Shown one piece after another: positions 1-64,000 of a stretch of DNA of 64,000 nt. Location of the stretch: IMG/VR virus record IMGVR_UViG_3300020442_002661, positions 1-64,000 of that record, one strand, 5' to 3'. The notes beneath the pieces were generated by a model. It was given only the letters and a program-made list of their open reading frames with translations, made no database searches and was not told the origin of the DNA. How positions within the stretch are numbered: the stretch's first letter is position 1; each line of letters starts with the position of its first letter. The position numbers and the translations under genes were made by a program. Source of the stretch: a virus.

Positions 1-1261
1 AGTGTTTTAAGTTTGCTCTCCAGAACGCTTCCGGGTTGTGCGCCTTTTGGTACGCGAGTGCCCAGATGAGTCTTCCGAGATTGACCGCATGAGCTCTGCA
101 TAGCCCGAAACCTGATAGTTCTTGAAGCGCCGCCATAGCTTCTTGCTTACGCGGATTATTACCGAGCCTTTCAACAAATTCCAAAATCTTTTCATCATTC
201 TTTTTTGCAAATGCTCTCCTATACATATCGGCTTCATACATATCTACACCGATGATATTACTTATTATATTAATAGCGTCATCTTCGAATACAATACTAT
301 CTTGTACTACTTCTTGTGACCAGTCTTGGAACATAGCGGCCTTCTGTCTACCACTTAGTGCTACAGGTCTGATCATCGCTGTAGCAAATACACAGTCTTC
401 CATGCTGGTGGGTTGTATAGCACGGAATAAACGCCGCATAGCAGGCGATTCTCCTTGGGTCACACCCAACACATCCCCTCTGGCCAATAAGGCGCTTGTA
501 CGGGCGTCTGTGTGCGGATAATCGGCCAATTTAGTGTCTGGATCAATGTCCATTAGTTGTGATAATCCACGGTTTGCTAGTATATCTACTTTGAGATGTT
601 CTAAGTCTTCTACTTCGTGTTTGTCAAGTAGGATTTGGTTGTCTTGTGATATTAATGATTTTGGTAATTGCCTTGTAAACATTACGATGCCTCCACAGTG
701 TTTTGATATTGCTCTTTTCTTACCTAGTAACTTACGTTCAATACGTTTGGCTTCTTTTGAGTCAACGCCAACGCTTTCGTAAGTAAAGTTACGTGGAAGA
801 TTACCTGTGGCACCTAAACGTTTAGCCGCTTCTCGTCTTGCGGATTTTTCTTTGTAGGTGACGTAGTTGCTTAGTCGTGCAGTCTTACCTGGCCATTTGC
901 GGAATATCCTTTCCATGACTTCCGTCTGTCGATGATGTTCAAAGTCTATGTCCACATCTGGTAGATCGTCCCTCAAAGGGTTCATGAACCGTGCCACAGG
1001 TATGTTCCACTTGATTGGGTCTACATCTGTAATACCCAACAAGTAGCATACAAGACTTGAACCAGCAGATCCTCTAGTCATATGAGTAAGGTCTGTGGTT
1101 AGGTCAATTATGTCACAAATTTGAAGGAAGTAATCAGTGAAACGCTGGTTAAGGATGAGCTCAAATTCTTCTGCCAGGCGAGTTTGATAAATGTCTCCGG
1201 GTGGGATAGGCCTTTTAAATCTGTCTAATAGCCTCTGTATGTTTTCTAAATCTGTTGCCAT
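1..1261 (-). CDS. dnaE: DNA polymerase III alpha (DnaE, family C)-like protein lacking the PHP domain; 3' end runs off the window; absent from the ORF track
   Basis: Manual translation from ATG at 1261 is open to base 1: MATDLENIQRLL...RGSAGSSLVCYLLGITDVDPI...RFMNPLRDDLPDVDIDF...SKHCGG...LKVDIL...AMIRP...GFGLCRAHA...AYQKAHNP, the DnaE palm and finger motifs in canonical order. Confidence 0.9.
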   Translation of the reverse strand, partial: MATDLENIQRLLDRFKRPIPPGDIYQTRLAEEFELILNQRFTDYFLQICDIIDLTTDLTHMTRGSAGSSLVCYLLGITDVDPIKWNIPVARFMNPLRDDLPDVDIDFEHHRQTEVMERIFRKWPGKTARLSNYVTYKEKSARREAAKRLGATGNLPRNFTYESVGVDSKEAKRIERKLLGKKRAISKHCGGIVMFTRQLPKSLISQDNQILLDKHEVEDLEHLKVDILANRGLSQLMDIDPDTKLADYPHTDARTSALLARGDVLGVTQGESPAMRRLFRAIQPTSMEDCVFATAMIRPVALSGRQKAAMFQDWSQEVVQDSIVFEDDAINIISNIIGVDMYEADMYRRAFAKKNDEKILEFVERLGNNPRKQEAMAALQELSGFGLCRAHAVNLGRLIWALAYQKAHNPEAFWRANLKH

Positions 1262-1311
1262 TTATAGCCTCTTCATTGTCTTGTTATGCCTAACGTTATT
1301 TCTAACGCAAG

Positions 1312-1584
1312 TTATTTAGCAAGACGAACAGGCACCACATGTGGAAATTTGATTGGAAAAAGTGTAGCATATTTTGAATCAGGATCGTCTATATCAACAT
1401 AGATATCGCATCTACAAAATCTATCTGCGGTTTGACTTTGGCTATGAACTAGTTTCCATGTCCATTCACGCAGTTCAACTTCTTTGTATAGATCCTCGCC
1501 TACTTCTCTACGAACCCATAGTTGTTCTGCTTTTAGGCCTTTATGACTCCATTTGAAATCACACTGTCCTACATAGTATCTCAT
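1312..1584 (-). CDS. hypothetical protein
   Basis: 90-aa ORF with a 4-nt overlap with the upstream gene; no motif recognised. Confidence 0.65.
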   Translation of the reverse strand: MRYYVGQCDFKWSHKGLKAEQLWVRREVGEDLYKEVELREWTWKLVHSQSQTADRFCRCDIYVDIDDPDSKYATLFPIKFPHVVPVRLAK

Positions 1585-2063
1585 TTATACTCAAAGTTTT
1601 GTGTGTTAGGATTGTGCTTGATTAGTTTTGCTCCGTTGCGAATATGAAAATGAGTAGCCATAGGAGTCAAGGGAGATAGTGTGACAACACGTTTGATATT
1701 TTCATTTTGTTTTACATGTTTATATAATTTGTGTATTATTTCTCTACCTGCTCCTCTTTTACGAGACCAAACTGTATAAGCAACAGCAACATTAGCATCA
1801 TCTTTCATGTGTGCATTCTGACTCATTAGATCTAGTTCTCTTACACTTTCAGGTACATCATTAGTGTATGCTACACAAACAATACCTTCAATATTATCTT
1901 CATATTTCAATCCAAATATTTGTCTACCATATTCTTTACGCCAGTCTAATGTAAGTTCAGGACGTACTGGATCTTCTGTTACATCTATATCTTCTAATAT
2001 AACTAACTCAGTTCCCTTTACCCATTTGAAAAAATCATCTAACTTTTTTTGAAATATTTGCAT
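1581..2063 (-). CDS. GNAT-fold protein resembling the malonyl-CoA decarboxylase catalytic domain
   Basis: VAYTVWSRKRGAGREII (acyl-CoA loop-like) followed by VTLSP and FHIRNGA. Confidence 0.5.
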   Translation of the reverse strand: MQIFQKKLDDFFKWVKGTELVILEDIDVTEDPVRPELTLDWRKEYGRQIFGLKYEDNIEGIVCVAYTNDVPESVRELDLMSQNAHMKDDANVAVAYTVWSRKRGAGREIIHKLYKHVKQNENIKRVVTLSPLTPMATHFHIRNGAKLIKHNPNTQNFEYK

Positions 2064-2066
2064 ATA

Positions 2067-3491
2067 CTACTCTGTACCTAAGTTGTTTAAGAATTGTTTA
2101 AGTTTAGTTGAATCAGTATCAGCTTTAATTTTGCCTACTGTATCACCTTCACTTGGATCTTCTTTTACTTCATCTGCACTAAGTGGACCAGATGTTCTCT
2201 TGAGTTGATCGTATATAGTTGACTTACGCTTATCAAATTCTTTATATTCATCTTCATCGCCTAAGTCTCTAATACGCAAACTATCAACATCAAATTCTAA
2301 ATCAATCTTTTGACCTACACCCGAACTACTTCTAGTTTTCATTAACTGTATTTGATATCTACCACGTTCACGCATAGCACGACTTGTAAAGATACCAATC
2401 AAGTTGTCAGCAGTATTAATTTTAGATATACCACCACTGATGTGCGAATGATCAAATTCAATTTCTTCAACACTACTTCTATTCAACTGAGATGCTGTAA
2501 CAAAGATACAGTTTAGTTCCATAGACAAGTTACGCAGTTCTTCTGATACATATTTGTCTTTTACAAACAAGTTCTCTGCACTAATTTTAGTTGCAATAGG
2601 ACTCATCAAATCTAAATAATCTACAAGCACAACATCAATTTTACGTCCTGTTTTAATCTCGTACTCTTTAATATATGCACGTAAGTCATTTGCATTTTTA
2701 CCTGTTGGCATATACTTAACTTGGAATGCACCACTCTTCTTGCCAATTAACTTAACTTTCATTTCAACATCTTCAATGCTCTTGAAAATATCTCTGCTAG
2801 GAATGTCAGTAGTCATACTATCAAGTCTCATACTAACTAAGTTCTCTGAAAGTTCAAATGTCAAGTACAACACATTCATTCCTGCTTCACACCAGTTTAC
2901 ACCCATGTTAGCCAAAAACAAACTCTTACCAGATCCACTACCACCTGCAAAGATGTTTAGCTCTCCTCTGTTGAATCCACCAAATAGTTTCTTATCTAAA
3001 CTTGGCCAGCCTGTGCTTACTTGTCCATTCTTATCTTTAATTGCTTCTAGTCTTGCTCTTGGATCAGCAAAGTAATCTGTACCTAAATCTTTTTGCAATC
3101 CAATCTGTACAGCCTGTTTAACTAGATCCTCACAAGCACCATATTGACCTTTTTCTAATAAGTCTGCACTTGTTAAGATTGCTTTTTCTAATGCTTTGTG
3201 TTTACTAAACGTTTCAAATTCTTGCAGTAACCAATCATAATGATTCTCTGCTAGTTCGCCCGGACTTTTTAAGTTACTATCAGTTGCCGCATTGATCATA
3301 TCAAATGTAGGCATAGCATTGTGTTCTTCAACATATGCTTTTAAAAACTTTGCAGGCTCCTGTAGTTTTCTATCAAAACTATTTGGATCAAATACACCCT
3401 GACATCTTACAAAGCTCTCTGCATCTGTAAGAAACATTTCAAGATATACCTTTTGTATATCATAACCATAATCTGTATTTTGTCTGCTCAT
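2067..3491 (-). CDS. replicative DnaB-family helicase (T4 gp41-like); start moved to ATG 3491
   Basis: STGWPSLD, Walker A GGSGSGKS, VDYLDLM, TASQLNR, MKTR; promoter directly upstream of ATG 3491. Confidence 0.93.
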   Translation of the reverse strand: MSRQNTDYGYDIQKVYLEMFLTDAESFVRCQGVFDPNSFDRKLQEPAKFLKAYVEEHNAMPTFDMINAATDSNLKSPGELAENHYDWLLQEFETFSKHKALEKAILTSADLLEKGQYGACEDLVKQAVQIGLQKDLGTDYFADPRARLEAIKDKNGQVSTGWPSLDKKLFGGFNRGELNIFAGGSGSGKSLFLANMGVNWCEAGMNVLYLTFELSENLVSMRLDSMTTDIPSRDIFKSIEDVEMKVKLIGKKSGAFQVKYMPTGKNANDLRAYIKEYEIKTGRKIDVVLVDYLDLMSPIATKISAENLFVKDKYVSEELRNLSMELNCIFVTASQLNRSSVEEIEFDHSHISGGISKINTADNLIGIFTSRAMRERGRYQIQLMKTRSSSGVGQKIDLEFDVDSLRIRDLGDEDEYKEFDKRKSTIYDQLKRTSGPLSADEVKEDPSEGDTVGKIKADTDSTKLKQFLNNLGTE

Positions 3492-3497
3492 ACGTAT

Positions 3498-3527
3498 ATT
3501 ATACTTTCTTATACCATGCTTTGTCAA
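3498..3527 (-). promoter_or_regulatory. sigma70-consensus promoter of the helicase gene
   Basis: TTGACA-N18-TATAAT-N6-ATG. Confidence 0.8.
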
Positions 3528-4461
3528 GTGAAACTATTTTCGTTTTTGTGTGTGCTAGTACAGCACCTATACATGACCCTGGATCGCCTGGATTCTTGGG
3601 TACATGTACACTTTCCCAATTATGTCTAATCTTGTCTACACCCTGCTTGTTTAGAGCACCACCCCCTGCTAATGCAAGGTGATGACTGTCTGTATCACTA
3701 AAAGCCTTATAGCTTAATTGTCTTAGGGTCTCTTCAAATATCATTTGGGTAGATGCCGCAATGTCATTCATGTCTTGTTCAGTACACAGATCAGGTCTCC
3801 ACCACATACATCCTCTATGTAAATTTTCTTTTGAGTTGAACATACGTCCTGTACCATGTCCTAATAGGTCCCTCTGGATATTAGTATACAGCCTTATAGG
3901 GTCACCTTTGTTTGCCATATCAGCAATCATATACTCGTCACGTTGTGGTTCTAATCCTACACGTTGGGTCATAGCACTATAAAACAATCCAATGCTATGC
4001 GGATAACGTTGGGTGTATATCTTTTTAAGATTGTTGTCCTTGCCATGCCACATGGTTAAGGTTTCGAACTCACCAATACTATCCAAACATATTACAGCAC
4101 AGTTGTCATAGGGTTGTGTATAATATGCATACGCCGCATGACTTAAATGATGTGTAGTATATGTAATAGGTGCAGTAATATCCCAACGTGCTAGATATTC
4201 TTTAATATTATTTTCTTTATACAGCCATCCTTGTCCTGCCCACCACTGTCGTAGTGTTTTTAACATAGGACGTTCATACCAATAAATTTGTTGCGGAGGC
4301 CCGTAGCTTTGTAATGCTACACTAATTTGTGTCCAGTTTGGATCTGGATCATGAGGTACATCTGAAAAATCTTTTGCAAGACTAGCCCATAACAATTTGT
4401 TGTCATCAAAGACAGCAAGACTAGCATCATGGCTGTTTCCTACCATACCCCATTTAATCAT
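3499..4461 (-). CDS. NodU/CmcH-family carbamoyltransferase, N-terminal Kae1-like domain only
   Basis: HDASLA, YERP, HHLSHAA, LDSIGE, SIGLFYS, AGGGALN, PGDPGSCIGA; ends before the C-terminal domain. Confidence 0.85.
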   Translation of the reverse strand: MIKWGMVGNSHDASLAVFDDNKLLWASLAKDFSDVPHDPDPNWTQISVALQSYGPPQQIYWYERPMLKTLRQWWAGQGWLYKENNIKEYLARWDITAPITYTTHHLSHAAYAYYTQPYDNCAVICLDSIGEFETLTMWHGKDNNLKKIYTQRYPHSIGLFYSAMTQRVGLEPQRDEYMIADMANKGDPIRLYTNIQRDLLGHGTGRMFNSKENLHRGCMWWRPDLCTEQDMNDIAASTQMIFEETLRQLSYKAFSDTDSHHLALAGGGALNKQGVDKIRHNWESVHVPKNPGDPGSCIGAVLAHTKTKIVSLDKAWYKKV

Positions 4462-4464
4462 TTA

Positions 4465-4572
4465 TTATTCTCCATATTTGTCTATTGCAATTTGCATTAA
4501 CCTGTATGGCAAACTGCACACAAAAATGTATGCAGGCCAAAATAACAAATTGTAAATTATAATTTCCATCAT
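4465..4572 (-). CDS. small hydrophobic protein (35 aa), not in track
   Basis: MMEIIIYNLLFWPAYIFVCSLPYRLMQIAIDKYGE; fills the gap and overlaps the upstream stop (ATGA). Confidence 0.55.
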   Translation of the reverse strand: MMEIIIYNLLFWPAYIFVCSLPYRLMQIAIDKYGE

Positions 4573-4814
4573 GTGTTAAATTTTTTCCATAACGAGTGCA
4601 GTACATAAAACCATAAACCATTTATACTTGGTTCAATTAGTGCAACTGCACCTGCTTCCCAAAGTGATGCGCCAGTCATTACACTAACAACCGTCATAGC
4701 AATTACAATGTGTCCTAACGTATAAATTACTGCTAGTACAACACTGTTTCCTTTAAGAAGTCTTTTTAGTAATTCAAATATACCTATTTGAAACTCTGTC
4801 TTCATTTGTATCAC
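4569..4814 (-). CDS. small membrane protein, DUF2061-like
   Basis: Two hydrophobic segments, AGAVALIEP...WFYVLHSLW. Confidence 0.6.
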   Translation of the reverse strand: MIQMKTEFQIGIFELLKRLLKGNSVVLAVIYTLGHIVIAMTVVSVMTGASLWEAGAVALIEPSINGLWFYVLHSLWKKFNT

Positions 4815-4823
4815 CGTAGTCCT

Positions 4824-4946
4824 TTACTTGTAAATGAACGGATCCCTTTTCTTAAGTTCTTCCATTCGTTTTTTAAAAGCCTTATGCTCTTGATAACGTC
4901 TATAAGGAGTTGTTAACCACTCCCAAAACTTTTTTAAATAAACCAT
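4824..4946 (-). CDS. small basic protein (40 aa), not in track
   Basis: MVYLKKFWEWLTTPYRRYQEHKAFKKRMEELKKRDPFIYK; overlaps the primase 3' end. Confidence 0.65.
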   Translation of the reverse strand: MVYLKKFWEWLTTPYRRYQEHKAFKKRMEELKKRDPFIYK

Positions 4947-5938
4947 TTTTTTGCTCTCAATCTTATTTTTAACGGAGACTCTTCTGCCGCTACAACTATG
5001 CTGTGTAGTACATATAGTCTACCGTATTTACGTACTGCTTCGCTTATGTCAGTGATATCCTGACTCCACTCAGGCATGCTTACTTGCCAACCAAGTTCTA
5101 TTGCACGTTCTACTAGTTTGCTACCAGCCTTATCTCTATCTGGTATAACAATAATATCACGCTGTAGTTTATTCATGAGCAAGGCCTGTTGATCAGATAC
5201 TTCACTGCCGCCTAACGCACAACCGTCAATGTGCAGTGCATCTATCTGTCCTTCACATAAGATAGCAAAGACTTTGCTTGGACGCTGTTCATCTAATCCG
5301 TACACAAACCCTGGTTGCACTTCTGTTAAGTACTTTGGCTTTTTGTCTGGGACTACACTACGAGCTGTCCAACCAACTACTCTTCCTTCATAATAAAAAG
5401 GAATAATTAGTCTATCTCTATATCCTAGTTCAGGTGTCCAATAGTAATCTGTATCATCAATATACAGATCTCTATCTCTCATGTATTCAAAAATCTTAAC
5501 AAGATTCTTGTCCATACCTCCCGGCTCTAATGCACAATAGTCTGCCCAGTCTTGCAGTTTACGTGCTGATTCGGGTAATGGTACAGTATTGAACGTAGGT
5601 AGTTGAGCTGTCCTTTCCTGTACTTCTACACCTTCATTTTCTCGCATAACATCAAGTGCTACCTTGTTAATTGCATCGTCAGGTGTTCCCATCCATTGCA
5701 ATAACCTACGCATCTTGTGAGAGAATGGACGTCCAGGTTGCCAGCTCGCTTTGAAGCCGCAATTAAAACAATGATAACTTATGCCATCGTCATTTTGTAT
5801 TACTCCACCTCTACCACGAGTGTCTGCACTATGTCCATTGTGATGGCAACATGGTGCATTAAATGACGTCCATCCAGAAGGAGTAGTCTTCCGCTTGTGC
5901 GGAATGTATGTCAGAACTGTTTCAACTACTACACTCAT
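4934..5938 (-). CDS. DNA primase (T4 gp61-like)
   Basis: Zn-binding region APCC...YHCFNCG, RLIIPF, KYL, TOPRIM motifs EGQIDA and PDRDKAG. Confidence 0.9.
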   Translation of the reverse strand: MSVVVETVLTYIPHKRKTTPSGWTSFNAPCCHHNGHSADTRGRGGVIQNDDGISYHCFNCGFKASWQPGRPFSHKMRRLLQWMGTPDDAINKVALDVMRENEGVEVQERTAQLPTFNTVPLPESARKLQDWADYCALEPGGMDKNLVKIFEYMRDRDLYIDDTDYYWTPELGYRDRLIIPFYYEGRVVGWTARSVVPDKKPKYLTEVQPGFVYGLDEQRPSKVFAILCEGQIDALHIDGCALGGSEVSDQQALLMNKLQRDIIVIPDRDKAGSKLVERAIELGWQVSMPEWSQDITDISEAVRKYGRLYVLHSIVVAAEESPLKIRLRAKKWFI

Positions 5939-5944
5939 AGTAAT

Positions 5945-5973
5945 ATAATACTACCTTAGAGCGAGATTGTCAA
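5945..5973 (-). promoter_or_regulatory. sigma70-like promoter of primase
   Basis: TTGACA-N17-TATTAT-N6-ATG. Confidence 0.75.
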
Positions 5974-6741
5974 CTAATTTCTTATCAAAATCTTTGAAAT
6001 ATTGGTTGGATCCGTTGTGGTTCTAAATCTAATGTACTGATATACACCATTAAAATTAGCATCAACAGGCATAGTTTCATTTGCCAGGGAAACTGTAGCA
6101 ACCTTTGTCCAAGGCATTCCTACTGATACAGTGTTTGACAATGATGCTTCTATTTCAACATCGCCAGTAAAATTAGAACTATATACTGCCACTGTATGTA
6201 ATGCACTGTTTCCGTTTTTACCTGGCTCAGCATCTAGAGCTTGTGTTGTCCATTCATCTGTACCACCTGTGTTTTGTGTAAACACACTCACGCTTTTGCT
6301 TTCTTTTGCTCCTGGAAATGCTTCACTACTAATTTTTGCATAGCCATTGTTTGCTAGATTACTATGACTATAAGTAAGAGTTTTATTACCGTTAGCATCT
6401 ATAAGATATAATGTGTACGTTAAGAATTGGTCTTTTAGATCTATAATATCACTTTCACCTACAACTACAGTACATAGGCCTGTAATTGTAGCACTTGCTG
6501 TTGCTTGTTTATCTAATACTTGGTCACCATCTTCATCGAATGCTACAAATCTTATTGTATATCCTGTTAGTGACTTTCCTTTTTGATCAGCATTAACTAT
6601 TTTAAATTCTAAGTTATTGTCAATGCCTCTATATATGTTAAGTTCTTTTGTGTACACTGGTTTAAACTCCGTTGCGAACCCTGCGTCATTAACTACGACA
6701 GTGGTTCTGTTATTGACTAAATATCTTGGTATAAGTTGCAT
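5974..6741 (-). CDS. probable virion structural protein (beta-rich, BppU-like N-terminus)
   Basis: IYRGIDNNLEFKIVNADQK pattern, Thr/Ser-rich, preceded by a GATAAATA box. Confidence 0.5.
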   Translation of the reverse strand: MQLIPRYLVNNRTTVVVNDAGFATEFKPVYTKELNIYRGIDNNLEFKIVNADQKGKSLTGYTIRFVAFDEDGDQVLDKQATASATITGLCTVVVGESDIIDLKDQFLTYTLYLIDANGNKTLTYSHSNLANNGYAKISSEAFPGAKESKSVSVFTQNTGGTDEWTTQALDAEPGKNGNSALHTVAVYSSNFTGDVEIEASLSNTVSVGMPWTKVATVSLANETMPVDANFNGVYQYIRFRTTTDPTNISKILIRN

Positions 6742-6745
6742 ACTA

Positions 6746-6753
6746 TATTTATC
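6746..6753 (-). promoter_or_regulatory. T4-late-like promoter box
   Basis: GATAAATA 4 nt upstream of ATG 6741. Confidence 0.6.
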
Positions 6754-6760
6754 GGAAACT

Positions 6761-7132
6761 ATGTTATTAAAAGATATTGAAAAAAACTTTCCTTATATAT
6801 CCGTTGTTCAATATGGCGGACAGGAATATGTAGGAATAATTATAAACCAAGATCAGTTTGTTACATCTATGTACGTGTACACTGATCTTAAGACTGATTT
6901 AGAACGTAAAAGATTTTTAGAACTAGGGGATACTTGGTGGTGGGAATCAAATAGATTAATTCCTATCAATATATTCTTACGTAAAGATGTTGAACCATTT
7001 AAATACTGTATAGTTACTATGAACAGTAAAGATGTTAAAGTAACTATTGGTCCTACAGTAAATTTAAATAATATGTCAATAAAACGTATTAAGAGGAAAA
7101 ACGTTCAGTTAGTTAAGAAGCCTCGTAATTAA
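6761..7132 (+). CDS. hypothetical phage protein; start moved to ATG 6761
   Basis: MLLKDIEKNFPYISVV...WWWESNRLIPINIFL; fills the gap between two minus-strand genes. Confidence 0.7.
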   Translation: MLLKDIEKNFPYISVVQYGGQEYVGIIINQDQFVTSMYVYTDLKTDLERKRFLELGDTWWWESNRLIPINIFLRKDVEPFKYCIVTMNSKDVKVTIGPTVNLNNMSIKRIKRKNVQLVKKPRN

Positions 7133-7682
7133 GACTTTCACAAATTAAATTCATATGCACAACAACACTTACAGCGTATGCATATGCATGAGCTTTCTTA
7201 AAAAAGTATTCACCGCTTTTTGGTTTTGTCCACACTTCTTTTTCTATCTCTTTCCAACCCTTGTTTGCTAAGTGTCTTTTGGCTGGACGTATGATTGCTA
7301 GTGTTGCCGCCAGTTGAGACACCGATGTAGGTTTCAATTGTTTCAAGAGACTGTCGTGCCCGCTTAGATGAAAAACTTGATCGACGAATTCTTTGTGCTC
7401 CAGTAGTTGCCATAATGGTTCCTTTCTCATTAAACTCTCTAAATGTTTCTCATCTTTTACGTCTTGATATATAGAAACATTTAGGAAATCTAATTTAAAA
7501 TATCCTCGATCTTCAGCAGTTTCATAATCTATTGTAGATAGTTTATCTACAGGGTTGTGCGGAATCTCAGTAACATAAACACCAGTGTTGTGCTTTTTAC
7601 CTGTGTCAAGTTTTGCCACACGGTGTTCAATCTTGTCTAATATCTTTTTTCTATCTGCAAAATCTATATCAATATCAGGCAT
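7113..7682 (-). CDS. minimal or split DnaE-like polymerase catalytic fragment (189 aa)
   Basis: Begins MPDIDIDF; KHNTGVY, GYFKLDFL, LKPTSVSQLAATLAIIRP, YFFKKAHAYAYA. Confidence 0.85.
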   Translation of the reverse strand: MPDIDIDFADRKKILDKIEHRVAKLDTGKKHNTGVYVTEIPHNPVDKLSTIDYETAEDRGYFKLDFLNVSIYQDVKDEKHLESLMRKEPLWQLLEHKEFVDQVFHLSGHDSLLKQLKPTSVSQLAATLAIIRPAKRHLANKGWKEIEKEVWTKPKSGEYFFKKAHAYAYAVSVVVHMNLICESLNYEAS

Positions 7683-7941
7683 TGTAAAACTCTGGTATGT
7701 TTGGTGTTTCGATTATAATATAGGTATAACCTTCAATATGATCTTGTTTACCTAGTGCTGAAATAATTTTTGCCTTACGTCTTTCAGCATCATATGGATT
7801 CTCATCATCAGTATCTGAAGAGCATCTCACAAACACACATACTTGACCCGTTTCTTTAAATAGTTTTTCAAACTGCTCATAATGATCGTCTGTCCAATCA
7901 TTTACATATAACGTTGCAGTTTTATTATTCCAACTAAACAT
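7675..7941 (-). CDS. degenerate HIGH-superfamily nucleotidyltransferase-like protein
   Basis: TGQVCVFVR...NPYD...PNI framework; no intact HxGH. Confidence 0.4.
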   Translation of the reverse strand: MFSWNNKTATLYVNDWTDDHYEQFEKLFKETGQVCVFVRCSSDTDDENPYDAERRKAKIISALGKQDHIEGYTYIIIETPNIPEFYNA

Positions 7942-8425
7942 TCTTAAATTTTTTTGCTTTCTTTGTTGCCATGTCCCATTTTAATTTGCTTACACGATCT
8001 TTAAATGTAATACCTTGTAAATGATCCCATTCATGTAAAAAACACTTAGCACTATAACCTTCAATTTTTGCTTGCTTCTTTTCTAAGTTTTCATCATACC
8101 ATTCAGCAAGTATTTCTTTTGGACGCTGTACTTTTACATATATGCCAGGGAAACTCAAACAACCTTCAATGTCTAGTACAGTTTCTTTTGTGTGTTGTAG
8201 TATTGTTGGATTAATACAAATTGTGCTGTTCTCTATTTTGTCACCCATTACAAATACTTGTCCATCGTATTCTACTTGGTTTGCTGAAAGTCCAATACCG
8301 TGATTATCTAACATAACTTGCACCATATTGTCTTTTAATTCTTTTGGATCAACTGGAGGATTATCAATGTCAAAAGGTTTTACTTGCTTTTCTAAAAAAG
8401 CATTTGGGTGATATATTAAGTTCAT
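7934..8425 (-). CDS. def: peptide deformylase
   Basis: GIGLSANQ, EGCLSFP, HEWDHLQG. Confidence 0.95.
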   Translation of the reverse strand: MNLIYHPNAFLEKQVKPFDIDNPPVDPKELKDNMVQVMLDNHGIGLSANQVEYDGQVFVMGDKIENSTICINPTILQHTKETVLDIEGCLSFPGIYVKVQRPKEILAEWYDENLEKKQAKIEGYSAKCFLHEWDHLQGITFKDRVSKLKWDMATKKAKKFKNV

Positions 8426-9114
8426 AAAATACTTTCCTTTGCAACATCTTTAACAAGTTGCACATCATTAGGCAGTCTCTTAAAACGCAATGCCCAATGT
8501 TCTGGGTTAATAACATGATAAACCATTTCTAGTTGTTCATCATTAAATTTACTTAGCATCTCCTTGCCTGTCTTACAATTCAACACGAGCCAAGGACTTA
8601 TCTTGCCATCTTTAATATGCCACACTGCCCTATTCAAACTTACGTAATTAAAGTAATGATTCCATGCCGCAGGTTCATTTTCTTCTGCCCATTCCATCAT
8701 TGTTTGTACACTACGTTCTAATGCAGTTGTAACATCTTCTTTCAATATAAAGTTAAGTACGTACTTTTCATACAGTTCATCTTTACACCAATGATCAAGT
8801 TTTACTCCGCTTGTTACGACATAATCAATATAACGCTCAGGATATAGAGGGCGCACATTATTGATAAACGAACCAAACTTGACGAAAGCATTGTAGTACT
8901 GCGAGTTACAAAAGTCTTCATATGTTTTTTCTTTCTTAGCACCTGCACTTAATTTATAAAAACGTTGGAATGCATAGTGTCCAAAACGTACACGTTTCTC
9001 ATCTTTTTGTAAGTGTCTACGTTTCTTTTCACACATATGCGCCAAGAGTGTTTTTTCTCTTGTATAACCTTTATTACAATATTCGCAAACGAATGGTTTA
9101 TCTTCCGACGGCAT
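8422..9114 (-). CDS. hypothetical protein with N-terminal C2H2/C2HC zinc finger; start moved to ATG 9114
   Basis: FVCEYCNKGYTREKTLLAHMC. Confidence 0.7.
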   Translation of the reverse strand: MPSEDKPFVCEYCNKGYTREKTLLAHMCEKKRRHLQKDEKRVRFGHYAFQRFYKLSAGAKKEKTYEDFCNSQYYNAFVKFGSFINNVRPLYPERYIDYVVTSGVKLDHWCKDELYEKYVLNFILKEDVTTALERSVQTMMEWAEENEPAAWNHYFNYVSLNRAVWHIKDGKISPWLVLNCKTGKEMLSKFNDEQLEMVYHVINPEHWALRFKRLPNDVQLVKDVAKESIL

Positions 9115-9784
9115 GGGTGCGTAAGTATCCTTTCTCTTGCATTTTAAGGTTAATGTATCTCCAGTCACTAATATCATCTAATTCTTTCTCTACATCTTTT
9201 ACATATTGTAACATCTTTTGTGTAATTGTAAAGCCCGAAGATTCCAAATACTTCAAATGATGTGCAGGTGTCCAATGATGATCTTCATCTTTTAGCATTT
9301 GATTCGGACGTACTTTAATAAATCTACGCTTAGGGATATCAAATGTATCCATTATATTAAGTGGCTGTAAGTTACCAGGCTTGTAATCAGGAGCAATAAG
9401 TTCATAATCAACAGACTTACTTTCAAAATAATTTTTTATAAGTTTGATATAGTTTTCAGTTTGCCATGTATAACTATCTTCATCAAATGCATATCTTGTA
9501 ATAGTTTGCTGTACCTGGTCATTTAGATTTGCTAAATTTCCTCCTTGATACCAACCATCACCTTTACGATGGAAATCAAATCTAGACGGATACGTCCATT
9601 GCACAATAACCTTATCGCCTTGTTTGTATTGATCAGCTATTTCAACACATCTATGGAATATAGCAAAGTTACCTATACCACTGGATCCCCAATTTTCATA
9701 TTCATCATATTCTTGGCTTAAGATGTCTGCCCAAGTAGGCCAAACATACCATGTATGCGAACATCCTATTACACTTAGTTTCAT
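9098..9784 (-). CDS. SGNH-like hydrolase/acyltransferase-fold protein; paralog of 61793..62659
   Basis: GCSHT..WPTWADIL, ENWGSSGIGN, VQWT, C-terminal DHHWT. Confidence 0.5.
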   Translation of the reverse strand: MKLSVIGCSHTWYVWPTWADILSQEYDEYENWGSSGIGNFAIFHRCVEIADQYKQGDKVIVQWTYPSRFDFHRKGDGWYQGGNLANLNDQVQQTITRYAFDEDSYTWQTENYIKLIKNYFESKSVDYELIAPDYKPGNLQPLNIMDTFDIPKRRFIKVRPNQMLKDEDHHWTPAHHLKYLESSGFTITQKMLQYVKDVEKELDDISDWRYINLKMQEKGYLRTHAVGR

Positions 9785-10236
9785 ATCTTTATTTCTATGT
9801 TATATTCTTCTGCTACTTGTTTTAATTCTTTTTTAGAATACATACTTGCTAACATTTCAACTTCATTCTGTTTCATGTTAGGAAAAATTTGTTGAAATAA
9901 TTTTATACCCGCGACACTACCATCTGTATTTTTCTTTTTGAATCCTATCCAAGGATGATATTCAATTTTACCTGTGTTGCCTGATTGACACAAAAGTTGC
10001 CACTGTAGTTTTGGATGCTTGCTGACTTCCATGTAATTTTTATTATAGTACTCATTTGTTTTGAATATTGCAAGCTCTTGTTTTTCTCTATTGCCGCTTA
10101 CACTGCTTACATATCTATTCAGCAACCAAAAGCTGACTTGCTTGCGTTCATCATCTGAAAGTTCGTCCCATACATTTGCCGCACCCATATCAATTGCGGC
10201 TAGTATATCTTTTATTGGCAGTTTTTGCTGTGCCAT
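9781..10236 (-). CDS. probable clamp-loader small subunit (gp62-like)
   Basis: FWLLNRYVS...NEYYN...LQWQLL...PWIGFKK pattern and size. Confidence 0.55.
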   Translation of the reverse strand: MAQQKLPIKDILAAIDMGAANVWDELSDDERKQVSFWLLNRYVSSVSGNREKQELAIFKTNEYYNKNYMEVSKHPKLQWQLLCQSGNTGKIEYHPWIGFKKKNTDGSVAGIKLFQQIFPNMKQNEVEMLASMYSKKELKQVAEEYNIEIKI

Positions 10237-10895
10237 TTGTCTACATCCTCTGGTGCGTTTATTTCTATACCATTAAAGTATACACTCGAACAGCCCATTT
10301 GCCAACCATTTTTTAACCAACGCAGTTGTTCTAATTTTTCAACTTGTTCTTCTTGTTCTACTTCATATGTATGATAAAATTCAAGAGGATTACGTTTGTA
10401 TCCATAAACACCTAAGTGCCACTCACCATATCCTGTCATGCCTCTTCCAAACCATAGAGCTTGATCACCTGCACGTACCATCTTTACACTATTAGGATCG
10501 TTTTGCATCTCTGCTGGCATCTCAGTATACACAGTGCTTAGTGGATAATGTTTAAGCCATTCAAATGCTCTTTCAATCATTTGCTTAGTTACATCTGGCA
10601 TATCACCTTGCACATTTACAATACGTTTATAGTCTGCTAATACACTAAACTTATTAATTGCACCAGCACATCTTTCAGTGCCGTTGTCATATTCTTCATG
10701 ATCCAAAATACAGTTAGGACCTATTAGATTATAAATGCGTTGGTCATCTGTAAGTACAAAAGTATCTATGCCTGTTGATTTACAAGTATCGTATACTCGT
10801 TTAATCATAGGCACTCCATCTAATTCAATAAGTGGCTTACCTGGAAAACGTGTGCTACCGTATCTAGCCGGTATAAGAATAACGGACGATGTCAT
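10212..10895 (-). CDS. kdsB: CMP-Kdo synthetase
   Basis: IPARYGSTRFPGKPL, NGTER, VNVQGD, HLGVYGY, EKLEQLRWL. Confidence 0.95.
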   Translation of the reverse strand: MTSSVILIPARYGSTRFPGKPLIELDGVPMIKRVYDTCKSTGIDTFVLTDDQRIYNLIGPNCILDHEEYDNGTERCAGAINKFSVLADYKRIVNVQGDMPDVTKQMIERAFEWLKHYPLSTVYTEMPAEMQNDPNSVKMVRAGDQALWFGRGMTGYGEWHLGVYGYKRNPLEFYHTYEVEQEEQVEKLEQLRWLKNGWQMGCSSVYFNGIEINAPEDVDKWHSKNCQ

Positions 10896-11637
10896 CTACT
10901 AACTCCTCAAATTTATCTAGTGGAACCATGTTAGGTCCATCACTTGGTGCATTATCGGGATCAGCATGAGTTTCTAAGAAGAAGTTTTTGATTCCGAGCG
11001 CCGCTCCGGCTCGTGCCAATCCTGCCACGTAAGCTCGGTTGCCACCAGATGATCCACCCAGACCACCAGGTTTCTGAACGCTGTGTGTAACGTCAAAAAC
11101 AATATCGGCATCAATATTATTAAGCATATAATCAAGTCCTGTAAAGTCAGTGACCAAAGTGTTGTATCCAAAACTTGTTCCTCTCTCTGTGATCCAAACT
11201 TCTGTTGCATCAGTTGTTTTGCTAAGGATGCCTTCAACATCCCATGGCGCTAAGAACTGTCCTTTTTTAATGTTTACAATTTTTCCTGTCTTGCTTGCGG
11301 CTTTAATTAAATCTGTTTGTCTACATAAGAACGCAGGAATTTGTAAAACATCAACTGCACCATCATAGTAAGCCGCTATTTTTAAAATTTCATTTTGATT
11401 GTGTACATCTGTGAGTGTCTTTACATTGAATTCATCTTTAATAATGATAAAGTCTTCCATTGTAGCAGGTAGCCCAACACCTCTTTTGCCGCCAGCTGAC
11501 GTCCTATTTGCTTTATCATAACTTGCTTTAAAATAATATTCAATACCGTGTTTGTCACACACCCTTTTACATTCTTTTGCAATCTCTGAACTTTGTGCTA
11601 AAGTTTCATGTTGACATGGCCCTGCAATAATTCTCAT
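10864..11637 (-). CDS. kdsA: Kdo-8-phosphate synthase (Cys-containing, metal-dependent type)
   Basis: IAGPC, KASYDKANRTS, QIPAFLCRQTDL, KKGQFLAP, ERGTSFGY, DVTHSVQ, SDGPN. Confidence 0.97.
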   Translation of the reverse strand: MRIIAGPCQHETLAQSSEIAKECKRVCDKHGIEYYFKASYDKANRTSAGGKRGVGLPATMEDFIIIKDEFNVKTLTDVHNQNEILKIAAYYDGAVDVLQIPAFLCRQTDLIKAASKTGKIVNIKKGQFLAPWDVEGILSKTTDATEVWITERGTSFGYNTLVTDFTGLDYMLNNIDADIVFDVTHSVQKPGGLGGSSGGNRAYVAGLARAGAALGIKNFFLETHADPDNAPSDGPNMVPLDKFEELVDDIVRYSYTG

Positions 11638-11891
11638 TTGTTTTCCTTGATTAAGTAATACGTAGTTACTAATTTATTCATTAATTTTCTTAATGTTTCA
11701 TTTGTTTGTGTTGCTTCGCACAAGTCCATCCATTCGCTATAGTCTAAAAGTTTGCCCTGTGCTCTTGCTACCGCCCCCGGATCCCCGCCTACTATCCAGC
11801 GGGGTATCTCGGGTTTGTTAGCGTAACGAGCGTAAACCACTCCATCGGCACGCTCGTAAATTAAAGTTTCGTTGGGTTCTAAAGTTCCCAT
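11634..11891 (-). CDS. hypothetical protein
   Basis: 85-aa ORF abutting both neighbours; LIYERADGVVYAR. Confidence 0.7.
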   Translation of the reverse strand: MGTLEPNETLIYERADGVVYARYANKPEIPRWIVGGDPGAVARAQGKLLDYSEWMDLCEATQTNETLRKLMNKLVTTYYLIKENK

Positions 11892-13184
11892 CTACACCGC
11901 AATAAAGTAAATTACACTAATTGCGGCAATAGCAATACTGCCTGCATTAAGTTCTGCATGTTTACCACTTAAACCTTTAATTACTGCATACGCAATAAAA
12001 CCAATTGCAATACCGTGTGCAATACTAAAAGTCAATGGCATTAATACAGCCGCTAATACTGCTGGAGCATATTCTGTCACATCATCCCAAGCAATGTCAG
12101 CGATGTTGCGTAAGAAATATGTAGCAATAAAGATTAATGCTGGTGCAGTTGCGAATGCAGGAATACTTTGTGCAAGCGGAGCAAAGAATAAACATGCACC
12201 AAACAAGATAGCTACAACTACTGCTGTGAGTCCTGTTTTACCGCCTTCTTTAATACCTGCACCACTTTCAATATATGATGTAGTATTTGAAGTACCTACC
12301 AATGCACCTGCTGTTGTTGCGACTGAGTCTGCTAACAACGCACGATCGATTTGCTCAACTTCTCCTTTTTTGTTAACCTTTCCTGTCAAGTTTGCTACAC
12401 TTGTAAGTGTACCTGCTGTGTCAAAAAAGTCAACAAACAAGAATGCAAATGCAGTACCAATGAAGCCTGCTGTTGCAATCAAACTAAAGTCCATACTAAA
12501 CGCATGTTCTGGACTTGGAATAGCACCTGCTAAGCCATTTAGGTCTGAAATACCTGTTACCCAAGCAATCGCAGACACTGCAAGGATACCAAGGATAATT
12601 GCACCTGGTACTTTACGCTTGTCTAAGATAGCCATGATAATGAATCCTAAACCTGTAAGTAATACTGGCCAACTAGTTACATCACCTAAACCTACAAGTG
12701 TTGCTGGATTGTCTACAACTACACCTGCATTCTTGAGACCAATAATAGCAAGGAATAAGCCAATACCTGCGCCTACACCTAACTTCATTGACTTAGGAAT
12801 ACTGTTGATAATATACTTACGTGCTGGAGTGATACTTAATCCAATAAACACAAGTCCTGCAACAAATACAGCCGCTAATGCTTGTTGATAAGTATAACCC
12901 ATTCCGAAGATAACACCAAATGTAAAGAACGCATTTAGTCCCATACCTGGTGCTAGTGCTACTGGCCAATTAGCCCAGAAGCCCATGATCAGTGTACCAA
13001 TAACTGCGGCAATGATCGTTGCTGTAAAAACAGCGCCAAAGCCCATGCCTGATCCTTCTGTTGAAAGGATAGCTGGGTTGACAACAGTAATGTAAGCCAT
13101 TGTAAGAAATGTAGCAATACCTGCCATTACTTCTGTTTTTACGGATGTACCGGCTTTAGATAAGCCGAAAAGTTTGTCTAACAT
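11892..13184 (-). CDS. NCS2/AzgA-family purine (guanine/hypoxanthine/adenine) permease
   Basis: TEVMAGIATFLTMAYI.VNP.IL, APGMGLNAFF, FVDFFDTAGT, TSYIESGAG..GGKTGLT; many TM segments. Confidence 0.93.
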   Translation of the reverse strand: MLDKLFGLSKAGTSVKTEVMAGIATFLTMAYITVVNPAILSTEGSGMGFGAVFTATIIAAVIGTLIMGFWANWPVALAPGMGLNAFFTFGVIFGMGYTYQQALAAVFVAGLVFIGLSITPARKYIINSIPKSMKLGVGAGIGLFLAIIGLKNAGVVVDNPATLVGLGDVTSWPVLLTGLGFIIMAILDKRKVPGAIILGILAVSAIAWVTGISDLNGLAGAIPSPEHAFSMDFSLIATAGFIGTAFAFLFVDFFDTAGTLTSVANLTGKVNKKGEVEQIDRALLADSVATTAGALVGTSNTTSYIESGAGIKEGGKTGLTAVVVAILFGACLFFAPLAQSIPAFATAPALIFIATYFLRNIADIAWDDVTEYAPAVLAAVLMPLTFSIAHGIAIGFIAYAVIKGLSGKHAELNAGSIAIAAISVIYFIAV

Positions 13185-13199
13185 ATTAACTCTCTCCGT

Positions 13200-13766
13200 T
13201 TATGTTGAACGATGTTTCTCAATTGCAACATCGTATTTTCCCTTCTTGTTGACATTTTCATGTACAATGTCACCAGTGAAGTGCTCATTGACTTTTTCTT
13301 TCCACCATTCAGGTTTCTGTAAAATTAAATGAGCATTTCTGCCGTCGGGCAGAATCTTTTTTGCTGGCACAGTATCTATACGTAGCCAGATATATTTCTC
13401 TGCAAGTTGATTTAAGTGTGTCATAACTTGATCTAAATAAGCTGGTTCAACATGTTCTAATACATCGTTACAACATACCATCTCATATGTTCTTGTTAAA
13501 TCAGGAGTCATAAACTTTCTTACGCCTGGGTCATAACCAACAACTTCAGGCACCTTATAATCTTCTTGAAACATTTTTACCATGGCTCCTTTGCCACAGC
13601 CAAAATCTAGTATGCTATCAGGAGCCCATTCAAACATAAAACTATCTAATGCTCCTGCTTCTTTTAGAGTACCTCCCCATCCGTGTTTTGTGACTGAATG
13701 GAAATGATACAAAGTTCTTTTGTAATCTGCAGAGCAGTGTACAGGAACTTTTACTTTTTTTGCCAT
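13200..13766 (-). CDS. class I SAM-dependent methyltransferase
   Basis: ILDFGCGKG, GYDPG, CNDVLEHV, NAHL...WW. Confidence 0.85.
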   Translation of the reverse strand: MAKKVKVPVHCSADYKRTLYHFHSVTKHGWGGTLKEAGALDSFMFEWAPDSILDFGCGKGAMVKMFQEDYKVPEVVGYDPGVRKFMTPDLTRTYEMVCCNDVLEHVEPAYLDQVMTHLNQLAEKYIWLRIDTVPAKKILPDGRNAHLILQKPEWWKEKVNEHFTGDIVHENVNKKGKYDVAIEKHRST

Positions 13767-13771
13767 ACTAA

Positions 13772-14461
13772 TTACTTTCCACAAGCAAATTCTTGTTGTA
13801 GTTTAATATTGTCCATGAACTCTTTTTTAGTTCCTGGGTCTTCTCCAAATGCTCCACGCAGTACAGTTGTTTGTGTTAAACTACTGTGAGCACCAATACC
13901 TCTGTTTTCACAACAACCATGTGTTGCTTGTAAGTAAACACCTACGTTAGAACTGCCAGTTGCTTTTTGGATTTCGTTTGCGATAACATTATTTAATTCT
14001 TCTTGTAATGTACCACGTCTAGCACACCATTGTGCAATGCGTGTATATTTAGACAAACCAATTAATCTTTCAGCGGCAATAATACCAATATATGCTACAC
14101 CATTAACTGGTTGATGATGATGAGAACACATACTTTTTATTTCACTACGCACAACTAACATTCCTTTGTATCCATCATCTACATGATTAGGAAATGCAGT
14201 TGCATTTGGCATAGGATCATATCTGCCACTCATTATTTCGTTGAAATACATTTTTGCCAAGCGTCTGCCTGTATCCATACTGTTTGGATCTGTTTTTCTA
14301 TCAATAACTAATGAATCTAAAACTTCTTCAAATTTCTTTGTTGCTTCTTCAATTAGTTCTTCTTTGTCGCCTTTTTGCAAGACTTCACTAATGTTATCTC
14401 CAGCCCAATACCTAATACCAGCATCTTCTAGCCTTGTGATTATTTGTTTACTTTTTGTCAT
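13772..14461 (-). CDS. folE: GTP cyclohydrolase I
   Basis: SMCSHHHQP, IGLSKYTRI, LQEEL, ATHGCCENRG. Confidence 0.93.
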   Translation of the reverse strand: MTKSKQIITRLEDAGIRYWAGDNISEVLQKGDKEELIEEATKKFEEVLDSLVIDRKTDPNSMDTGRRLAKMYFNEIMSGRYDPMPNATAFPNHVDDGYKGMLVVRSEIKSMCSHHHQPVNGVAYIGIIAAERLIGLSKYTRIAQWCARRGTLQEELNNVIANEIQKATGSSNVGVYLQATHGCCENRGIGAHSSLTQTTVLRGAFGEDPGTKKEFMDNIKLQQEFACGK

Positions 14462-14529
14462 ATACTTTCTCCGAGTTATAGACGTGGATGTCTATTCTTT
14501 ATATTACAATATATTTAGGTTATTGTCAA
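14462..14529 (-). promoter_or_regulatory. folE promoter and structured ~35-nt leader (candidate cis-regulatory RNA)
   Basis: TTGACA-N17-TAATAT, then hairpin ATAGAC-ATCCAC-GTCTAT followed by AACTCGGAG (SD). Confidence 0.6.
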
Positions 14530-14885
14530 CCTGTTTTTGTTCCAACTGTGCGTCTAACAATGTCATCATGGTTAAATTCTGCCCAATATAGTTCAAACGC
14601 TACACCATCTTCAATACCTTCGAACTGATGGATCTTGCCTGGCTTAACTTGCATGAAGTCACCTGCTTCAAGAATAGTTTCATCAACTAATCCATCTTGA
14701 TCTCCATCTTGCCAAACACGAACAAGCATTTTTCCTGACTCAACAAAGAAGCCATTCCATTTGTAACGGTGCTCGTGTTCTGAACACTTATAGCCTCCTT
14801 TGAATTCAATACGATGAAACTCTAGCACACCGTTAGCGTGGATAAGTTCAGTTTGTCCCCAAATCTTTCCTGCTTTCATTCCCAT
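14526..14885 (-). CDS. cupin-fold protein (sugar isomerase-like)
   Basis: KIWG, CSEHEH..KWNGFFVESG, VKPGKIHQF. Confidence 0.75.
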   Translation of the reverse strand: MGMKAGKIWGQTELIHANGVLEFHRIEFKGGYKCSEHEHRYKWNGFFVESGKMLVRVWQDGDQDGLVDETILEAGDFMQVKPGKIHQFEGIEDGVAFELYWAEFNHDDIVRRTVGTKTG

Positions 14886-14897
14886 TTTCCTTTCTCC

Positions 14898-15404
14898 TTA
14901 TAATAGGGCACCGTAGTCAATCAATTCGTTTTGTCTACTGATGTCTTTTACAAAATATGCACACAATGGATCATCTCCTTCTTGCACAGGTACACTTAGT
15001 AACTGTCCGTTTTTCATTTTAGGAAAATACCATTTGACATCATTGTAAAAATTTGTTATTTTAATTTCTCCGAACTTAACAGTGTAACTTGTTAATGGAT
15101 TGAATAAGAATGCTTCAAAACCTCTATCGTTTAAACTAGTTAGCGGAAGTACTTCTAAATCGTTTCCACTGTGGCTGTCTCCAACTGCAATGCACCAATC
15201 AATAGGCATTGTTATTTCTTTACCATTTATTTCTAACACCATTGCTGGTGCACTAAATGATTCTAAAAATATTAAAGGCATAAAAAAGAAATCAGGATTT
15301 TTTGAATCTGAATTATCTAATACTGCAAATCTAACATCTTCTTCAATTTGTTCGGGTAAATTATTTAGACTAAAACATTTATTTTCTAATGTTAATATTC
15401 TCAT
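14898..15404 (-). CDS. hypothetical beta-rich protein downstream of UvsW
   Basis: ORF MRILTLENK..., ATGA overlap with the uvsW stop. Confidence 0.7.
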   Translation of the reverse strand: MRILTLENKCFSLNNLPEQIEEDVRFAVLDNSDSKNPDFFFMPLIFLESFSAPAMVLEINGKEITMPIDWCIAVGDSHSGNDLEVLPLTSLNDRGFEAFLFNPLTSYTVKFGEIKITNFYNDVKWYFPKMKNGQLLSVPVQEGDDPLCAYFVKDISRQNELIDYGALL

Positions 15405-16864
15405 TGCCAATCTACCTTTTCTATTGTAAAGGGATATTGAGCTTCCTTATAAAACTTTTTACGTTGGGTAAGGTGCCGCTTCGCAAACTTACATGTGCTT
15501 GTAAGATCCCATATTTGTACGAAGTCTTTGTCCTTTGCCTTTCTAACGCCTCTACCTATACTTTGTATAACCCTTACAAAAGACTTGCCAGGCTCAATAA
15601 GGACGAGATTAAAAATGCGAGGAATATTAATTCCCACCGCCGCAACACCATAGGTTGCGATAACCACATGGTTAGTTCCTTCGTTAATTTCATCGTATGC
15701 TTCCTTTCTGTCTTTCAATTTTACATCGCCTTTTACGAATGTCGATCCAGGAATAAGTTCTTGTAACATTTCTCCTGCACTTATTCTGTCTACAAGTATT
15801 AATGTGTTGCCTGATGATTTTACATTGTTTAATAATTTGCCTAAGTATTCAACTCTATCTTTATTTGTAACTAGATATTTTAATTCTGATTGATAATCCC
15901 TGTGTACTTGCGTGTCAACAAGTTGTACTATGTTAACATGACATTGTGATAGCACACCTTTATCTTGTAATTCTTTTGCACTGATTTGTCCAATGACAGG
16001 CCCTAAACTTGCATGTATACTTTCAAATTCAAAACGTTCTTTTGGTATTGTTCCAGTCAGTCCCCAACGTATTGGTGCATTGCGCAAATTACGTGTCAGT
16101 AAATTTTTTAGTACTTCTGCTTTTGCTTGATGCACTTCGTCAATAATAATACAACTTACGCCATCTAAAAATTCAGCAAGGCTTAGTACTGCTTCACCAT
16201 CTTTAAATTTTTTATCTAGTATGTTTAAAGATTGCCATGTGCAAATAGTATGTGTCTTTCCTAATTCTTTTCTGTCTCCAAAATATACACCTACATCTAA
16301 ACCACAATTAATATAGTCTTCTTCAGTTTGTGTAACAAGCGATTTATTTGGAACAATTACTATACTTCTTCCGTGCTGTTCTGCTATATGACTTAGTGTT
16401 GCAGTTGTAATTGTTTTACCTGCACCTGTTGCAATCTCTTGCAAGCTCTGTGGGTTTTGTAGAAAGTTGTTAATAGCCTCCACTTGATAGTCACGCAGAA
16501 TGATTTCTTCACCTTCAGCAGGATGTCCTTTAGGCCAATGTACACCCTGGTCTGCCCAATAGCGTTCGTCAATAGGTTGGAAATCTATTTTTATTGGATG
16601 TCTTTTATCTTCGATGTCAACAATTTCAACACCTTGTTTGTGCAGTATGTCAGTAATTGTATCAAGATGATTGACATAACCACTACCACCGATACCAAAA
16701 AAAGCAACTTTACCATCCCAGCGTCCAAGTTTATATTGTGGCATGTATCGTGCATAAGGCACTTCAAACTTAAGAGCGTTCGAGAGCTTTCTACGTACAT
16801 CGACTTCTAGTCCTTCTAGTTTGATATTTACTTCGTCTTCAATTACTAATTTACATGTTGCCAT
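15401..16864 (-). CDS. uvsW: SF2 DNA helicase (UvsW-like)
   Basis: WDGK, LRDYQ, ATGAGKT, DEVH, GLTGT, VGINIP, QSIGRGVRK. Confidence 0.9.
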   Translation of the reverse strand: MATCKLVIEDEVNIKLEGLEVDVRRKLSNALKFEVPYARYMPQYKLGRWDGKVAFFGIGGSGYVNHLDTITDILHKQGVEIVDIEDKRHPIKIDFQPIDERYWADQGVHWPKGHPAEGEEIILRDYQVEAINNFLQNPQSLQEIATGAGKTITTATLSHIAEQHGRSIVIVPNKSLVTQTEEDYINCGLDVGVYFGDRKELGKTHTICTWQSLNILDKKFKDGEAVLSLAEFLDGVSCIIIDEVHQAKAEVLKNLLTRNLRNAPIRWGLTGTIPKERFEFESIHASLGPVIGQISAKELQDKGVLSQCHVNIVQLVDTQVHRDYQSELKYLVTNKDRVEYLGKLLNNVKSSGNTLILVDRISAGEMLQELIPGSTFVKGDVKLKDRKEAYDEINEGTNHVVIATYGVAAVGINIPRIFNLVLIEPGKSFVRVIQSIGRGVRKAKDKDFVQIWDLTSTCKFAKRHLTQRKKFYKEAQYPFTIEKVDWQ

Positions 16865-18135
16865 TATAGCTCTTCTGCCATTCTTTTATTCCTTTCAAGA
16901 CCATATTTGCTGTGTGGACTTTGTACTTCATCATAATGTATTGCTAGATCAACGTCTAAATGTTGTCTAGCAAATACATAACCTCCAAAGTATAACGTAC
17001 ACTTGAACTCTAATCCTGATTCAAGCAATGGCTTGGGAATTTTCTTATTTTCATTAATATACACTATTTTTGGATTATTTGCAAGAGAATTATTTAAATT
17101 ATTTTCTTTAATGTATTGATTAAACGTAAAATTTACTTTGTTGTCTAATCTAAACAATACAGTTTGTTGTTCAGTAGGAATAATATTTCGTGTAGTTTTA
17201 TATACACTGTCAATGATGTCTAGTGCATTTTTTTCAGTTACAACAACTGCTAAAGGAAATCTTTCTAGTTCACTAAGTGCATATGCAATATCATTTAGGC
17301 TATACTTTTTGTTGCTAATAAACACATTAGGATATTTTCTTTGTGCAATTTTACCTGCAAGCACTGATACTTTGTTAAGTTGTGGTCTAAGTTCTTGACC
17401 AAAATGATATAGTCCAAACATAATTGCTCTATCTCTATACAAAACAATGTTGTCTCGTGACAAAGGACCAATGTCATTTTCTAAGTACTTCAATGCATTT
17501 TCTGGCAAGTTTTTAACTTTGCCTTCGTAAATACCAGGCAAGTAATTTTCTGGAGTAATGCTCATTTCTTTGATTACTTTATGTGCGTCTAAAAGATCTT
17601 GCTCTATTTCAAACTCTTTGTTTTTGAAAAGATTTACAACTTCTAGTACACTGTTTTCTGTAAGTTTAAAATACCATTCATGGCTACCTCTTTCATGATA
17701 ATGTTCTTTTTGGAATTTAGGTAATAAAGTATCTTGTAAATCCATTATTGTTTTTTTACTAAATGGAAATCTAATTTTTATCCACGGGCATTCACTTTTT
17801 GTATTTTTAATTTGTTTGAGTAACCCTACAGGAAGATCTTCTAGTGTAGATACGACAGTTACAGTTTTTGATCTATCTATTTCACGCAATGGCATGCGTA
17901 AATTTTCTAAAGACTTATTCCAATCTTCCTCACTGATAAATTCTATTTTTGATCTGTAGTAGCCCAACTTATCTAACATTACATTCAATTGTCTATCTGT
18001 AAGTGCTTTACCACGTATGATTTGTCTGCCAATACTATATACAATAGTTTTGTCAACATCTTCTAATTCTACCTTCGGAGCCTCTACCATACCTGATAAG
18101 ACTTCGATAAGATCTTCTACATTTTCAACTTTCAT
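16864..18135 (-). CDS. hypothetical protein (423 aa)
   Basis: Long ORF with own promoter, ALTDRQ motif; function unknown. Confidence 0.75.
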   Translation of the reverse strand: MKVENVEDLIEVLSGMVEAPKVELEDVDKTIVYSIGRQIIRGKALTDRQLNVMLDKLGYYRSKIEFISEEDWNKSLENLRMPLREIDRSKTVTVVSTLEDLPVGLLKQIKNTKSECPWIKIRFPFSKKTIMDLQDTLLPKFQKEHYHERGSHEWYFKLTENSVLEVVNLFKNKEFEIEQDLLDAHKVIKEMSITPENYLPGIYEGKVKNLPENALKYLENDIGPLSRDNIVLYRDRAIMFGLYHFGQELRPQLNKVSVLAGKIAQRKYPNVFISNKKYSLNDIAYALSELERFPLAVVVTEKNALDIIDSVYKTTRNIIPTEQQTVLFRLDNKVNFTFNQYIKENNLNNSLANNPKIVYINENKKIPKPLLESGLEFKCTLYFGGYVFARQHLDVDLAIHYDEVQSPHSKYGLERNKRMAEEL

Positions 18136-18141
18136 GTGTAT

Positions 18142-18170
18142 AGTATAACTTATTTTAACTTAGAAGTCAA
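18142..18170 (-). promoter_or_regulatory. sigma70-like promoter
   Basis: TTGACT-N17-TATACT-N6-ATG (18135). Confidence 0.75.
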
Positions 18171-18995
18171 GAGTTTAAGAGGTAAACCTTGAGAAATTTC
18201 TTCCACCGTCCATTCGGTGTAAGCATAGTCGTTTAGCCATTGACGCCTATCGCAGTACAATGGATTATCTATTTGACTAAAGTCTTGTAGTGCAACATCA
18301 TATGCTAAACTACTAGGGCCAGTAAATGCAGGTATGCCTTCTATTACACTGTGTATAGCTGGGTTACTACTCCAGTTTACAGTGGCATATATGTTTTTAA
18401 AATTCATATCAAAGTCGTCATATGTGCCATTAACATACTGCGGATCTTGTCGTTTTACATTATTAAATTCAGTCTCTATGTGTGGCAATCTACAACGTGG
18501 ATGAGGTCTAAATATAATCGGACGGTCAGTATGTTTTTGTATAGTGTCAATGGTTTCCATTACCCACGTACTCATCCGTGGCATGTTCTTCCATTGTAGA
18601 CTTTGTTCGTGTTGCCCGCATATTAAAATATATTCACCGTCATGGCGCCAAGATTTTAATTCTAATTCTAGTTTATCTGCACGTTCGCTTGTGTTGTTTA
18701 TAGGACCAAAATATGCATCGCGATTTATTCCATTAATTGCGACTTTCCAAGTCTTGCCCCTTTTGATGCCGCCGACTTCGAGTACAATGGTTGGTTTGGA
18801 TTGCTGAACGTTGCGTTCCCAGATAGCACGGTTTCCAGCCATACGACCGTTGAAAAGTACGCTCCAAATAACATCAATACCACTGTCACCATCAATGCTA
18901 ACACTATGCCCAAGAGCATTAGCGCCAGCGTGAAAGGCATCAAACACAGGGCCGCTATTGAGAGCGCCAAATCTTTTATGTAAGTTAAACTGCAT
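18150..18995 (-). CDS. KpsS/KpsC-like GT-B glycosyltransferase, paralog 1
   Basis: ILICGQHEQS, IIFRPHP, TVNWSSNPAIHSVIEGIP, RRQWLNDYAYTEWT. Confidence 0.65.
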   Translation of the reverse strand: MQFNLHKRFGALNSGPVFDAFHAGANALGHSVSIDGDSGIDVIWSVLFNGRMAGNRAIWERNVQQSKPTIVLEVGGIKRGKTWKVAINGINRDAYFGPINNTSERADKLELELKSWRHDGEYILICGQHEQSLQWKNMPRMSTWVMETIDTIQKHTDRPIIFRPHPRCRLPHIETEFNNVKRQDPQYVNGTYDDFDMNFKNIYATVNWSSNPAIHSVIEGIPAFTGPSSLAYDVALQDFSQIDNPLYCDRRQWLNDYAYTEWTVEEISQGLPLKLLTSKLK

Positions 18996-19842
18996 TCTGC
19001 CAATATTCTTCTTTCCTTAAATTGCCCATAAGGTCTTTCTTTTTACTTTTACCAGTATTTTTTCTATCACCTTTCATGTGATCTAAATATTTTCCTAGTT
19101 CACTGTTTATTAAAGGATGGCCTCCGCCGCCTGTCTTTGCAGTGTTTACATAAATGTTTGAACTATAATCTAAAACATTGTTGTCAATATTTTTCATTTG
19201 ATTAAGAATATGACCGAATACATAACTGTCATGCCATTCTTCTAATTCAAAAATTCCATTTTCAGCATCTTCATAAAATCTTTCAAACTCTTTGATAAAC
19301 TGCACACACATAGGATGTCTTCGATTTAATCCATACCAACCGCACTCTGGCCATGTTTGTGATCCTTTGCCTCTTCCTACATATGTTATCCATTTATCAT
19401 CTGGTAAAAAATTATCCCATGCTTCGTATGGAAAGTTACTATGTACGAATGTATCTGCATCTACCCATACTACCCAATCAGTGTCTGCATTTTGAAATGC
19501 ATCAAATACTGCATAAACTTTATTACTGAATCTTATTGCATGCCATTTAAACTCTTTATGCCAATCTCTAGGTCGCCTTGCTTTAATATCATCTGGTGGA
19601 ATACCGTTTGCTTTTGGCACATTGCCCCATCTTGTCTTAAATGCATTTAGTTTTGGCAAGGCTTCAAATTGGTCAAATATTTTTATTTGCACAGGATCTG
19701 GATTTCTAGGGTTACAACTTTCTGCATACACAACAAGTTTAATTTTTTTGCTAACATTGTCAGCGAAACTATCTATAAATCTTTGTCCGTATTTTTCCAT
19801 TCCTTCAGGATGAAAGGTTGTGATAGCCGTAATTGTTTTCAT
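18985..19842 (-). CDS. GT-A fold nucleotide-diphospho-sugar transferase
   Basis: AIRFSNKVYA, WVDAD (DxD), ECG, WHDS, HMKG. Confidence 0.7.
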   Translation of the reverse strand: MKTITAITTFHPEGMEKYGQRFIDSFADNVSKKIKLVVYAESCNPRNPDPVQIKIFDQFEALPKLNAFKTRWGNVPKANGIPPDDIKARRPRDWHKEFKWHAIRFSNKVYAVFDAFQNADTDWVVWVDADTFVHSNFPYEAWDNFLPDDKWITYVGRGKGSQTWPECGWYGLNRRHPMCVQFIKEFERFYEDAENGIFELEEWHDSYVFGHILNQMKNIDNNVLDYSSNIYVNTAKTGGGGHPLINSELGKYLDHMKGDRKNTGKSKKKDLMGNLRKEEYWQNAV

Positions 19843-20787
19843 TTAATTTTCCTTAATCGCATATTTACGCAAATGTCGCCATGCTTCGCCTGTATTTAAT
19901 TCGTCTAATGTCCAATGACATTGTGCCATTTTATGTAACCAAGTTTCTCTATCAAATTCTCTTGGCTTTTCTATATCAGCAAGATCATGATGTACAACAT
20001 CACTTGCTTGACTACGTATTGCGTCTGTTTGGAATGTTGGTATGCCTTCTATTACACCTGCAATAGCTGGACTACTATTATGATTAACAATAGCATATGC
20101 ACCTGCAAAATCATCACGCATTGTAGTTTGCCTACTTAATCTTAAATTTTTTATTCTATATTTTGCAAGCACTCTAACATGATTTCGTACATGCTTGTCA
20201 CCTGGATGGAACCTTATAACAATTTCTCTATCAGTATGTTCTCTAACTCTTGTCACTGTATTAAGTATCCATTGCACTACAGGTTGTTGATCCATACTCC
20301 AACCGCCGTCTCTTTGGCAACAAAACAACAAGTAACTACCTTTATTTAAGTTCCAGTCTTTAACATTAATGTTTAGATCTTGTTTTAATTTTTGCCATCT
20401 GTGCGGATTTGGGTTGTCATAACAGTACTCTCCTGTCGTAGGAAAGATACCATCATAACTATATCTTAGATATCCTTTTGTATTACCAGGATCAAATGCT
20501 AAAAATAAATTTGCATCAACAATAATGCTACGTTTGCCTCTTGCAATTTGATTATCCATTACTTGTCTACGTAAGCGTAAGTGCGGAACATTTTTACTTC
20601 CGGGATGTACAAAGCCTTGTATGACTGCAACATCTGTGTTAATTGCTTGCCATCCTGTAACAACAGCACCTTTGTCGCCACAAGCGTTTACACCATTAAT
20701 AAAGTTCTTAATAATTTTAGGCTTCTCTGGATTTTCATTTCCCGGAGGTATACCTTTTAGATATGATGCTACACTAATTTGACTCAT
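19843..20787 (-). CDS. KpsS/KpsC-like GT-B glycosyltransferase, paralog 2
   Basis: LFCCQRDGG, IVIRFHP, VNHNSSPAIAGVIEGIP, RETWL..MAQCHWT. Confidence 0.65.
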   Translation of the reverse strand: MSQISVASYLKGIPPGNENPEKPKIIKNFINGVNACGDKGAVVTGWQAINTDVAVIQGFVHPGSKNVPHLRLRRQVMDNQIARGKRSIIVDANLFLAFDPGNTKGYLRYSYDGIFPTTGEYCYDNPNPHRWQKLKQDLNINVKDWNLNKGSYLLFCCQRDGGWSMDQQPVVQWILNTVTRVREHTDREIVIRFHPGDKHVRNHVRVLAKYRIKNLRLSRQTTMRDDFAGAYAIVNHNSSPAIAGVIEGIPTFQTDAIRSQASDVVHHDLADIEKPREFDRETWLHKMAQCHWTLDELNTGEAWRHLRKYAIKEN

Positions 20788-21620
20788 GCTATACCATACT
20801 CCTGAATAAGTTTGTATGCCAACCCACTCTTTAGTTCACTTGTTTGATACTGACAATAACCTAACCAATGTAACCATTGTTGAACTTTGTCTGCGTCTGC
20901 ATAGTAAGGTGTTTCAATCTTACTTAAATCTTTTAAACATAACTCATCTGCGGCGCCTGGTGCGCCTGTAAATGCAGGAACACCGTAGTGTACTGCTTCT
21001 GTTGCCGCAATACTATTATAAGTTACAAGAGCAAAGATATGATCCTCATCTAACTGATTATACAAACTACCATTACCAACACGTTCTCTACGTAATCCTT
21101 TATCACGCACTATGATAGGTCTATCAGTATGTTTTTTAATTTCGTCTATTGTTTCTTTTACCCAAGCATCACGTGTTATACCATAATACTTACACGGTTT
21201 TTCACTAGGTGTTACAACGAGTATAGCCTTACCATTCTTTTTCCAACCAGGCCACATCATATTGTACTTCCAATTCATTAGCCTAATGTTTTTCCATCTA
21301 TCTTCAGGTAAGTCCCAAACAACTTTACTGTGTTGCATTCCGTTGCGAACTACACGATGCCATATCTTACGTTTTTCTCTATTACCTAAATATCCTGTAT
21401 CAATATAATAAAATTCTCTGCCTTGGTTCTCGCATGTCTTAACTATTTTCCTGCCAGTCATTCCCCTAAATGCAACTGGTTGATCTACTGGATAATTACG
21501 TAAGTCTTTGAAGCCATTCACATATTTTGCATCAACGCCTTCAACCCAATTTGTTAAAATTAGATCTGCTTCATCAATTGCAAGATGTTTAACGCCGTCA
21601 TCTAGTTTTGTTTGTTTCAT
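20784..21620 (-). CDS. KpsS/KpsC-like GT-B glycosyltransferase, paralog 3 (no HP motif)
   Basis: YIDTGY, TDRPIIVRDK, LVTYNSIAATEAVHYGVP, WLHWLGYCQY. Confidence 0.6.
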   Translation of the reverse strand: MKQTKLDDGVKHLAIDEADLILTNWVEGVDAKYVNGFKDLRNYPVDQPVAFRGMTGRKIVKTCENQGREFYYIDTGYLGNREKRKIWHRVVRNGMQHSKVVWDLPEDRWKNIRLMNWKYNMMWPGWKKNGKAILVVTPSEKPCKYYGITRDAWVKETIDEIKKHTDRPIIVRDKGLRRERVGNGSLYNQLDEDHIFALVTYNSIAATEAVHYGVPAFTGAPGAADELCLKDLSKIETPYYADADKVQQWLHWLGYCQYQTSELKSGLAYKLIQEYGIA

Positions 21621-21627
21621 AACTTTC

Positions 21628-22302
21628 CTATTTCATCATATCGGCAAGTTCGTGCTTCCAAAGCTCATGGAATTCACAATGCCTATAATTTTCAAACCAC
21701 GGACCACCTTCTGTGTAGTGAATTAGTTTTGGATCAGCAATGTCATTATACACACCAACTAAGTAATTCCATGTATGATCTAACTTTCCAATTTCTTTAT
21801 CTTCAAGCCAACTAAATCTATGTAGGTATGCTCCTGTAATTTCTGGATCATTAACTAATTTTTGAGTAATAAAACTGTTGCTAGGATGTTCACAGTTCCA
21901 TAATACCATACTTGACCAATTCTTACGTGGATAGATAGTTTGTTTTTGTCCGTCCATTTTTGTGCTTTCTTCAACCTTATAATCATGATGCACACACATA
22001 ACAGCATATCTATCATCTGCTTGATCAAACAATTCTTGTATGTCTGTTGTCAGAATCATATCACTATCCATAAACACTGCCCAGCCTTTAAAGTTAGTAA
22101 GCTCTGGAATAAGAAAACGTGTAAATGTAAATTCTGTACTTGCAAGTTTATCTATAGGCCTTGTATACCAACCTGCATCTCTTAATTCTTGCTGTTTAAG
22201 TGGACGTATATCTACGTTTTCACTTTTAGTTTCAATACTATGTTTACAAACTTGATACGCAATATCTTCTCTAGTATCATATCCAATAAAAACTTTATTC
22301 AT
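21628..22302 (-). CDS. GT8-like glycosyltransferase; start moved to ATG 22302
   Basis: VFIGYDTRE, STEFTFTRFL, FMDSD, RKNWSS, WNYLVG, HYTEGGPW. Confidence 0.8.
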   Translation of the reverse strand: MNKVFIGYDTREDIAYQVCKHSIETKSENVDIRPLKQQELRDAGWYTRPIDKLASTEFTFTRFLIPELTNFKGWAVFMDSDMILTTDIQELFDQADDRYAVMCVHHDYKVEESTKMDGQKQTIYPRKNWSSMVLWNCEHPSNSFITQKLVNDPEITGAYLHRFSWLEDKEIGKLDHTWNYLVGVYNDIADPKLIHYTEGGPWFENYRHCEFHELWKHELADMMK

Positions 22303-23075
22303 TAATCCCTTCTTTCTATATCTTCTTCGTAACACTCGCCCCATTGAATTTCTAGTATATGACTATTTACTTCTCCAGGATTAGATGCTTTATGCCAAAC
22401 TTCTTTCTCAATTTCATATGGCATACCGTGCGGTTGTAAAGTAACTTCGTTACTTAGACTATTCCATTCTGTTTTCATATTTACTAGACCCTCTAATATA
22501 ATCCATTGTTCAGAACGTTTAAAATGTTTTTGATCGCTTAAACTTTTGCCTGGATAAATTACAAGTTCTTTAACCTTATATCCTTGTGCAGGTTTATCAT
22601 CTAAAACTCTCCAATACCCCCATTCACGCTCTGTCTTCTGCGTTTTCCATTCATCTAGTATCCAACTACTTGAATTCATTTTATTTTCACCACCAACTCC
22701 AAACTTAAAGTCTACCCAAGAAGTGTCCCCATAAGTTTTAAATTCTGGTGTTGTTGTATTTGTTCTATCGCCACCGTTTGCGAATATAACTTTTGTTCCT
22801 GAACCATGTGTAGCAAGCGTTTTATATATAGCACCACATGCACTATCGTCTCTGTCATCAAAACTAATTACTTTATCCACAACTTCAAGAGCTTCTATAA
22901 TACTTGCCCTATCCTTAAATTGCATAAAAGGTCTACCTTTTTTACGAGTAAGCCATTCGTCAGAGTTTAGTCCAACATGTAATTCTGCTCCTAAACTTTT
23001 TGCGGCTTTAAAGTATTCAATGTGACCTGAATGAAGAGGATCAAATCCTCCTGTAACTAGTACGATTCTTTTCAT
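22302..23075 (-). CDS. sugar/polyol-phosphate nucleotidyltransferase fused to a mannose-6-phosphate-isomerase-type cupin
   Basis: TGGFDPLHSGH, GLNSDEWLTRKKG, FANGGDR; then EREWGYWRVL, LSDQKHFKRSEQW, ILEIQWG. Confidence 0.85.
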   Translation of the reverse strand: MKRIVLVTGGFDPLHSGHIEYFKAAKSLGAELHVGLNSDEWLTRKKGRPFMQFKDRASIIEALEVVDKVISFDDRDDSACGAIYKTLATHGSGTKVIFANGGDRTNTTTPEFKTYGDTSWVDFKFGVGGENKMNSSSWILDEWKTQKTEREWGYWRVLDDKPAQGYKVKELVIYPGKSLSDQKHFKRSEQWIILEGLVNMKTEWNSLSNEVTLQPHGMPYEIEKEVWHKASNPGEVNSHILEIQWGECYEEDIERRD

Positions 23076-23080
23076 ACTGA

Positions 23081-23109
23081 TATTTATATACGTAGTTTAC
23101 ACATAAATA
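23081..23109. promoter_or_regulatory. back-to-back T4-late-like promoters
   Basis: TATAAATA on minus (23081-23088) and CATAAATA on plus (23102-23109), each 5 nt from an ATG. Confidence 0.7.
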
Positions 23110-23114
23110 ATTTT

Positions 23115-23723
23115 ATGGTTGAGATCAAACAATTATGGACAGGAAGTAAACATACAGTTATAAGTTTTTCTGGTATTGGAACTACTATCGAAGGTGCCAA
23201 TCAAGAATTTTATAATTTAAAAAACAACGGTTACAATGTAATATGGGTCATTGATAAAGATAATAGTTACTTCACATCTATCAATCCGCAAGACATAATA
23301 AGCCAAATTAAAACGGAAAATGTCTACACAATAGGTCAAAGTATGGGCGGCTTTAATGCAATAACATTTGCAAGTTTATATAATATTAAAAAAGTTTTGG
23401 CATTTACTCCCCAATATAGTATGGATCCTGAGATTGTTCCTTGGGAAACTAGATGGCGGAAACAAATCAAAAGAATAAATTTCAAATATAAAAAATTAAA
23501 CTTTGTAAATTGGACTGACTATACTATTATTACAGGTCATAAAGGTGCAGATAAAAAACATATAGATATGATCCCTAAGCAAAAAAATATTAATATCCAA
23601 CAGGTTTACGGGCATCATACAGTTGCACAAAACTTTAAAAAAGCTGGTACAATGTATAAACTAATTAATGATTATTTCCTGAATGATGTAAAAATAACAA
23701 AAGATTATTTGGCAGGCTTATAA
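23115..23723 (+). CDS. alpha/beta-hydrolase-fold protein
   Basis: ISFSGIG, nucleophile elbow GQSMGG, PQ, D and GHH candidates for a triad. Confidence 0.7.
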   Translation: MVEIKQLWTGSKHTVISFSGIGTTIEGANQEFYNLKNNGYNVIWVIDKDNSYFTSINPQDIISQIKTENVYTIGQSMGGFNAITFASLYNIKKVLAFTPQYSMDPEIVPWETRWRKQIKRINFKYKKLNFVNWTDYTIITGHKGADKKHIDMIPKQKNINIQQVYGHHTVAQNFKKAGTMYKLINDYFLNDVKITKDYLAGL

Positions 23724-24193
23724 CATTCTACATATAAATGTTTATTAGTAACCTTCTTCAAACTCTTAATATCGCGAAAGTTGTAGTCTTTAAGTAGTTG
23801 TTCAAGCAACTGAAAATCGTACCCACTTTTGTGAACGTCCCAAAGATCAAATTCGCCTTCTCTTTGCCAACCCCAAAAGCCTGCCTTTGCATGATCCATA
23901 TTAGATCTTTGTAGCCATTGGTTAATATGAAATGCCATATTAGGCAACATCATTGACATTTTGCCGCCTGGCTTTAATATATTATACCATGCTTGTAATA
24001 CTTTTTCGCCTTGAATGAAAGTAAGATGTTCAAAAAAATGTCTAGAAAATATTTCGTCTACAGTGTTTAGTTCAACATGTCTTTCAATTTCCCATGCTGG
24101 ACATACAAAATCTACACCTGGTACATTCCTTATGTCGCATGTTTTGAATCCTGCCATTGTAGGATTCTCTCCCGAACCAAACTCTATATTCAT
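23705..24193 (-). CDS. SAM-dependent methyltransferase (type 11-like)
   Basis: IEFGSG, SRHFFEHL, ILKPGG. Confidence 0.8.
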   Translation of the reverse strand: MNIEFGSGENPTMAGFKTCDIRNVPGVDFVCPAWEIERHVELNTVDEIFSRHFFEHLTFIQGEKVLQAWYNILKPGGKMSMMLPNMAFHINQWLQRSNMDHAKAGFWGWQREGEFDLWDVHKSGYDFQLLEQLLKDYNFRDIKSLKKVTNKHLYVECYKPAK

Positions 24194-25089
24194 TCATATT
24201 TCTTTCTTAAATGTTCCCATGGCAAGCCAGCAATACATTCGTCTTCTCGCCATTGACAGTATCCTAAATTATTTAACCATTGTTGCCTTTCAAACATTAC
24301 TGGTTGTTCAATCAATTTTAAACTTTTATTTGAAACATCATATGCCATACAACTTGGACACATGCTAAAAGTAGGAATGCCTTCCATTGCACTTTCTGTT
24401 AAGGCATTACTGTTAAATCCAACAACACACCAAGCATCATCAAAGTCTCTTTGTAAACCTGCTCCGCCTTCTAGTAATCCTGCACCATCTGTATTTTTGC
24501 TTATCTCTACATCAAAGTCTTTTAGAACTTCCATTTGTCTGTCTTGCCTTAACGGATGCATACGCACACGTATTGGTCTATCTGTATAAGTTTGTATCTC
24601 TTTAAGCGTATGACTAACAAACCCTTTATAAGTTCCGTGCTTTTTAAGTAAATTTACAAGACTACTATCGCCAGGACGTTGTAAAATAACAAGAACATAG
24701 TCGCCATTAGATTGCCAATCTTTTACAGTTAAATTTTGATCTTGTTTAATTTGTTCCCATCTATCGCTTGGACTATTTTCATTACAGTAATCACCTTCAT
24801 CTCTAAAATAACTTGTCCAACTGTATCTATGATATGCCATTGGATTTGGTGGTGCTGGCATATTTTTTCTAAACACTGCGCTTTCTGTAACAATATAAGG
24901 CTTGCCAGAATCCTTTACATATTTGTATATGTGTCCAATTTTCTTTTCTTTTTTTGATCCTGATTGGTTACTTTGCACAAGCACGTCTGCTGTTTCTATA
25001 GAATCTACATCTGCAAATGGAACCGTTATCCAATCTTTAGGTAGCGGATGATAACTCCACATTAATTCTTCAATAGCGACTATTTTCAA
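24190..25089 (-). CDS. KpsS/KpsC-like GT-B glycosyltransferase, paralog 4
   Basis: VILQRPGDSS (QxxxD), IRVRMHP, VVGFNSNALTESAMEGIP, RQQWLNNLGYCQW. Confidence 0.7.
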   Translation of the reverse strand: MKIVAIEELMWSYHPLPKDWITVPFADVDSIETADVLVQSNQSGSKKEKKIGHIYKYVKDSGKPYIVTESAVFRKNMPAPPNPMAYHRYSWTSYFRDEGDYCNENSPSDRWEQIKQDQNLTVKDWQSNGDYVLVILQRPGDSSLVNLLKKHGTYKGFVSHTLKEIQTYTDRPIRVRMHPLRQDRQMEVLKDFDVEISKNTDGAGLLEGGAGLQRDFDDAWCVVGFNSNALTESAMEGIPTFSMCPSCMAYDVSNKSLKLIEQPVMFERQQWLNNLGYCQWREDECIAGLPWEHLRKKYE

Positions 25090-25630
25090 AGAACAATCCT
25101 CTGTTTCTTACAAATGCTTTTTTACTTCTATGTGCATTCATAGTGCTTGCTTGTCTAATAAACTTTGTGTACGTTTGATTATGAAAGAATCCATATTCTT
25201 TAAATTTGTCTATCCAGTATTGCTCTTCTTGTAAGTTTACATGATGATGCCCTTTCCAACCTGGAGGTGCATATGTCATAATAACATACTTACATTGTTG
25301 AAACGCTGGCATATAATTTGGTTGATATTGTTCGTATACATGTTCAACAAATTCTACACTCCAACCTAAATCAAATTTCTCTTTGATAGGAGCAGGACCT
25401 TTTGTAAAATCGTGTAATAAAAAATTGCTTGAATTTTTTCTTTCTAGTGTATAGTCACCGTCAACACCTAAAACTTTTAATCCTTTTTGTTCAGCAAGCT
25501 CAACCATACCTCCTGGGCCACATCCAATATCGAGATATGTTTCAATACCTAATGTATCAAGACACCAATTAATGACACCTTCATCTAGGTGTGTTTTATT
25601 TCCGTGTCCGCCTAAATGTTCTTCAAGCAT
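25070..25630 (-). CDS. SAM-dependent methyltransferase
   Basis: LDIGCGPG, GVDGD, SVEFVEHV, GHHHVN...YW. Confidence 0.85.
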   Translation of the reverse strand: MLEEHLGGHGNKTHLDEGVINWCLDTLGIETYLDIGCGPGGMVELAEQKGLKVLGVDGDYTLERKNSSNFLLHDFTKGPAPIKEKFDLGWSVEFVEHVYEQYQPNYMPAFQQCKYVIMTYAPPGWKGHHHVNLQEEQYWIDKFKEYGFFHNQTYTKFIRQASTMNAHRSKKAFVRNRGLFFENSRY

Positions 25631-26417
25631 GTTTAGGATCCTTACCTCTAGCTTCTTGCAATAAAAATCTTTTCATAAATTTGTGTTGCAAACGTTCTTT
25701 ATTCTTACCTTTTGTATGTACCATAAATTCATTTATGCCGCTGTTGTTAAAAGGACTTTTGTTATCTTTAGGTGTTGGATTTAAATTATGAAACATGCTT
25801 TGATCTTCATATCCTAGTCTAAGTTGAAAGAAAATCCAACTGTCATGTGTTTCACGCAGATGTTCTAATCCATTTTTGTATTCATTTTCATATTTTTCTA
25901 AAAAGATTTTTGCGAAAGGTAGTTTTAAATTAAAGCTCATAAGTCCACACTCGTCATAAGTGTCTGGTCTACCTAAATATGATATTGCTTTTGTCTGCGG
26001 AAATAAACTAGATAATCTTGCATCGGTTACAGGTTGATGCATTAGTACATCTGCATCTAACCAAACTACTGTATTTGATACTTGCTGTTTTGCTTCAGCA
26101 AAAATTGCAAATGTTTTGTGAGCAAACTTAATTGCATTCCATTTGAATGCTTTTGAACTACCTTCTAGTTTGCGTCCTATTTGTCCATTGTAGTGTGGAT
26201 TGTCTTTGTATTTTTCTTTGAATTCTAACAACTGAGGACAACTTTTATACAAGTCTTTTGTTGTTACTCTATTACTAAATGCATCTAAGTTAATATTATC
26301 TTCTGTGTAAATTATAATTTCGCAACTGTCAGAAAGATATTTGTCCCAACTTAGTAAGTTAGTTTTTGATGTAGATTTCCAATATTCTTGATTTAAACTT
26401 GTAACAAATGTGTACAT
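25623..26417 (-). CDS. GT-A fold transferase; paralog of 18985..19842
   Basis: FKWNAIKFAHK, WLDAD, ECG, THDS, HTKG. Confidence 0.7.
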   Translation of the reverse strand: MYTFVTSLNQEYWKSTSKTNLLSWDKYLSDSCEIIIYTEDNINLDAFSNRVTTKDLYKSCPQLLEFKEKYKDNPHYNGQIGRKLEGSSKAFKWNAIKFAHKTFAIFAEAKQQVSNTVVWLDADVLMHQPVTDARLSSLFPQTKAISYLGRPDTYDECGLMSFNLKLPFAKIFLEKYENEYKNGLEHLRETHDSWIFFQLRLGYEDQSMFHNLNPTPKDNKSPFNNSGINEFMVHTKGKNKERLQHKFMKRFLLQEARGKDPKHA

Positions 26418-26872
26418 TATAACGTAGCGTCCTCCATACCAGCAACTCTCAGCTTGACAATATTAGTTATCTGCCATTGCTTCTGGTCTAGAGCTTTTAA
26501 GACTCCTAACCATTTGTTACGTAGTAAGGCGAACTCGTTAATAATCTTTTCATAGTCAACAACATCTGCTTCGCCGTCGACATATTTTTCAACGTCACGA
26601 CTTGATAATGCTCGTTGATAATTTTCTAAATATTTTTTGAAATACGAGCTACGCAATCTACGTAGCTCGATATTCATATAGTTTAGTATAGCTTCAATTT
26701 CTTGAAGTTGGTTAAATCGGTGTTCAACAATACCCGGCATAGCCGCAGATGCTCTTTCAACATTGCCACTAAGTTTACATTCTACTTTTGCATCTTCAAG
26801 TTCACTTTCAAAGAACTGAATTGCAGTAGGTATCTTACCAATGTCTCTTGATATCTCGCTATACCAACCCAT
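26417..26872 (-). CDS. uvsY: recombination mediator (UvsY-like)
   Basis: Helical, DVEKYVDGE...WQITNIVKLR, two genes downstream of uvsX. Confidence 0.7.
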   Translation of the reverse strand: MGWYSEISRDIGKIPTAIQFFESELEDAKVECKLSGNVERASAAMPGIVEHRFNQLQEIEAILNYMNIELRRLRSSYFKKYLENYQRALSSRDVEKYVDGEADVVDYEKIINEFALLRNKWLGVLKALDQKQWQITNIVKLRVAGMEDATL

Positions 26873-27111
26873 TATTCATCCCAATCAAAACCGTCTTCGT
26901 TGTCATACACTTCTTCTGCATCTTCATCCAAATAATAGTGTATTGCATTATCGAGTATGTTATCTGCACCTAGGGCTTCTCTAAAAGTGTTATCTTCTGT
27001 ACCCATATCTGCAAGCAAATCAACATAGCGTTCTGCGGCTGTGTCAATATGCTTCTTATCTAAATACTCTTTAAAGCACATCCAAAACTCTTGAATCTGT
27101 TCTTCAGTCAT
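26872..27111 (-). CDS. small acidic hypothetical protein
   Basis: 79-aa ORF overlapping both neighbours. Confidence 0.7.
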   Translation of the reverse strand: MTEEQIQEFWMCFKEYLDKKHIDTAAERYVDLLADMGTEDNTFREALGADNILDNAIHYYLDEDAEEVYDNEDGFDWDE

Positions 27112-28195
27112 TAATTACAGGCTCCTCAACGTGATTTTCGATTTCGACTGTGTCGTCGTCTTCGGTATTTACCACGGAAGCCTCTTTTTGTAGGTAATCT
27201 GACATAACTTTGTCAAGAAGTTCACCTGACCAATTTTTACGATATTCAAGTAATTCTTCGCCTGCTGTTGTAACATATTTTAAACGATTGCCTTGCTTTT
27301 CGATAACACCTTTTTTCTCAAAAAGTTCAAGTAGTCCACTGTAAGGATTCATACCTGTTTCGTATGGAATCTTTACCTGTACACCTTCGAAAGGCTTAGC
27401 GTAACGTGTTTTCATTACCTTACAACCTGCACGAATACCACGTACTTCGCTGATCTTGTTGCCATCTTCATCTTCTTTTAGTTTTAGTTTTTTCATTGCT
27501 ACAACAATTGAAGATGCATAGATAAAGCCTTGACCACCTGAAATCTTATCATCTGGATCAAACATGTCTTGCGATGCATATGTGTGGTTAGTACATACAA
27601 GTCCTACATTATGTGAACCAATCATGTTAACTGTGTTACGAACAAGTGCAGTCAATGCCTTAGGCTTACGACCCATATCACCTTTCATATCACCTTTGTT
27701 AAACTGATCAACATCTGTAGGTGTTAGTAACATACCTAAACTATCAATAACAAACAACACTTTAGGGCGTTCTTCTTCTGCCATTGCTTTATAGTCTGTC
27801 ATAAACACACTAATAGTTTTAGCAACGTCATCAATCATTGACATGTTTAATTTAAGTAGTTTATCTTCACTTGTATCTACATCTAGTGCATGTAGCCAAG
27901 TTTCATCAAGTGCGTTCTCTGAGTCAATAAGAACTACAAAGATACCTTGTTCTTGTGCGGCTTTTACGATATTGCCTGCACAAATGTAACTTTTACCTGC
28001 ACCACTTTCGCCTGCAAATACAGTTACCTTACCTAGTGGAACACCTTTGTGAAAGTCTCCTGATACTAGATAGTTGAGTGCATAATTACCTGTACCAATC
28101 CAATCAGTAGGATCGTTAAATCCTGCACTCATGCCTGAAATAGATTTAGTTAGTTGTGTCCTAAACTTAGTAGGATCAAACGACTTTGTTGCCAT
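27104..28195 (-). CDS. uvsX: RecA-family recombinase (UvsX-like)
   Basis: TGNYALN, GESGAGKS, IDSENA, IDSLG, TNHTY, SGGQGFIYASS. Confidence 0.93.
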   Translation of the reverse strand: MATKSFDPTKFRTQLTKSISGMSAGFNDPTDWIGTGNYALNYLVSGDFHKGVPLGKVTVFAGESGAGKSYICAGNIVKAAQEQGIFVVLIDSENALDETWLHALDVDTSEDKLLKLNMSMIDDVAKTISVFMTDYKAMAEEERPKVLFVIDSLGMLLTPTDVDQFNKGDMKGDMGRKPKALTALVRNTVNMIGSHNVGLVCTNHTYASQDMFDPDDKISGGQGFIYASSIVVAMKKLKLKEDEDGNKISEVRGIRAGCKVMKTRYAKPFEGVQVKIPYETGMNPYSGLLELFEKKGVIEKQGNRLKYVTTAGEELLEYRKNWSGELLDKVMSDYLQKEASVVNTEDDDTVEIENHVEEPVIND

Positions 28196-28210
28196 AATTA
28201 CTCCTATATT

Positions 28211-28242
28211 AAAAAGCCTTAGTAGGGGATTGCTCCCCTACT
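28211..28242 (-). terminator. intrinsic terminator or processing hairpin after ssb
   Basis: 9-bp stem AGTAGGGGA/TCCCCTACT, GCAA loop, T-run 5 nt downstream. Confidence 0.7.
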
Positions 28243-28251
28243 GTGTTAATT

Positions 28252-29253
28252 TTACTGTGACTGTCTTGCACGAATCATTGCTAAAATGTCTTGTGCATTA
28301 CCACCTTCTGCAGGTGCCGCTTCAGCCGCTGGTGCTGGAGTTGCTTCTGCTACTGGAGCCGCCGGAGCCGCTTCAGGTGCTGGTGTTGCCTCAGGTGCTG
28401 GTGTTGCCGCTGGAGCAGGAGTTGTCGGAGCCGCTTGCGCTACCGGATCACCTGTTCTTGCCGCCATACCCGCTGGACGGAAGTATTGTCCCCAACGGTC
28501 CATGTCATATGCTTCACCATCTACTGATGCTTCAAACATTTCTTGCATGACCTTAAGTTCTACTTCACCTGGCTTTTTAGGCAGGAAGTCATTAAGATTA
28601 AACAAGCCGTGTGTATTAACTGCTTGCATCTCTGCATCACTAAGTGGACGTTCTCTACGTGCCCAAGTACTAGTGCTATAGTCTGCATAGCCACCTTTAC
28701 TTGCTTTGTTAAGACGGAAGTCTACACCAGCAGTATAATCTGTTGGCAGTTCTTCCATATCTGGATCCATAAGCGCCTGCTTGATGATTTGAAAAATTTG
28801 TGGGCCAATAATAAACCTACGGATTGGATTTTCCGGAGTTCTATCTTCTTGTAACGGATTATCTGTTACAAACCCTTGGAAGATATACGAACGTTTCTTC
28901 CAATATTTACGACCCATGTCTTCTAAACTTGGATCTTTAAACCAGCCACGTACTTCATTAAGAATGTTACATGTCTCGCCGTACATTTCCATACATGGAA
29001 TTTGTACTTGTACTGGACGACTGTCTGTTTCGCCTTTTACACCAGCGAATGGAAGTTTGATCAACAAACGCTCTTTCCAGAAGAAAGTGTTGTCTGCATC
29101 TCCATCAGGAAGGAATCGCATTGTACTGCTTTCGCCTTCTTTCATATTCCAAAATGGGTAAATTGCGTTATCGCCGCCGCCGCTGTTAGAGTTACCACTT
29201 GTGCGGTTCTCTTGTTCTTTGAGCTTTGCTCGGATCTCAGCTAATGATGCCAT
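28252..29253 (-). CDS. single-stranded DNA-binding protein (T4 gp32-like); start moved to ATG 29253
   Basis: MASLAEIRAKL, YPFW, RFLPDG, KYWKKRSY, DYTAGVDFRL, YADYSTS; Ala/Pro-rich tail; SD GGAGG. Confidence 0.88.
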   Translation of the reverse strand: MASLAEIRAKLKEQENRTSGNSNSGGGDNAIYPFWNMKEGESSTMRFLPDGDADNTFFWKERLLIKLPFAGVKGETDSRPVQVQIPCMEMYGETCNILNEVRGWFKDPSLEDMGRKYWKKRSYIFQGFVTDNPLQEDRTPENPIRRFIIGPQIFQIIKQALMDPDMEELPTDYTAGVDFRLNKASKGGYADYSTSTWARRERPLSDAEMQAVNTHGLFNLNDFLPKKPGEVELKVMQEMFEASVDGEAYDMDRWGQYFRPAGMAARTGDPVAQAAPTTPAPAATPAPEATPAPEAAPAAPVAEATPAPAAEAAPAEGGNAQDILAMIRARQSQ

Positions 29254-29356
29254 AGTATGCCTCCTTTTATATTGCCTATGTGCTTTGTGCCTTTTTGTAT
29301 ATAGCACATTATGTACTATACACAACTATATAGCAGAAGTCAAGTGAAATCTGCTA
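29254..29356 (-). promoter_or_regulatory. ssb promoter and leader with three AGGCA repeats
   Basis: TTGACT-N17-TATAGT; AGGCA at 29288, 29273 and 29258; inverted repeat TAGCAGA/TCTGCTA around the -35. Confidence 0.65.
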
Positions 29357-29373
29357 AATTCTTGATTTTTTTA

Positions 29374-31332
29374 CTAAATTCCTGCTAGAGCCTTAAGAGT
29401 TTCAACTGCCGCCATAGCCTTTTTGTCCTTTTCTAGCTCGGCTTGCCGTTTCATAAGCTCTTTTTTCAGCTCTGGGTCTTTAGTTGTGTTGGGGTCCTTC
29501 TTAATATCTTGAAGTGCCTTCAACTTCGCTTTCAGATCCTTATCATCTTTGGTATCTGTAGCATATTCAATTTGCATATCGCCCTCACCTCTTACAGGTT
29601 TATCATATGATGGATCATCTGCTTTTGACAGGTCATCAACATCTTCTTCATCTAAATTGTACTTTTTCATTATAGCATTGATTGTAGAAAACATTTTAGC
29701 TGTAATAGGACTCGTGCCTGTTTTGTTTGAAATAAAGTCTTCATGATCATCTCCATCCCAACTTGTATCAAGCTCGTCTGTTGGATAACCTTTCATTTTG
29801 TTAAATGCTTCAACTTCATTTTCCTCAAAGGCATCTGCCGTAATACCTGAGTCCAATTTAGCACGTATCCATCCTTGTGCTAGATCATCGCCATTTGTTC
29901 CTTTGTATTGGTTAAATTTTTCGAACCAATCTTGTACTTCTATTTGGCCTTGTTTCATTGCGCCTTCTTGAACCGCATCCATAGGAATCATTACTTCTTC
30001 ATATTTTTGCATAATACGTTCAATAAAGTCTTTTGCAGATTCGATCTTATCTTCACCGTAGTCTTTTTCGACTGCTGTCAGCACTGCTGTTTCGCCTTTT
30101 GGAAACTTGCCAGTTTCTCTATCAAACATTGTTAGAATAAATTCAGTCATTGGTAGTTTTGGCTTTTCAGCTTTTGGGTTACCGTCCATTTTAGATAGCG
30201 CACCGTCTGGACCAATTTTTACATCCATTGGTCCGTCCATGTCGTCATGCTTTTCTGCAAACTGTCCCATCATTTTTTCAAATGCATATTCTATATCATC
30301 TGTTGTAGGAATATCTACAGATTCACTCTCTGATCTTTCAGCTACAGTATCTTTATCGCCTTCACCTAATAAATCTTCCGGACCTAGTTCTACTGCTTTT
30401 GTTGCTTCACTTACTAACTTATAGATATAAGGAAATACATCTTTTAGTTCTTCGTTAAACTGACGAATTGTAAGTTGGTCAATCCAATCACCTGCAACAT
30501 CTTCTGGTACTTCTTGTAGATCAGTTTTTACAAAGTTTCTAAATGCTTCTGTGTAATAACCTTTACGCTGTAGTCTCATTACACTGTCTTTTACTAGATC
30601 AATACGTTCATTTACAATATCCATATAACCTAACAAGCCCTCGGCCATGACTCCGCTTCTTGCCATATATGTTTTAAATTTACGTAGTTTGTTTAATTCT
30701 TCTGAAAGACCTAATACGTGCTTACCAAAATCATCGTATTGGTTTCCGCCTTCTGCAACATGACGTGCCATTGCTCTTGCACCATTTAGATGTTTGTAAG
30801 GATACTTAAATCTTTCACCATCTTTATTTTCAATATAAATGGCGCCAATTTTTTGTGTTCTGTTTTCACTGACGCTTTCTGTATGTTTTATTACAATACG
30901 AGCTGAGTCAATGTCTTGATAACTTAGCCTTGATGTACCGTATAATTTAGATTCTGTCATGGTATTGTCTCCGGTATTTTTTGCTAAAAATTTATAATCT
31001 CTTCTATTTAAGTTTGACTTTTGAATATCTCTGACGTCAAAGTTTAGCAGTCTTTTTCTAGCAAATGTACGTAGCTCTTTCAAAAAATCATACCAGTGTT
31101 TCTTTGTTGCTGGTTGATCGTTATCAAACAAAGCGTCACTATACATTACGCTAATTTTATCATCGTCTAAACTTACACTAACTTTTGAGTCTTTATTGTA
31201 CTCAAATTCATAAAAACGTGATTCGCTAGGTACGTTTGTAACTTGACCCTGCTCATTGCCAATGGTCATACGCTTAAACCTACCACGTAGTTTAGAAAAT
31301 AATTCTTCGCCTATTTTATCCAAGTCTTTCAT
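29374..31332 (-). CDS. large late protein of unknown function (acidic C-terminal half); start moved to ATG 31332
   Basis: Long ORF; GATAAATA 5 nt before ATG; GERFKYPYKHLNGARAMARH. Confidence 0.75.
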   Translation of the reverse strand: MKDLDKIGEELFSKLRGRFKRMTIGNEQGQVTNVPSESRFYEFEYNKDSKVSVSLDDDKISVMYSDALFDNDQPATKKHWYDFLKELRTFARKRLLNFDVRDIQKSNLNRRDYKFLAKNTGDNTMTESKLYGTSRLSYQDIDSARIVIKHTESVSENRTQKIGAIYIENKDGERFKYPYKHLNGARAMARHVAEGGNQYDDFGKHVLGLSEELNKLRKFKTYMARSGVMAEGLLGYMDIVNERIDLVKDSVMRLQRKGYYTEAFRNFVKTDLQEVPEDVAGDWIDQLTIRQFNEELKDVFPYIYKLVSEATKAVELGPEDLLGEGDKDTVAERSESESVDIPTTDDIEYAFEKMMGQFAEKHDDMDGPMDVKIGPDGALSKMDGNPKAEKPKLPMTEFILTMFDRETGKFPKGETAVLTAVEKDYGEDKIESAKDFIERIMQKYEEVMIPMDAVQEGAMKQGQIEVQDWFEKFNQYKGTNGDDLAQGWIRAKLDSGITADAFEENEVEAFNKMKGYPTDELDTSWDGDDHEDFISNKTGTSPITAKMFSTINAIMKKYNLDEEDVDDLSKADDPSYDKPVRGEGDMQIEYATDTKDDKDLKAKLKALQDIKKDPNTTKDPELKKELMKRQAELEKDKKAMAAVETLKALAGI

Positions 31333-31343
31333 ATTAGTATTTA

Positions 31344-32924
31344 TCAATAGTTGCTACTTATGAAGATAGGCATCGGCGGCTCATAATCTTCATCAGTTTC
31401 TGCCTGATTGAAGGTATTATACACCCTAGGATCCCAATCTTTGAGTACGCTCATCATTCTAATTGCTAACAGTGTTGCACTAATAAGATCGTCTGTAGTT
31501 CCTACTTTTGCATTATAACTGCTTCCTGTAGCAACAAAGTTTTTAAGTTCTGATATAAGTGCATTTGAATTTACTATCATTTTATCACTTTCGATCATAC
31601 TTTTTAACCTGCTACATGCTGTAACTTTTGTGCTGTGTGTTGTATTAAATCCTTTGCGGAACTTGCGTACATGTCCTTTACGAATTGGTTCACTTACAAA
31701 CAAGCCCGGTATATTTTCTTCACCAAAGTCGTTGATAACAATAAGTGCCGCTTCACCTAGTCCGTTGTTCTCAACACTCCAGTAAATACTTTGTGGTGAA
31801 TTAGTTGTGCTTTCAATATACTTACAAATATCTGCAAGCACACGTATTTGTCCTGGTATAGCTGTTTGGTTGTGTCGCCATTCTGCAACTTGTGTATAAC
31901 TAGGTAGTTCAAATACTTGAATAGCACTGTAGTCTCCACCTGTGCCCATACTAGGATCAAGTGCTACAGCATAGGTAAATTCTGATGTTGGCTTTTTATA
32001 CCAACGAGTTTGCCCCATGTTTATTACAGGTTGTATTCCTTCTAACACTGATAATTTTATACTGTTGATAAGTGTTTCATCAAATACTAGGAATTCACAA
32101 CCATATTCTCTTCTAAATTTTTCTTCACCAATACGTCCAATTTCATCATCTTTCCATTGTTCATCTCTATCTGGATGTTCATCCCAACTAGCTCTAAAAC
32201 TGTGAAAGCCGTTTATACCTACATCTTGCTCATTACCGTTAGCATCAAACTTTTCTTCTGCTTGTTTCCAAATAGTTGCAAATGTATCTTCGTCTGAATT
32301 AGGTGTGCTTGTAATAATAGCACGACCACCTGTTGCTAGTGTAGGTGATATTGATGTCCAAAATTCATCTGCAATCGTAGGTTGTACAAACGCAAACTCA
32401 TCACAATATAATAATGATATAGACATACCTCTACCAGTATTTCCAGTAGTTGTAGCACTCATAATCCTGCTACCATTTTCAAATTCTATACTACCTTTGT
32501 TATAACTTGTTACACCTGCTCTTATAAAGTCAGGACAAGTTTCATACACATATCTAATACGTGTCATAATTTCCTGTGCGCCTGTATACTTGTGTGCCGC
32601 AATAAGCACAGTTTGATCTGGATTAAACATTGCATACCAAGCTAGGTAGATTGCCGCACAGGTAGTTTTTCCTGTTTGTCTTGGCATCATATTAATATTA
32701 AATCTATATGTATGATAACTATGCATCAATCTAAGTTGATACTCATAAGGTTTAAATAATAATTTACCTTCTACAGGATGCTGTATGTATGCAAAGTGTT
32801 CAGCAAAATATAGATACCCTTTATCGGGATCCATACATTTAGATAAATGCTGTATTTGTTCTTCTGTGAATGTTTCTCGTGTATTGGCTTTTTTGGTTAA
32901 TACACCGTCTAAACTCTTACTCAT
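31344..32924 (-). CDS. terminase large subunit (T4 gp17-like)
   Basis: YEYQ, PRQTGKT, GRGMS..LYCDEFAF, ITSTPN, FRREYGCEF, ALDPSMG, VENN, DDLI. Confidence 0.96.
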   Translation of the reverse strand: MSKSLDGVLTKKANTRETFTEEQIQHLSKCMDPDKGYLYFAEHFAYIQHPVEGKLLFKPYEYQLRLMHSYHTYRFNINMMPRQTGKTTCAAIYLAWYAMFNPDQTVLIAAHKYTGAQEIMTRIRYVYETCPDFIRAGVTSYNKGSIEFENGSRIMSATTTGNTGRGMSISLLYCDEFAFVQPTIADEFWTSISPTLATGGRAIITSTPNSDEDTFATIWKQAEEKFDANGNEQDVGINGFHSFRASWDEHPDRDEQWKDDEIGRIGEEKFRREYGCEFLVFDETLINSIKLSVLEGIQPVINMGQTRWYKKPTSEFTYAVALDPSMGTGGDYSAIQVFELPSYTQVAEWRHNQTAIPGQIRVLADICKYIESTTNSPQSIYWSVENNGLGEAALIVINDFGEENIPGLFVSEPIRKGHVRKFRKGFNTTHSTKVTACSRLKSMIESDKMIVNSNALISELKNFVATGSSYNAKVGTTDDLISATLLAIRMMSVLKDWDPRVYNTFNQAETDEDYEPPMPIFISSNY

Positions 32925-32940
32925 GGAAATATTTAGTCAA

Positions 32941-32965
32941 GAAAATAGGGCCCGTAGGCCCTATT
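32941..32965 (-). terminator. intrinsic terminator
   Basis: AATAGGGCC-TACG-GGCCCTATT then TTC; C(UACG)G tetraloop. Confidence 0.8.
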
Positions 32966-32973
32966 GAATTTGT

Positions 32974-33612
32974 TTAACCGCAGTGTGCGGCAAATAATTT
33001 TTCGAATTTACCTTTATCGCAACCGTATTCGTCTTGTACTTTCTTAAACATTTCATGTTTAGCACAACCGCTTGCGTAAAGTTTTTTCATCTCGCCTACA
33101 CAGCCTGCTTCGTCAAAGTCTGCATCTGCTGGTGCCATTTTTTCTGCTAGTGCTTTGGCTAATTCGCTTCTAAGCTCATCTTCCATTGCCATTGCATTGT
33201 CACCTCTGTTTGCGGCTTTGTATTGATTTTTCTCTCTATTAGCACCGCCTGAAAGATCTTTTGTCATATAGTGTTGATCTTTGTAATCTTCGTCTGGTGA
33301 ATTATCCCATTCTTCTTTTGACTCTTCGTCACCCATCAAATCTTTTTTCATATCCATAGGTGGTTTTGGTCCAACAATAGCTTTTAGTTTGCTCATTGGT
33401 GGATTAATCATATCCATATCAACTGGCTTAGCATCTGGTGCTCCACCGCCTTGCATAATTTTTAACAAACTTGCAACTTCACTAGCACTGTCACCTGACA
33501 TACTGATGTTCATTGATGCACCTTCGTCAATGCGTTTTACTTCTGCCGGAGTTGGATCTGTTGTTTCATCAATTCTATCTAACTCGGCTAATTTTTCAAG
33601 TAGTTCTTTCAT
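32974..33612 (-). CDS. acidic low-complexity late protein (possible head or scaffold component); start moved to ATG 33612
   Basis: SD GGAGG before MKELLEKL; D/E/M-rich. Confidence 0.65.
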   Translation of the reverse strand: MKELLEKLAELDRIDETTDPTPAEVKRIDEGASMNISMSGDSASEVASLLKIMQGGGAPDAKPVDMDMINPPMSKLKAIVGPKPPMDMKKDLMGDEESKEEWDNSPDEDYKDQHYMTKDLSGGANREKNQYKAANRGDNAMAMEDELRSELAKALAEKMAPADADFDEAGCVGEMKKLYASGCAKHEMFKKVQDEYGCDKGKFEKLFAAHCG

Positions 33613-33613
33613 A

Positions 33614-34186
33614 TTAGCCTCCAATAACTGCTTTTGTGTTTTCGCTGGCATCGATGTCTTTGCTTTCACCTTTTGGTGCGCCTTCTTGAGGATCAATGTT
33701 TCTTTCTTTACGAGCTGTTTCTAACTCTTTTAAAAGATCCATTACTCTGTTGCCAGCAACTTTATCTTGTGCGTCTGGATCTGCTTGTTCCATTTCCTCT
33801 GTTTCTAATTTAGTTTCATATGGTTCGCTAGGCTGTTTTGCATAGTTGTCATCTGCTCTATCATCATTCATGTTACGCACAATTACATGACTTGGTTCAC
33901 ATGGGCAACATTTTTCAATGTAATCTTCTAGCATCTGGGGGGTAGTTGGATAGTTTAAAGATACTTCGTAATATGTTACTTCCATGTTTTGTAGTTGAGG
34001 GAAATCTAAAGGACGTTCTTGAATTGGTGTTTTCTTACCTGCTGACATTTCTACAATATCAAATTTTTTCAAACATGTTTCTAAATGATCTACAAAGCCT
34101 TCTGCAAGATCACCTGCTACACCTATTTGAAATTGGTATACCTTATTGTTATAAACTTCATTTAATACTTCTGTAAATTTACCCAT
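33614..34186 (-). CDS. hypothetical late protein
   Basis: KKTPIQERPLDFP; SD GAGG and GATAAATA (34208-34215) upstream. Confidence 0.7.
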   Translation of the reverse strand: MGKFTEVLNEVYNNKVYQFQIGVAGDLAEGFVDHLETCLKKFDIVEMSAGKKTPIQERPLDFPQLQNMEVTYYEVSLNYPTTPQMLEDYIEKCCPCEPSHVIVRNMNDDRADDNYAKQPSEPYETKLETEEMEQADPDAQDKVAGNRVMDLLKELETARKERNIDPQEGAPKGESKDIDASENTKAVIGG

Positions 34187-34206
34187 AGTTTTCTTCCTCT
34201 ATATAA

Positions 34207-34710
34207 CTATTTATCCTCTGACATGCCTTTTAGCTTGGCAATTAAGGAGTTTCTATCTGTAACAATAGCACCTTGTCCAGTTATCATTTCGCCTGAATCG
34301 CCATTGTCTTTGTCTTGTTTTTCTTTTTTAAGTTGCAATTCAATCATTTTAAGTTTCTTATCCATCTTTGCAACTTTAGCATCTAAACTAGTTTTAAGCA
34401 TAGAACCAGCAACTTCAAACACCCTGCCTGAATAACGGCTTTCTACGTTCATACCCAGATCCATCAAATCTTCATAACTTTGTAAAGCACGATCTGCTAT
34501 GTCTTCTAGTTCTGTATCTGCTTTTTCACCCAAGCCTTTTACTTGTGGTAGGGCGGCCGCAATTTTATCAAATTCAGCCATATCACGAAAAGTATCTTGC
34601 TGAGTAGCTACTGCTTTTGTTTTTTCTTTTTTGACTTCTTGAGACTTTGCATCACTAATAATTTCTTGTGAATCTGGCATGTCTAATAGGTCTTGCAATT
34701 TCTTTGTCAT
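34207..34710 (-). CDS. probable terminase small subunit (gp16-like)
   Basis: Helical, ESRYSGRVFEVA resembling the gp16 core, close to TerL. Confidence 0.5.
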   Translation of the reverse strand: MTKKLQDLLDMPDSQEIISDAKSQEVKKEKTKAVATQQDTFRDMAEFDKIAAALPQVKGLGEKADTELEDIADRALQSYEDLMDLGMNVESRYSGRVFEVAGSMLKTSLDAKVAKMDKKLKMIELQLKKEKQDKDNGDSGEMITGQGAIVTDRNSLIAKLKGMSEDK

Positions 34711-34725
34711 TATATACTACTTTAA

Positions 34726-35343
34726 CTATCTTAATGTATTTAGCCATTGTTCTTTGGTAATATGAAAATACCAGGCTCTATATGGTTTGCCTAATCCTTC
34801 AGTAATTCTGGGATTAAACCAAAACGGACCTAAGCCTGCACTAGTCAACGGTCCATTTTTTCCTGAATGGTTACACTTAATATAAATCTCGTTAAAATAT
34901 TGAAATGCATCTTCACAGAAAAAATCCCAATTAAAATGTGTGCCAGGCTTCAATGATTCCCTATCAAATTCAGTACGCTGTGCTAACAATATATCATACT
35001 TGCCAGGCCAGTCAGTTGGTTTATTGTTTTCTATATACAGTTCATATCTTTTTAATTTAATTAAATTACAGCATCTTGTAAACAAAGGTTCATTATAAAT
35101 TGCTTCTTTAATATCTGTTGCTTCAACGTGTATACCTTTTTGTTGTAATTGAAAACATGTCATACCTACACCTGTTCCTATGTCTAGTGCAGTTTTTTTA
35201 TTTGACCAATCTATTTTATCAAGGTAATATTCTTTTTCACTCCAATGTTTGTCCCATTCTCTGATATATTTTGCTCCCCTATGTTTTTTAGGAAAGTCAT
35301 ACATTATATCAAACATCTTTTCTTTGTATTCTAATGCGTTCAT
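34726..35343 (-). CDS. SAM-dependent methyltransferase
   Basis: ALDIGTGVG, EATDI, KYDILL. Confidence 0.7.
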   Translation of the reverse strand: MNALEYKEKMFDIMYDFPKKHRGAKYIREWDKHWSEKEYYLDKIDWSNKKTALDIGTGVGMTCFQLQQKGIHVEATDIKEAIYNEPLFTRCCNLIKLKRYELYIENNKPTDWPGKYDILLAQRTEFDRESLKPGTHFNWDFFCEDAFQYFNEIYIKCNHSGKNGPLTSAGLGPFWFNPRITEGLGKPYRAWYFHITKEQWLNTLR

Positions 35344-35780
35344 CTTTTCCGCCTTCCATTATGGAAAATATCTTGCTCGTTAATAATTCTAAATCTTATG
35401 CCTCGTTGTTTGCACCATTTGCTCGCCGCTTCCCACTTTGCTTGGTTAACAACATAAGCCGCTTGGTTGTGTCTTGAACGCCCTACTTTTTCTCTTAATG
35501 TTTGGTTTGCTGGTTTTACTTCTATAAGTTCAACATGTTGCTTACTTTTTTTGTCGGCATACACAATAAAGAAGTCAGGAACATAAATTGTATGCTTACC
35601 TGTCAAAGGATTTCTATATGGAATTTTTATTGATTCACTTGCCCATTTACTAACACTAGGATGGTTATCTAAAAACTGCATGAAAGTAAATTCCCAACTG
35701 GATCTATATGTAGGAGTTCTATTACCTAGAAATTTATCTGGATTTTTTAGTTCGAATTTTCCTTGTGCAAATCTAGGCAT
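35340..35780 (-). CDS. head completion nuclease (T4 gp4, TnsA-like)
   Basis: YRSSWE, WASE, YVPDF, IEVKP, NQAKWEAA. Confidence 0.9.
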   Translation of the reverse strand: MPRFAQGKFELKNPDKFLGNRTPTYRSSWEFTFMQFLDNHPSVSKWASESIKIPYRNPLTGKHTIYVPDFFIVYADKKSKQHVELIEVKPANQTLREKVGRSRHNQAAYVVNQAKWEAASKWCKQRGIRFRIINEQDIFHNGRRKR

Positions 35781-35781
35781 G

Positions 35782-36141
35782 TCATGCTACTATATTTCTT
35801 AGCTCTACACGATTTGCAGTATCAATTTTAAAACCTATTATACTATTTTTTGATCTGTTGTAATTCAAAACTTCTGCTACAAGTCCACTAATTTGAACAT
35901 CGTCTAAGCCTTTAAGTGTATCAAGCAGTGTAAATATTTCTACATTATCAATTATGGATTGTTGTATGAGTACTGTAGCAACATTAGCCGCGCTTATATC
36001 GTCAAATCCTCTTTTTTCAAAAAACCCTACAACAGCATCTATCTTGTTTGAAGATACACTTATTTTTTCTGTAAAATATTTGTTGTAAAATTCTTTTACT
36101 TCTTCTCCACTATCTATTGGTTTAATTTTAAACTCGCTCAT
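35782..36141 (-). CDS. hypothetical virion-module protein
   Basis: 119-aa ORF coupled to the upstream gene. Confidence 0.7.
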   Translation of the reverse strand: MSEFKIKPIDSGEEVKEFYNKYFTEKISVSSNKIDAVVGFFEKRGFDDISAANVATVLIQQSIIDNVEIFTLLDTLKGLDDVQISGLVAEVLNYNRSKNSIIGFKIDTANRVELRNIVA

Positions 36142-37307
36142 ATTTGATCGTTACCTCCAAGAATGTCTGACCTTAGTGTATTAGAACTAGGTGCGTTACC
36201 TTGTAGTTGTAAAATTTTATCTTGGTATACTGTGCTTGTGTTATTAACATTTCCACCGTTAGTTGTTGTTACTGACGCATTGCCACCATTACCTGTTTGT
36301 TTAGGGAAGTTGACATCACTCAGTCCGCCTACAGCTTCTTTTGTAATATTACCTAAAGCACTTTTTATAATACTGTATCCTTCTTGACGTAAACCTTCTT
36401 TTGTAAGTGCTTTTGCATTTTTGTAAGTATTAAAAACTGTTAATGCTGTGCCTAAATTAAATTGACCGCCTGCAATGTCGCCAATAATATCACTTATACC
36501 TCCAACAACACCTCCTTGTCCAAGTAGTGATGTTGTGCCACCACCACCCAATGATAGTGGGCTTGGTGTAGAATCATAATGTATAGTTCCAAATCCTGCA
36601 GGATTATCTTCACCTACTGGTCCTCTACTATAGAATACAGTTTCATATGCTACTGTCATTTGGTTTTGTGTAACTTCACTACCTGCATTAGAATCCATTT
36701 GATCATGTGTAAGTCCTGTAACAAGAGGATTTACAAGTGTGTATGCAATATATTCTTTTCTTGCCATTTGATAGATTGTAATTTTATTAAAGAATGGTTC
36801 TGTGTGATCGTTATCTAAACCATACCTATAATTTTGTGATGCAGGTGTACCATATGTGTTACGAGGTGCATAAGGAGGACTTACTCCGCCTGTGTTGTAA
36901 TTTCCATCTCTATAATAATATCTATAATAGGCTTCCATTAATGTAGTTGTCAATCCTAAATTATCATCATGAAATGTTATGTTGACAGGATCATATTCCA
37001 ATGTTGTTTGTAAATTCTTTTTTCTATTGTACATGTTTTTTGTTACAGTTTGTACAGAAAATTTTGGTAAGTCGACTGCCTTCACAAGCATGTTTAATTC
37101 AAGTTTATGACGTTGATCTAATTGAGGCATAACTTTTTGTGCTGATGCACTCAATTCAAATACAGTGTAAAAGAGAAATTTTGATTTAGGTGAAAGTCTA
37201 AATCCGTCGTCGTTAAACAAACGTGCGGCATGTTGATAATCTTTTAGATTACCGCCAGGATTAAGAGCGCCTTGGAATACGTTATTTAGAAAACCTTTGA
37301 ACTTCAT
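36138..37307 (-). CDS. tail-tube-fold baseplate/tube initiator protein (gp48/gp54-like); start moved to ATG 37307
   Basis: VKAVDLPKF, YNRK, YDPVNITFHDD, MTVAYE; next to the tube gene; GATAAATA 5 nt before ATG. Confidence 0.7.
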   Translation of the reverse strand: MKFKGFLNNVFQGALNPGGNLKDYQHAARLFNDDGFRLSPKSKFLFYTVFELSASAQKVMPQLDQRHKLELNMLVKAVDLPKFSVQTVTKNMYNRKKNLQTTLEYDPVNITFHDDNLGLTTTLMEAYYRYYYRDGNYNTGGVSPPYAPRNTYGTPASQNYRYGLDNDHTEPFFNKITIYQMARKEYIAYTLVNPLVTGLTHDQMDSNAGSEVTQNQMTVAYETVFYSRGPVGEDNPAGFGTIHYDSTPSPLSLGGGGTTSLLGQGGVVGGISDIIGDIAGGQFNLGTALTVFNTYKNAKALTKEGLRQEGYSIIKSALGNITKEAVGGLSDVNFPKQTGNGGNASVTTTNGGNVNNTSTVYQDKILQLQGNAPSSNTLRSDILGGNDQI

Positions 37308-37340
37308 ACTAATATTTATCCTGGAGAGAAAAGTGCGTAT

Positions 37341-37372
37341 AAAAAGAAAAAGGGTGACCGAAGCCACCCTTT
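37341..37372 (-). terminator. intrinsic terminator after the tail tube gene
   Basis: GGGTGGC-TTCG-GTCACCC followed by TTTTTCTTTTT. Confidence 0.85.
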
Positions 37373-37398
37373 AAAATCTATGGCAATTTGTTTAGGTA

Positions 37399-38031
37399 TT
37401 AGCCAATACCGCCGCCACCAGTAACTAGACTGTTAAGCGTTCTACCAACTGCTGTACCAATTCCTTCACCTTGTGGTGATTGAACAGCATTATCAAATCT
37501 AATTGATAGTGTAATTGATACTGGGTCGTTTGCACTATAAGTTAATTGGTTATAGTTTGCGTTTTGAATGAAACAACCGTATAATTCGAATGTTTCTAAA
37601 ATGTTTGGTGTGTTTGCACCATTACCACCATCTAGTACTTCAATTCTTGTTGTAAATTTATAATCAATACCAGATGCCGCAGTTGACATTTCAAAGAAGT
37701 CAAACTGTTTCTGAAGTTGTTCACCAACAAGTTTTTGAACACTGTTGTTTACATCTTCACGTAAGTTTAGTGTAATAGGTTCAAATGTATGTCTACCTGC
37801 TAGATAAGCACGTGAGTTATACACTGGAATCTCTACTTCCTCAAATGTAACACTTGGGCGTGTCACATCCATAACTTGCTTGGTTAATTCTGTTGTTGGT
37901 GTTGATACACCAAAGTTCTCTAGCATCACTCTAAAGCGATACTGTAGTTTTGGCATCAACATACCTTGGGTTGATGCACTACTGTCAGATGCTAAAGGAA
38001 CTGTAATTTTTGATAATGTTGAAATTGCCAT
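37399..38031 (-). CDS. tail tube protein (gp19-like)
   Basis: PKLQYRFRV, YLAGRHTFEPITL, FELYGCF; follows the sheath; SD AGGAG and late box 38050-38057. Confidence 0.85.
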   Translation of the reverse strand: MAISTLSKITVPLASDSSASTQGMLMPKLQYRFRVMLENFGVSTPTTELTKQVMDVTRPSVTFEEVEIPVYNSRAYLAGRHTFEPITLNLREDVNNSVQKLVGEQLQKQFDFFEMSTAASGIDYKFTTRIEVLDGGNGANTPNILETFELYGCFIQNANYNQLTYSANDPVSITLSIRFDNAVQSPQGEGIGTAVGRTLNSLVTGGGGIG

Positions 38032-38064
38032 ATGTTTCTCCTGTTACAGTATTTATCAATTAAC

Positions 38065-38086
38065 GGACCCCATATTTCAGGGGTCC
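38065..38086 (-). terminator. hairpin between sheath and tube genes
   Basis: GGACCCC/GGGGTCC stem; weak U-tract. Confidence 0.5.
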
Positions 38087-38096
38087 ATTTAAACTA

Positions 38097-41000
38097 TTAT
38101 AATCCTGCAATTTCTCCTGTATTCTTAAGTCTCAGTGGAATGTAAATAAATTCCACAGCCTTAACCGGTTCAATAGCAATATCTAAATATAGTTCGTTTC
38201 TATCAATTCTACTTGGAGTATTGTTTGATTCGTCACAAACTACAATATAGTCATATAGTGCTCTTGATCCAACAAGTTCTAGCATTAAACTTTCAGCCGC
38301 TTGTTTGATCTCATCACGTGTGATCTTATCATTTGGCTCAAAAATGTAAGGCTTAGCAAGTTTGTTAAGCTGACTACGTAGGTAAATTACAAGTCTAGCA
38401 ACGTTGACTCTATCTAGTGAACTTGCGTTCTTAGCTCTAGTCTTTTGACCAAAACATACTAGTCCTGCACCTGTGATAAACGTAATTGGGTTAACACTAA
38501 TACCATAAAGTGTATCACGTTGCCCTTCGTTTAATGCAACACTTACAAATTCGCCTTCATTGTCAATGTAGCCTGTTGCTGTAGCATTTGTAATGCCACC
38601 GCGTCTTGTTCCTGCTGGTGCAAACCATGGAAACGATACTTGGTCGCTTAATGCGATAGTACGTAGCATCATGTGTGACGGTGGAACAACAATATTGTTT
38701 CCTAAGTTGTCACTTGTGAATCCCCATGGATAATAAACGCCTAAGTACTCATCTCTGCTTACAAGTCCATCTGCATTATCTTCAACTGCTTGGTTAACGT
38801 TAGTTCCCCACTCATTTAATGATGTTGCATTTGGTAGTAATGTGCTAGGTGAGTCACCTACAACAAATGCTGTTAAGCCTCTGTCATAGTTTAGGCTAAT
38901 CATTTCACCAATTAGTTCTGGATATCCAGGTGTTGCAAGTACGTTGAAGATTCTTGATTCATCATCTCTAATCTCGTCATTGCTATTCATAACTGCTTGT
39001 AGGCTTTGTACTACAACAGCTCTTTGCGCTGACTGACCAAAACGACCTGAACCATCTTCATTGTTTGCAGATTCTGTTACCCAACGATGCTCATAGTAAC
39101 CTGTCATAGGTGCATCGTTCATACGCTTGTTTTCTGCGTTTGTATCGATGTAATTACGTACAAATTTCTTAACATTAAAACCACTTCTACGTGTGTTGAA
39201 TAACAACATACCTTTTGGATATAGTGCTGGATCTGGAGCGTCTGGATCTAAGAAATTGCTAGTTAGCAAGTCTTTGATTGTAGCCGCATCAGCATTAGCG
39301 CCTGCTGTACTATAACGTGCATCAGCAAACAATACACCGTCTGATGTAGTTTGATCTGATGAGTCTAATTGTACCCAAGCACTCTTAGCATTGCTCCATC
39401 TGTAAATTTCTGGATACTTGTCTAAGTTAGCTGTGTTAATCCAAATGTCGCCGTTCTTAAGTGCAGTTTTGTCTGACTGGCCGTTTGTAGCCGCAGGTTC
39501 TGTAGCACTTACAATTGGACCATTTGGATCAGTTTGATCGCCAGCACCTGCCGCATAGTACGGAGATGTGCTATCTAAGTAACCTACCCAAGTTGTTCCA
39601 TTGTGTACCATTATATCTGCTTCGTCAACAATTGAATTGTACCATAGTGTACCATCTGCCGCTAGTGCAGTTGGTGCTGTTGCACTGTTTGTTGCACTTA
39701 GAACTTTCCATAGTGTAGCAACAAAATCATGTGTTGTATCACCTGCTGGAGCATCATACAAGTTTGTTGTTGCACCTGTACCAGAAGTAGCATAACCTGC
39801 TTCTGCTAAGTGTCCACTTGTATCTGCAATTCTAAATTCACCGCCTAGTGCATGACTAATAACAATTCTATTTGCACTGTCAACTGACGCACTAACATTT
39901 GTTAATGTAGAAGTATTAATTGCATTTGCAATATCTTCTGCATCGTCTGCGTCACCTGCCACTGATACACTTATTGCTACTGCACTTTGTAAATTAGCAT
40001 TGCCTTTAATAGATTCGCTAATTGAAAATGATGCAGTACCACTTGATAATTGTGTTGCAATTATGCTTGAAGTGATTGATGTTGCTCCTGTTGAGTTTCT
40101 TTTGTAAACTTTAAAGTTTGCAACAAGGTCACTTGCTTCAGCATCATTGTATCTAACAAATACAGCGTCTTGGCTAATGTTTGCTCCGCCGCCGTCTTTG
40201 TCCATGTTAAAGATTGCAGTTGCTCTATCTTTGTATATTGAAGCACTCTTTGTCTCCCAAAGTTTTGTATTTCCATTCCATTCTTTGATTGACCATGCCG
40301 CACCTTTATTTGGATTTGTTGTTTTGACCCAAACAGATCCAGTAGGACGCGGTGTTGTATCGTCTGTACCGAATTCAGGAACACTTGTATGTGGATCAAT
40401 ATTCAATGCAGGTGCATAGTAAGTACCAGCTGTTAGACCTAAGTCTGCCATTAAGCCTGTACCTTCTGCGATTACTACGTTTGCTCCTGTGCTAAAGATT
40501 CTAACAATATTGTTGCTATCTTTATCAGCAGTTACACCAGAGATAGATGCTCCGTTAATTGCAGTTACAGCCGCATCTGCGTCTGTACCAGCTGTAGTAA
40601 TAGTTGTGCTGTTAATTGTAAAATTTTCGCCTGATGTTGTAGCTGGGTTAGCAGAACCTTTTGTTACTGCCCAACTAGATTTCCAAGCACTGCTTCCTAC
40701 TTCTACCCATGTACCACTTTCGTTTTTGTAGTATGTTTTGAATAGTGTAGTTGTTGCTACTACTGCATAGTCACCTTTTGAGCCAACTGAGCCTTTTGGT
40801 GCTCCGCCAGTTACAAGTGTGCTATCTGTAATAACAATTGGTGCTTTGTTAGTAAATGATTGGCCGCCTGTTGTAGAAGCCGCCGCGCCATTCCATTCAA
40901 AGATACCAAATAGTGTACTTGCTGTATCTACCCAATATGTTCCGTCTGATGGATCACTTGTAGGAGCACTTGATGTTGCAGTAATCGCACCTAAGTCAAT

Positions 41001-41339
41001 TCCTGCTCTTACAACATATGCTCTGTTGCTTACACCTAATAGACTGTAAGCCGCTTGTAATCCGTATTCATTCAATTCACCGCCGTGTATTGGGTTATTG
41101 TTTGTATCTGTGTAGAACTTAGGTTCTCCAAATGTTTCTACTAAATCCCTTTGTGATGTAATTAGGTAGGGCTTACCTACATTTGCCGCTTCAGTACCGG
41201 CCGCAGTTCCTGTGCCTGCACCGTTAGTTTTGTTCTCTGCTGTTGCAACAAATATCATTGGTACGGTGCCGGGTTCGGCTGGCGTGTAGAAACTTTCGTC
41301 AATTACCTTAACCTCAACACCTGGTGATGATAATGCCAT
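38097..41339 (-). CDS. contractile tail sheath protein (gp18-like) with large insertions; start moved to ATG 41339
   Basis: MALSSPGVEVKVIDES, PWFAPAGTRRG, GQKT, LDRVNVARL, FEPND..TR, CDESNN, IEPVKAVEFIYIP. Confidence 0.95.
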   Translation of the reverse strand: MALSSPGVEVKVIDESFYTPAEPGTVPMIFVATAENKTNGAGTGTAAGTEAANVGKPYLITSQRDLVETFGEPKFYTDTNNNPIHGGELNEYGLQAAYSLLGVSNRAYVVRAGIDLGAITATSSAPTSDPSDGTYWVDTASTLFGIFEWNGAAASTTGGQSFTNKAPIVITDSTLVTGGAPKGSVGSKGDYAVVATTTLFKTYYKNESGTWVEVGSSAWKSSWAVTKGSANPATTSGENFTINSTTITTAGTDADAAVTAINGASISGVTADKDSNNIVRIFSTGANVVIAEGTGLMADLGLTAGTYYAPALNIDPHTSVPEFGTDDTTPRPTGSVWVKTTNPNKGAAWSIKEWNGNTKLWETKSASIYKDRATAIFNMDKDGGGANISQDAVFVRYNDAEASDLVANFKVYKRNSTGATSITSSIIATQLSSGTASFSISESIKGNANLQSAVAISVSVAGDADDAEDIANAINTSTLTNVSASVDSANRIVISHALGGEFRIADTSGHLAEAGYATSGTGATTNLYDAPAGDTTHDFVATLWKVLSATNSATAPTALAADGTLWYNSIVDEADIMVHNGTTWVGYLDSTSPYYAAGAGDQTDPNGPIVSATEPAATNGQSDKTALKNGDIWINTANLDKYPEIYRWSNAKSAWVQLDSSDQTTSDGVLFADARYSTAGANADAATIKDLLTSNFLDPDAPDPALYPKGMLLFNTRRSGFNVKKFVRNYIDTNAENKRMNDAPMTGYYEHRWVTESANNEDGSGRFGQSAQRAVVVQSLQAVMNSNDEIRDDESRIFNVLATPGYPELIGEMISLNYDRGLTAFVVGDSPSTLLPNATSLNEWGTNVNQAVEDNADGLVSRDEYLGVYYPWGFTSDNLGNNIVVPPSHMMLRTIALSDQVSFPWFAPAGTRRGGITNATATGYIDNEGEFVSVALNEGQRDTLYGISVNPITFITGAGLVCFGQKTRAKNASSLDRVNVARLVIYLRSQLNKLAKPYIFEPNDKITRDEIKQAAESLMLELVGSRALYDYIVVCDESNNTPSRIDRNELYLDIAIEPVKAVEFIYIPLRLKNTGEIAGL

Positions 41340-41372
41340 ATTCATTCTCCTTTTGGAATAAGTGTTCATTAG

Positions 41373-41443
41373 TATTTATGTGTTTTGTAATTAATTTGCC
41401 TATAATAGCACCAGAAAAAGGGGTCAAAAAGGTATGGTAAATA
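41373..41443. promoter_or_regulatory. divergent late-like promoters (sheath / HNH)
   Basis: CATAAATA on minus (41373-41380); GGTAAATA on plus (41436-41443), 5 nt before ATG 41449. Confidence 0.6.
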
Positions 41444-41448
41444 ACAAT

Positions 41449-41787
41449 ATGAGACCATTATGTGTTTGTAAACAAAGACCTGCGGCGGTAAACTATAAAA
41501 AAGAAGGCAAAGTATACTACAGAAAAAAATGTGAAGTGTGCCTTAAAGGAAACCGTATAGGTGTAGGAATACCAAAGTGGAAGTTATCAGGATATATCAA
41601 AAAAGATACTTGTGAAAAATGTGGATTCAAAAGCAGACACAAAGAACAGTTCAATGTCTATCATATTGATGGAGATTTGAATAATTGTTTGCCAAACAAT
41701 TTAAAAACTGTATGTGCTAACTGTCAACGAATTATGCAGAAACAAGGCGTTCGTTGGAAGCAAGGAGACCTAACACCTGACTTCTAA
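41449..41787 (+). CDS. Zn-binding HNH-fold protein; start moved to ATG 41449
   Basis: CEKCGF, VYHIDGDLNN, NLKTVCANCQ plus an N-terminal Cys cluster. Confidence 0.75.
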   Translation: MRPLCVCKQRPAAVNYKKEGKVYYRKKCEVCLKGNRIGVGIPKWKLSGYIKKDTCEKCGFKSRHKEQFNVYHIDGDLNNCLPNNLKTVCANCQRIMQKQGVRWKQGDLTPDF

Positions 41788-42340
41788 GTTCATCCATAGT
41801 ACCGTTGTTGTGTATTGTTAGGGTGTATCCTGCATTTGCCCAACGCCATTCGCTTTCATGTATGTCCTTAGGTTCTACACCAATATCTTGATACATTCTG
41901 AACCATACAGGATCAATGCCACGTTGTACACGCCATACTTTGCCGCCAATTTCTTTAATCATTTTAATTTCATTTGGAAAACGTACATCTGGGATTATAA
42001 AGTTTTTATTAGGATTTTGTAGTATGTGTTGTTTTGTAAGGCTAACCCAAATACCATCATAAAAGCCCTTACGCATACAATCTGTGCCATATTCTTGTAG
42101 CACTAATCTTGGAGTGATTGTTCTGCCTGTTTCTTGTGTCCAAAAAGTATCAACTGTTTCTCGCCATTCACGACTTTCGTCAGTATCGCCTTCTAGCATT
42201 TGCCTATCCCAATTAAAGACACTTGCTACACCGTCTTTTAATTTGTCAGCAAAACTTATTTTTTCATAACCTTGTTCAACAAGTACATCAGCAACAGTAC
42301 CTTTACCACTGCCTATCAAGCCACATAAGCCAATTATCAT
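41732..42340 (-). CDS. deoxynucleoside monophosphate kinase (T4 gp1-like)
   Basis: GLIGSGKGT, SFADKLK, TPRLVLQEYGT, DVRFPNE, HESE. Confidence 0.92.
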   Translation of the reverse strand: MIIGLCGLIGSGKGTVADVLVEQGYEKISFADKLKDGVASVFNWDRQMLEGDTDESREWRETVDTFWTQETGRTITPRLVLQEYGTDCMRKGFYDGIWVSLTKQHILQNPNKNFIIPDVRFPNEIKMIKEIGGKVWRVQRGIDPVWFRMYQDIGVEPKDIHESEWRWANAGYTLTIHNNGTMDELRSQVLGLLASNERLVSA

Positions 42341-42954
42341 ACACGCAACTCCGACGTTCCTTCCCCTACATGTCCTCTTGGAAAGTAGTTAAATGCCAAG
42401 CTATATCTAGGAGTATCTGTAAGATTAGGTGTTACCATGTGTTCTAAGTGACTTGGAAATAACACTATATCTCCTGCTCTTGGCGTAATAAAAAATTCAT
42501 TTGTATTATGTATATTAGTCTCTTTGTAGCTCATTCTCACTGTATCGTGGAACAAGTTATTCCAAAGATGTGATTTTTGGAACACAATATCACCTGCTCC
42601 TTCCGCACTATCTACATAGTATACACCACTCAACATAGCGTTACTATGCCAGTGTAGTGTATTGTGTTCACCTTTTGCATGCCTGTTTACCCAGCTATTC
42701 TCAAGACCAAACTTTACATTATCATTTACTTGTAATACTTCGTGTACAAAATGCTGTACAGCATCGTCTATTTGCTTTGCTAATACTTCAAGTGTAGCAT
42801 CATTGAGTATATACTTGTTTGCTGTATGATCATGTCCTGCGGCTTCGTCAGGATATTCAAAGTTTTTGATTACATTTTTTACGTCAGCGTCTAGCTCTCC
42901 AATATTAGAATAAAATAACGGAATGCTAAACAGTTGTATTAGATTATGTTTCAT
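42337..42954 (-). CDS. 2OG-Fe(II) oxygenase (TIGR02466-like)
   Basis: LFSIP, SWVN, HWHSNAMLSGVYY, FPSHLEHMV, RYSLAFN. Confidence 0.85.
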   Translation of the reverse strand: MKHNLIQLFSIPLFYSNIGELDADVKNVIKNFEYPDEAAGHDHTANKYILNDATLEVLAKQIDDAVQHFVHEVLQVNDNVKFGLENSWVNRHAKGEHNTLHWHSNAMLSGVYYVDSAEGAGDIVFQKSHLWNNLFHDTVRMSYKETNIHNTNEFFITPRAGDIVLFPSHLEHMVTPNLTDTPRYSLAFNYFPRGHVGEGTSELRV

Positions 42955-43595
42955 ATTGTTAACCTTACTGAATTTTCACCTACAGTACCTTTAGGAAAAT
43001 AATTAAATGCCAAACTGTATCTATCTTGTTTATCTTGACTTTTAGCTACTTGATGTTCTAAATGGCTTGGAAAAATTAAACAATCTCCAGTCATAGGCTG
43101 AACAGTCCACGAACCAGTAGTGTATTGGGACCAATTATCATTTGTGTTCGGTCGTACATGTTCTGGAAAAGTATTAAGATGTTGTCTATTCTTCTTAAAT
43201 GTTATAGGATTTGCAGTTGGTCCAATATCAGGATAGTATACTCCACTTACTAATGCGTTTGCATGATTGTGTAATTCAATATCACTACCTGTATTCATTT
43301 TGTTAATCCAACTTGTAGTTAGTACAAATTCTGTTTCATCTGTTACATCACAGATTGTGTAAACAAAATGATCAACTGCCTTTTTAATTAAATTTTGTAA
43401 ATTTTGTAATTTTGATTGACGTAAAACGTCAAAGCCTCTTTCCCAAGGATTTAAATCTTCTTCTCCTTGGTATTGTGCTACAGAATTTGTAGGATATTCT
43501 AAATTTTTAAGCCATGCTAAAGTAATTGGATCTAGTGGACCGATATGAGTCTTTAATAACGGAGTAGAAAATAGAGGTGTAATTTCATAGTGCAT
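42951..43595 (-). CDS. 2OG-Fe(II) oxygenase (TIGR02466-like), tandem paralog
   Basis: LFSTP, SWIN, HNHANALVSGVYY, FPSHLEHQV, RYSLAFN. Confidence 0.85.
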   Translation of the reverse strand: MHYEITPLFSTPLLKTHIGPLDPITLAWLKNLEYPTNSVAQYQGEEDLNPWERGFDVLRQSKLQNLQNLIKKAVDHFVYTICDVTDETEFVLTTSWINKMNTGSDIELHNHANALVSGVYYPDIGPTANPITFKKNRQHLNTFPEHVRPNTNDNWSQYTTGSWTVQPMTGDCLIFPSHLEHQVAKSQDKQDRYSLAFNYFPKGTVGENSVRLTI

Positions 43596-43601
43596 TTATA
43601 T

Positions 43602-43630
43602 AATATAGCACCTAAAAATACGTTTGTCAA
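43602..43630 (-). promoter_or_regulatory. sigma70-like promoter
   Basis: TTGACA-N17-TATATT-N6-ATG (43595). Confidence 0.75.
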
Positions 43631-43637
43631 GTATAAA

Positions 43638-44396
43638 TTAACCTATAAGGAAACCGTAGCCTGCACCACCTGCTACTTGTGTTGAAACATCAGCTTCTAG
43701 TTTCTCCATCTCAGCTTGTGCTTCTGCTTTAAGTGCATCACCATTAAGTGCAGAGCCGCCTTGTGGTCCTGCTATCTGTGCAAACTTACTTCGTGCTTCA
43801 CCTAACATATATTTGCAAGTTGCAACAGTATAATCTTTAATCCATTGTTTTGCTAGATAATCTTCTAGTAAGTTTTCATCTGGCCGATAGTTGTAAGCCA
43901 TAAGCAATAGTGTTTCGTCTGTTCTTGGACGTTGAAGAAGTGTTATTTCTTTTGTGACTGTATTCCATTTAAATTCTATAAACGAACCAAACATACGCCC
44001 TACTAGTTCTTGATATTGAGAGAAAAGATCATATGTTGCAAGTCCTCCCATGTTAGATGAACTTAGCAAATAGGTGTTAGTATATGCCATGTTGAAAGGT
44101 TCAAATAAAGTACCACCATCACCTCCGCCAGTGCGTGAGCCAATTGATCTACGGAATATTTTACGTACTTCAATTACTTCATTTGGCAATGTATATGTAT
44201 TTTCATCTGTCAAAGTTTTCATAAACAAGTAAGATTCTTCTACGCTATTGTCAGAACGTTGTCTAAATTTTGATAGAGCTTTACTTAATGCTGTTTCATA
44301 ATGCACTGGATCAAGCTCAACATCAACCATGCCGCCACCTAACATAGCGTTTACATAGTCAAATACTTCTTGCTTTTTAGTTTGTAGTGTGGCCAT
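43638..44396 (-). CDS. neck protein (gp13-like); start moved to ATG 44396
   Basis: LGGGMVDVEL, WIKDY..A.CKYMLGEARSKF, PQGG..LNG; SD GGAG. Confidence 0.85.
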   Translation of the reverse strand: MATLQTKKQEVFDYVNAMLGGGMVDVELDPVHYETALSKALSKFRQRSDNSVEESYLFMKTLTDENTYTLPNEVIEVRKIFRRSIGSRTGGGDGGTLFEPFNMAYTNTYLLSSSNMGGLATYDLFSQYQELVGRMFGSFIEFKWNTVTKEITLLQRPRTDETLLLMAYNYRPDENLLEDYLAKQWIKDYTVATCKYMLGEARSKFAQIAGPQGGSALNGDALKAEAQAEMEKLEADVSTQVAGGAGYGFLIG

Positions 44397-44414
44397 ATAA
44401 AAGTTCTCCAATAG

Positions 44415-44434
44415 TATTTATCGTAAGATAAATA
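44415..44434. promoter_or_regulatory. divergent late-like promoter pair
   Basis: GATAAATA on both strands (44415-44422 minus, 44427-44434 plus). Confidence 0.7.
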
Positions 44435-44439
44435 TGTTT

Positions 44440-45597
44440 ATGCCAAGACTATCTTTATATAAACCAGAAAAAGGCAGGGATTATCATTTCTTAGACAGAC
44501 AAATTCAAGAAATGTTTACTGTGGGCGGAACAGACATATTTGTTCACAAATACCTCGGGCCTGAAAATCCAGCAGAAGCAGATGCTACAGCAGATCAGCC
44601 TCGTTATGATGCTGTCAAAAGTACAAATATACAGGACATGCTATTTTTAGAAAATAGAGATCGAAAGTATGATCCAGACATTTATACTATGCGAGCTGTA
44701 TATAATGTTCAAGACATAGACTTTGATTTGAGTCAATTTGGTATGTTTTTGAGTAACGATACATTGTTCATGACAATACATATAAACAGTAGTGTAAAGA
44801 CACTTGGTAGGAAAATTATGAGTGGCGATGTAATTGAACTACCACATTTGAAAGACGAGTATGCACTAAATGATCATACAATAGCATTAAAACGCTTTTA
44901 CGTTGTTGAAGATGTTAATAGAGCCGCTGAAGGTTTTTCACCTAGTTGGTATCCACATTTATATAGATTAAAATTAAAACAGATTGTTGATTCACAAGAA
45001 TTCAAAGAAATACTTGATCTTCCAGCAGAAGAAGGTTCAGACAACACACTAAGAGACTTGCTTTCTACATATGAAAAAGAAATGCAAATTAACAATGCAG
45101 TTGTAGATCAAGCAGAAGTAGATGCTAAAAAATCAGGATATGATATTAGCCATTATTACACTTTAGCAACAAATGATGATGGCACAGTTGCTTTAACTAC
45201 TGCTGATGAAACAGATATTGATGCAAGTAGCGTAGGATCAAATGCAAGTGATGTACATGAGAAACCTAGTAGATTAGGCTATCAAGGTTATTTACTTGGC
45301 GTTGAAGAAGGACCAAACGGTGCTCCATATGGTATGGGCATAAGTTTTCCATCGCAACCAGAAACAGGTGATTACTTTTTACGTACTGATTACATGCCAA
45401 AAAGATTATTTAAATATGATGGAGGTAGATGGGTGAAAATGCAAGATGGTGTTCGTGTTGACCTTACAAACACAGATACAAGAAATACTCAAAAAACTAC
45501 ATTCATTAACAATACAAAAACAAATACTATTGGTGGTGAACAAGTTCAAGAAAGACAAAGTCTTTCAAAAGCACTTAGACCTAAGGCAGATAATTAA
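44440..45597 (+). CDS. neck/head-closure protein (gp14-like); start moved to ATG 44440
   Basis: MPRLSLY, LSQFGMFL.ND, GDVIELP; lies between gp13-like and gp15-like genes. Confidence 0.75.
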   Translation: MPRLSLYKPEKGRDYHFLDRQIQEMFTVGGTDIFVHKYLGPENPAEADATADQPRYDAVKSTNIQDMLFLENRDRKYDPDIYTMRAVYNVQDIDFDLSQFGMFLSNDTLFMTIHINSSVKTLGRKIMSGDVIELPHLKDEYALNDHTIALKRFYVVEDVNRAAEGFSPSWYPHLYRLKLKQIVDSQEFKEILDLPAEEGSDNTLRDLLSTYEKEMQINNAVVDQAEVDAKKSGYDISHYYTLATNDDGTVALTTADETDIDASSVGSNASDVHEKPSRLGYQGYLLGVEEGPNGAPYGMGISFPSQPETGDYFLRTDYMPKRLFKYDGGRWVKMQDGVRVDLTNTDTRNTQKTTFINNTKTNTIGGEQVQERQSLSKALRPKADN

Positions 45598-47069
45598 TGC
45601 AACATTTTTATGATGGACAAATAAGAAGATACGTTACTCAAATGGTAAGACTTATGAGTAATTTCTCTGTAAAAGATGGTTCAGGTACATTAAAACAAGT
45701 TCCTGTTATGTATGGTGATTTAACTAGACAGGTTGCAAGTATTATACGAGATAATAGTGAAAACAAAATACCTAGTGCTCCACGTATGGCAGTTTATATA
45801 AATTCATTAGAAATGGATAGGTCTAGAACAGCTGATGCAAGTTATGTTAGCAAAGTAAATATCCGTGAACGTGCTTATGATGAAAACAACGAGGAATATC
45901 TAAATACACAAGGTAAAAATTATACTGTAGAACGACTTATGCCAACGCCTTACACCCTTGGCTTTACTGTTGATATATGGAGTTCAAACACAGATCAAAA
46001 ATTACAGATTATGGAACAAATACTTACATTGTTCAATCCTAGTTTAGAAATACAAACAACAGACAACTATATAGACTGGACAAGTTTAAGTGTTGTTAAT
46101 ATGGAAGGCATTACATTTAGTTCAAGAAGTATTCCTGTAGGTGTTGACAGTGACATTGATGTTGCTAACATGACATTTACAACACCTATCTATTTGTCAC
46201 CTCCTATTAAGGTTAAGAGACTAGGTGTTATTACAAATATTATAACAAGTGTATTCAACGAAGATAAAGGTACAATAGATTTAAGTTTGAGTAGACCTGA
46301 ATTAAAAGCATATGATGATAGTGTAATAGCTGGATCTAAACCTACAACAGATGGTAACACTGAAACTGTAAACGACAGTAACGCTATACCTGTTAACGTA
46401 AGTCATAAAAATTATGGTATTTACATCACAGGTACTATGGCGCAATTAGTTGCAAACAATAGAGTAGGTAGCACTAATTGGCGCAATGTAATTGATACTT
46501 ACCCTGGTCAATATCAAGATGATATTAGCAGGTTGTACATAAGACGCAGTGACGAAAATAGAGATGTTACAGGAACAATTAGTTTAAATCCAAATGATGA
46601 AACACAATTAATGGTAAATTGGGATTTAGATTCATTCCCAAGTAATACTATAATAAATGGACCTACTAGATTAAATGCACAATGGACAAGCATAGATTAC
46701 ATAATAGATCCATTAAAAACTAATCCTATTACAGAAAACATGCGTGGACTTGGATCTCGTATATTATTGTTAAATGATATAGGTGATGCTGATAACGGAA
46801 ATGAAGGTCCATCAGCATGGGATGGTAATTTCCAAGGTACTGATCTTGTTGCAAGTAAAGATGATATTGTTGAATGGGATGGTAATCAGTGGCGCATTGT
46901 ATTTGATGCAAGTGAAAATAAATTAGTATACAACGATGAAGTTTTAACCACAGTATACACAACTAACCTAAAAACAGGTATACAATATCGTTGGGATGGT
47001 TCAGATTGGCTATTAAGTGTTGAAGGACTCTATCCAAACGGTACCTGGCGTCTAAGCCTAAACGGCTAA
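45597..47069 (+). CDS. tail terminator/sheath stabiliser (gp15-like) with C-terminal extension
   Basis: FYDGQIRRY, VPVMYG, PRMAV, MPTPY, QIMEQILTLFNP. Confidence 0.85.
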   Translation: MQHFYDGQIRRYVTQMVRLMSNFSVKDGSGTLKQVPVMYGDLTRQVASIIRDNSENKIPSAPRMAVYINSLEMDRSRTADASYVSKVNIRERAYDENNEEYLNTQGKNYTVERLMPTPYTLGFTVDIWSSNTDQKLQIMEQILTLFNPSLEIQTTDNYIDWTSLSVVNMEGITFSSRSIPVGVDSDIDVANMTFTTPIYLSPPIKVKRLGVITNIITSVFNEDKGTIDLSLSRPELKAYDDSVIAGSKPTTDGNTETVNDSNAIPVNVSHKNYGIYITGTMAQLVANNRVGSTNWRNVIDTYPGQYQDDISRLYIRRSDENRDVTGTISLNPNDETQLMVNWDLDSFPSNTIINGPTRLNAQWTSIDYIIDPLKTNPITENMRGLGSRILLLNDIGDADNGNEGPSAWDGNFQGTDLVASKDDIVEWDGNQWRIVFDASENKLVYNDEVLTTVYTTNLKTGIQYRWDGSDWLLSVEGLYPNGTWRLSLNG

Positions 47070-47077
47070 TTATTTTT

Positions 47078-47518
47078 ATGGACAAGATTATTTGCAGTGG
47101 AACTCTCTTTTATAGCCTCTCGAGTAAACGTTATTTGTTACTTAGACGTTGTGAAGGTAGAACTAAAGGTACATGGGGACTTGTAGGCGGAACAAACGAA
47201 ACTACAGAAACTCCTTGGGAAGCATTGAAAAGAGAAATATCTGAAGAAATAGGAAAACTGCCTGATATTCAAAAAACAATTCCACTTGAAACTTTTATTA
47301 GTACAGATCAAAAATTTCATTTTCACACTTATCTTTGTACAGTTCAAGAAGAATTTATTCCAGTGTTAAACAAAGAACATGACGGGTATGCGTGGGTTAC
47401 TTCAGGTGGTTGGCCAAAGCCTTTACACCAAGGTTTGCGTAATACACTTAATAGTAAAATTAATCAAGAAAAATTAGAAACAGTAACAAAAGTTCTTGAT
47501 TTAATGTCTCAAATGTAG
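47078..47518 (+). CDS. NUDIX hydrolase
   Basis: WGLVGGTNETTETPWEALKREISEEIG (Nudix box), LNKEH. Confidence 0.85.
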   Translation: MDKIICSGTLFYSLSSKRYLLLRRCEGRTKGTWGLVGGTNETTETPWEALKREISEEIGKLPDIQKTIPLETFISTDQKFHFHTYLCTVQEEFIPVLNKEHDGYAWVTSGGWPKPLHQGLRNTLNSKINQEKLETVTKVLDLMSQM

Positions 47519-47524
47519 TATAGT
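47496..47524 (+). promoter_or_regulatory. sigma70-like promoter of the heptose operon
   Basis: TTGATT-N17-TATAGT-N5-ATG (47530). Confidence 0.55.
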
Positions 47525-47529
47525 AAATT

Positions 47530-48777
47530 ATGATAAGAGTATATGGCGATATAATGCTAGACAGGTGGATTAAAGGAGTATCACAGCGTGTTAGTCCTGA
47601 AGCACCAGTCCTTGTGTTACAAGAAGAAGAACAAATATTCTGCCCAGGCGGAGCAGGTAATCTTGCATTAAATATTGCAAGTCTTAATGGTAGTGTAAAT
47701 GTATATGGTAGTATTGCACCAGATAAAGAAGGTTATAGAATTATTGATTGCTTTGAAAAGCATCCAAAAATTAATTTTGCCGCTACACTAGATAGTAAAA
47801 TTACAACTACAAAAAATAGATTAGTAGGTCAAGGAGGGCAACATATTGTACGTTGGGATAGAGAAGAACTTTATACCGGCGACGAAGCATACGAAAGATG
47901 TATAACAGATATAACAACAAAAGACATTGTGGTTGTAAGTGACTATGCAAAGGGAACTGTAAAAGAAAAAACTGTTTGGAATTTTGCTAGACGCTGTAAA
48001 ACACTAGTAGATCCTAAACAAGCCCCTGCATATTATCAAGGAGCATATCTTGTAAAACCTAATATGAAAGAATATGAAGGTTGGTTCGGAACATTCAATA
48101 AACTAGATGCATTAGATCATATTAAAACTTACGAATGGACCTATCTTGTTGTTACAGATGGTGCAAACGGTATGCATGTGTTAAGCGATGATGGAAGATA
48201 TGAACATATTCAAGAAGAAGCAAAAGAAGTAGCAGACGTTACTGGTGCTGGAGACACTGTACTGGCTGTCATTGCATACTTTATTGAACAAGGTTTAGAT
48301 ATGTTTGATGCTTGTAGGAAAGCATGTTATGCCGCGGCAAGAGCTGTAGAACACAGAGGAGTTCATGTAGTTACACATAACGACCTAGAAAAAGTAGTTT
48401 TTACAAACGGTGTTTTTGATATCTTGCACAAAGGACATTTACACTTATTGAAAGAAGCACGTAGTTTAGGTAATAAACTGATTGTAGCAATTAATACAGA
48501 CGCAAGTGTACAAAGATTAAAAGGAAACGGCCGTCCTATTAACGATGTTCAAACAAGACAAGCACAATTAGAAGTATTGCCTTGGGTAGATGAGGTCATT
48601 ACATTTACAGATGATACGCCTTTAGAACTTATTAATAAAATTAAACCAGATTTAATTGTCAAGGGTGGCGATTATAAAGTTGAAGATGTTGTTGGCCATG
48701 AGATTGCAGATGTGCATATTGTGCCTATAATAGACGGATTGTCGACATCTAATATAGTAGAAAAAATTACAATATGA
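47530..48777 (+). CDS. hldE: bifunctional heptose-7-phosphate kinase / heptose-1-phosphate nucleotidyltransferase
   Basis: GDIMLD, RVSPEAPV, GGAGN, SDYAKG, DVTGAGDT; then TNGVFDILHKGH, RLKGNGRPIN, VKGGDY, GLSTSNI. Confidence 0.93.
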   Translation: MIRVYGDIMLDRWIKGVSQRVSPEAPVLVLQEEEQIFCPGGAGNLALNIASLNGSVNVYGSIAPDKEGYRIIDCFEKHPKINFAATLDSKITTTKNRLVGQGGQHIVRWDREELYTGDEAYERCITDITTKDIVVVSDYAKGTVKEKTVWNFARRCKTLVDPKQAPAYYQGAYLVKPNMKEYEGWFGTFNKLDALDHIKTYEWTYLVVTDGANGMHVLSDDGRYEHIQEEAKEVADVTGAGDTVLAVIAYFIEQGLDMFDACRKACYAAARAVEHRGVHVVTHNDLEKVVFTNGVFDILHKGHLHLLKEARSLGNKLIVAINTDASVQRLKGNGRPINDVQTRQAQLEVLPWVDEVITFTDDTPLELINKIKPDLIVKGGDYKVEDVVGHEIADVHIVPIIDGLSTSNIVEKITI

Positions 48778-49598
48778 ACTTACTAATTACTGGCTCAAAC
48801 GGATTTATAGGAAAAAATCTTGTAAATTATTTTGTTGATGAAGGACATACAGTTGCAGAATATGATTACATAGAAAATGTAATTCCTGATTGTAGTCCTT
48901 TTGATCATGTTATTCATATGGGTGCTATTAGTTCTACAACAGAACGTAACGTAGAACAAGTCTTAACACAAAACTTAGATTTTAGTCATAGACTTTTACA
49001 AATTTGCGAAATGCAAGGAGTAAATTTAATTTATGCATCAAGTGCAAGCGTTTATGGAGATACAGGCGTATTTAAAGAATATGGGCCCGTATATCCACAA
49101 AGTGCATATGCATGGAGCAAATACTTGTTTGACAGAACAATAAATCAAGTTGATAAAAAAGATTGGATGTGCAACGTAAAAGGATTAAGATTCTTTAATG
49201 TTTACGGAGAGCATGAGGAAGATAAAGGTGATCAAATGAGTGTTTTTCATAAATTTAAAAACCAAGCATTAGACACAGGAAAAGTTCATCCATTTGAAAA
49301 TAGTAAAGAATATTTGAGAGATTTTATATATGTCGGCGATGTATGTAAAATTGTAGATAAGTTGTTAGATGTAGATGATAGTGGCATATACAATGTAGGT
49401 ACAGGTACACCACGTAGTTTTCAAAGCATTGCAGAAGCAGTTGCAGAAAAATACAATGCAGACATAGAACCAATACCTATGCCAGAAATACTTAAACAAC
49501 AATATCAAAAATATACTTGTAGTGACAATACAAGACTACTTAAAGCAATAGGTAAATTTAATTTTACAACACCGGAGGAATGGATATGCAAAGACTAG
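48774..49598 (+). CDS. hldD: ADP-L-glycero-D-manno-heptose 6-epimerase
   Basis: TGSNGFIG, HMGAISSTTE, YASSASVYG, YAWSK, LRFFNVYG..E..KG, RDFIYV, YQKYT. Confidence 0.9.
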   Translation: MNLLITGSNGFIGKNLVNYFVDEGHTVAEYDYIENVIPDCSPFDHVIHMGAISSTTERNVEQVLTQNLDFSHRLLQICEMQGVNLIYASSASVYGDTGVFKEYGPVYPQSAYAWSKYLFDRTINQVDKKDWMCNVKGLRFFNVYGEHEEDKGDQMSVFHKFKNQALDTGKVHPFENSKEYLRDFIYVGDVCKIVDKLLDVDDSGIYNVGTGTPRSFQSIAEAVAEKYNADIEPIPMPEILKQQYQKYTCSDNTRLLKAIGKFNFTTPEEWICKD

Positions 49599-50008
49599 AA
49601 GGTAAAGTAGATAAAGGTTGGGGCTACGAAATAATTTGGGCCACAAATGAAAAATACTGTGGTAAAATACTTTTCTTTAACAAAAAAGGTTCAAAGTTTA
49701 GTATGCACTTTCATAGAGAAAAAGACGAAACATGGTTTGTTAACAACGGCAGTTTTGTTGTACGCTGGATAGATACAAAAACAGCAACATTGTTTAGCCA
49801 AGTTCTTAAAGAAGGACAAACTTGGCATAATCCACCATTGCAACCACATCAATTAGAAGCAATGGAAGATGGAAGCAGTATTACAGAAGTCAGCACAGCA
49901 GATAGTGTTGAAGACAACTACAGAGTAATTCCAGGTGATAGTCAATCGGAATTAACAACAAAAATTAAAGAGGTGGCAGATGCGCAGTCCAACGATAACG
50001 TGGAGTAA
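49580..50008 (+). CDS. cupin-fold protein (sugar isomerase-like)
   Basis: VDKGWGYE, FSMHFHREKDETW, PHQL, EVST. Confidence 0.8.
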   Translation: MDMQRLEGKVDKGWGYEIIWATNEKYCGKILFFNKKGSKFSMHFHREKDETWFVNNGSFVVRWIDTKTATLFSQVLKEGQTWHNPPLQPHQLEAMEDGSSITEVSTADSVEDNYRVIPGDSQSELTTKIKEVADAQSNDNVE

Positions 50009-50615
50009 TGATGTAAACATTGATTTCTACAAACCAGATTATATTGCACCAAAGTGTGTTGTAGGTTTAGATAGAGATGGTGTTATTAATGTAGATATTG
50101 GAGATTACGTTTACAAAAAAAGTGACTGGAAATTTGAAGAGGGCAGTTTAGAAGCAATAGTAAAATTACGTAAATTAGGACACAAGATAGTTATTATAAC
50201 TAATCAAGGCGGTATAGAAAAAGGTATCTACACACAAGAAGATGTAGAAAAATTACATGCACATATGTTTGAAGAATTTGGTAAGGCAGGTTGTCCTAGT
50301 ATAGATGGATTGTACTACAGTGCATCAAGTGCAAAGAATGATATGTATGCAAAACCTAATACAGGAATGTTTAAGCGTTGCGAAAAAGAAGTTCCTCATG
50401 TGAAATTTTCCCAAGGATATTATGTTGGTGATAGAATAAGAGATTTAAAGGCAGGATTAAAGATGGGTGCGAAACCAATTCTAGTCCGAACTGGACATGG
50501 TAAAGAAACAGAAGAATTAATTAACAAAAGATTCACATATAAAAATATTAGGAAAGCAACAAAAGTATTTGATAACCTAGCCGCATTTGTTGATAGTTTA
50601 GATGATAATAGTTAG
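49980..50615 (+). CDS. gmhB: D,D-heptose-1,7-bisphosphate phosphatase (HAD family)
   Basis: LDRDGVIN, TNQGGI, KPNTGM, VGDRIRD, LVRTGHG. Confidence 0.85.
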   Translation: MRSPTITWSNDVNIDFYKPDYIAPKCVVGLDRDGVINVDIGDYVYKKSDWKFEEGSLEAIVKLRKLGHKIVIITNQGGIEKGIYTQEDVEKLHAHMFEEFGKAGCPSIDGLYYSASSAKNDMYAKPNTGMFKRCEKEVPHVKFSQGYYVGDRIRDLKAGLKMGAKPILVRTGHGKETEELINKRFTYKNIRKATKVFDNLAAFVDSLDDNS

Positions 50616-51162
50616 AGACGATTACATTCCACAACATATACAAGATTATTTACATACAGCAGTATTTGGTACTGAAGAAATAAATGCTATGTTGCCCTTA
50701 ACTGCAAAAGTAGAGCCCACAGCATATGATGGCGAAAATCCTTTGCCTGTTAGTTTTCAACATGTGTTTATGAGTAGTACAAGTCACACAGAATGGTTTG
50801 GAAATTTTAGTAAAATACCACAAATAGTATGTAAGAAAATGGAAGTAGAGCTAATAGATATTATTGCCGCAAGACTTTTTATAACTGTTCCGCACAAAAC
50901 TAAATTAGAACATTATGCACCGCACACAGATAGACCAGAACCTCATCTTGGCTTAATTTATTATGTAAACGATAGCGACGGAGACACACTTTTCTTTGAC
51001 GATCCTAGTTTAGAAAACAATTGGAAACCAGAGATTATAGAAAGAGTAAGTCCAAAAAAAGGACGTATTGTCTTGTTTGATGGTAGTCATTTACATGCAG
51101 GTGGATATCCTACTGATGTGCCTCGCTGTATTGTAAATTACAACATTAGAGCTGAACGTTAA
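50602..51162 (+). CDS. 2OG-Fe(II) oxygenase
   Basis: PHTD, IYYVNDSDGDT, PKKGRIVLFDGSHLHA, R.IVNYN. Confidence 0.85.
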   Translation: MIIVRDDYIPQHIQDYLHTAVFGTEEINAMLPLTAKVEPTAYDGENPLPVSFQHVFMSSTSHTEWFGNFSKIPQIVCKKMEVELIDIIAARLFITVPHKTKLEHYAPHTDRPEPHLGLIYYVNDSDGDTLFFDDPSLENNWKPEIIERVSPKKGRIVLFDGSHLHAGGYPTDVPRCIVNYNIRAER

Positions 51163-54100
51163 GCCTGTGCTTCACCCCATCTTAGAATTAAATTAGCATT
51201 TACATCTGAACCTGCTGTTTTATAAACATTAATTGCAAGAACGTCAGGTCCATTCGGGAATGTTCCTCTACCACCTAGTGTAGTATTAGTTAATTCTTTC
51301 AATTCACCAAGATCGATAGCGGCACGTTCTCCTGGTTGTGCAATAAATGATAGCACAGTTTCACCTGGTTGTCCGTATGCTGGTGCACTAAATTCTAGTG
51401 TAATTGTTCCACTTCCTTGTGTAAGTGTACCTTGGCTGGCATTGTTAAAGTCAACTTCATAATATTCGGTTCCTGCAAAGTCAACTAATTTAACATTGTT
51501 AATAATTGTGTTTGCAGGCCAACTTGGACTTGCACTTGTACTAGATACTGGTGTGCCGTTAGTTGCTCCGCTTGCTTCCCAACTTGACTTTGTTATAAAT
51601 GCATAAGGTACGTTAGAGATATCAGCATGTGATTGAATTGTAAACGCATTTGCTGTATTTGCATTAATATTACCTGTTAAGGATTGTGAAAAGAAGAAAT
51701 ATCCATAGTTACTACTTGGCGAAATATATCCGCCTGTAATTGTTGTACCCGCTGGCAATCTGTTACTTACAACAACTTTACCTAGCACAGGATCAATATT
51801 ATCAGTGCCAAATGTAGATCTATAATCAGTTCCGCTTACATATGCAAAACTGTTACCATTCCTTGATCTACTTTGACCACTGTCTAGTATTGCATTTACA
51901 GTTGCTTGAGCAGTTAAGTTTGTAGTTGTTGTTGTAGCACCTGTAGACCACTGAATACCTGAACCCGAAGCTACTTGGGCAAAGCTAGGTTGTCCACCTT
52001 GAGCAAGTGTGCTTAGACCTGTCCATGTTATCAATCCAGGGTTAACTGGATAGTTTTGAGGGTTAAGAATTCCTTCTACAACAATAGCACCTGTAGCGTT
52101 TGCTTCTGATGTAACTTCTAATCCTTGAAGTAATAATTGCGCTCTATTTAGAAGCTCTCTATCACCTAAATCTCCCGGTATAGCATTAGAAACACTAGGT
52201 GCAAGTCTAATCATAAATGCAGTTTGTCTTGCATTTGTAACTGTTACACCTTGTTCAGTGTAACTAAAGATATAACCTCTATCTTCATCGAACCCACCAT
52301 CTGTTAAGAATGCTGATCCCCAATGTGATATAAGTGGTGTTGTAGTTTGACTTACAAGCACAACACCTGTTCTTGCAGTATGGCTAGTAGCCCCTCCAGC
52401 TGTGTATGTTCTTGAAGCACCTGCTTGGAAGTTTGTTAAATTAGCACTTCTTGTACAGCCTGTAAGTTCATTAGTTGTACTATTTGTTGATGTATAACTA
52501 ATAAGCTCGTTGTCTATATATACTGTACCTGCTGTTGGTAAGAAACTTACGCTTTCTACTGGAATAGTTGTTACAGCATCATCAATATCTGATTGTAATT
52601 TTGTATTTTGTCCTTCGTTAGTGACTTCGTAACGCACAGGCAAGTTTCCTGAACGCATAAATGCTTCAGTGTTTACGTTTGAATTTCTAATTCTGTGTGC
52701 ATATACAAATTCACCATTTGCTCCACGTACCATGTAGTCAATAAAACCAGCACCATACCATGAATACTCAATTCCAATCATCTGCATTTTGCTGTAAACA
52801 AAGTTATAACCACTTGGTCCAGTTCCGTCTAAACCATCTCTATTAAATTCACTTTGCTTAACTTTTGTGTCGCTTATCAAACATACTTTTGTACCAGATG
52901 CAGTGTTAACACCTCTATAGTCTGGAGTAACAGTCATTGTTGTTTGGTCAGCAATATTTGTTACAACGTGTGTCATTCCGCGGATAACAATTCTATCTCC
53001 TGCTTTTAATTGATCTCTGAACCTTGTGTTTACACCTGTTATACTATTACTGTCCGGATTAGCAGTTACCGTTCCTGCAATCTGTTTAGTTGCTGTTCTT
53101 AGACAAGCATATAAGTTGGTACCATCATATTCCCAATAGATACCATTTTGATCATCAAACACTCCTGAACGAACAGTTGCACCATGCCATTTAAAGGTAC
53201 TCATCTGTGCACCAAAACTTAATGTACCTGTAGTGCCACCTAATCTTTGATTTGATGTTACTTCAAAAGTTCTTTCGTCTGTAATGTCACTTACAGTGTA
53301 TGTACCATCATATCCTTCAGTTTCAACACCGATAATTTGTATCTGTGCACCAATCTGTAGTCCATGATCATTATCATCTGTTGTAACAGTGATAGTTGAA
53401 CCAATTTCAATACCGTCTGATGATATGCTACGTAAATCATAACTCGGTGCAAATAGTGCACCTGTTGTATACATAATACCTTTACCTGATTGATATCTAA
53501 TATATTTTTTACTTTGACGTATTGCCTGTGCACCATGTTGTGGTCCGCCTGTACCTAATTGAACACCACCGTCAAATGGTCTATGTATAAAGAACGAATC
53601 AGGTCTTGGATAAACAGTTCCTAGAATTGTATCAGTAGTTGTATCAATAGCACCTGCGGCTCTGGCTGTGAACGTTAATTGATTTAATTGTGGTACTGAT
53701 GTAACTAAGAATGATCCTGCCGCTAATTTATGGTTATTTGTACCACCATCTTCTGTATCATCTGAATCAATACCTGTTATAAATGTATCACCAGGAACCA
53801 GTCCATGATTATTAGTAAATGTAATTAATAAAGTTGCTAATGCACTGAAACTAATATCTAGTGTAGTTGCAAGTTCTCCAGTTGATACTGCATCCATTGT
53901 AAATGTACTGTATAAATCTAAACTATCACCTGCATAAGCATCACCTTCGTGTGAAATAGTAATAATGCCACCCATTGAATCTACACTATCTACAGTGATT
54001 GTCATGTCATTAGTTACTGTTGTACCGCCTAAGAATCCGCCATCAATTTTAATTTTATTTCCTGCCGCATAATCTTGGCCTGGAGAATTTAAAGATACTG

Positions 54101-57100
54101 TATATGTACCAACAGTTGAATCAGCTGTTGTTCCATCTCTTAGAATGTTAAAGTTACCACCATTACCTGTTGCACCTGCGGCGTTTGCTACAACTGCTGA
54201 GAAACTTCCAACATCTGTTGATGCAGTACCACTTGATGACACACCTGTAATTGCACCACTAGCATCTACACCACTTATTGTGATTGTTAAATCATTTGTC
54301 GGAGTAGCACCTGCTAGACTTGTACCTAAAACTGTAAATGTTTGATCTACAAAGTAATCGTTACCACCTGTTAATACAGAGGCTGTATATGAACCGCTAC
54401 CTGCAACAATATTGAAACTTGCACCATTACCAGCTAAGTTTGTAGATGCTTTATCATTTGCAGTACCTGAGTTTACTGCTGTACCTGCCGTGCTAAACGT
54501 AAGAATTTGTCCCGTGCCATCAACTGTCAATACTGTAATTGTACAGTTGTTTGTAGGAGTTGCACCGCCTAAGTTTTCACCATTAAAAGTAAGTGTGTCG
54601 TTTTGAGCGTAGTTTGCACCTCCACTAGCCATGTTTGCTGTGTAAGTTGTACCAGTTCTGTTAATATCAAATTGTGCATTTGTACCACTTCCGCTGGTAC
54701 CATCTTGCGATAAACCTGTGTAATCTACGTTTGCATTTGGAGCAGTACCAGTTATACTTGTTCCTGTAATTCCTCCATCTACATCAACGCCTGTAACTTC
54801 AATTGTTAAATCATTAGTTGTATCTGCGCCGCCTGGAAATTCACTACCATTAATTCTTAATCTATCTGCAACTGTAAATCCGCTTGTCGCTTTTTGTGCA
54901 GTTCCTGAAACACTTACAGTAGCAACTCCACCTGCACTTAATGTACTATCGTTGTTAACATCTGTAATTGTCATTGTCAAATCATTAGCAGGACTTTGAC
55001 CACCTATTAAGTCTCCAGCAATTTCTAGTGTTTGATCAACACCATAATTATCACCAGCTTGGTTAACTGTGACCAAATAATTTCCTGTCAATCCATTGAC
55101 TTCAATATCAAATCTTGCACCGCTACCAATTAAGTTATTTTGATTGTTTACATTGTTTACTGAAAAACTGTTTACTGCTGTACCTGACACTGTGTAAGTT
55201 AAAATTTCGCCACCTGTGTCAACAGTGTTAATTGTAATTGTTACATCGTTTGTGCTGTTTGCACCACCTACTTGTGTTCCCAAGATTGTAATTGTATCAT
55301 TTACTTGGAATCCTGTACCAGTTTGACTAAATGTTGCAGTATAAGTTGTACCGTTTGTGTTAATATTAATTTGGGCACCAATACCACTATTGTTAGTTGA
55401 ATAAGATACTGCTGTGTATGTATTTGTTGCATCAGGTGCTACACCTGTAACCCCGTATGTTAAAGGAACACCATTACTATCAACAGTATTAATTGTAATT
55501 TGGGCGTTGTTGTCTGGAGTAATACCTTGTAAGTCACCACCTACAACTTCAATAATATCGTTAGGAGCATAGCCTGTTACACCGTTAGTTTGTGGATCAA
55601 TAGTTACACTATAACTTCCGTTTGTGGCTACAAAGTTCCAAATAGCACCTGTACCTTGACCAACTGTCTGTGTAGCTTGTTGATTAGGATATGTAGGATT
55701 GCTTGCAGTAATACTGAATACATTATTAGTAAATGATACGTCCCATATACCGCCACTACCATTACCGTGATTGTATGTTCCTGTTTCTGTAAATGTACCA
55801 TTACCAGCATATGCACTACCACTTATTGTTGCTGTTAAAATTTCACCACCAGTATCTACTGTATTGACTGTGATTTGTGCATCGTTTGTTCCAGTAATAC
55901 CACCTAGACTTTCACCTGGGATTTCTAAAATATCATTTACTTCATAATCTTGACCGCCGTTCGCAATAGCAACTAATGTATAAGTTCCTCCAGCTCTGTC
56001 TACATCAAATAATGCGCCAAAACCTAAACTAATTACGTTTTGTCCTTCAATAGCACTATAGTTAACAAGGTTTCCTGCAAAAGTATCTTCTAGTCCTTGA
56101 TTAAATGTAATTGTGTTACCAACCACAGTGTTTACAAGCATAGCTTGTCCATCACCTCTATCTGCGGCTAAGTTTTGTTGTACATCAGTTGTTGATTGAA
56201 CATCAATTTGTGTGTCGCCTATGTTATAATCGTCTGTTACCACAGGTGTTACAACAACACCGCCATCGCCAACACGACCAGTTACCTGAGCACCTGTTGA
56301 AATACCAGAGCTTGCTGATAAAGGAGCACCAATTTCAGGAGCCGCTCCAACTGTAACAGTGTAAGGTACTACATCTTCTCCAATAGGCACTGTTAACGCA
56401 GGACGCACAGTTCCGCTTGAACCTTGACTTGATACACTAAAAGTTGGTGTACCAATACTTGCACCTGTATAAAAACCTGCTTTTCTTAGTTGTGTAGTTG
56501 GTGTATCAATTCTTGTACCATCGCTTGTACCAACCTTAGCTTTTGCATAATATTGAAAACTAATACCGTTTGGTACATTGATAATAATAAATGCACCTTC
56601 ACCTCTACTATAACCTGTAACAGCTTGATCAAAACCTTTAATTGTAATAGCATCACCGATTTCAAATCCGTGTGCACCAGCAGTTGTAACTGTTATTAGA
56701 GAACTACCAATATCATTTGTGCCTGCACTTGCATCTGTTGTAATACTAGTTACATCTGTTTCAGTACCTGGCACTTCGTATACTGAAGGATATCCACGCA
56801 TAGTGCTAATTGCACTCCATTTAGTAGGCTGAAGTCCGTATTCAAAGTCAGCATCAAGCATTGATAATGGATTTGCTGTACGCTGTCTTTCAATTGCATC
56901 AGTTCCAAATTCGTATGGTCTAACTAATAATTCATCTGTATCTACAAAAATTTGTAAAGGATTACTAGAATGAGATGTTTCTGTATTTGTGTTAAAGTAT
57001 ATCTTTGTAATTGCATCTGTGACTTGTTTGTATTGTGGGAAATCTGTATCTTCGTCATAAACAACACCATTGGTAGATGTTAATGCTGTGTTTTCTACCT

Positions 57101-58586
57101 TACCGCCAGTGTTAGTATCGTTGAAAGAATATACTACTCTATTTTCTACAGTATCTGTAATAAGCAAAATATCACTTGAATCATAATTGCCCATAAACTT
57201 AACATAGCCTGCACCAGTATCTTCAAATGCAGGTCTTGCACTTAATCCTGATGTAATAGTATCTACAACAATTCCTACTAATGTATCTATCCTTGCATCT
57301 GCATCTGTCTCTGCATCGCTACCTGTGATTGTTTGTGTTGTTGCAGTTTGTTCTGCTGGATAAGTTGTTTTGTCAAAAATATAAGATTTAATAATTGTTT
57401 TTATATGACTGTGTGTATCAGTTTCAGGGTATCTTGTACCGTCAACTTGTGCTACATCACCTTCCCAATATTTTCCTGCATAATCCCAAGTTTTACTATT
57501 ACCACCATATTGTAAATCATTAAGATATGCACTTAAAACAAAGTTCACATCTCTTTCACATTTTTCTTGATTGTAAGTATAGTTTAAGAATGCGTTTACA
57601 TTTCCTTGATTAGCTTCTGTATCTGCCACATATGCCAAAATATCTGTCAATGCACTTTGATCTGCAACATCTTGGCTTGTTACATCAGGTGCAATATCTG
57701 CGGGCAAACTATTTGTTGATCCGTTAGCAATTACTGTTTGTACATTTAATGTCAATACTTCAGCATCCGCTCCGATGCTTGCTACAGGACTTGTTCCTGA
57801 AGTGTCTTGCGATGCAGTATTTCCAGTTTGTGGTGAGACTGTTGTACCTATTAAGACTTTCTCAACAACATCACCTAAATGTGTAAAGCCGTTACCTAAT
57901 AAAGTTCTATTTGTAGAAAGTGTATTTACAAAAATTTCTGTAGCAATAGCATTTGTTAAATGGTTAGTGTTATAAAATATGTCATGAGTCAGAACATTTA
58001 TAAACATTTTAATATCTGATTCAAAATCTGTTGCTGAAGTTATTGTGTTTGCAGGATCTGCTTCATTTATAAAATATTTTATTTCTTGGAATAAAAAGTC
58101 TTTGTTGTTAATAAGTCTTGATTTTGCATTAGATCTATCTAAATCTACACTACCAGGGTCTGTGTATACTAAAGTAGGAATTGGATCGCCGTTTGATATG
58201 TTATTAACTTCTGTTACACCTGCAACAAAATCAGTTTCGCTGTCTCCTGTGACATTGGTTTTTGTTATAACTACATCTTTTGCTCTAATAAGTGTTCTTT
58301 GACGTGTGCCTTTAGTTGTAGCTCTTTCTTTAGATTCTACATATCCTCTAAATACTTGTCCTACATTCGTTGACATAACCATATCGTAACCTATGTCACG
58401 GATAGTTTCTTCTAATTGAATCTGATAGGCAGATGCACCAGATACACGTGATTGTATAAATTGAGCAACTTCGTCAATTAACCAAATTTTATTATTTTTA
58501 AGTAATGAATGAGCATTAGGAAATTTATTTTCTGTGTAACCTATGCCCGGTTTAAACTTATACTGATTAATTTTTCTTTTTGCCAT
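51159..58586 (-). CDS. giant (2475 aa) virion structural/fibre-like protein with internal repeats
   Basis: Thr/Gly/Ser-rich; KCERDV-type helical repeats, several TT..HG...GD domains and eight GG.T..ND..IT repeats. Confidence 0.8.
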   Translation of the reverse strand: MAKRKINQYKFKPGIGYTENKFPNAHSLLKNNKIWLIDEVAQFIQSRVSGASAYQIQLEETIRDIGYDMVMSTNVGQVFRGYVESKERATTKGTRQRTLIRAKDVVITKTNVTGDSETDFVAGVTEVNNISNGDPIPTLVYTDPGSVDLDRSNAKSRLINNKDFLFQEIKYFINEADPANTITSATDFESDIKMFINVLTHDIFYNTNHLTNAIATEIFVNTLSTNRTLLGNGFTHLGDVVEKVLIGTTVSPQTGNTASQDTSGTSPVASIGADAEVLTLNVQTVIANGSTNSLPADIAPDVTSQDVADQSALTDILAYVADTEANQGNVNAFLNYTYNQEKCERDVNFVLSAYLNDLQYGGNSKTWDYAGKYWEGDVAQVDGTRYPETDTHSHIKTIIKSYIFDKTTYPAEQTATTQTITGSDAETDADARIDTLVGIVVDTITSGLSARPAFEDTGAGYVKFMGNYDSSDILLITDTVENRVVYSFNDTNTGGKVENTALTSTNGVVYDEDTDFPQYKQVTDAITKIYFNTNTETSHSSNPLQIFVDTDELLVRPYEFGTDAIERQRTANPLSMLDADFEYGLQPTKWSAISTMRGYPSVYEVPGTETDVTSITTDASAGTNDIGSSLITVTTAGAHGFEIGDAITIKGFDQAVTGYSRGEGAFIIINVPNGISFQYYAKAKVGTSDGTRIDTPTTQLRKAGFYTGASIGTPTFSVSSQGSSGTVRPALTVPIGEDVVPYTVTVGAAPEIGAPLSASSGISTGAQVTGRVGDGGVVVTPVVTDDYNIGDTQIDVQSTTDVQQNLAADRGDGQAMLVNTVVGNTITFNQGLEDTFAGNLVNYSAIEGQNVISLGFGALFDVDRAGGTYTLVAIANGGQDYEVNDILEIPGESLGGITGTNDAQITVNTVDTGGEILTATISGSAYAGNGTFTETGTYNHGNGSGGIWDVSFTNNVFSITASNPTYPNQQATQTVGQGTGAIWNFVATNGSYSVTIDPQTNGVTGYAPNDIIEVVGGDLQGITPDNNAQITINTVDSNGVPLTYGVTGVAPDATNTYTAVSYSTNNSGIGAQININTNGTTYTATFSQTGTGFQVNDTITILGTQVGGANSTNDVTITINTVDTGGEILTYTVSGTAVNSFSVNNVNNQNNLIGSGARFDIEVNGLTGNYLVTVNQAGDNYGVDQTLEIAGDLIGGQSPANDLTMTITDVNNDSTLSAGGVATVSVSGTAQKATSGFTVADRLRINGSEFPGGADTTNDLTIEVTGVDVDGGITGTSITGTAPNANVDYTGLSQDGTSGSGTNAQFDINRTGTTYTANMASGGANYAQNDTLTFNGENLGGATPTNNCTITVLTVDGTGQILTFSTAGTAVNSGTANDKASTNLAGNGASFNIVAGSGSYTASVLTGGNDYFVDQTFTVLGTSLAGATPTNDLTITISGVDASGAITGVSSSGTASTDVGSFSAVVANAAGATGNGGNFNILRDGTTADSTVGTYTVSLNSPGQDYAAGNKIKIDGGFLGGTTVTNDMTITVDSVDSMGGIITISHEGDAYAGDSLDLYSTFTMDAVSTGELATTLDISFSALATLLITFTNNHGLVPGDTFITGIDSDDTEDGGTNNHKLAAGSFLVTSVPQLNQLTFTARAAGAIDTTTDTILGTVYPRPDSFFIHRPFDGGVQLGTGGPQHGAQAIRQSKKYIRYQSGKGIMYTTGALFAPSYDLRSISSDGIEIGSTITVTTDDNDHGLQIGAQIQIIGVETEGYDGTYTVSDITDERTFEVTSNQRLGGTTGTLSFGAQMSTFKWHGATVRSGVFDDQNGIYWEYDGTNLYACLRTATKQIAGTVTANPDSNSITGVNTRFRDQLKAGDRIVIRGMTHVVTNIADQTTMTVTPDYRGVNTASGTKVCLISDTKVKQSEFNRDGLDGTGPSGYNFVYSKMQMIGIEYSWYGAGFIDYMVRGANGEFVYAHRIRNSNVNTEAFMRSGNLPVRYEVTNEGQNTKLQSDIDDAVTTIPVESVSFLPTAGTVYIDNELISYTSTNSTTNELTGCTRSANLTNFQAGASRTYTAGGATSHTARTGVVLVSQTTTPLISHWGSAFLTDGGFDEDRGYIFSYTEQGVTVTNARQTAFMIRLAPSVSNAIPGDLGDRELLNRAQLLLQGLEVTSEANATGAIVVEGILNPQNYPVNPGLITWTGLSTLAQGGQPSFAQVASGSGIQWSTGATTTTTNLTAQATVNAILDSGQSRSRNGNSFAYVSGTDYRSTFGTDNIDPVLGKVVVSNRLPAGTTITGGYISPSSNYGYFFFSQSLTGNINANTANAFTIQSHADISNVPYAFITKSSWEASGATNGTPVSSTSASPSWPANTIINNVKLVDFAGTEYYEVDFNNASQGTLTQGSGTITLEFSAPAYGQPGETVLSFIAQPGERAAIDLGELKELTNTTLGGRGTFPNGPDVLAINVYKTAGSDVNANLILRWGEAQA
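53930..56065 (-). repeat. eight degenerate ~85-aa beta-sandwich-like repeats inside the giant protein (approximate bounds)
   Basis: Recurring G.GA.F.I...Y...G..Y..ND.L.I.G..LGG.TP.ND.TITV..VD..G.I. Confidence 0.8.
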
Positions 58587-58588
58587 TA

Positions 58589-59512
58589 CTAAATTCCTAG
58601 TGCTACTGCTAATGCTGTCGCAGTATTATCTGTATATACTTTGTTACTTATCTGATTTTTTGTAGTTGGTTGTGCTAACACGGATGCTTCGCTGAATGTT
58701 GCTGTGCTAGGTTCTGTCCCGCCAATTATAGTATTATCAATAGTTGTATCAATTACTCTTAATGTGCTACCATCTAAGCCAATAGTGCCTTTTGTAATTG
58801 AATCAATCTTAAATTCTATAGCGTTGCCAGCTGATAACACAATATTTGTACCTGCATTCATTTCAGCAACACCTAATCCATCAATATTTAAACTGTTTGC
58901 AGTAAGTGTACCTTCAACTTCAAAAGTTCCTGTAACTGTACCGTTACCATTAAGTGTCAATTCAGTTGCTGTAAGAGCTTGTACAGTTGATGCTCCTGTC
59001 ACTGTCAAATCAGAAGCAGTAATATTAACTGCAATAGGGTCTTCTACATTAATTGTACCTTTTGGATCATAATCTGCATCACCATAATATAGTAAGTCGG
59101 GTGCAGTTCCAGGTACTTCAATAGTAAATGTACCACTTGTTTTAGCTTGAGCCGCCGCTCCTGTTGATATAGTATCATCGTCTGCTTGGTGTTGGATACC
59201 TGTATTATACAGTACATTAGAACCGTCAAAAAGATTAAAACTACCAGCACTAATATCTAACGAGAAAGAATAAGTTGTACCTCTTCTTAGTGTTAATGTT
59301 GGATTATCTCCTGCATCTACAATAACTGTATTACTGGTAATTCTAAAATTACCACCTGTAGTCGTAACGCTGTAGTCACCTGTTTGGGTTCCGCCACCGC
59401 CAGCACCAGCGGCATTGATAGAAGTTGCTGTGATGTTTCCTAGTGCATCAACAGTAAATCCTGGGCTCTTAAAACCAAACTCTGATTCAAACGGTCTTTG
59501 GGTGACTGCCAT
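58589..59512 (-). CDS. virion structural protein (fibre-associated)
   Basis: NPTLTLRRGTTYSF...APDLLYY domain; C-terminal NKVYTDN.ATALAVALG; late box 59533-59540 and SD GGAG. Confidence 0.7.
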   Translation of the reverse strand: MAVTQRPFESEFGFKSPGFTVDALGNITATSINAAGAGGGGTQTGDYSVTTTGGNFRITSNTVIVDAGDNPTLTLRRGTTYSFSLDISAGSFNLFDGSNVLYNTGIQHQADDDTISTGAAAQAKTSGTFTIEVPGTAPDLLYYGDADYDPKGTINVEDPIAVNITASDLTVTGASTVQALTATELTLNGNGTVTGTFEVEGTLTANSLNIDGLGVAEMNAGTNIVLSAGNAIEFKIDSITKGTIGLDGSTLRVIDTTIDNTIIGGTEPSTATFSEASVLAQPTTKNQISNKVYTDNTATALAVALGI

Positions 59513-59550
59513 ATAATGTCTCCAATTTTATATATTTATCCGTATGCAAT

Positions 59551-59943
59551 TTAGGTATGACTTCTAAAATATGATGCTGAAAAGAACGCTTTTGCACCTT
59601 TTTCAGAGTCGGTTTTTGGATTTAATATAAGCTCTACATAAGAATTTGTTACTTGTGCAGTAACACTTACTAAATCAGTTGTAGTGCTTGCCCTACCATA
59701 TACAACAACTGTTGCTTCATTTGGAGATGCTGTCAATAAACACTTGATTACTTCCTTTTTATCTCGCCCTAATTCAATGTTAATTGTATATTCTGCACTT
59801 GCAAAATCGCCCATATGCCATCTGTCTATAGCAAGATTACTATATACTTCTTGCCAACGTCCTTCATAAGAGAATTGTGCACCATTTGCTAGTGCTACAG
59901 TTTTCCTTAAACCTTTTCTAAAATACTTGGATAAATCTATCAT
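59551..59943 (-). CDS. small beta-rich probable structural protein
   Basis: FASAEYTI, VVYGR; late box 59962-59969. Confidence 0.65.
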   Translation of the reverse strand: MIDLSKYFRKGLRKTVALANGAQFSYEGRWQEVYSNLAIDRWHMGDFASAEYTINIELGRDKKEVIKCLLTASPNEATVVVYGRASTTTDLVSVTAQVTNSYVELILNPKTDSEKGAKAFFSASYFRSHT

Positions 59944-59980
59944 TACAAACTCACTTTAATATATTTATCGGAGTTTGTAA
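59943..59980 (-). promoter_or_regulatory. late promoter inside a hairpin that occludes the translation start
   Basis: 10-bp stem TTACAAACTC/GAGTTTGTAA with GATAAATA in the loop. Confidence 0.6.
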
Positions 59981-59986
59981 AAACAC

Positions 59987-61792
59987 TTAGGTGTTTTTTA
60001 CAGTGATTAATTTGCCGTATTCAGGTAGATACAAGTACTCAATTTCACTATTTTGCAAGGTCCAAATAGCATCTTCAAGTTTTTCTACTAGAGGATCACC
60101 ACCTAAATTAAAACTTGTATTGAATATAATAGGTAATCCTGTCTTTTCTTTGAATACTTTTATAAGATCATAGTAATGCGGATTCTGTTCATGTGTTACT
60201 GTTTGAATACGACAAGTGCCATCTACATGTATAATACTAGGAATTTTTTCTGCTATTCCTTCTTGACAGTTGACAGCATACATCATATGCGGACTGTCGT
60301 CCATTCCACGTAGATCGAACCATTCATGCACATCTTCTTGTAGTATAGATCCTGCAAATGGACGGAAATATTCTCTACGTTTTACTTTGTTAACATAATC
60401 TTTGCCATCTTCAAAACTAGGATCAAATAAAATACTTCTATTACCTAATGCTCTTGGACCGTTCTCGCTTTGGCCTTGGAAAATAGTTACAATATTCTTT
60501 TTTGTAAGCAATTCTACAACTTCTTCATGTGTAGAATCTTTCATTTCAACATCATCTGCACTAGTAAGCTCTTGTAATTGATCTTCAGTGTATGAATATT
60601 TTGGTCCTAAATATAATGTTTGTGTTTGACGCTTTTCAGTTTCGTCTTCTAGCCCATACCAAAACATCATTGCGGCACCCATTGCAGTACCAGCATCATT
60701 TGACACAGGCTCTACATACATTTCAATTCCTTTTTCACGTAACGTTTCTAAGTAATAATAGTTTGCAACACAATTTAATCCATATCCGCCACTCACTACT
60801 ACTTTTTTCTTGCCTGTCATTTCGACTGCTTTTAGTATAAGATCTAAAACTTTTTCTTGTGTTTGTGTTTGCACAGCATATGCAATGTCTCTTCTACTTT
60901 GCAATAGAGTAACATCTTCTCCTTGGCGTGCAGGTTCTTTTAATTCATCGTATAAACCAGCGTTTATAAATGCGCCATTTGGATAATTTGGTACAACAAT
61001 ATTTCTATTTGTTAAAGGATACACTGCACCTTCTTCAAATAATTTTGGAAATTTATCATTTGGTTTACCATATGGAAACAAGCCCATTGTTTTTCCTGCT
61101 TCAATACTTGACCAACCGCAGTACATAGTTGCCGCTTCATATGCCTTTACAATTCCTGCTCTGTCATGTACAACTGCTGAGTGTGTTTTTCCATTTTCAC
61201 CAAACATACTACTATCCATTTGAATAGCGGCACCTGTTACAGGTTCTCTTGTTCCATAAACTTTGTGTAGTGTAGAAAAGTTTGCAGGATATTCGCAATC
61301 AATAATACTTTCTGTTTCCCATGTCATGACTTGTTCTTCATTGATAGACAAAGGAATAAAAGTTCCTGCGCCATCAACAATAACACTTACTGCACTATCA
61401 AATCCTGAACGATAAAATGCACATGCACTATGAAGTTTGTGGTGCATAAATGCTAAATCTATTACTTGTGGATGTTCGTATGTAGTAGAGTTAGACTTTT
61501 GATCTATCAATCCTAATTTTCTAGCAAGTCCTGTGTACACATCATCACCACTATAGTCAACTCTACCAGCAGTATCTCTCAATGATTGAGTATGTGCAAC
61601 TACAAGATAATCTAACTTATCTGTATACTCTAAAATTTTGACCATACTTGCAAATGGTCCACCGTCATATTTTTGTCTGCTTAATCTTTCTTCTTCAATA
61701 GAAAATATTACTTCTCCATCTTTAAGCAAGCATACGCCAGCATTGTGTCCTCTTGCAATACCTGCTATCCAAACTGGTTTTTTATCGCTCAT
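59987..61792 (-). CDS. full-length NodU/CmcH-family O-carbamoyltransferase
   Basis: HNAG, EEERLSRQK, HHKLH, DGAG, GKTMGL, SGGYGLNCVAN, DAGTAMGAA, GPRALGNRSIL, KRREYFRPFA, HVDGTCRIQTV, NTSFN. Confidence 0.95.
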   Translation of the reverse strand: MSDKKPVWIAGIARGHNAGVCLLKDGEVIFSIEEERLSRQKYDGGPFASMVKILEYTDKLDYLVVAHTQSLRDTAGRVDYSGDDVYTGLARKLGLIDQKSNSTTYEHPQVIDLAFMHHKLHSACAFYRSGFDSAVSVIVDGAGTFIPLSINEEQVMTWETESIIDCEYPANFSTLHKVYGTREPVTGAAIQMDSSMFGENGKTHSAVVHDRAGIVKAYEAATMYCGWSSIEAGKTMGLFPYGKPNDKFPKLFEEGAVYPLTNRNIVVPNYPNGAFINAGLYDELKEPARQGEDVTLLQSRRDIAYAVQTQTQEKVLDLILKAVEMTGKKKVVVSGGYGLNCVANYYYLETLREKGIEMYVEPVSNDAGTAMGAAMMFWYGLEDETEKRQTQTLYLGPKYSYTEDQLQELTSADDVEMKDSTHEEVVELLTKKNIVTIFQGQSENGPRALGNRSILFDPSFEDGKDYVNKVKRREYFRPFAGSILQEDVHEWFDLRGMDDSPHMMYAVNCQEGIAEKIPSIIHVDGTCRIQTVTHEQNPHYYDLIKVFKEKTGLPIIFNTSFNLGGDPLVEKLEDAIWTLQNSEIEYLYLPEYGKLITVKNT

Positions 61793-62659
61793 TTAAAATC
61801 CTCTGTAATAATTACCCCAACCTTTAAGTTGTTTTCCTATACTATCAACAAAATAATCAAAATCACCGTGTGTGCTAGTATAGCAGTTGTTTACTATATC
61901 TATCCATTTTTCTACTTGTTCAGGAGTATTCTGGCTTATATTTAATTTTGGTTTAACAACATAATTCACGTAATCTGCATGTTGATTAATAGTAGGATGC
62001 CTATCTATATTAGGAGTAACACTATTTCTTATAATAAATTTGTATGGTTTTTCTGTATGTGTCCATGCAAAAACTCCAATAGGTTTTAACCATCTATCAT
62101 TAAATATTTTATCTTTGTATTGTTTCAATTTAGGAATATCTTTCCATACATCTATTTTATTTGTGCTTTCTCCTTCACCGTTTCCGTCTTGAGGATAGTC
62201 ACTATTCATTTTATTAATATACCCCATGCTTGTCATGTAATAATTAACACCAATACCTTCTAGAAACTTTTGTGTAAGCAGTATGTTATTAAGCGTATGC
62301 ATCATATAACTATGTTCATCGAAAAAAGTTTTTATCCACTTTTCGTCATACAAATTTGCATTTATAAAATTAAAAATACTGCCAGATGTTTTCCAACCAA
62401 CACCTGGTTGTGTATCATGACGCTGATCAAGTGTGTGCCAGTCATGTCTTAGATGACTTGTCCATTGTATTATTACTGTATCTTCTGGTGTTAATGTTTC
62501 TGATGCATGTAAATTAGCAACACGTTCTGCGATAGCTCTGTTGCCTAGTCCAGGATAAGCCCAATTTTCGTATGTGTCAAACTCACAACCTAGTATATCA
62601 GCCCAAGTAGGCCAAGCATAGTTTGTAAAAGAACACCCTAGTGCATAAAAACGTTTCAT
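61793..62659 (-). CDS. SGNH-like protein; paralog of 9098..9784
   Basis: GCSFTNYAWPTWADIL, ENWAYPGLGN, IQWT, DRHP. Confidence 0.55.
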   Translation of the reverse strand: MKRFYALGCSFTNYAWPTWADILGCEFDTYENWAYPGLGNRAIAERVANLHASETLTPEDTVIIQWTSHLRHDWHTLDQRHDTQPGVGWKTSGSIFNFINANLYDEKWIKTFFDEHSYMMHTLNNILLTQKFLEGIGVNYYMTSMGYINKMNSDYPQDGNGEGESTNKIDVWKDIPKLKQYKDKIFNDRWLKPIGVFAWTHTEKPYKFIIRNSVTPNIDRHPTINQHADYVNYVVKPKLNISQNTPEQVEKWIDIVNNCYTSTHGDFDYFVDSIGKQLKGWGNYYRGF

Positions 62660-63603
62660 TATTCTGCGTCTGGATCATTTTCTCTTTTGATAACGCCAAC
62701 AATATATTCACGCAGATTATCATCCATTTGCATTATACCTTCGTTAGCTCTATTAACAGTTTCGTCAACTGTAATTCTAATAGGATCGTATTGTCTATCT
62801 TTCATTCCCATGTCTACAATTTTTAATTTTTCTTGTCCTGGATATGATATGTTAATCGGAAAAGTAGATCCAACAACAACAGTAGTTTCTGTATCAACAG
62901 CATATGACAAATGTTGTCCAACACTATCACAACCTAAGAAATGATCTGCGGCTTTGATTACACTTGTCCACTGCCTTAATCCTAGCCCCTCTGGCATAGC
63001 AACTTCGTTTTTCAATCCTTCACCTTTGAGCTCCATTTTCAATTCGCTCATCATAATAATTCCGTAATCTTTTTCTATAAGTTTTAATAACCTTTTTACA
63101 TCAGCCCATTCAAAACTTCTTCCTGTTGAGTCCATAGGTGTTTCATTAATAATTTCTACACCTCTACCAAAAGGTTGGAATACTAATACTTTATCTTTTT
63201 TTAATTTTTGTTTTACTTCGTCAACTATTTGACGTCCTACAAGTATTTCATTATGACTTAATTTTACAAAAGGTTTATCTAAATCTCTGACTCCTTTTTC
63301 ATTAAGTAGAATATCAAATGCTTGTGATAAATTACATTTTTGATTATAGTATTCCCATACTTGATATGGTTCTGGGTTTACTACTTGCCTATGTTTTATT
63401 TCGCTTTCAAAAAGATTTTTATGCCAAGGATCGTATGCACGTTTATGTAGTGTAGGATGACCTTTAAACATATCTGTGCCACCTTCACATACGATAATAA
63501 AATCTTTATCTCCTGATTCTTCTTCATATTTTTCTAGTGCAGGAATAGAACACAGCATACGCCCAGCGCCGCCATTTAGAAAAAATGCCTTCGATCTTGT
63601 CAT
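62659..63603 (-). CDS. GT9-like (heptosyltransferase-fold) glycosyltransferase
   Basis: NGGAGRMLCSIPAL, FQPFG, LRQWTSVIKAADHFLGCDSVGQHLSYA. Confidence 0.65.
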   Translation of the reverse strand: MTRSKAFFLNGGAGRMLCSIPALEKYEEESGDKDFIIVCEGGTDMFKGHPTLHKRAYDPWHKNLFESEIKHRQVVNPEPYQVWEYYNQKCNLSQAFDILLNEKGVRDLDKPFVKLSHNEILVGRQIVDEVKQKLKKDKVLVFQPFGRGVEIINETPMDSTGRSFEWADVKRLLKLIEKDYGIIMMSELKMELKGEGLKNEVAMPEGLGLRQWTSVIKAADHFLGCDSVGQHLSYAVDTETTVVVGSTFPINISYPGQEKLKIVDMGMKDRQYDPIRITVDETVNRANEGIMQMDDNLREYIVGVIKRENDPDAE

Positions 63604-63620
63604 ATTATAATTACTCCATT

Positions 63621-63672
63621 AAAAAAGGTCGGACTCAACATTATATATTAAAGTATAGTGTTAAGTCCGACC
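63621..63672 (-). terminator. long imperfect hairpin with U-tract
   Basis: GGTCGGACT...AGTCCGACC followed by TTTTTT on minus. Confidence 0.7.
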
Positions 63673-63701
63673 CAAATTGGATAGAGAATTTTTTTTAAAT
63701 T

Positions 63702-64000
63702 TTATGCTTCGCCTGCATCTGGTGGATTAGGATCATCCCAATCTGGAAGTGTTTCTTCTGAGAAAGGCCATTTCCAGTGATTAACATTAGCGTATTTACG
63801 TGGTGCATCATCTAACCAATCTGCATGGTTAGTAAGTGTAGTTCTTTCATCGTCTGTGAAAGTTTGGTTTGTGTCCGCTAAAGCACGTCTAATCGCATCT
63901 GATTGTCCCTCTAAACTGTCAAGAACACTTTGTCTTGAGTTATTGTGTTCTCTAAATTGAGGTTCTCTCCATGTGTCTGTTTCATGCGTGTATAGTAAAC
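63702..64000 (-). CDS. C-terminal part of a protein resembling tail-fibre assembly chaperones; start outside window; not in track
   Basis: Manual translation ...DTWREPQFRE...ERTTLTNHADWLDDAPRKYANVNHWKWPF...GEA*. Confidence 0.55.
   Translation of the reverse strand, partial: LLYTHETDTWREPQFREHNNSRQSVLDSLEGQSDAIRRALADTNQTFTDDERTTLTNHADWLDDAPRKYANVNHWKWPFSEETLPDWDDPNPPDAGEA

Follow-up and report, generated by a model that had tools for sequence, protein, structure and literature searches.

The DNA analysed here (the window, bases 1-64000 of the 85,962-base contig in IMG/VR record IMGVR_UViG_3300020442_002661; 36.2% G+C) raises the question of why a phage would dispense entirely with the five-base word GCWGC. 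The initial annotation had seen no GCAGC or GCTGC by eye where a few dozen would arise by chance, and counting bore out both statements: the window holds 0 GCAGC and 0 GCTGC next to 27 GCGGC and 77 GCCGC, base composition predicts 42.8 GCWGC, and the full contig has 0 GCWGC and 151 GCSGC. First-order and maximal-order Markov models gave window expectations of 77.9 and 72.6, respectively. Genes were taken as longest-ORF calls, made without a trained gene finder (81 ORFs, 96% coding), and their synonymous codons were shuffled within each gene. The expectation was 76.1 ± 4.4 GCWGC for the window (500 shuffles, minimum 63) and 109.5 ± 5.2 for the contig (1000 shuffles, minimum 94), and the ratio near 1 that the annotation had named as evidence against avoidance was found in neither. 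When 5-mers were ranked across the contig, GCWGC was the most depleted of 512 strand-merged words (z -21.7; next -7.0) and GCSGC the most enriched (151 vs 38.3 expected, four-fold, z +19.2). GCWGC avoidance in this phage sequence is thus confirmed.

Table 1. Positions of the features discussed in the text, numbered from the first base of the window.
Feature	Position	Strand	Basis and remarks
GCWGC-free stretch with four-fold GCSGC excess	1..64000, on to base 85,962	both	counts and codon shuffle
Nucleobase permease (Xan_ur_permease)	11892..13184	-	Pfam match
Recoded Ala-Ala cluster	28316..28362; GCCGC on + strand at 28316, 28325, 28358	-	inside gp32-like gene 28252-29325, weak gp32 Pfam match
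Large terminase gene, marker for collecting relatives and mapping the trait	31344..32924	-	PHROG match
TnsA-like PD-(D/E)xK endonuclease-fold gene	35340..35780	-	Pfam Tn7_TnsA-like_N, E 2.3e-23
dNMP kinase	41732..42340	-	Pfam DNMK, phrog_139
Ala-Ala-Ala as GCC GCG GCA	48331..48338	+	gene 47530-48777; GCCGC at 48331, GCGGC at 48334

Reading the genes frame by frame showed that removal of the word was purely synonymous and left the proteins intact. The annotation had described Ala-Ala pairs that start with GCG or GCC among single Ala codons that are mostly GCA or GCT; this held for 81/81 pairs and 1209/1320 other Ala codons in the window, and GCSGC lies within 12 nt of each of the 14 coordinates that had been named (14/14). 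Over the contig, all 116 Ala-Ala pairs open with GCG (82) or GCC (34), and GCA or GCT makes up 1674 of the 1808 other Ala codons (93%). The remaining two frames are empty too, with 0 NGC+WGC codon pairs and 0 cases in which a CAG or CTG codon is preceded by G and followed by C. Because GCA/GCT is retained before other G-starting codons (545/575), the Ala recoding does not reflect a general junction bias, and the frequency of Ala-Ala itself is near expectation (116 vs 133.5). At sites with matching amino acids where a non-avoiding relative carries GCWGC, the window shows GCGGC or GCCGC if the word is in frame 0, GTAGC if it is in frame 1, and ACAAC if it is in frame 2 (415 site-by-locus comparisons, which are not independent of one another). 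Among avoiders, GCG and GCC are exchanged for one another at conserved Ala-Ala pairs. A total of 402 single changes, silent or non-coding, would make GCWGC, and none is present.

The terminase gene identified at least 599 relatives in IMG/VR, and the clade contigs compared below come from different metagenome records. Seven relatives show the same purge, and a further one, G005, is intermediate. Two contigs of the same clade, G006 (275 kb) and G007 (201 kb), contain 442 coding GCWGC vs 463.8 expected and 270 vs 283.1, respectively; both have an observed/expected ratio of 0.95 and GCW in 84% of Ala-Ala pairs, which rules out a lineage-wide composition or codon-pair bias. Four purged relatives gave observed/expected counts of 3/67.6, 6/44.4, 3/26.1, and 0/26.6, and pooled GCWGC numbers were 13 vs 284 for avoiders and 2796 vs 1955 for non-avoiders. 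The sites that survive in purged relatives are GGCWGC or GCWGCC in 12 of 13 instances, in contrast to the window's genome, where no GCWGC survives. The purged lineages are scattered over the terminase tree and far diverged at silent sites (the window is 55-58% identical to other avoiders at four-fold sites, with 39% the saturation value), indicating that the selection is old and ongoing. The terminase protein did not reject their monophyly (p-AU 0.07), and terminase DNA with the trait columns masked did (p-AU 0.014); the group was defined post hoc and recombination can imitate multiple origins, so these tests do not settle the number of origins. The depletion is therefore limited to some lineages of the clade, and it is persistent.

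The contig is estimated to represent ~24% of a phage genome, clade genomes being roughly 350 kb, and its structural genes are of the myovirus type. A megablast of 20 kb against a phage collection returned no match, psbA was not found in 5 large relatives when a cyanophage identity was considered, and none of 5 clade contigs matched Phage_integrase, the fullest of them being estimated at 77% complete.

One gene points to a candidate host. The nucleobase permease protein is 77-84% identical to SAR11 chromosomal genes, and the phage copy has 0 GCWGC and 4 GCSGC compared to means of 2.71 and 1.64 in 45 SAR11 genes. At a conserved Ala-Ala-Val, 41/47 SAR11 genes contain GCWGC (most commonly as GCT GCT GTA) and the phage has GCC GCA GTT. 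The SAR11-like permease gene has lost, in the phage, the GCWGC sites present in the SAR11 copies. KdsA (~50%) and FolE (~30%) are less similar to their SAR11 counterparts, so the permease gene alone makes the SAR11 link; searches of 5 and then 60 SAR11-family genomes did not recover the terminase, an empty result that is uninformative on the host. The host fingerprint anticipated by the initial annotation was not obtained, for one gene points to SAR11, yet the GCWGC observed/expected ratio is 0.90-1.10 in 8/8 SAR11 genomes (100 kb each), 5 of them with C5-methyltransferase cassettes. Likewise, 48 SAR11 loci gave 502 GCWGC vs 361-606, and self-avoidance by the host was dismissed for these genomes and loci. 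C5 methyltransferases occur in 75/401 Pelagibacterales genomes, and some of them share a cassette with HNH or DUF4420/Z1 genes. A search of methylomes for GCWGC methyltransferases had also been proposed. Published environmental methylomes report GCWGC methylation solely in Chloroflexi, where an orphan m4C enzyme is responsible (PMC6329791, PMC8919816), and no candidate host yielded an endonuclease or methyltransferase for GCWGC.

The earlier suggestion that the phage DNA is not fully base-modified fits the gene content, as far as ~24% of a genome can show it. C5 and N4/N6 methyltransferases and TGT/DpdA were detected neither in the contig nor in the large relatives; TGT had no match in 6 clade contigs; and QueC had none over the cut-off in five (G000 and G005-G008, the window's contig among them; one match of 12 bits). 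Protection by 7-deazaguanine through DpdA was rejected: FolE is present in the contig, but TGT and QueC were not found in the clade contigs searched. PF00145 and the thymidylate-synthase/dCMP-hydroxymethylase family (PF00303) also lacked matches in this part of the genome.

These absences bear on an explanation that we regard as improbable, in which the phage carries modified cytosines and meets a type IIM enzyme of the BisI family, whose substrate would be methylated GCNGC, GCWGC being preferred or required. PMC4926085 describes enzymes of this family that need m5C-modified GCNGC and in some cases favor GCWGC over GCSGC (one is tabulated with a GCWGC preference and one needs four m5C in GCWGC), and the survey PMC6286503 counts GCWGC among type IIM sites under-represented in phages; a dNMP kinase is also present. 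However, the contig shows no cytosine-modification gene, whether C5 methyltransferase, thymidylate synthase, or dCMP hydroxymethylase homologue, the contigs by themselves offer no sign of modified DNA, and GCSGC is enriched four-fold rather than avoided, a dangerous state for a genome facing BisI-type enzymes, most of which cut GCNGC. Somewhat less improbable, though still unlikely, is a nuclease of the phage itself, of a competing phage, or of a mobile element, which would act without a partner methyltransferase to degrade host or rival DNA while leaving the site-free phage safe. The lack of a methyltransferase in the contig and the small fraction of the genome seen leave room for such an enzyme, and the dNMP kinase would be useful for recycling degraded DNA. 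The window, G002, G004, and G005 share that kinase at a syntenic site, and it is missing from the purged G001 and, at this site, from 14 non-avoiders; its apparent link to the trait (4/5 vs 0/14) was undone when it turned up in the unpurged loci L018 and L069 (overall 4/5 purged contigs vs 2/16 unpurged), so that its association with purging is weak and not exclusive. The TnsA-like gene, the only nuclease fold found near core genes, was excluded as the nuclease behind the purge since avoiders and non-avoiders both keep it, at 69-79% identity. Pfam/PHROG scans of 56 window ORFs, a comparison of gene content with two large unpurged relatives, and a screen for purged-specific families yielded nothing convincing; no nuclease-like family was shared by two or more purged lineages while missing from 1.33 Mb of DNA of unpurged ones, the genomes being fragmentary, and the sole families to pass were glycan and heptose genes shared with G005.

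A constraint without any nuclease is very improbable, whether it be a bias in mutation, a preference acting on codon pairs or translation, or the need to avoid a signal for regulation or packaging. GCSGC exceeds the shuffle prediction even in unpurged relatives (270 vs 158.4 and 193 vs 101.1), so the clade has some codon-pair bias or old history. Against this, close relatives that share the codon usage retain GCWGC at the ratio given above, all three frames and both strands have been emptied, the word, palindromic apart from its central W, is the site of a known enzyme, and an exact zero in the face of so many silent routes back requires selection on each site. Errors of assembly or base calling at a methylated motif can be considered a negligible explanation. 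Modification-linked nanopore errors are described at motifs including GCWGC (PMC10687267), but the replacements maintain synonymy differently in each frame, the purged signature recurs in at least seven other contigs from other metagenome records, and four other studies supplied contigs that span 26001-46000 with 90-100% identity, some pieces of X6 showing 0 differences. Of ~600 population differences, 40 were inspected and none makes GCWGC; ~0.4 would be expected, so this comparison has no power.

Taken together, the codon-preserving null, the ratio of 0.95 within the clade, the frame-specific synonymous replacements, and the persistence across diverged lineages strongly support long-term selection at the level of the DNA. 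This much of the earlier proposal of selection by a host system stands; a GCWGC-recognising host system would be its most economical cause. We judge it probable, at about 70%, that the agent is a GCWGC-cutting endonuclease, most likely a host restriction enzyme, and that the phage DNA is unprotected at this word. That the agent is a nuclease, encoded by the host, and that the host is SAR11 is what we infer. A restriction enzyme carried by part of the host population would expose phage DNA to cutting. It could be of the TseI/ApeKI type, with palindromic GCWGC as its target, or of the BbvI type; BbvI recognises GCAGC, an asymmetric site that equals GCWGC when both strands are counted. Each site would be a potentially lethal cut, such that site-free variants would win, with sites lost through whatever silent change the frame allows (GCA/GCT to GCG/GCC before Ala, TGC to TGT, CAG to CAA) and newly arising ones purged continually. 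The TseI abstract gives its site as G^CWGC, and PMC4926085 lists GCWGC as the known type II site of ApeKI and TseI.

The missing word coincides with the recognition word of TseI/ApeKI and BbvI-type enzymes, and GCSGC, which they do not cut, is enriched. The flanks of the surviving sites in purged relatives differ from this pattern and would not be predicted from a plain GCWGC enzyme; to our knowledge, sparing of GGCWGC/GCWGCC is not a described property of TseI/ApeKI/BbvI-type enzymes. Two cultured SAR11 phages, podoviruses unrelated to the window phage, offer a further comparison. HTVC019P is partially purged (13 GCWGC vs 53.8 ± 2.9 expected; 46 GCSGC vs 8.8; GCW in 12/57 Ala-Ala pairs), but its survivors are not G/C-flanked (0/13), unlike those in relatives of the window phage. 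HTVC011P has 3 GCNGC in 40 kb and reaches this low number through its proteins, in which just 2 Ala-Ala pairs occur. HTVC008M and HTVC010P, from the same isolation strain, are not purged (HTVC008M: 142 GCWGC vs 163.5 expected; flanked sites 46/149). A broader scenario, which we offer tentatively and think rather less likely than otherwise, is a widespread, strain-variable GCWGC restriction in an abundant marine host, plausibly SAR11, that would drive complete, repeated, and independent purges in lineages of the clade and would also act on unrelated SAR11 podophages. The target would then be longer than GCWGC, sparing GGCWGC/GCWGCC, or else some partial shield of the phage DNA would act at GG/CC steps, and G005 would represent an escaped lineage that is regaining sites.

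Avoidance of restriction sites is itself well known and textbook biology. The survey by Rusinov et al. (2018, PMC6286503) reports that roughly one in ten viral genomes has lost type II sites completely or almost completely and that the effect is more pronounced in non-temperate phages; the non-temperate dsDNA phages described there resemble the present case in the complete loss of a short type II word, in silent recoding, and in a lytic-looking genome. The present case differs in that a single uncultured clade contains purged, unpurged, and intermediate genomes, that same-clade controls were used, and that the host is known only by inference. Beyond that survey, whose supplements may list GCWGC cases, our literature search found no report of GCWGC avoidance in marine phages; the GCWGC string in PMC11094077 belongs to a PCR primer only.

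An abundant uncultured clade of marine giant phages whose members, though closely related, range from fully purged through intermediate to unpurged provides a useful setting, a natural experiment in which phage lineages may be sorted by the defence repertoire of the strains that they infect. The prediction is that part of the host population can cleave GCWGC that lacks methylation, and treating DNA from the viral fraction with TseI or ApeKI should enrich for purged genomes. Descriptions of SAR11 often portray it as having few defences, and if it is the host, the finding would bear on the extent of active restriction defence in this group.

Neither GCAGC nor GCTGC occurs in the window, which contains 27 GCGGC and 77 GCCGC sites, and the entire linear contig of 85,962 bases, of which the window is the first 64,000, has no GCWGC compared to 151 GCSGC. 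The window would be expected to hold 42.8 GCWGC sites from its base composition, 77.9 from a first-order Markov model, 72.6 from a maximal-order Markov model, and 76.1 ± 4.4 (minimum 63, n = 500) when synonymous codons were shuffled within genes; the shuffle predicted 109.5 ± 5.2 sites (minimum 94, n = 1000) for the contig. Among the 512 strand-merged 5-mers assessed against 200 shuffled genomes, GCWGC was the most depleted (z = -21.7, with the runner-up at -7.0) and GCSGC was the most enriched (z = +19.2). The initial annotation, made by eye, had reported the absence of GCWGC from the window along with rewired Ala-Ala codon pairs, and both observations were borne out: the observed/expected ratio after codon-preserving shuffling is clearly not near 1, and a GCSGC is present at all 14 positions that it listed. 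The avoidance is real and extreme.

The word is avoided through codon choice. Shuffling places 96 expected sites per genome in Ala-Ala pairs, ∼9 in NGC+WGC codon pairs, and ∼4 in the G|CWG|C frame. All 116 Ala-Ala pairs of the contig begin with GCG (82) or GCC (34), whereas 1674 of the 1808 remaining Ala codons are GCA or GCT, and the two other reading frames likewise lack GCWGC. Before other codons beginning with G, Ala is still written GCA or GCT (545 of 575 cases), which ties the effect to the five-letter word itself, and because the number of Ala-Ala pairs (116 versus 133.5 expected) is near expectation, the proteins were little changed. Where an unpurged relative (one retaining GCWGC) has a site and the amino acids are the same, the window has GCGGC or GCCGC (frame 0), GTAGC (frame 1), or ACAAC (frame 2), as seen in 415 site-by-locus comparisons that are mutually dependent. 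An error process converting W to S was rejected, as only one of the three frames would then have kept its amino acids. There is good support for a mechanism in which genes were silently recoded under selection against a five-letter nuclease target. The initial annotation had invoked selection by a host restriction system; which nuclease and which host are involved is inferred rather than demonstrated.

The contig (completeness ∼24%, CheckV estimate) encodes a T4-type large terminase, a 1090-aa tail sheath, giant virion proteins, helicases, UvsX-like and gp32-like proteins, and numerous sugar-metabolism genes. The closest named phages are PA5oct-like Pseudomonas jumbo phages, with terminase identity of only 53 to 54%. 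At least 599 relatives are present in IMG/VR; the top 80 show 81 to 88% terminase identity and lie on contigs of up to 275 kb. A KdsA identical to that of the contig is encoded on another contig, of 238 kb. Near-identical DNA was detected in marine and seawater metagenomes from seven studies; five of the rows possibly represent the sample from which the contig came. Among the three 2OG-Fe(II) oxygenase genes, one family is labelled "DNA endonuclease V" in PHROGs, which looks like an annotation inherited from HTVC008M for a gene that is not a nuclease. The dNMP kinase is missing from its site in one purged relative (G001) and 14 unpurged relatives, yet it is present in two other unpurged loci (L018 and L069).

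Features of the window discussed in the text
Feature	Coordinates	Strand	Remarks
DNA polymerase III alpha-like gene	2-1261	-	Cut by the left end of the contig; DNA_pol3_alpha and finger domains
189-aa ORF	7113-7682	-	No Pfam match at E 0.001
Nucleobase permease (Xan_ur_permease)	11892-13184	-	77-84% identical to SAR11 chromosomal genes
Small SAM-dependent methyltransferases	13200-13784, 23705-24193, 25070-25630		In glycan gene cluster; match general families
dNMP kinase	41732-42340	-	Inserted between conserved genes in window, G002, G004, G005
Three 2OG-Fe(II) oxygenase genes	42337-43595 and 50602-51162	- and +	

The best 80 of the at least 599 related loci contain 2210 GCWGC sites compared to a first-order expectation of 1653, with no overall depletion and a minority nearly without sites. 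Whole contigs of relatives were shuffled contig by contig, as for the window.

GCWGC in coding sequences (CDS) of contigs from the same clade
Contig	Class	Observed	Shuffle mean	Ala-Ala starting GCA/GCT
G006 (275 kb)	Unpurged	442	463.8	84%
G007 (201 kb)	Unpurged	270	283.1	84%
G001	Purged	3	67.6	4%
G002	Purged	6	44.4	12%
G003	Purged	3	26.1	4%
G004	Purged	0	26.6	0%
G005 (locus L079; 56,755 bases)	Intermediate	38	95.0	34%

Pooled purged DNA (220 kb) had 13 GCWGC versus 284 expected, pooled unpurged DNA (1.33 Mb) had 2796 versus 1955 expected, and no other word separated the two groups nearly as strongly as GCWGC. The purge therefore belongs to particular lineages rather than to the codon usage of the clade. 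In the intermediate contig, G005, GCSGC is raised (92 versus 28.1 by shuffle) and the GCWGC sites are scattered along the whole length; selection may have relaxed in this lineage, allowing sites to return, or the purge may have only begun. The two large unpurged genomes also exceed the shuffle in GCSGC (270 versus 158.4 in G006, 193 versus 101.1 in G007), which could reflect past purges, recombination with purged lineages, or a codon-pair preference.

In the purged relatives G001, G002, G003, and locus L001, 12 of the 13 remaining sites are GGCWGC or GCWGCC, compared to 202 of 734 (27-28%) in two unpurged genomes (binomial P = 1.8e-6). Flanked sites are depleted too in these relatives, but less so. 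The 13 flanked sites among 39 in G005 equal the baseline proportion, suggesting sites free of that filter that were perhaps regained after selection relaxed, and the window has no survivors, flanked or unflanked. Flanked survival could arise from an extended enzyme specificity or from partial shielding of GG/CC steps. For this clade, guanine modification of the DpdA type is not supported. FolE is present, and our search of the large relatives for C5 or N4/N6 DNA methyltransferases, TGT/DpdA, and QueC found none. Other words are also scarce. AAGCTT, the HindIII word, is absent from the contig (22.2 expected by codon shuffle), and AGCT (147 versus 259.3), CTGCAG (5 versus 28.8), and TCTAGA (9 versus 29.3) are reduced. 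Depletion of AGCT and AAGCTT is clade-wide (AAGCTT 41/134 in G006 and 40/92 in G007) and stronger in the GCWGC-purged contigs (AGCT observed/expected 0.41 versus 0.63 in unpurged contigs).

At four-fold degenerate sites, the window is 55 to 58% identical to the other purged contigs and 50 to 54% identical to unpurged ones, 39% being the level expected at saturation. Conserved Ala-Ala pairs in purged genomes swap GCG and GCC and almost never use GCA or GCT, and 402 silent or non-coding single-base changes could create GCWGC in the contig; the purge must therefore be of long standing and under active maintenance. On a terminase protein tree the purged label requires five changes, three of them forced by well-supported branches, and forcing the eight purged rows together, a group defined after the counts were seen, costs 88.7 log-likelihood units (p-AU 0.07). 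A nucleotide tree with GCNGC columns masked gave six changes, five forced (monophyly p-AU 0.014). A further caveat is that the genomes are mosaic: the 33-47 kb region of the window is closest to G004, and its terminase is closest to loci L001 and L002. The purge was likely gained or lost repeatedly.

The BbvI site is the asymmetric GCAGC, for which a two-strand pattern would equal GCWGC. A passage of PMC4926085 gives GCWGC as the recognition site of TseI and ApeKI. Searches of the contig for C5 and N4/N6 DNA methyltransferases and for TGT/DpdA found none, and five clade contigs gave no integrase. These absences fit the picture in PMC6286503, which reports site elimination for non-temperate dsDNA phages exposed to type II systems of the orthodox kind. 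The available sequences do not support a nuclease belonging to the phage itself or to a competitor: a TnsA-like gene occurs in both purged and unpurged relatives and no nuclease-like family is restricted to purged lineages, although the contig covers only about a quarter of the genome. A modification-dependent enzyme of the BisI type is possible in principle, but no cytosine-modification gene was found in the contig and GCSGC is enriched.

Evidence on the host comes from the permease, the sole gene pointing to SAR11 (KdsA and FolE are ∼50% and ∼30% identical to SAR11 genes). Its matches are chromosomal genes in dozens of Pelagibacteraceae genomes, from single cells and metagenomes, with contigs reaching 660 kb; a few MAGs with other labels score similarly, and no homologue was found in the other clade contigs examined. 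The PHROGs label for its family, "tail protein", looks like a mis-annotation. In the phage copy, GCWGC is absent and GCSGC occurs 4 times, compared to means of 2.71 and 1.64 over 45 SAR11 copies, and a conserved Ala-Ala-Val that contains GCWGC in 41 of 47 SAR11 genes (most commonly GCT GCT GTA) is GCC GCA GTT in the phage. The phage gene thus lacks sites present in its SAR11 orthologues, which fits recoding after capture. Of 401 Pelagibacterales genomes sampled, 75 carry C5 methyltransferases, some of them within defence-like cassettes. Those in the SAR11 genomes G012, G079, G093, G140, G145, and others (L209-L222) often carry tandem C5 methyltransferases with an HNH gene; another form is methyltransferase-MTaX1-methyltransferase adjoining DUF4420 (PD-(D/E)xK) and Z1-domain genes. 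None of the eight SAR11 genomes sampled showed a GCWGC bias. In SAR11 coding DNA, observed/expected ratios were 0.39-0.90 for CCGG, lowest in cassette-bearing genomes, and 0.57-0.82 for GANTC.

Four cultured SAR11 phages were compared. HTVC019P has a partial version of the window's signature (13 GCWGC versus 53.8 expected, with recoded Ala-Ala pairs), but none of its 13 sites is flanked, unlike in the purged clade relatives. HTVC011P contains just 3 GCNGC within its 39,921 bases, and its ∼815 Ala codons include only 2 Ala-Ala pairs, suggesting that avoidance extends to the protein level, whereas HTVC008M and HTVC010P, unlike the window, are not purged. GCWGC-directed pressure therefore exists among SAR11 phages. 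The purge is an instance of the well-known phenomenon of restriction-site avoidance; its interest lies in how the trait varies within a single abundant clade, in the recoded gene apparently taken from the host, and in the flanked survivors.
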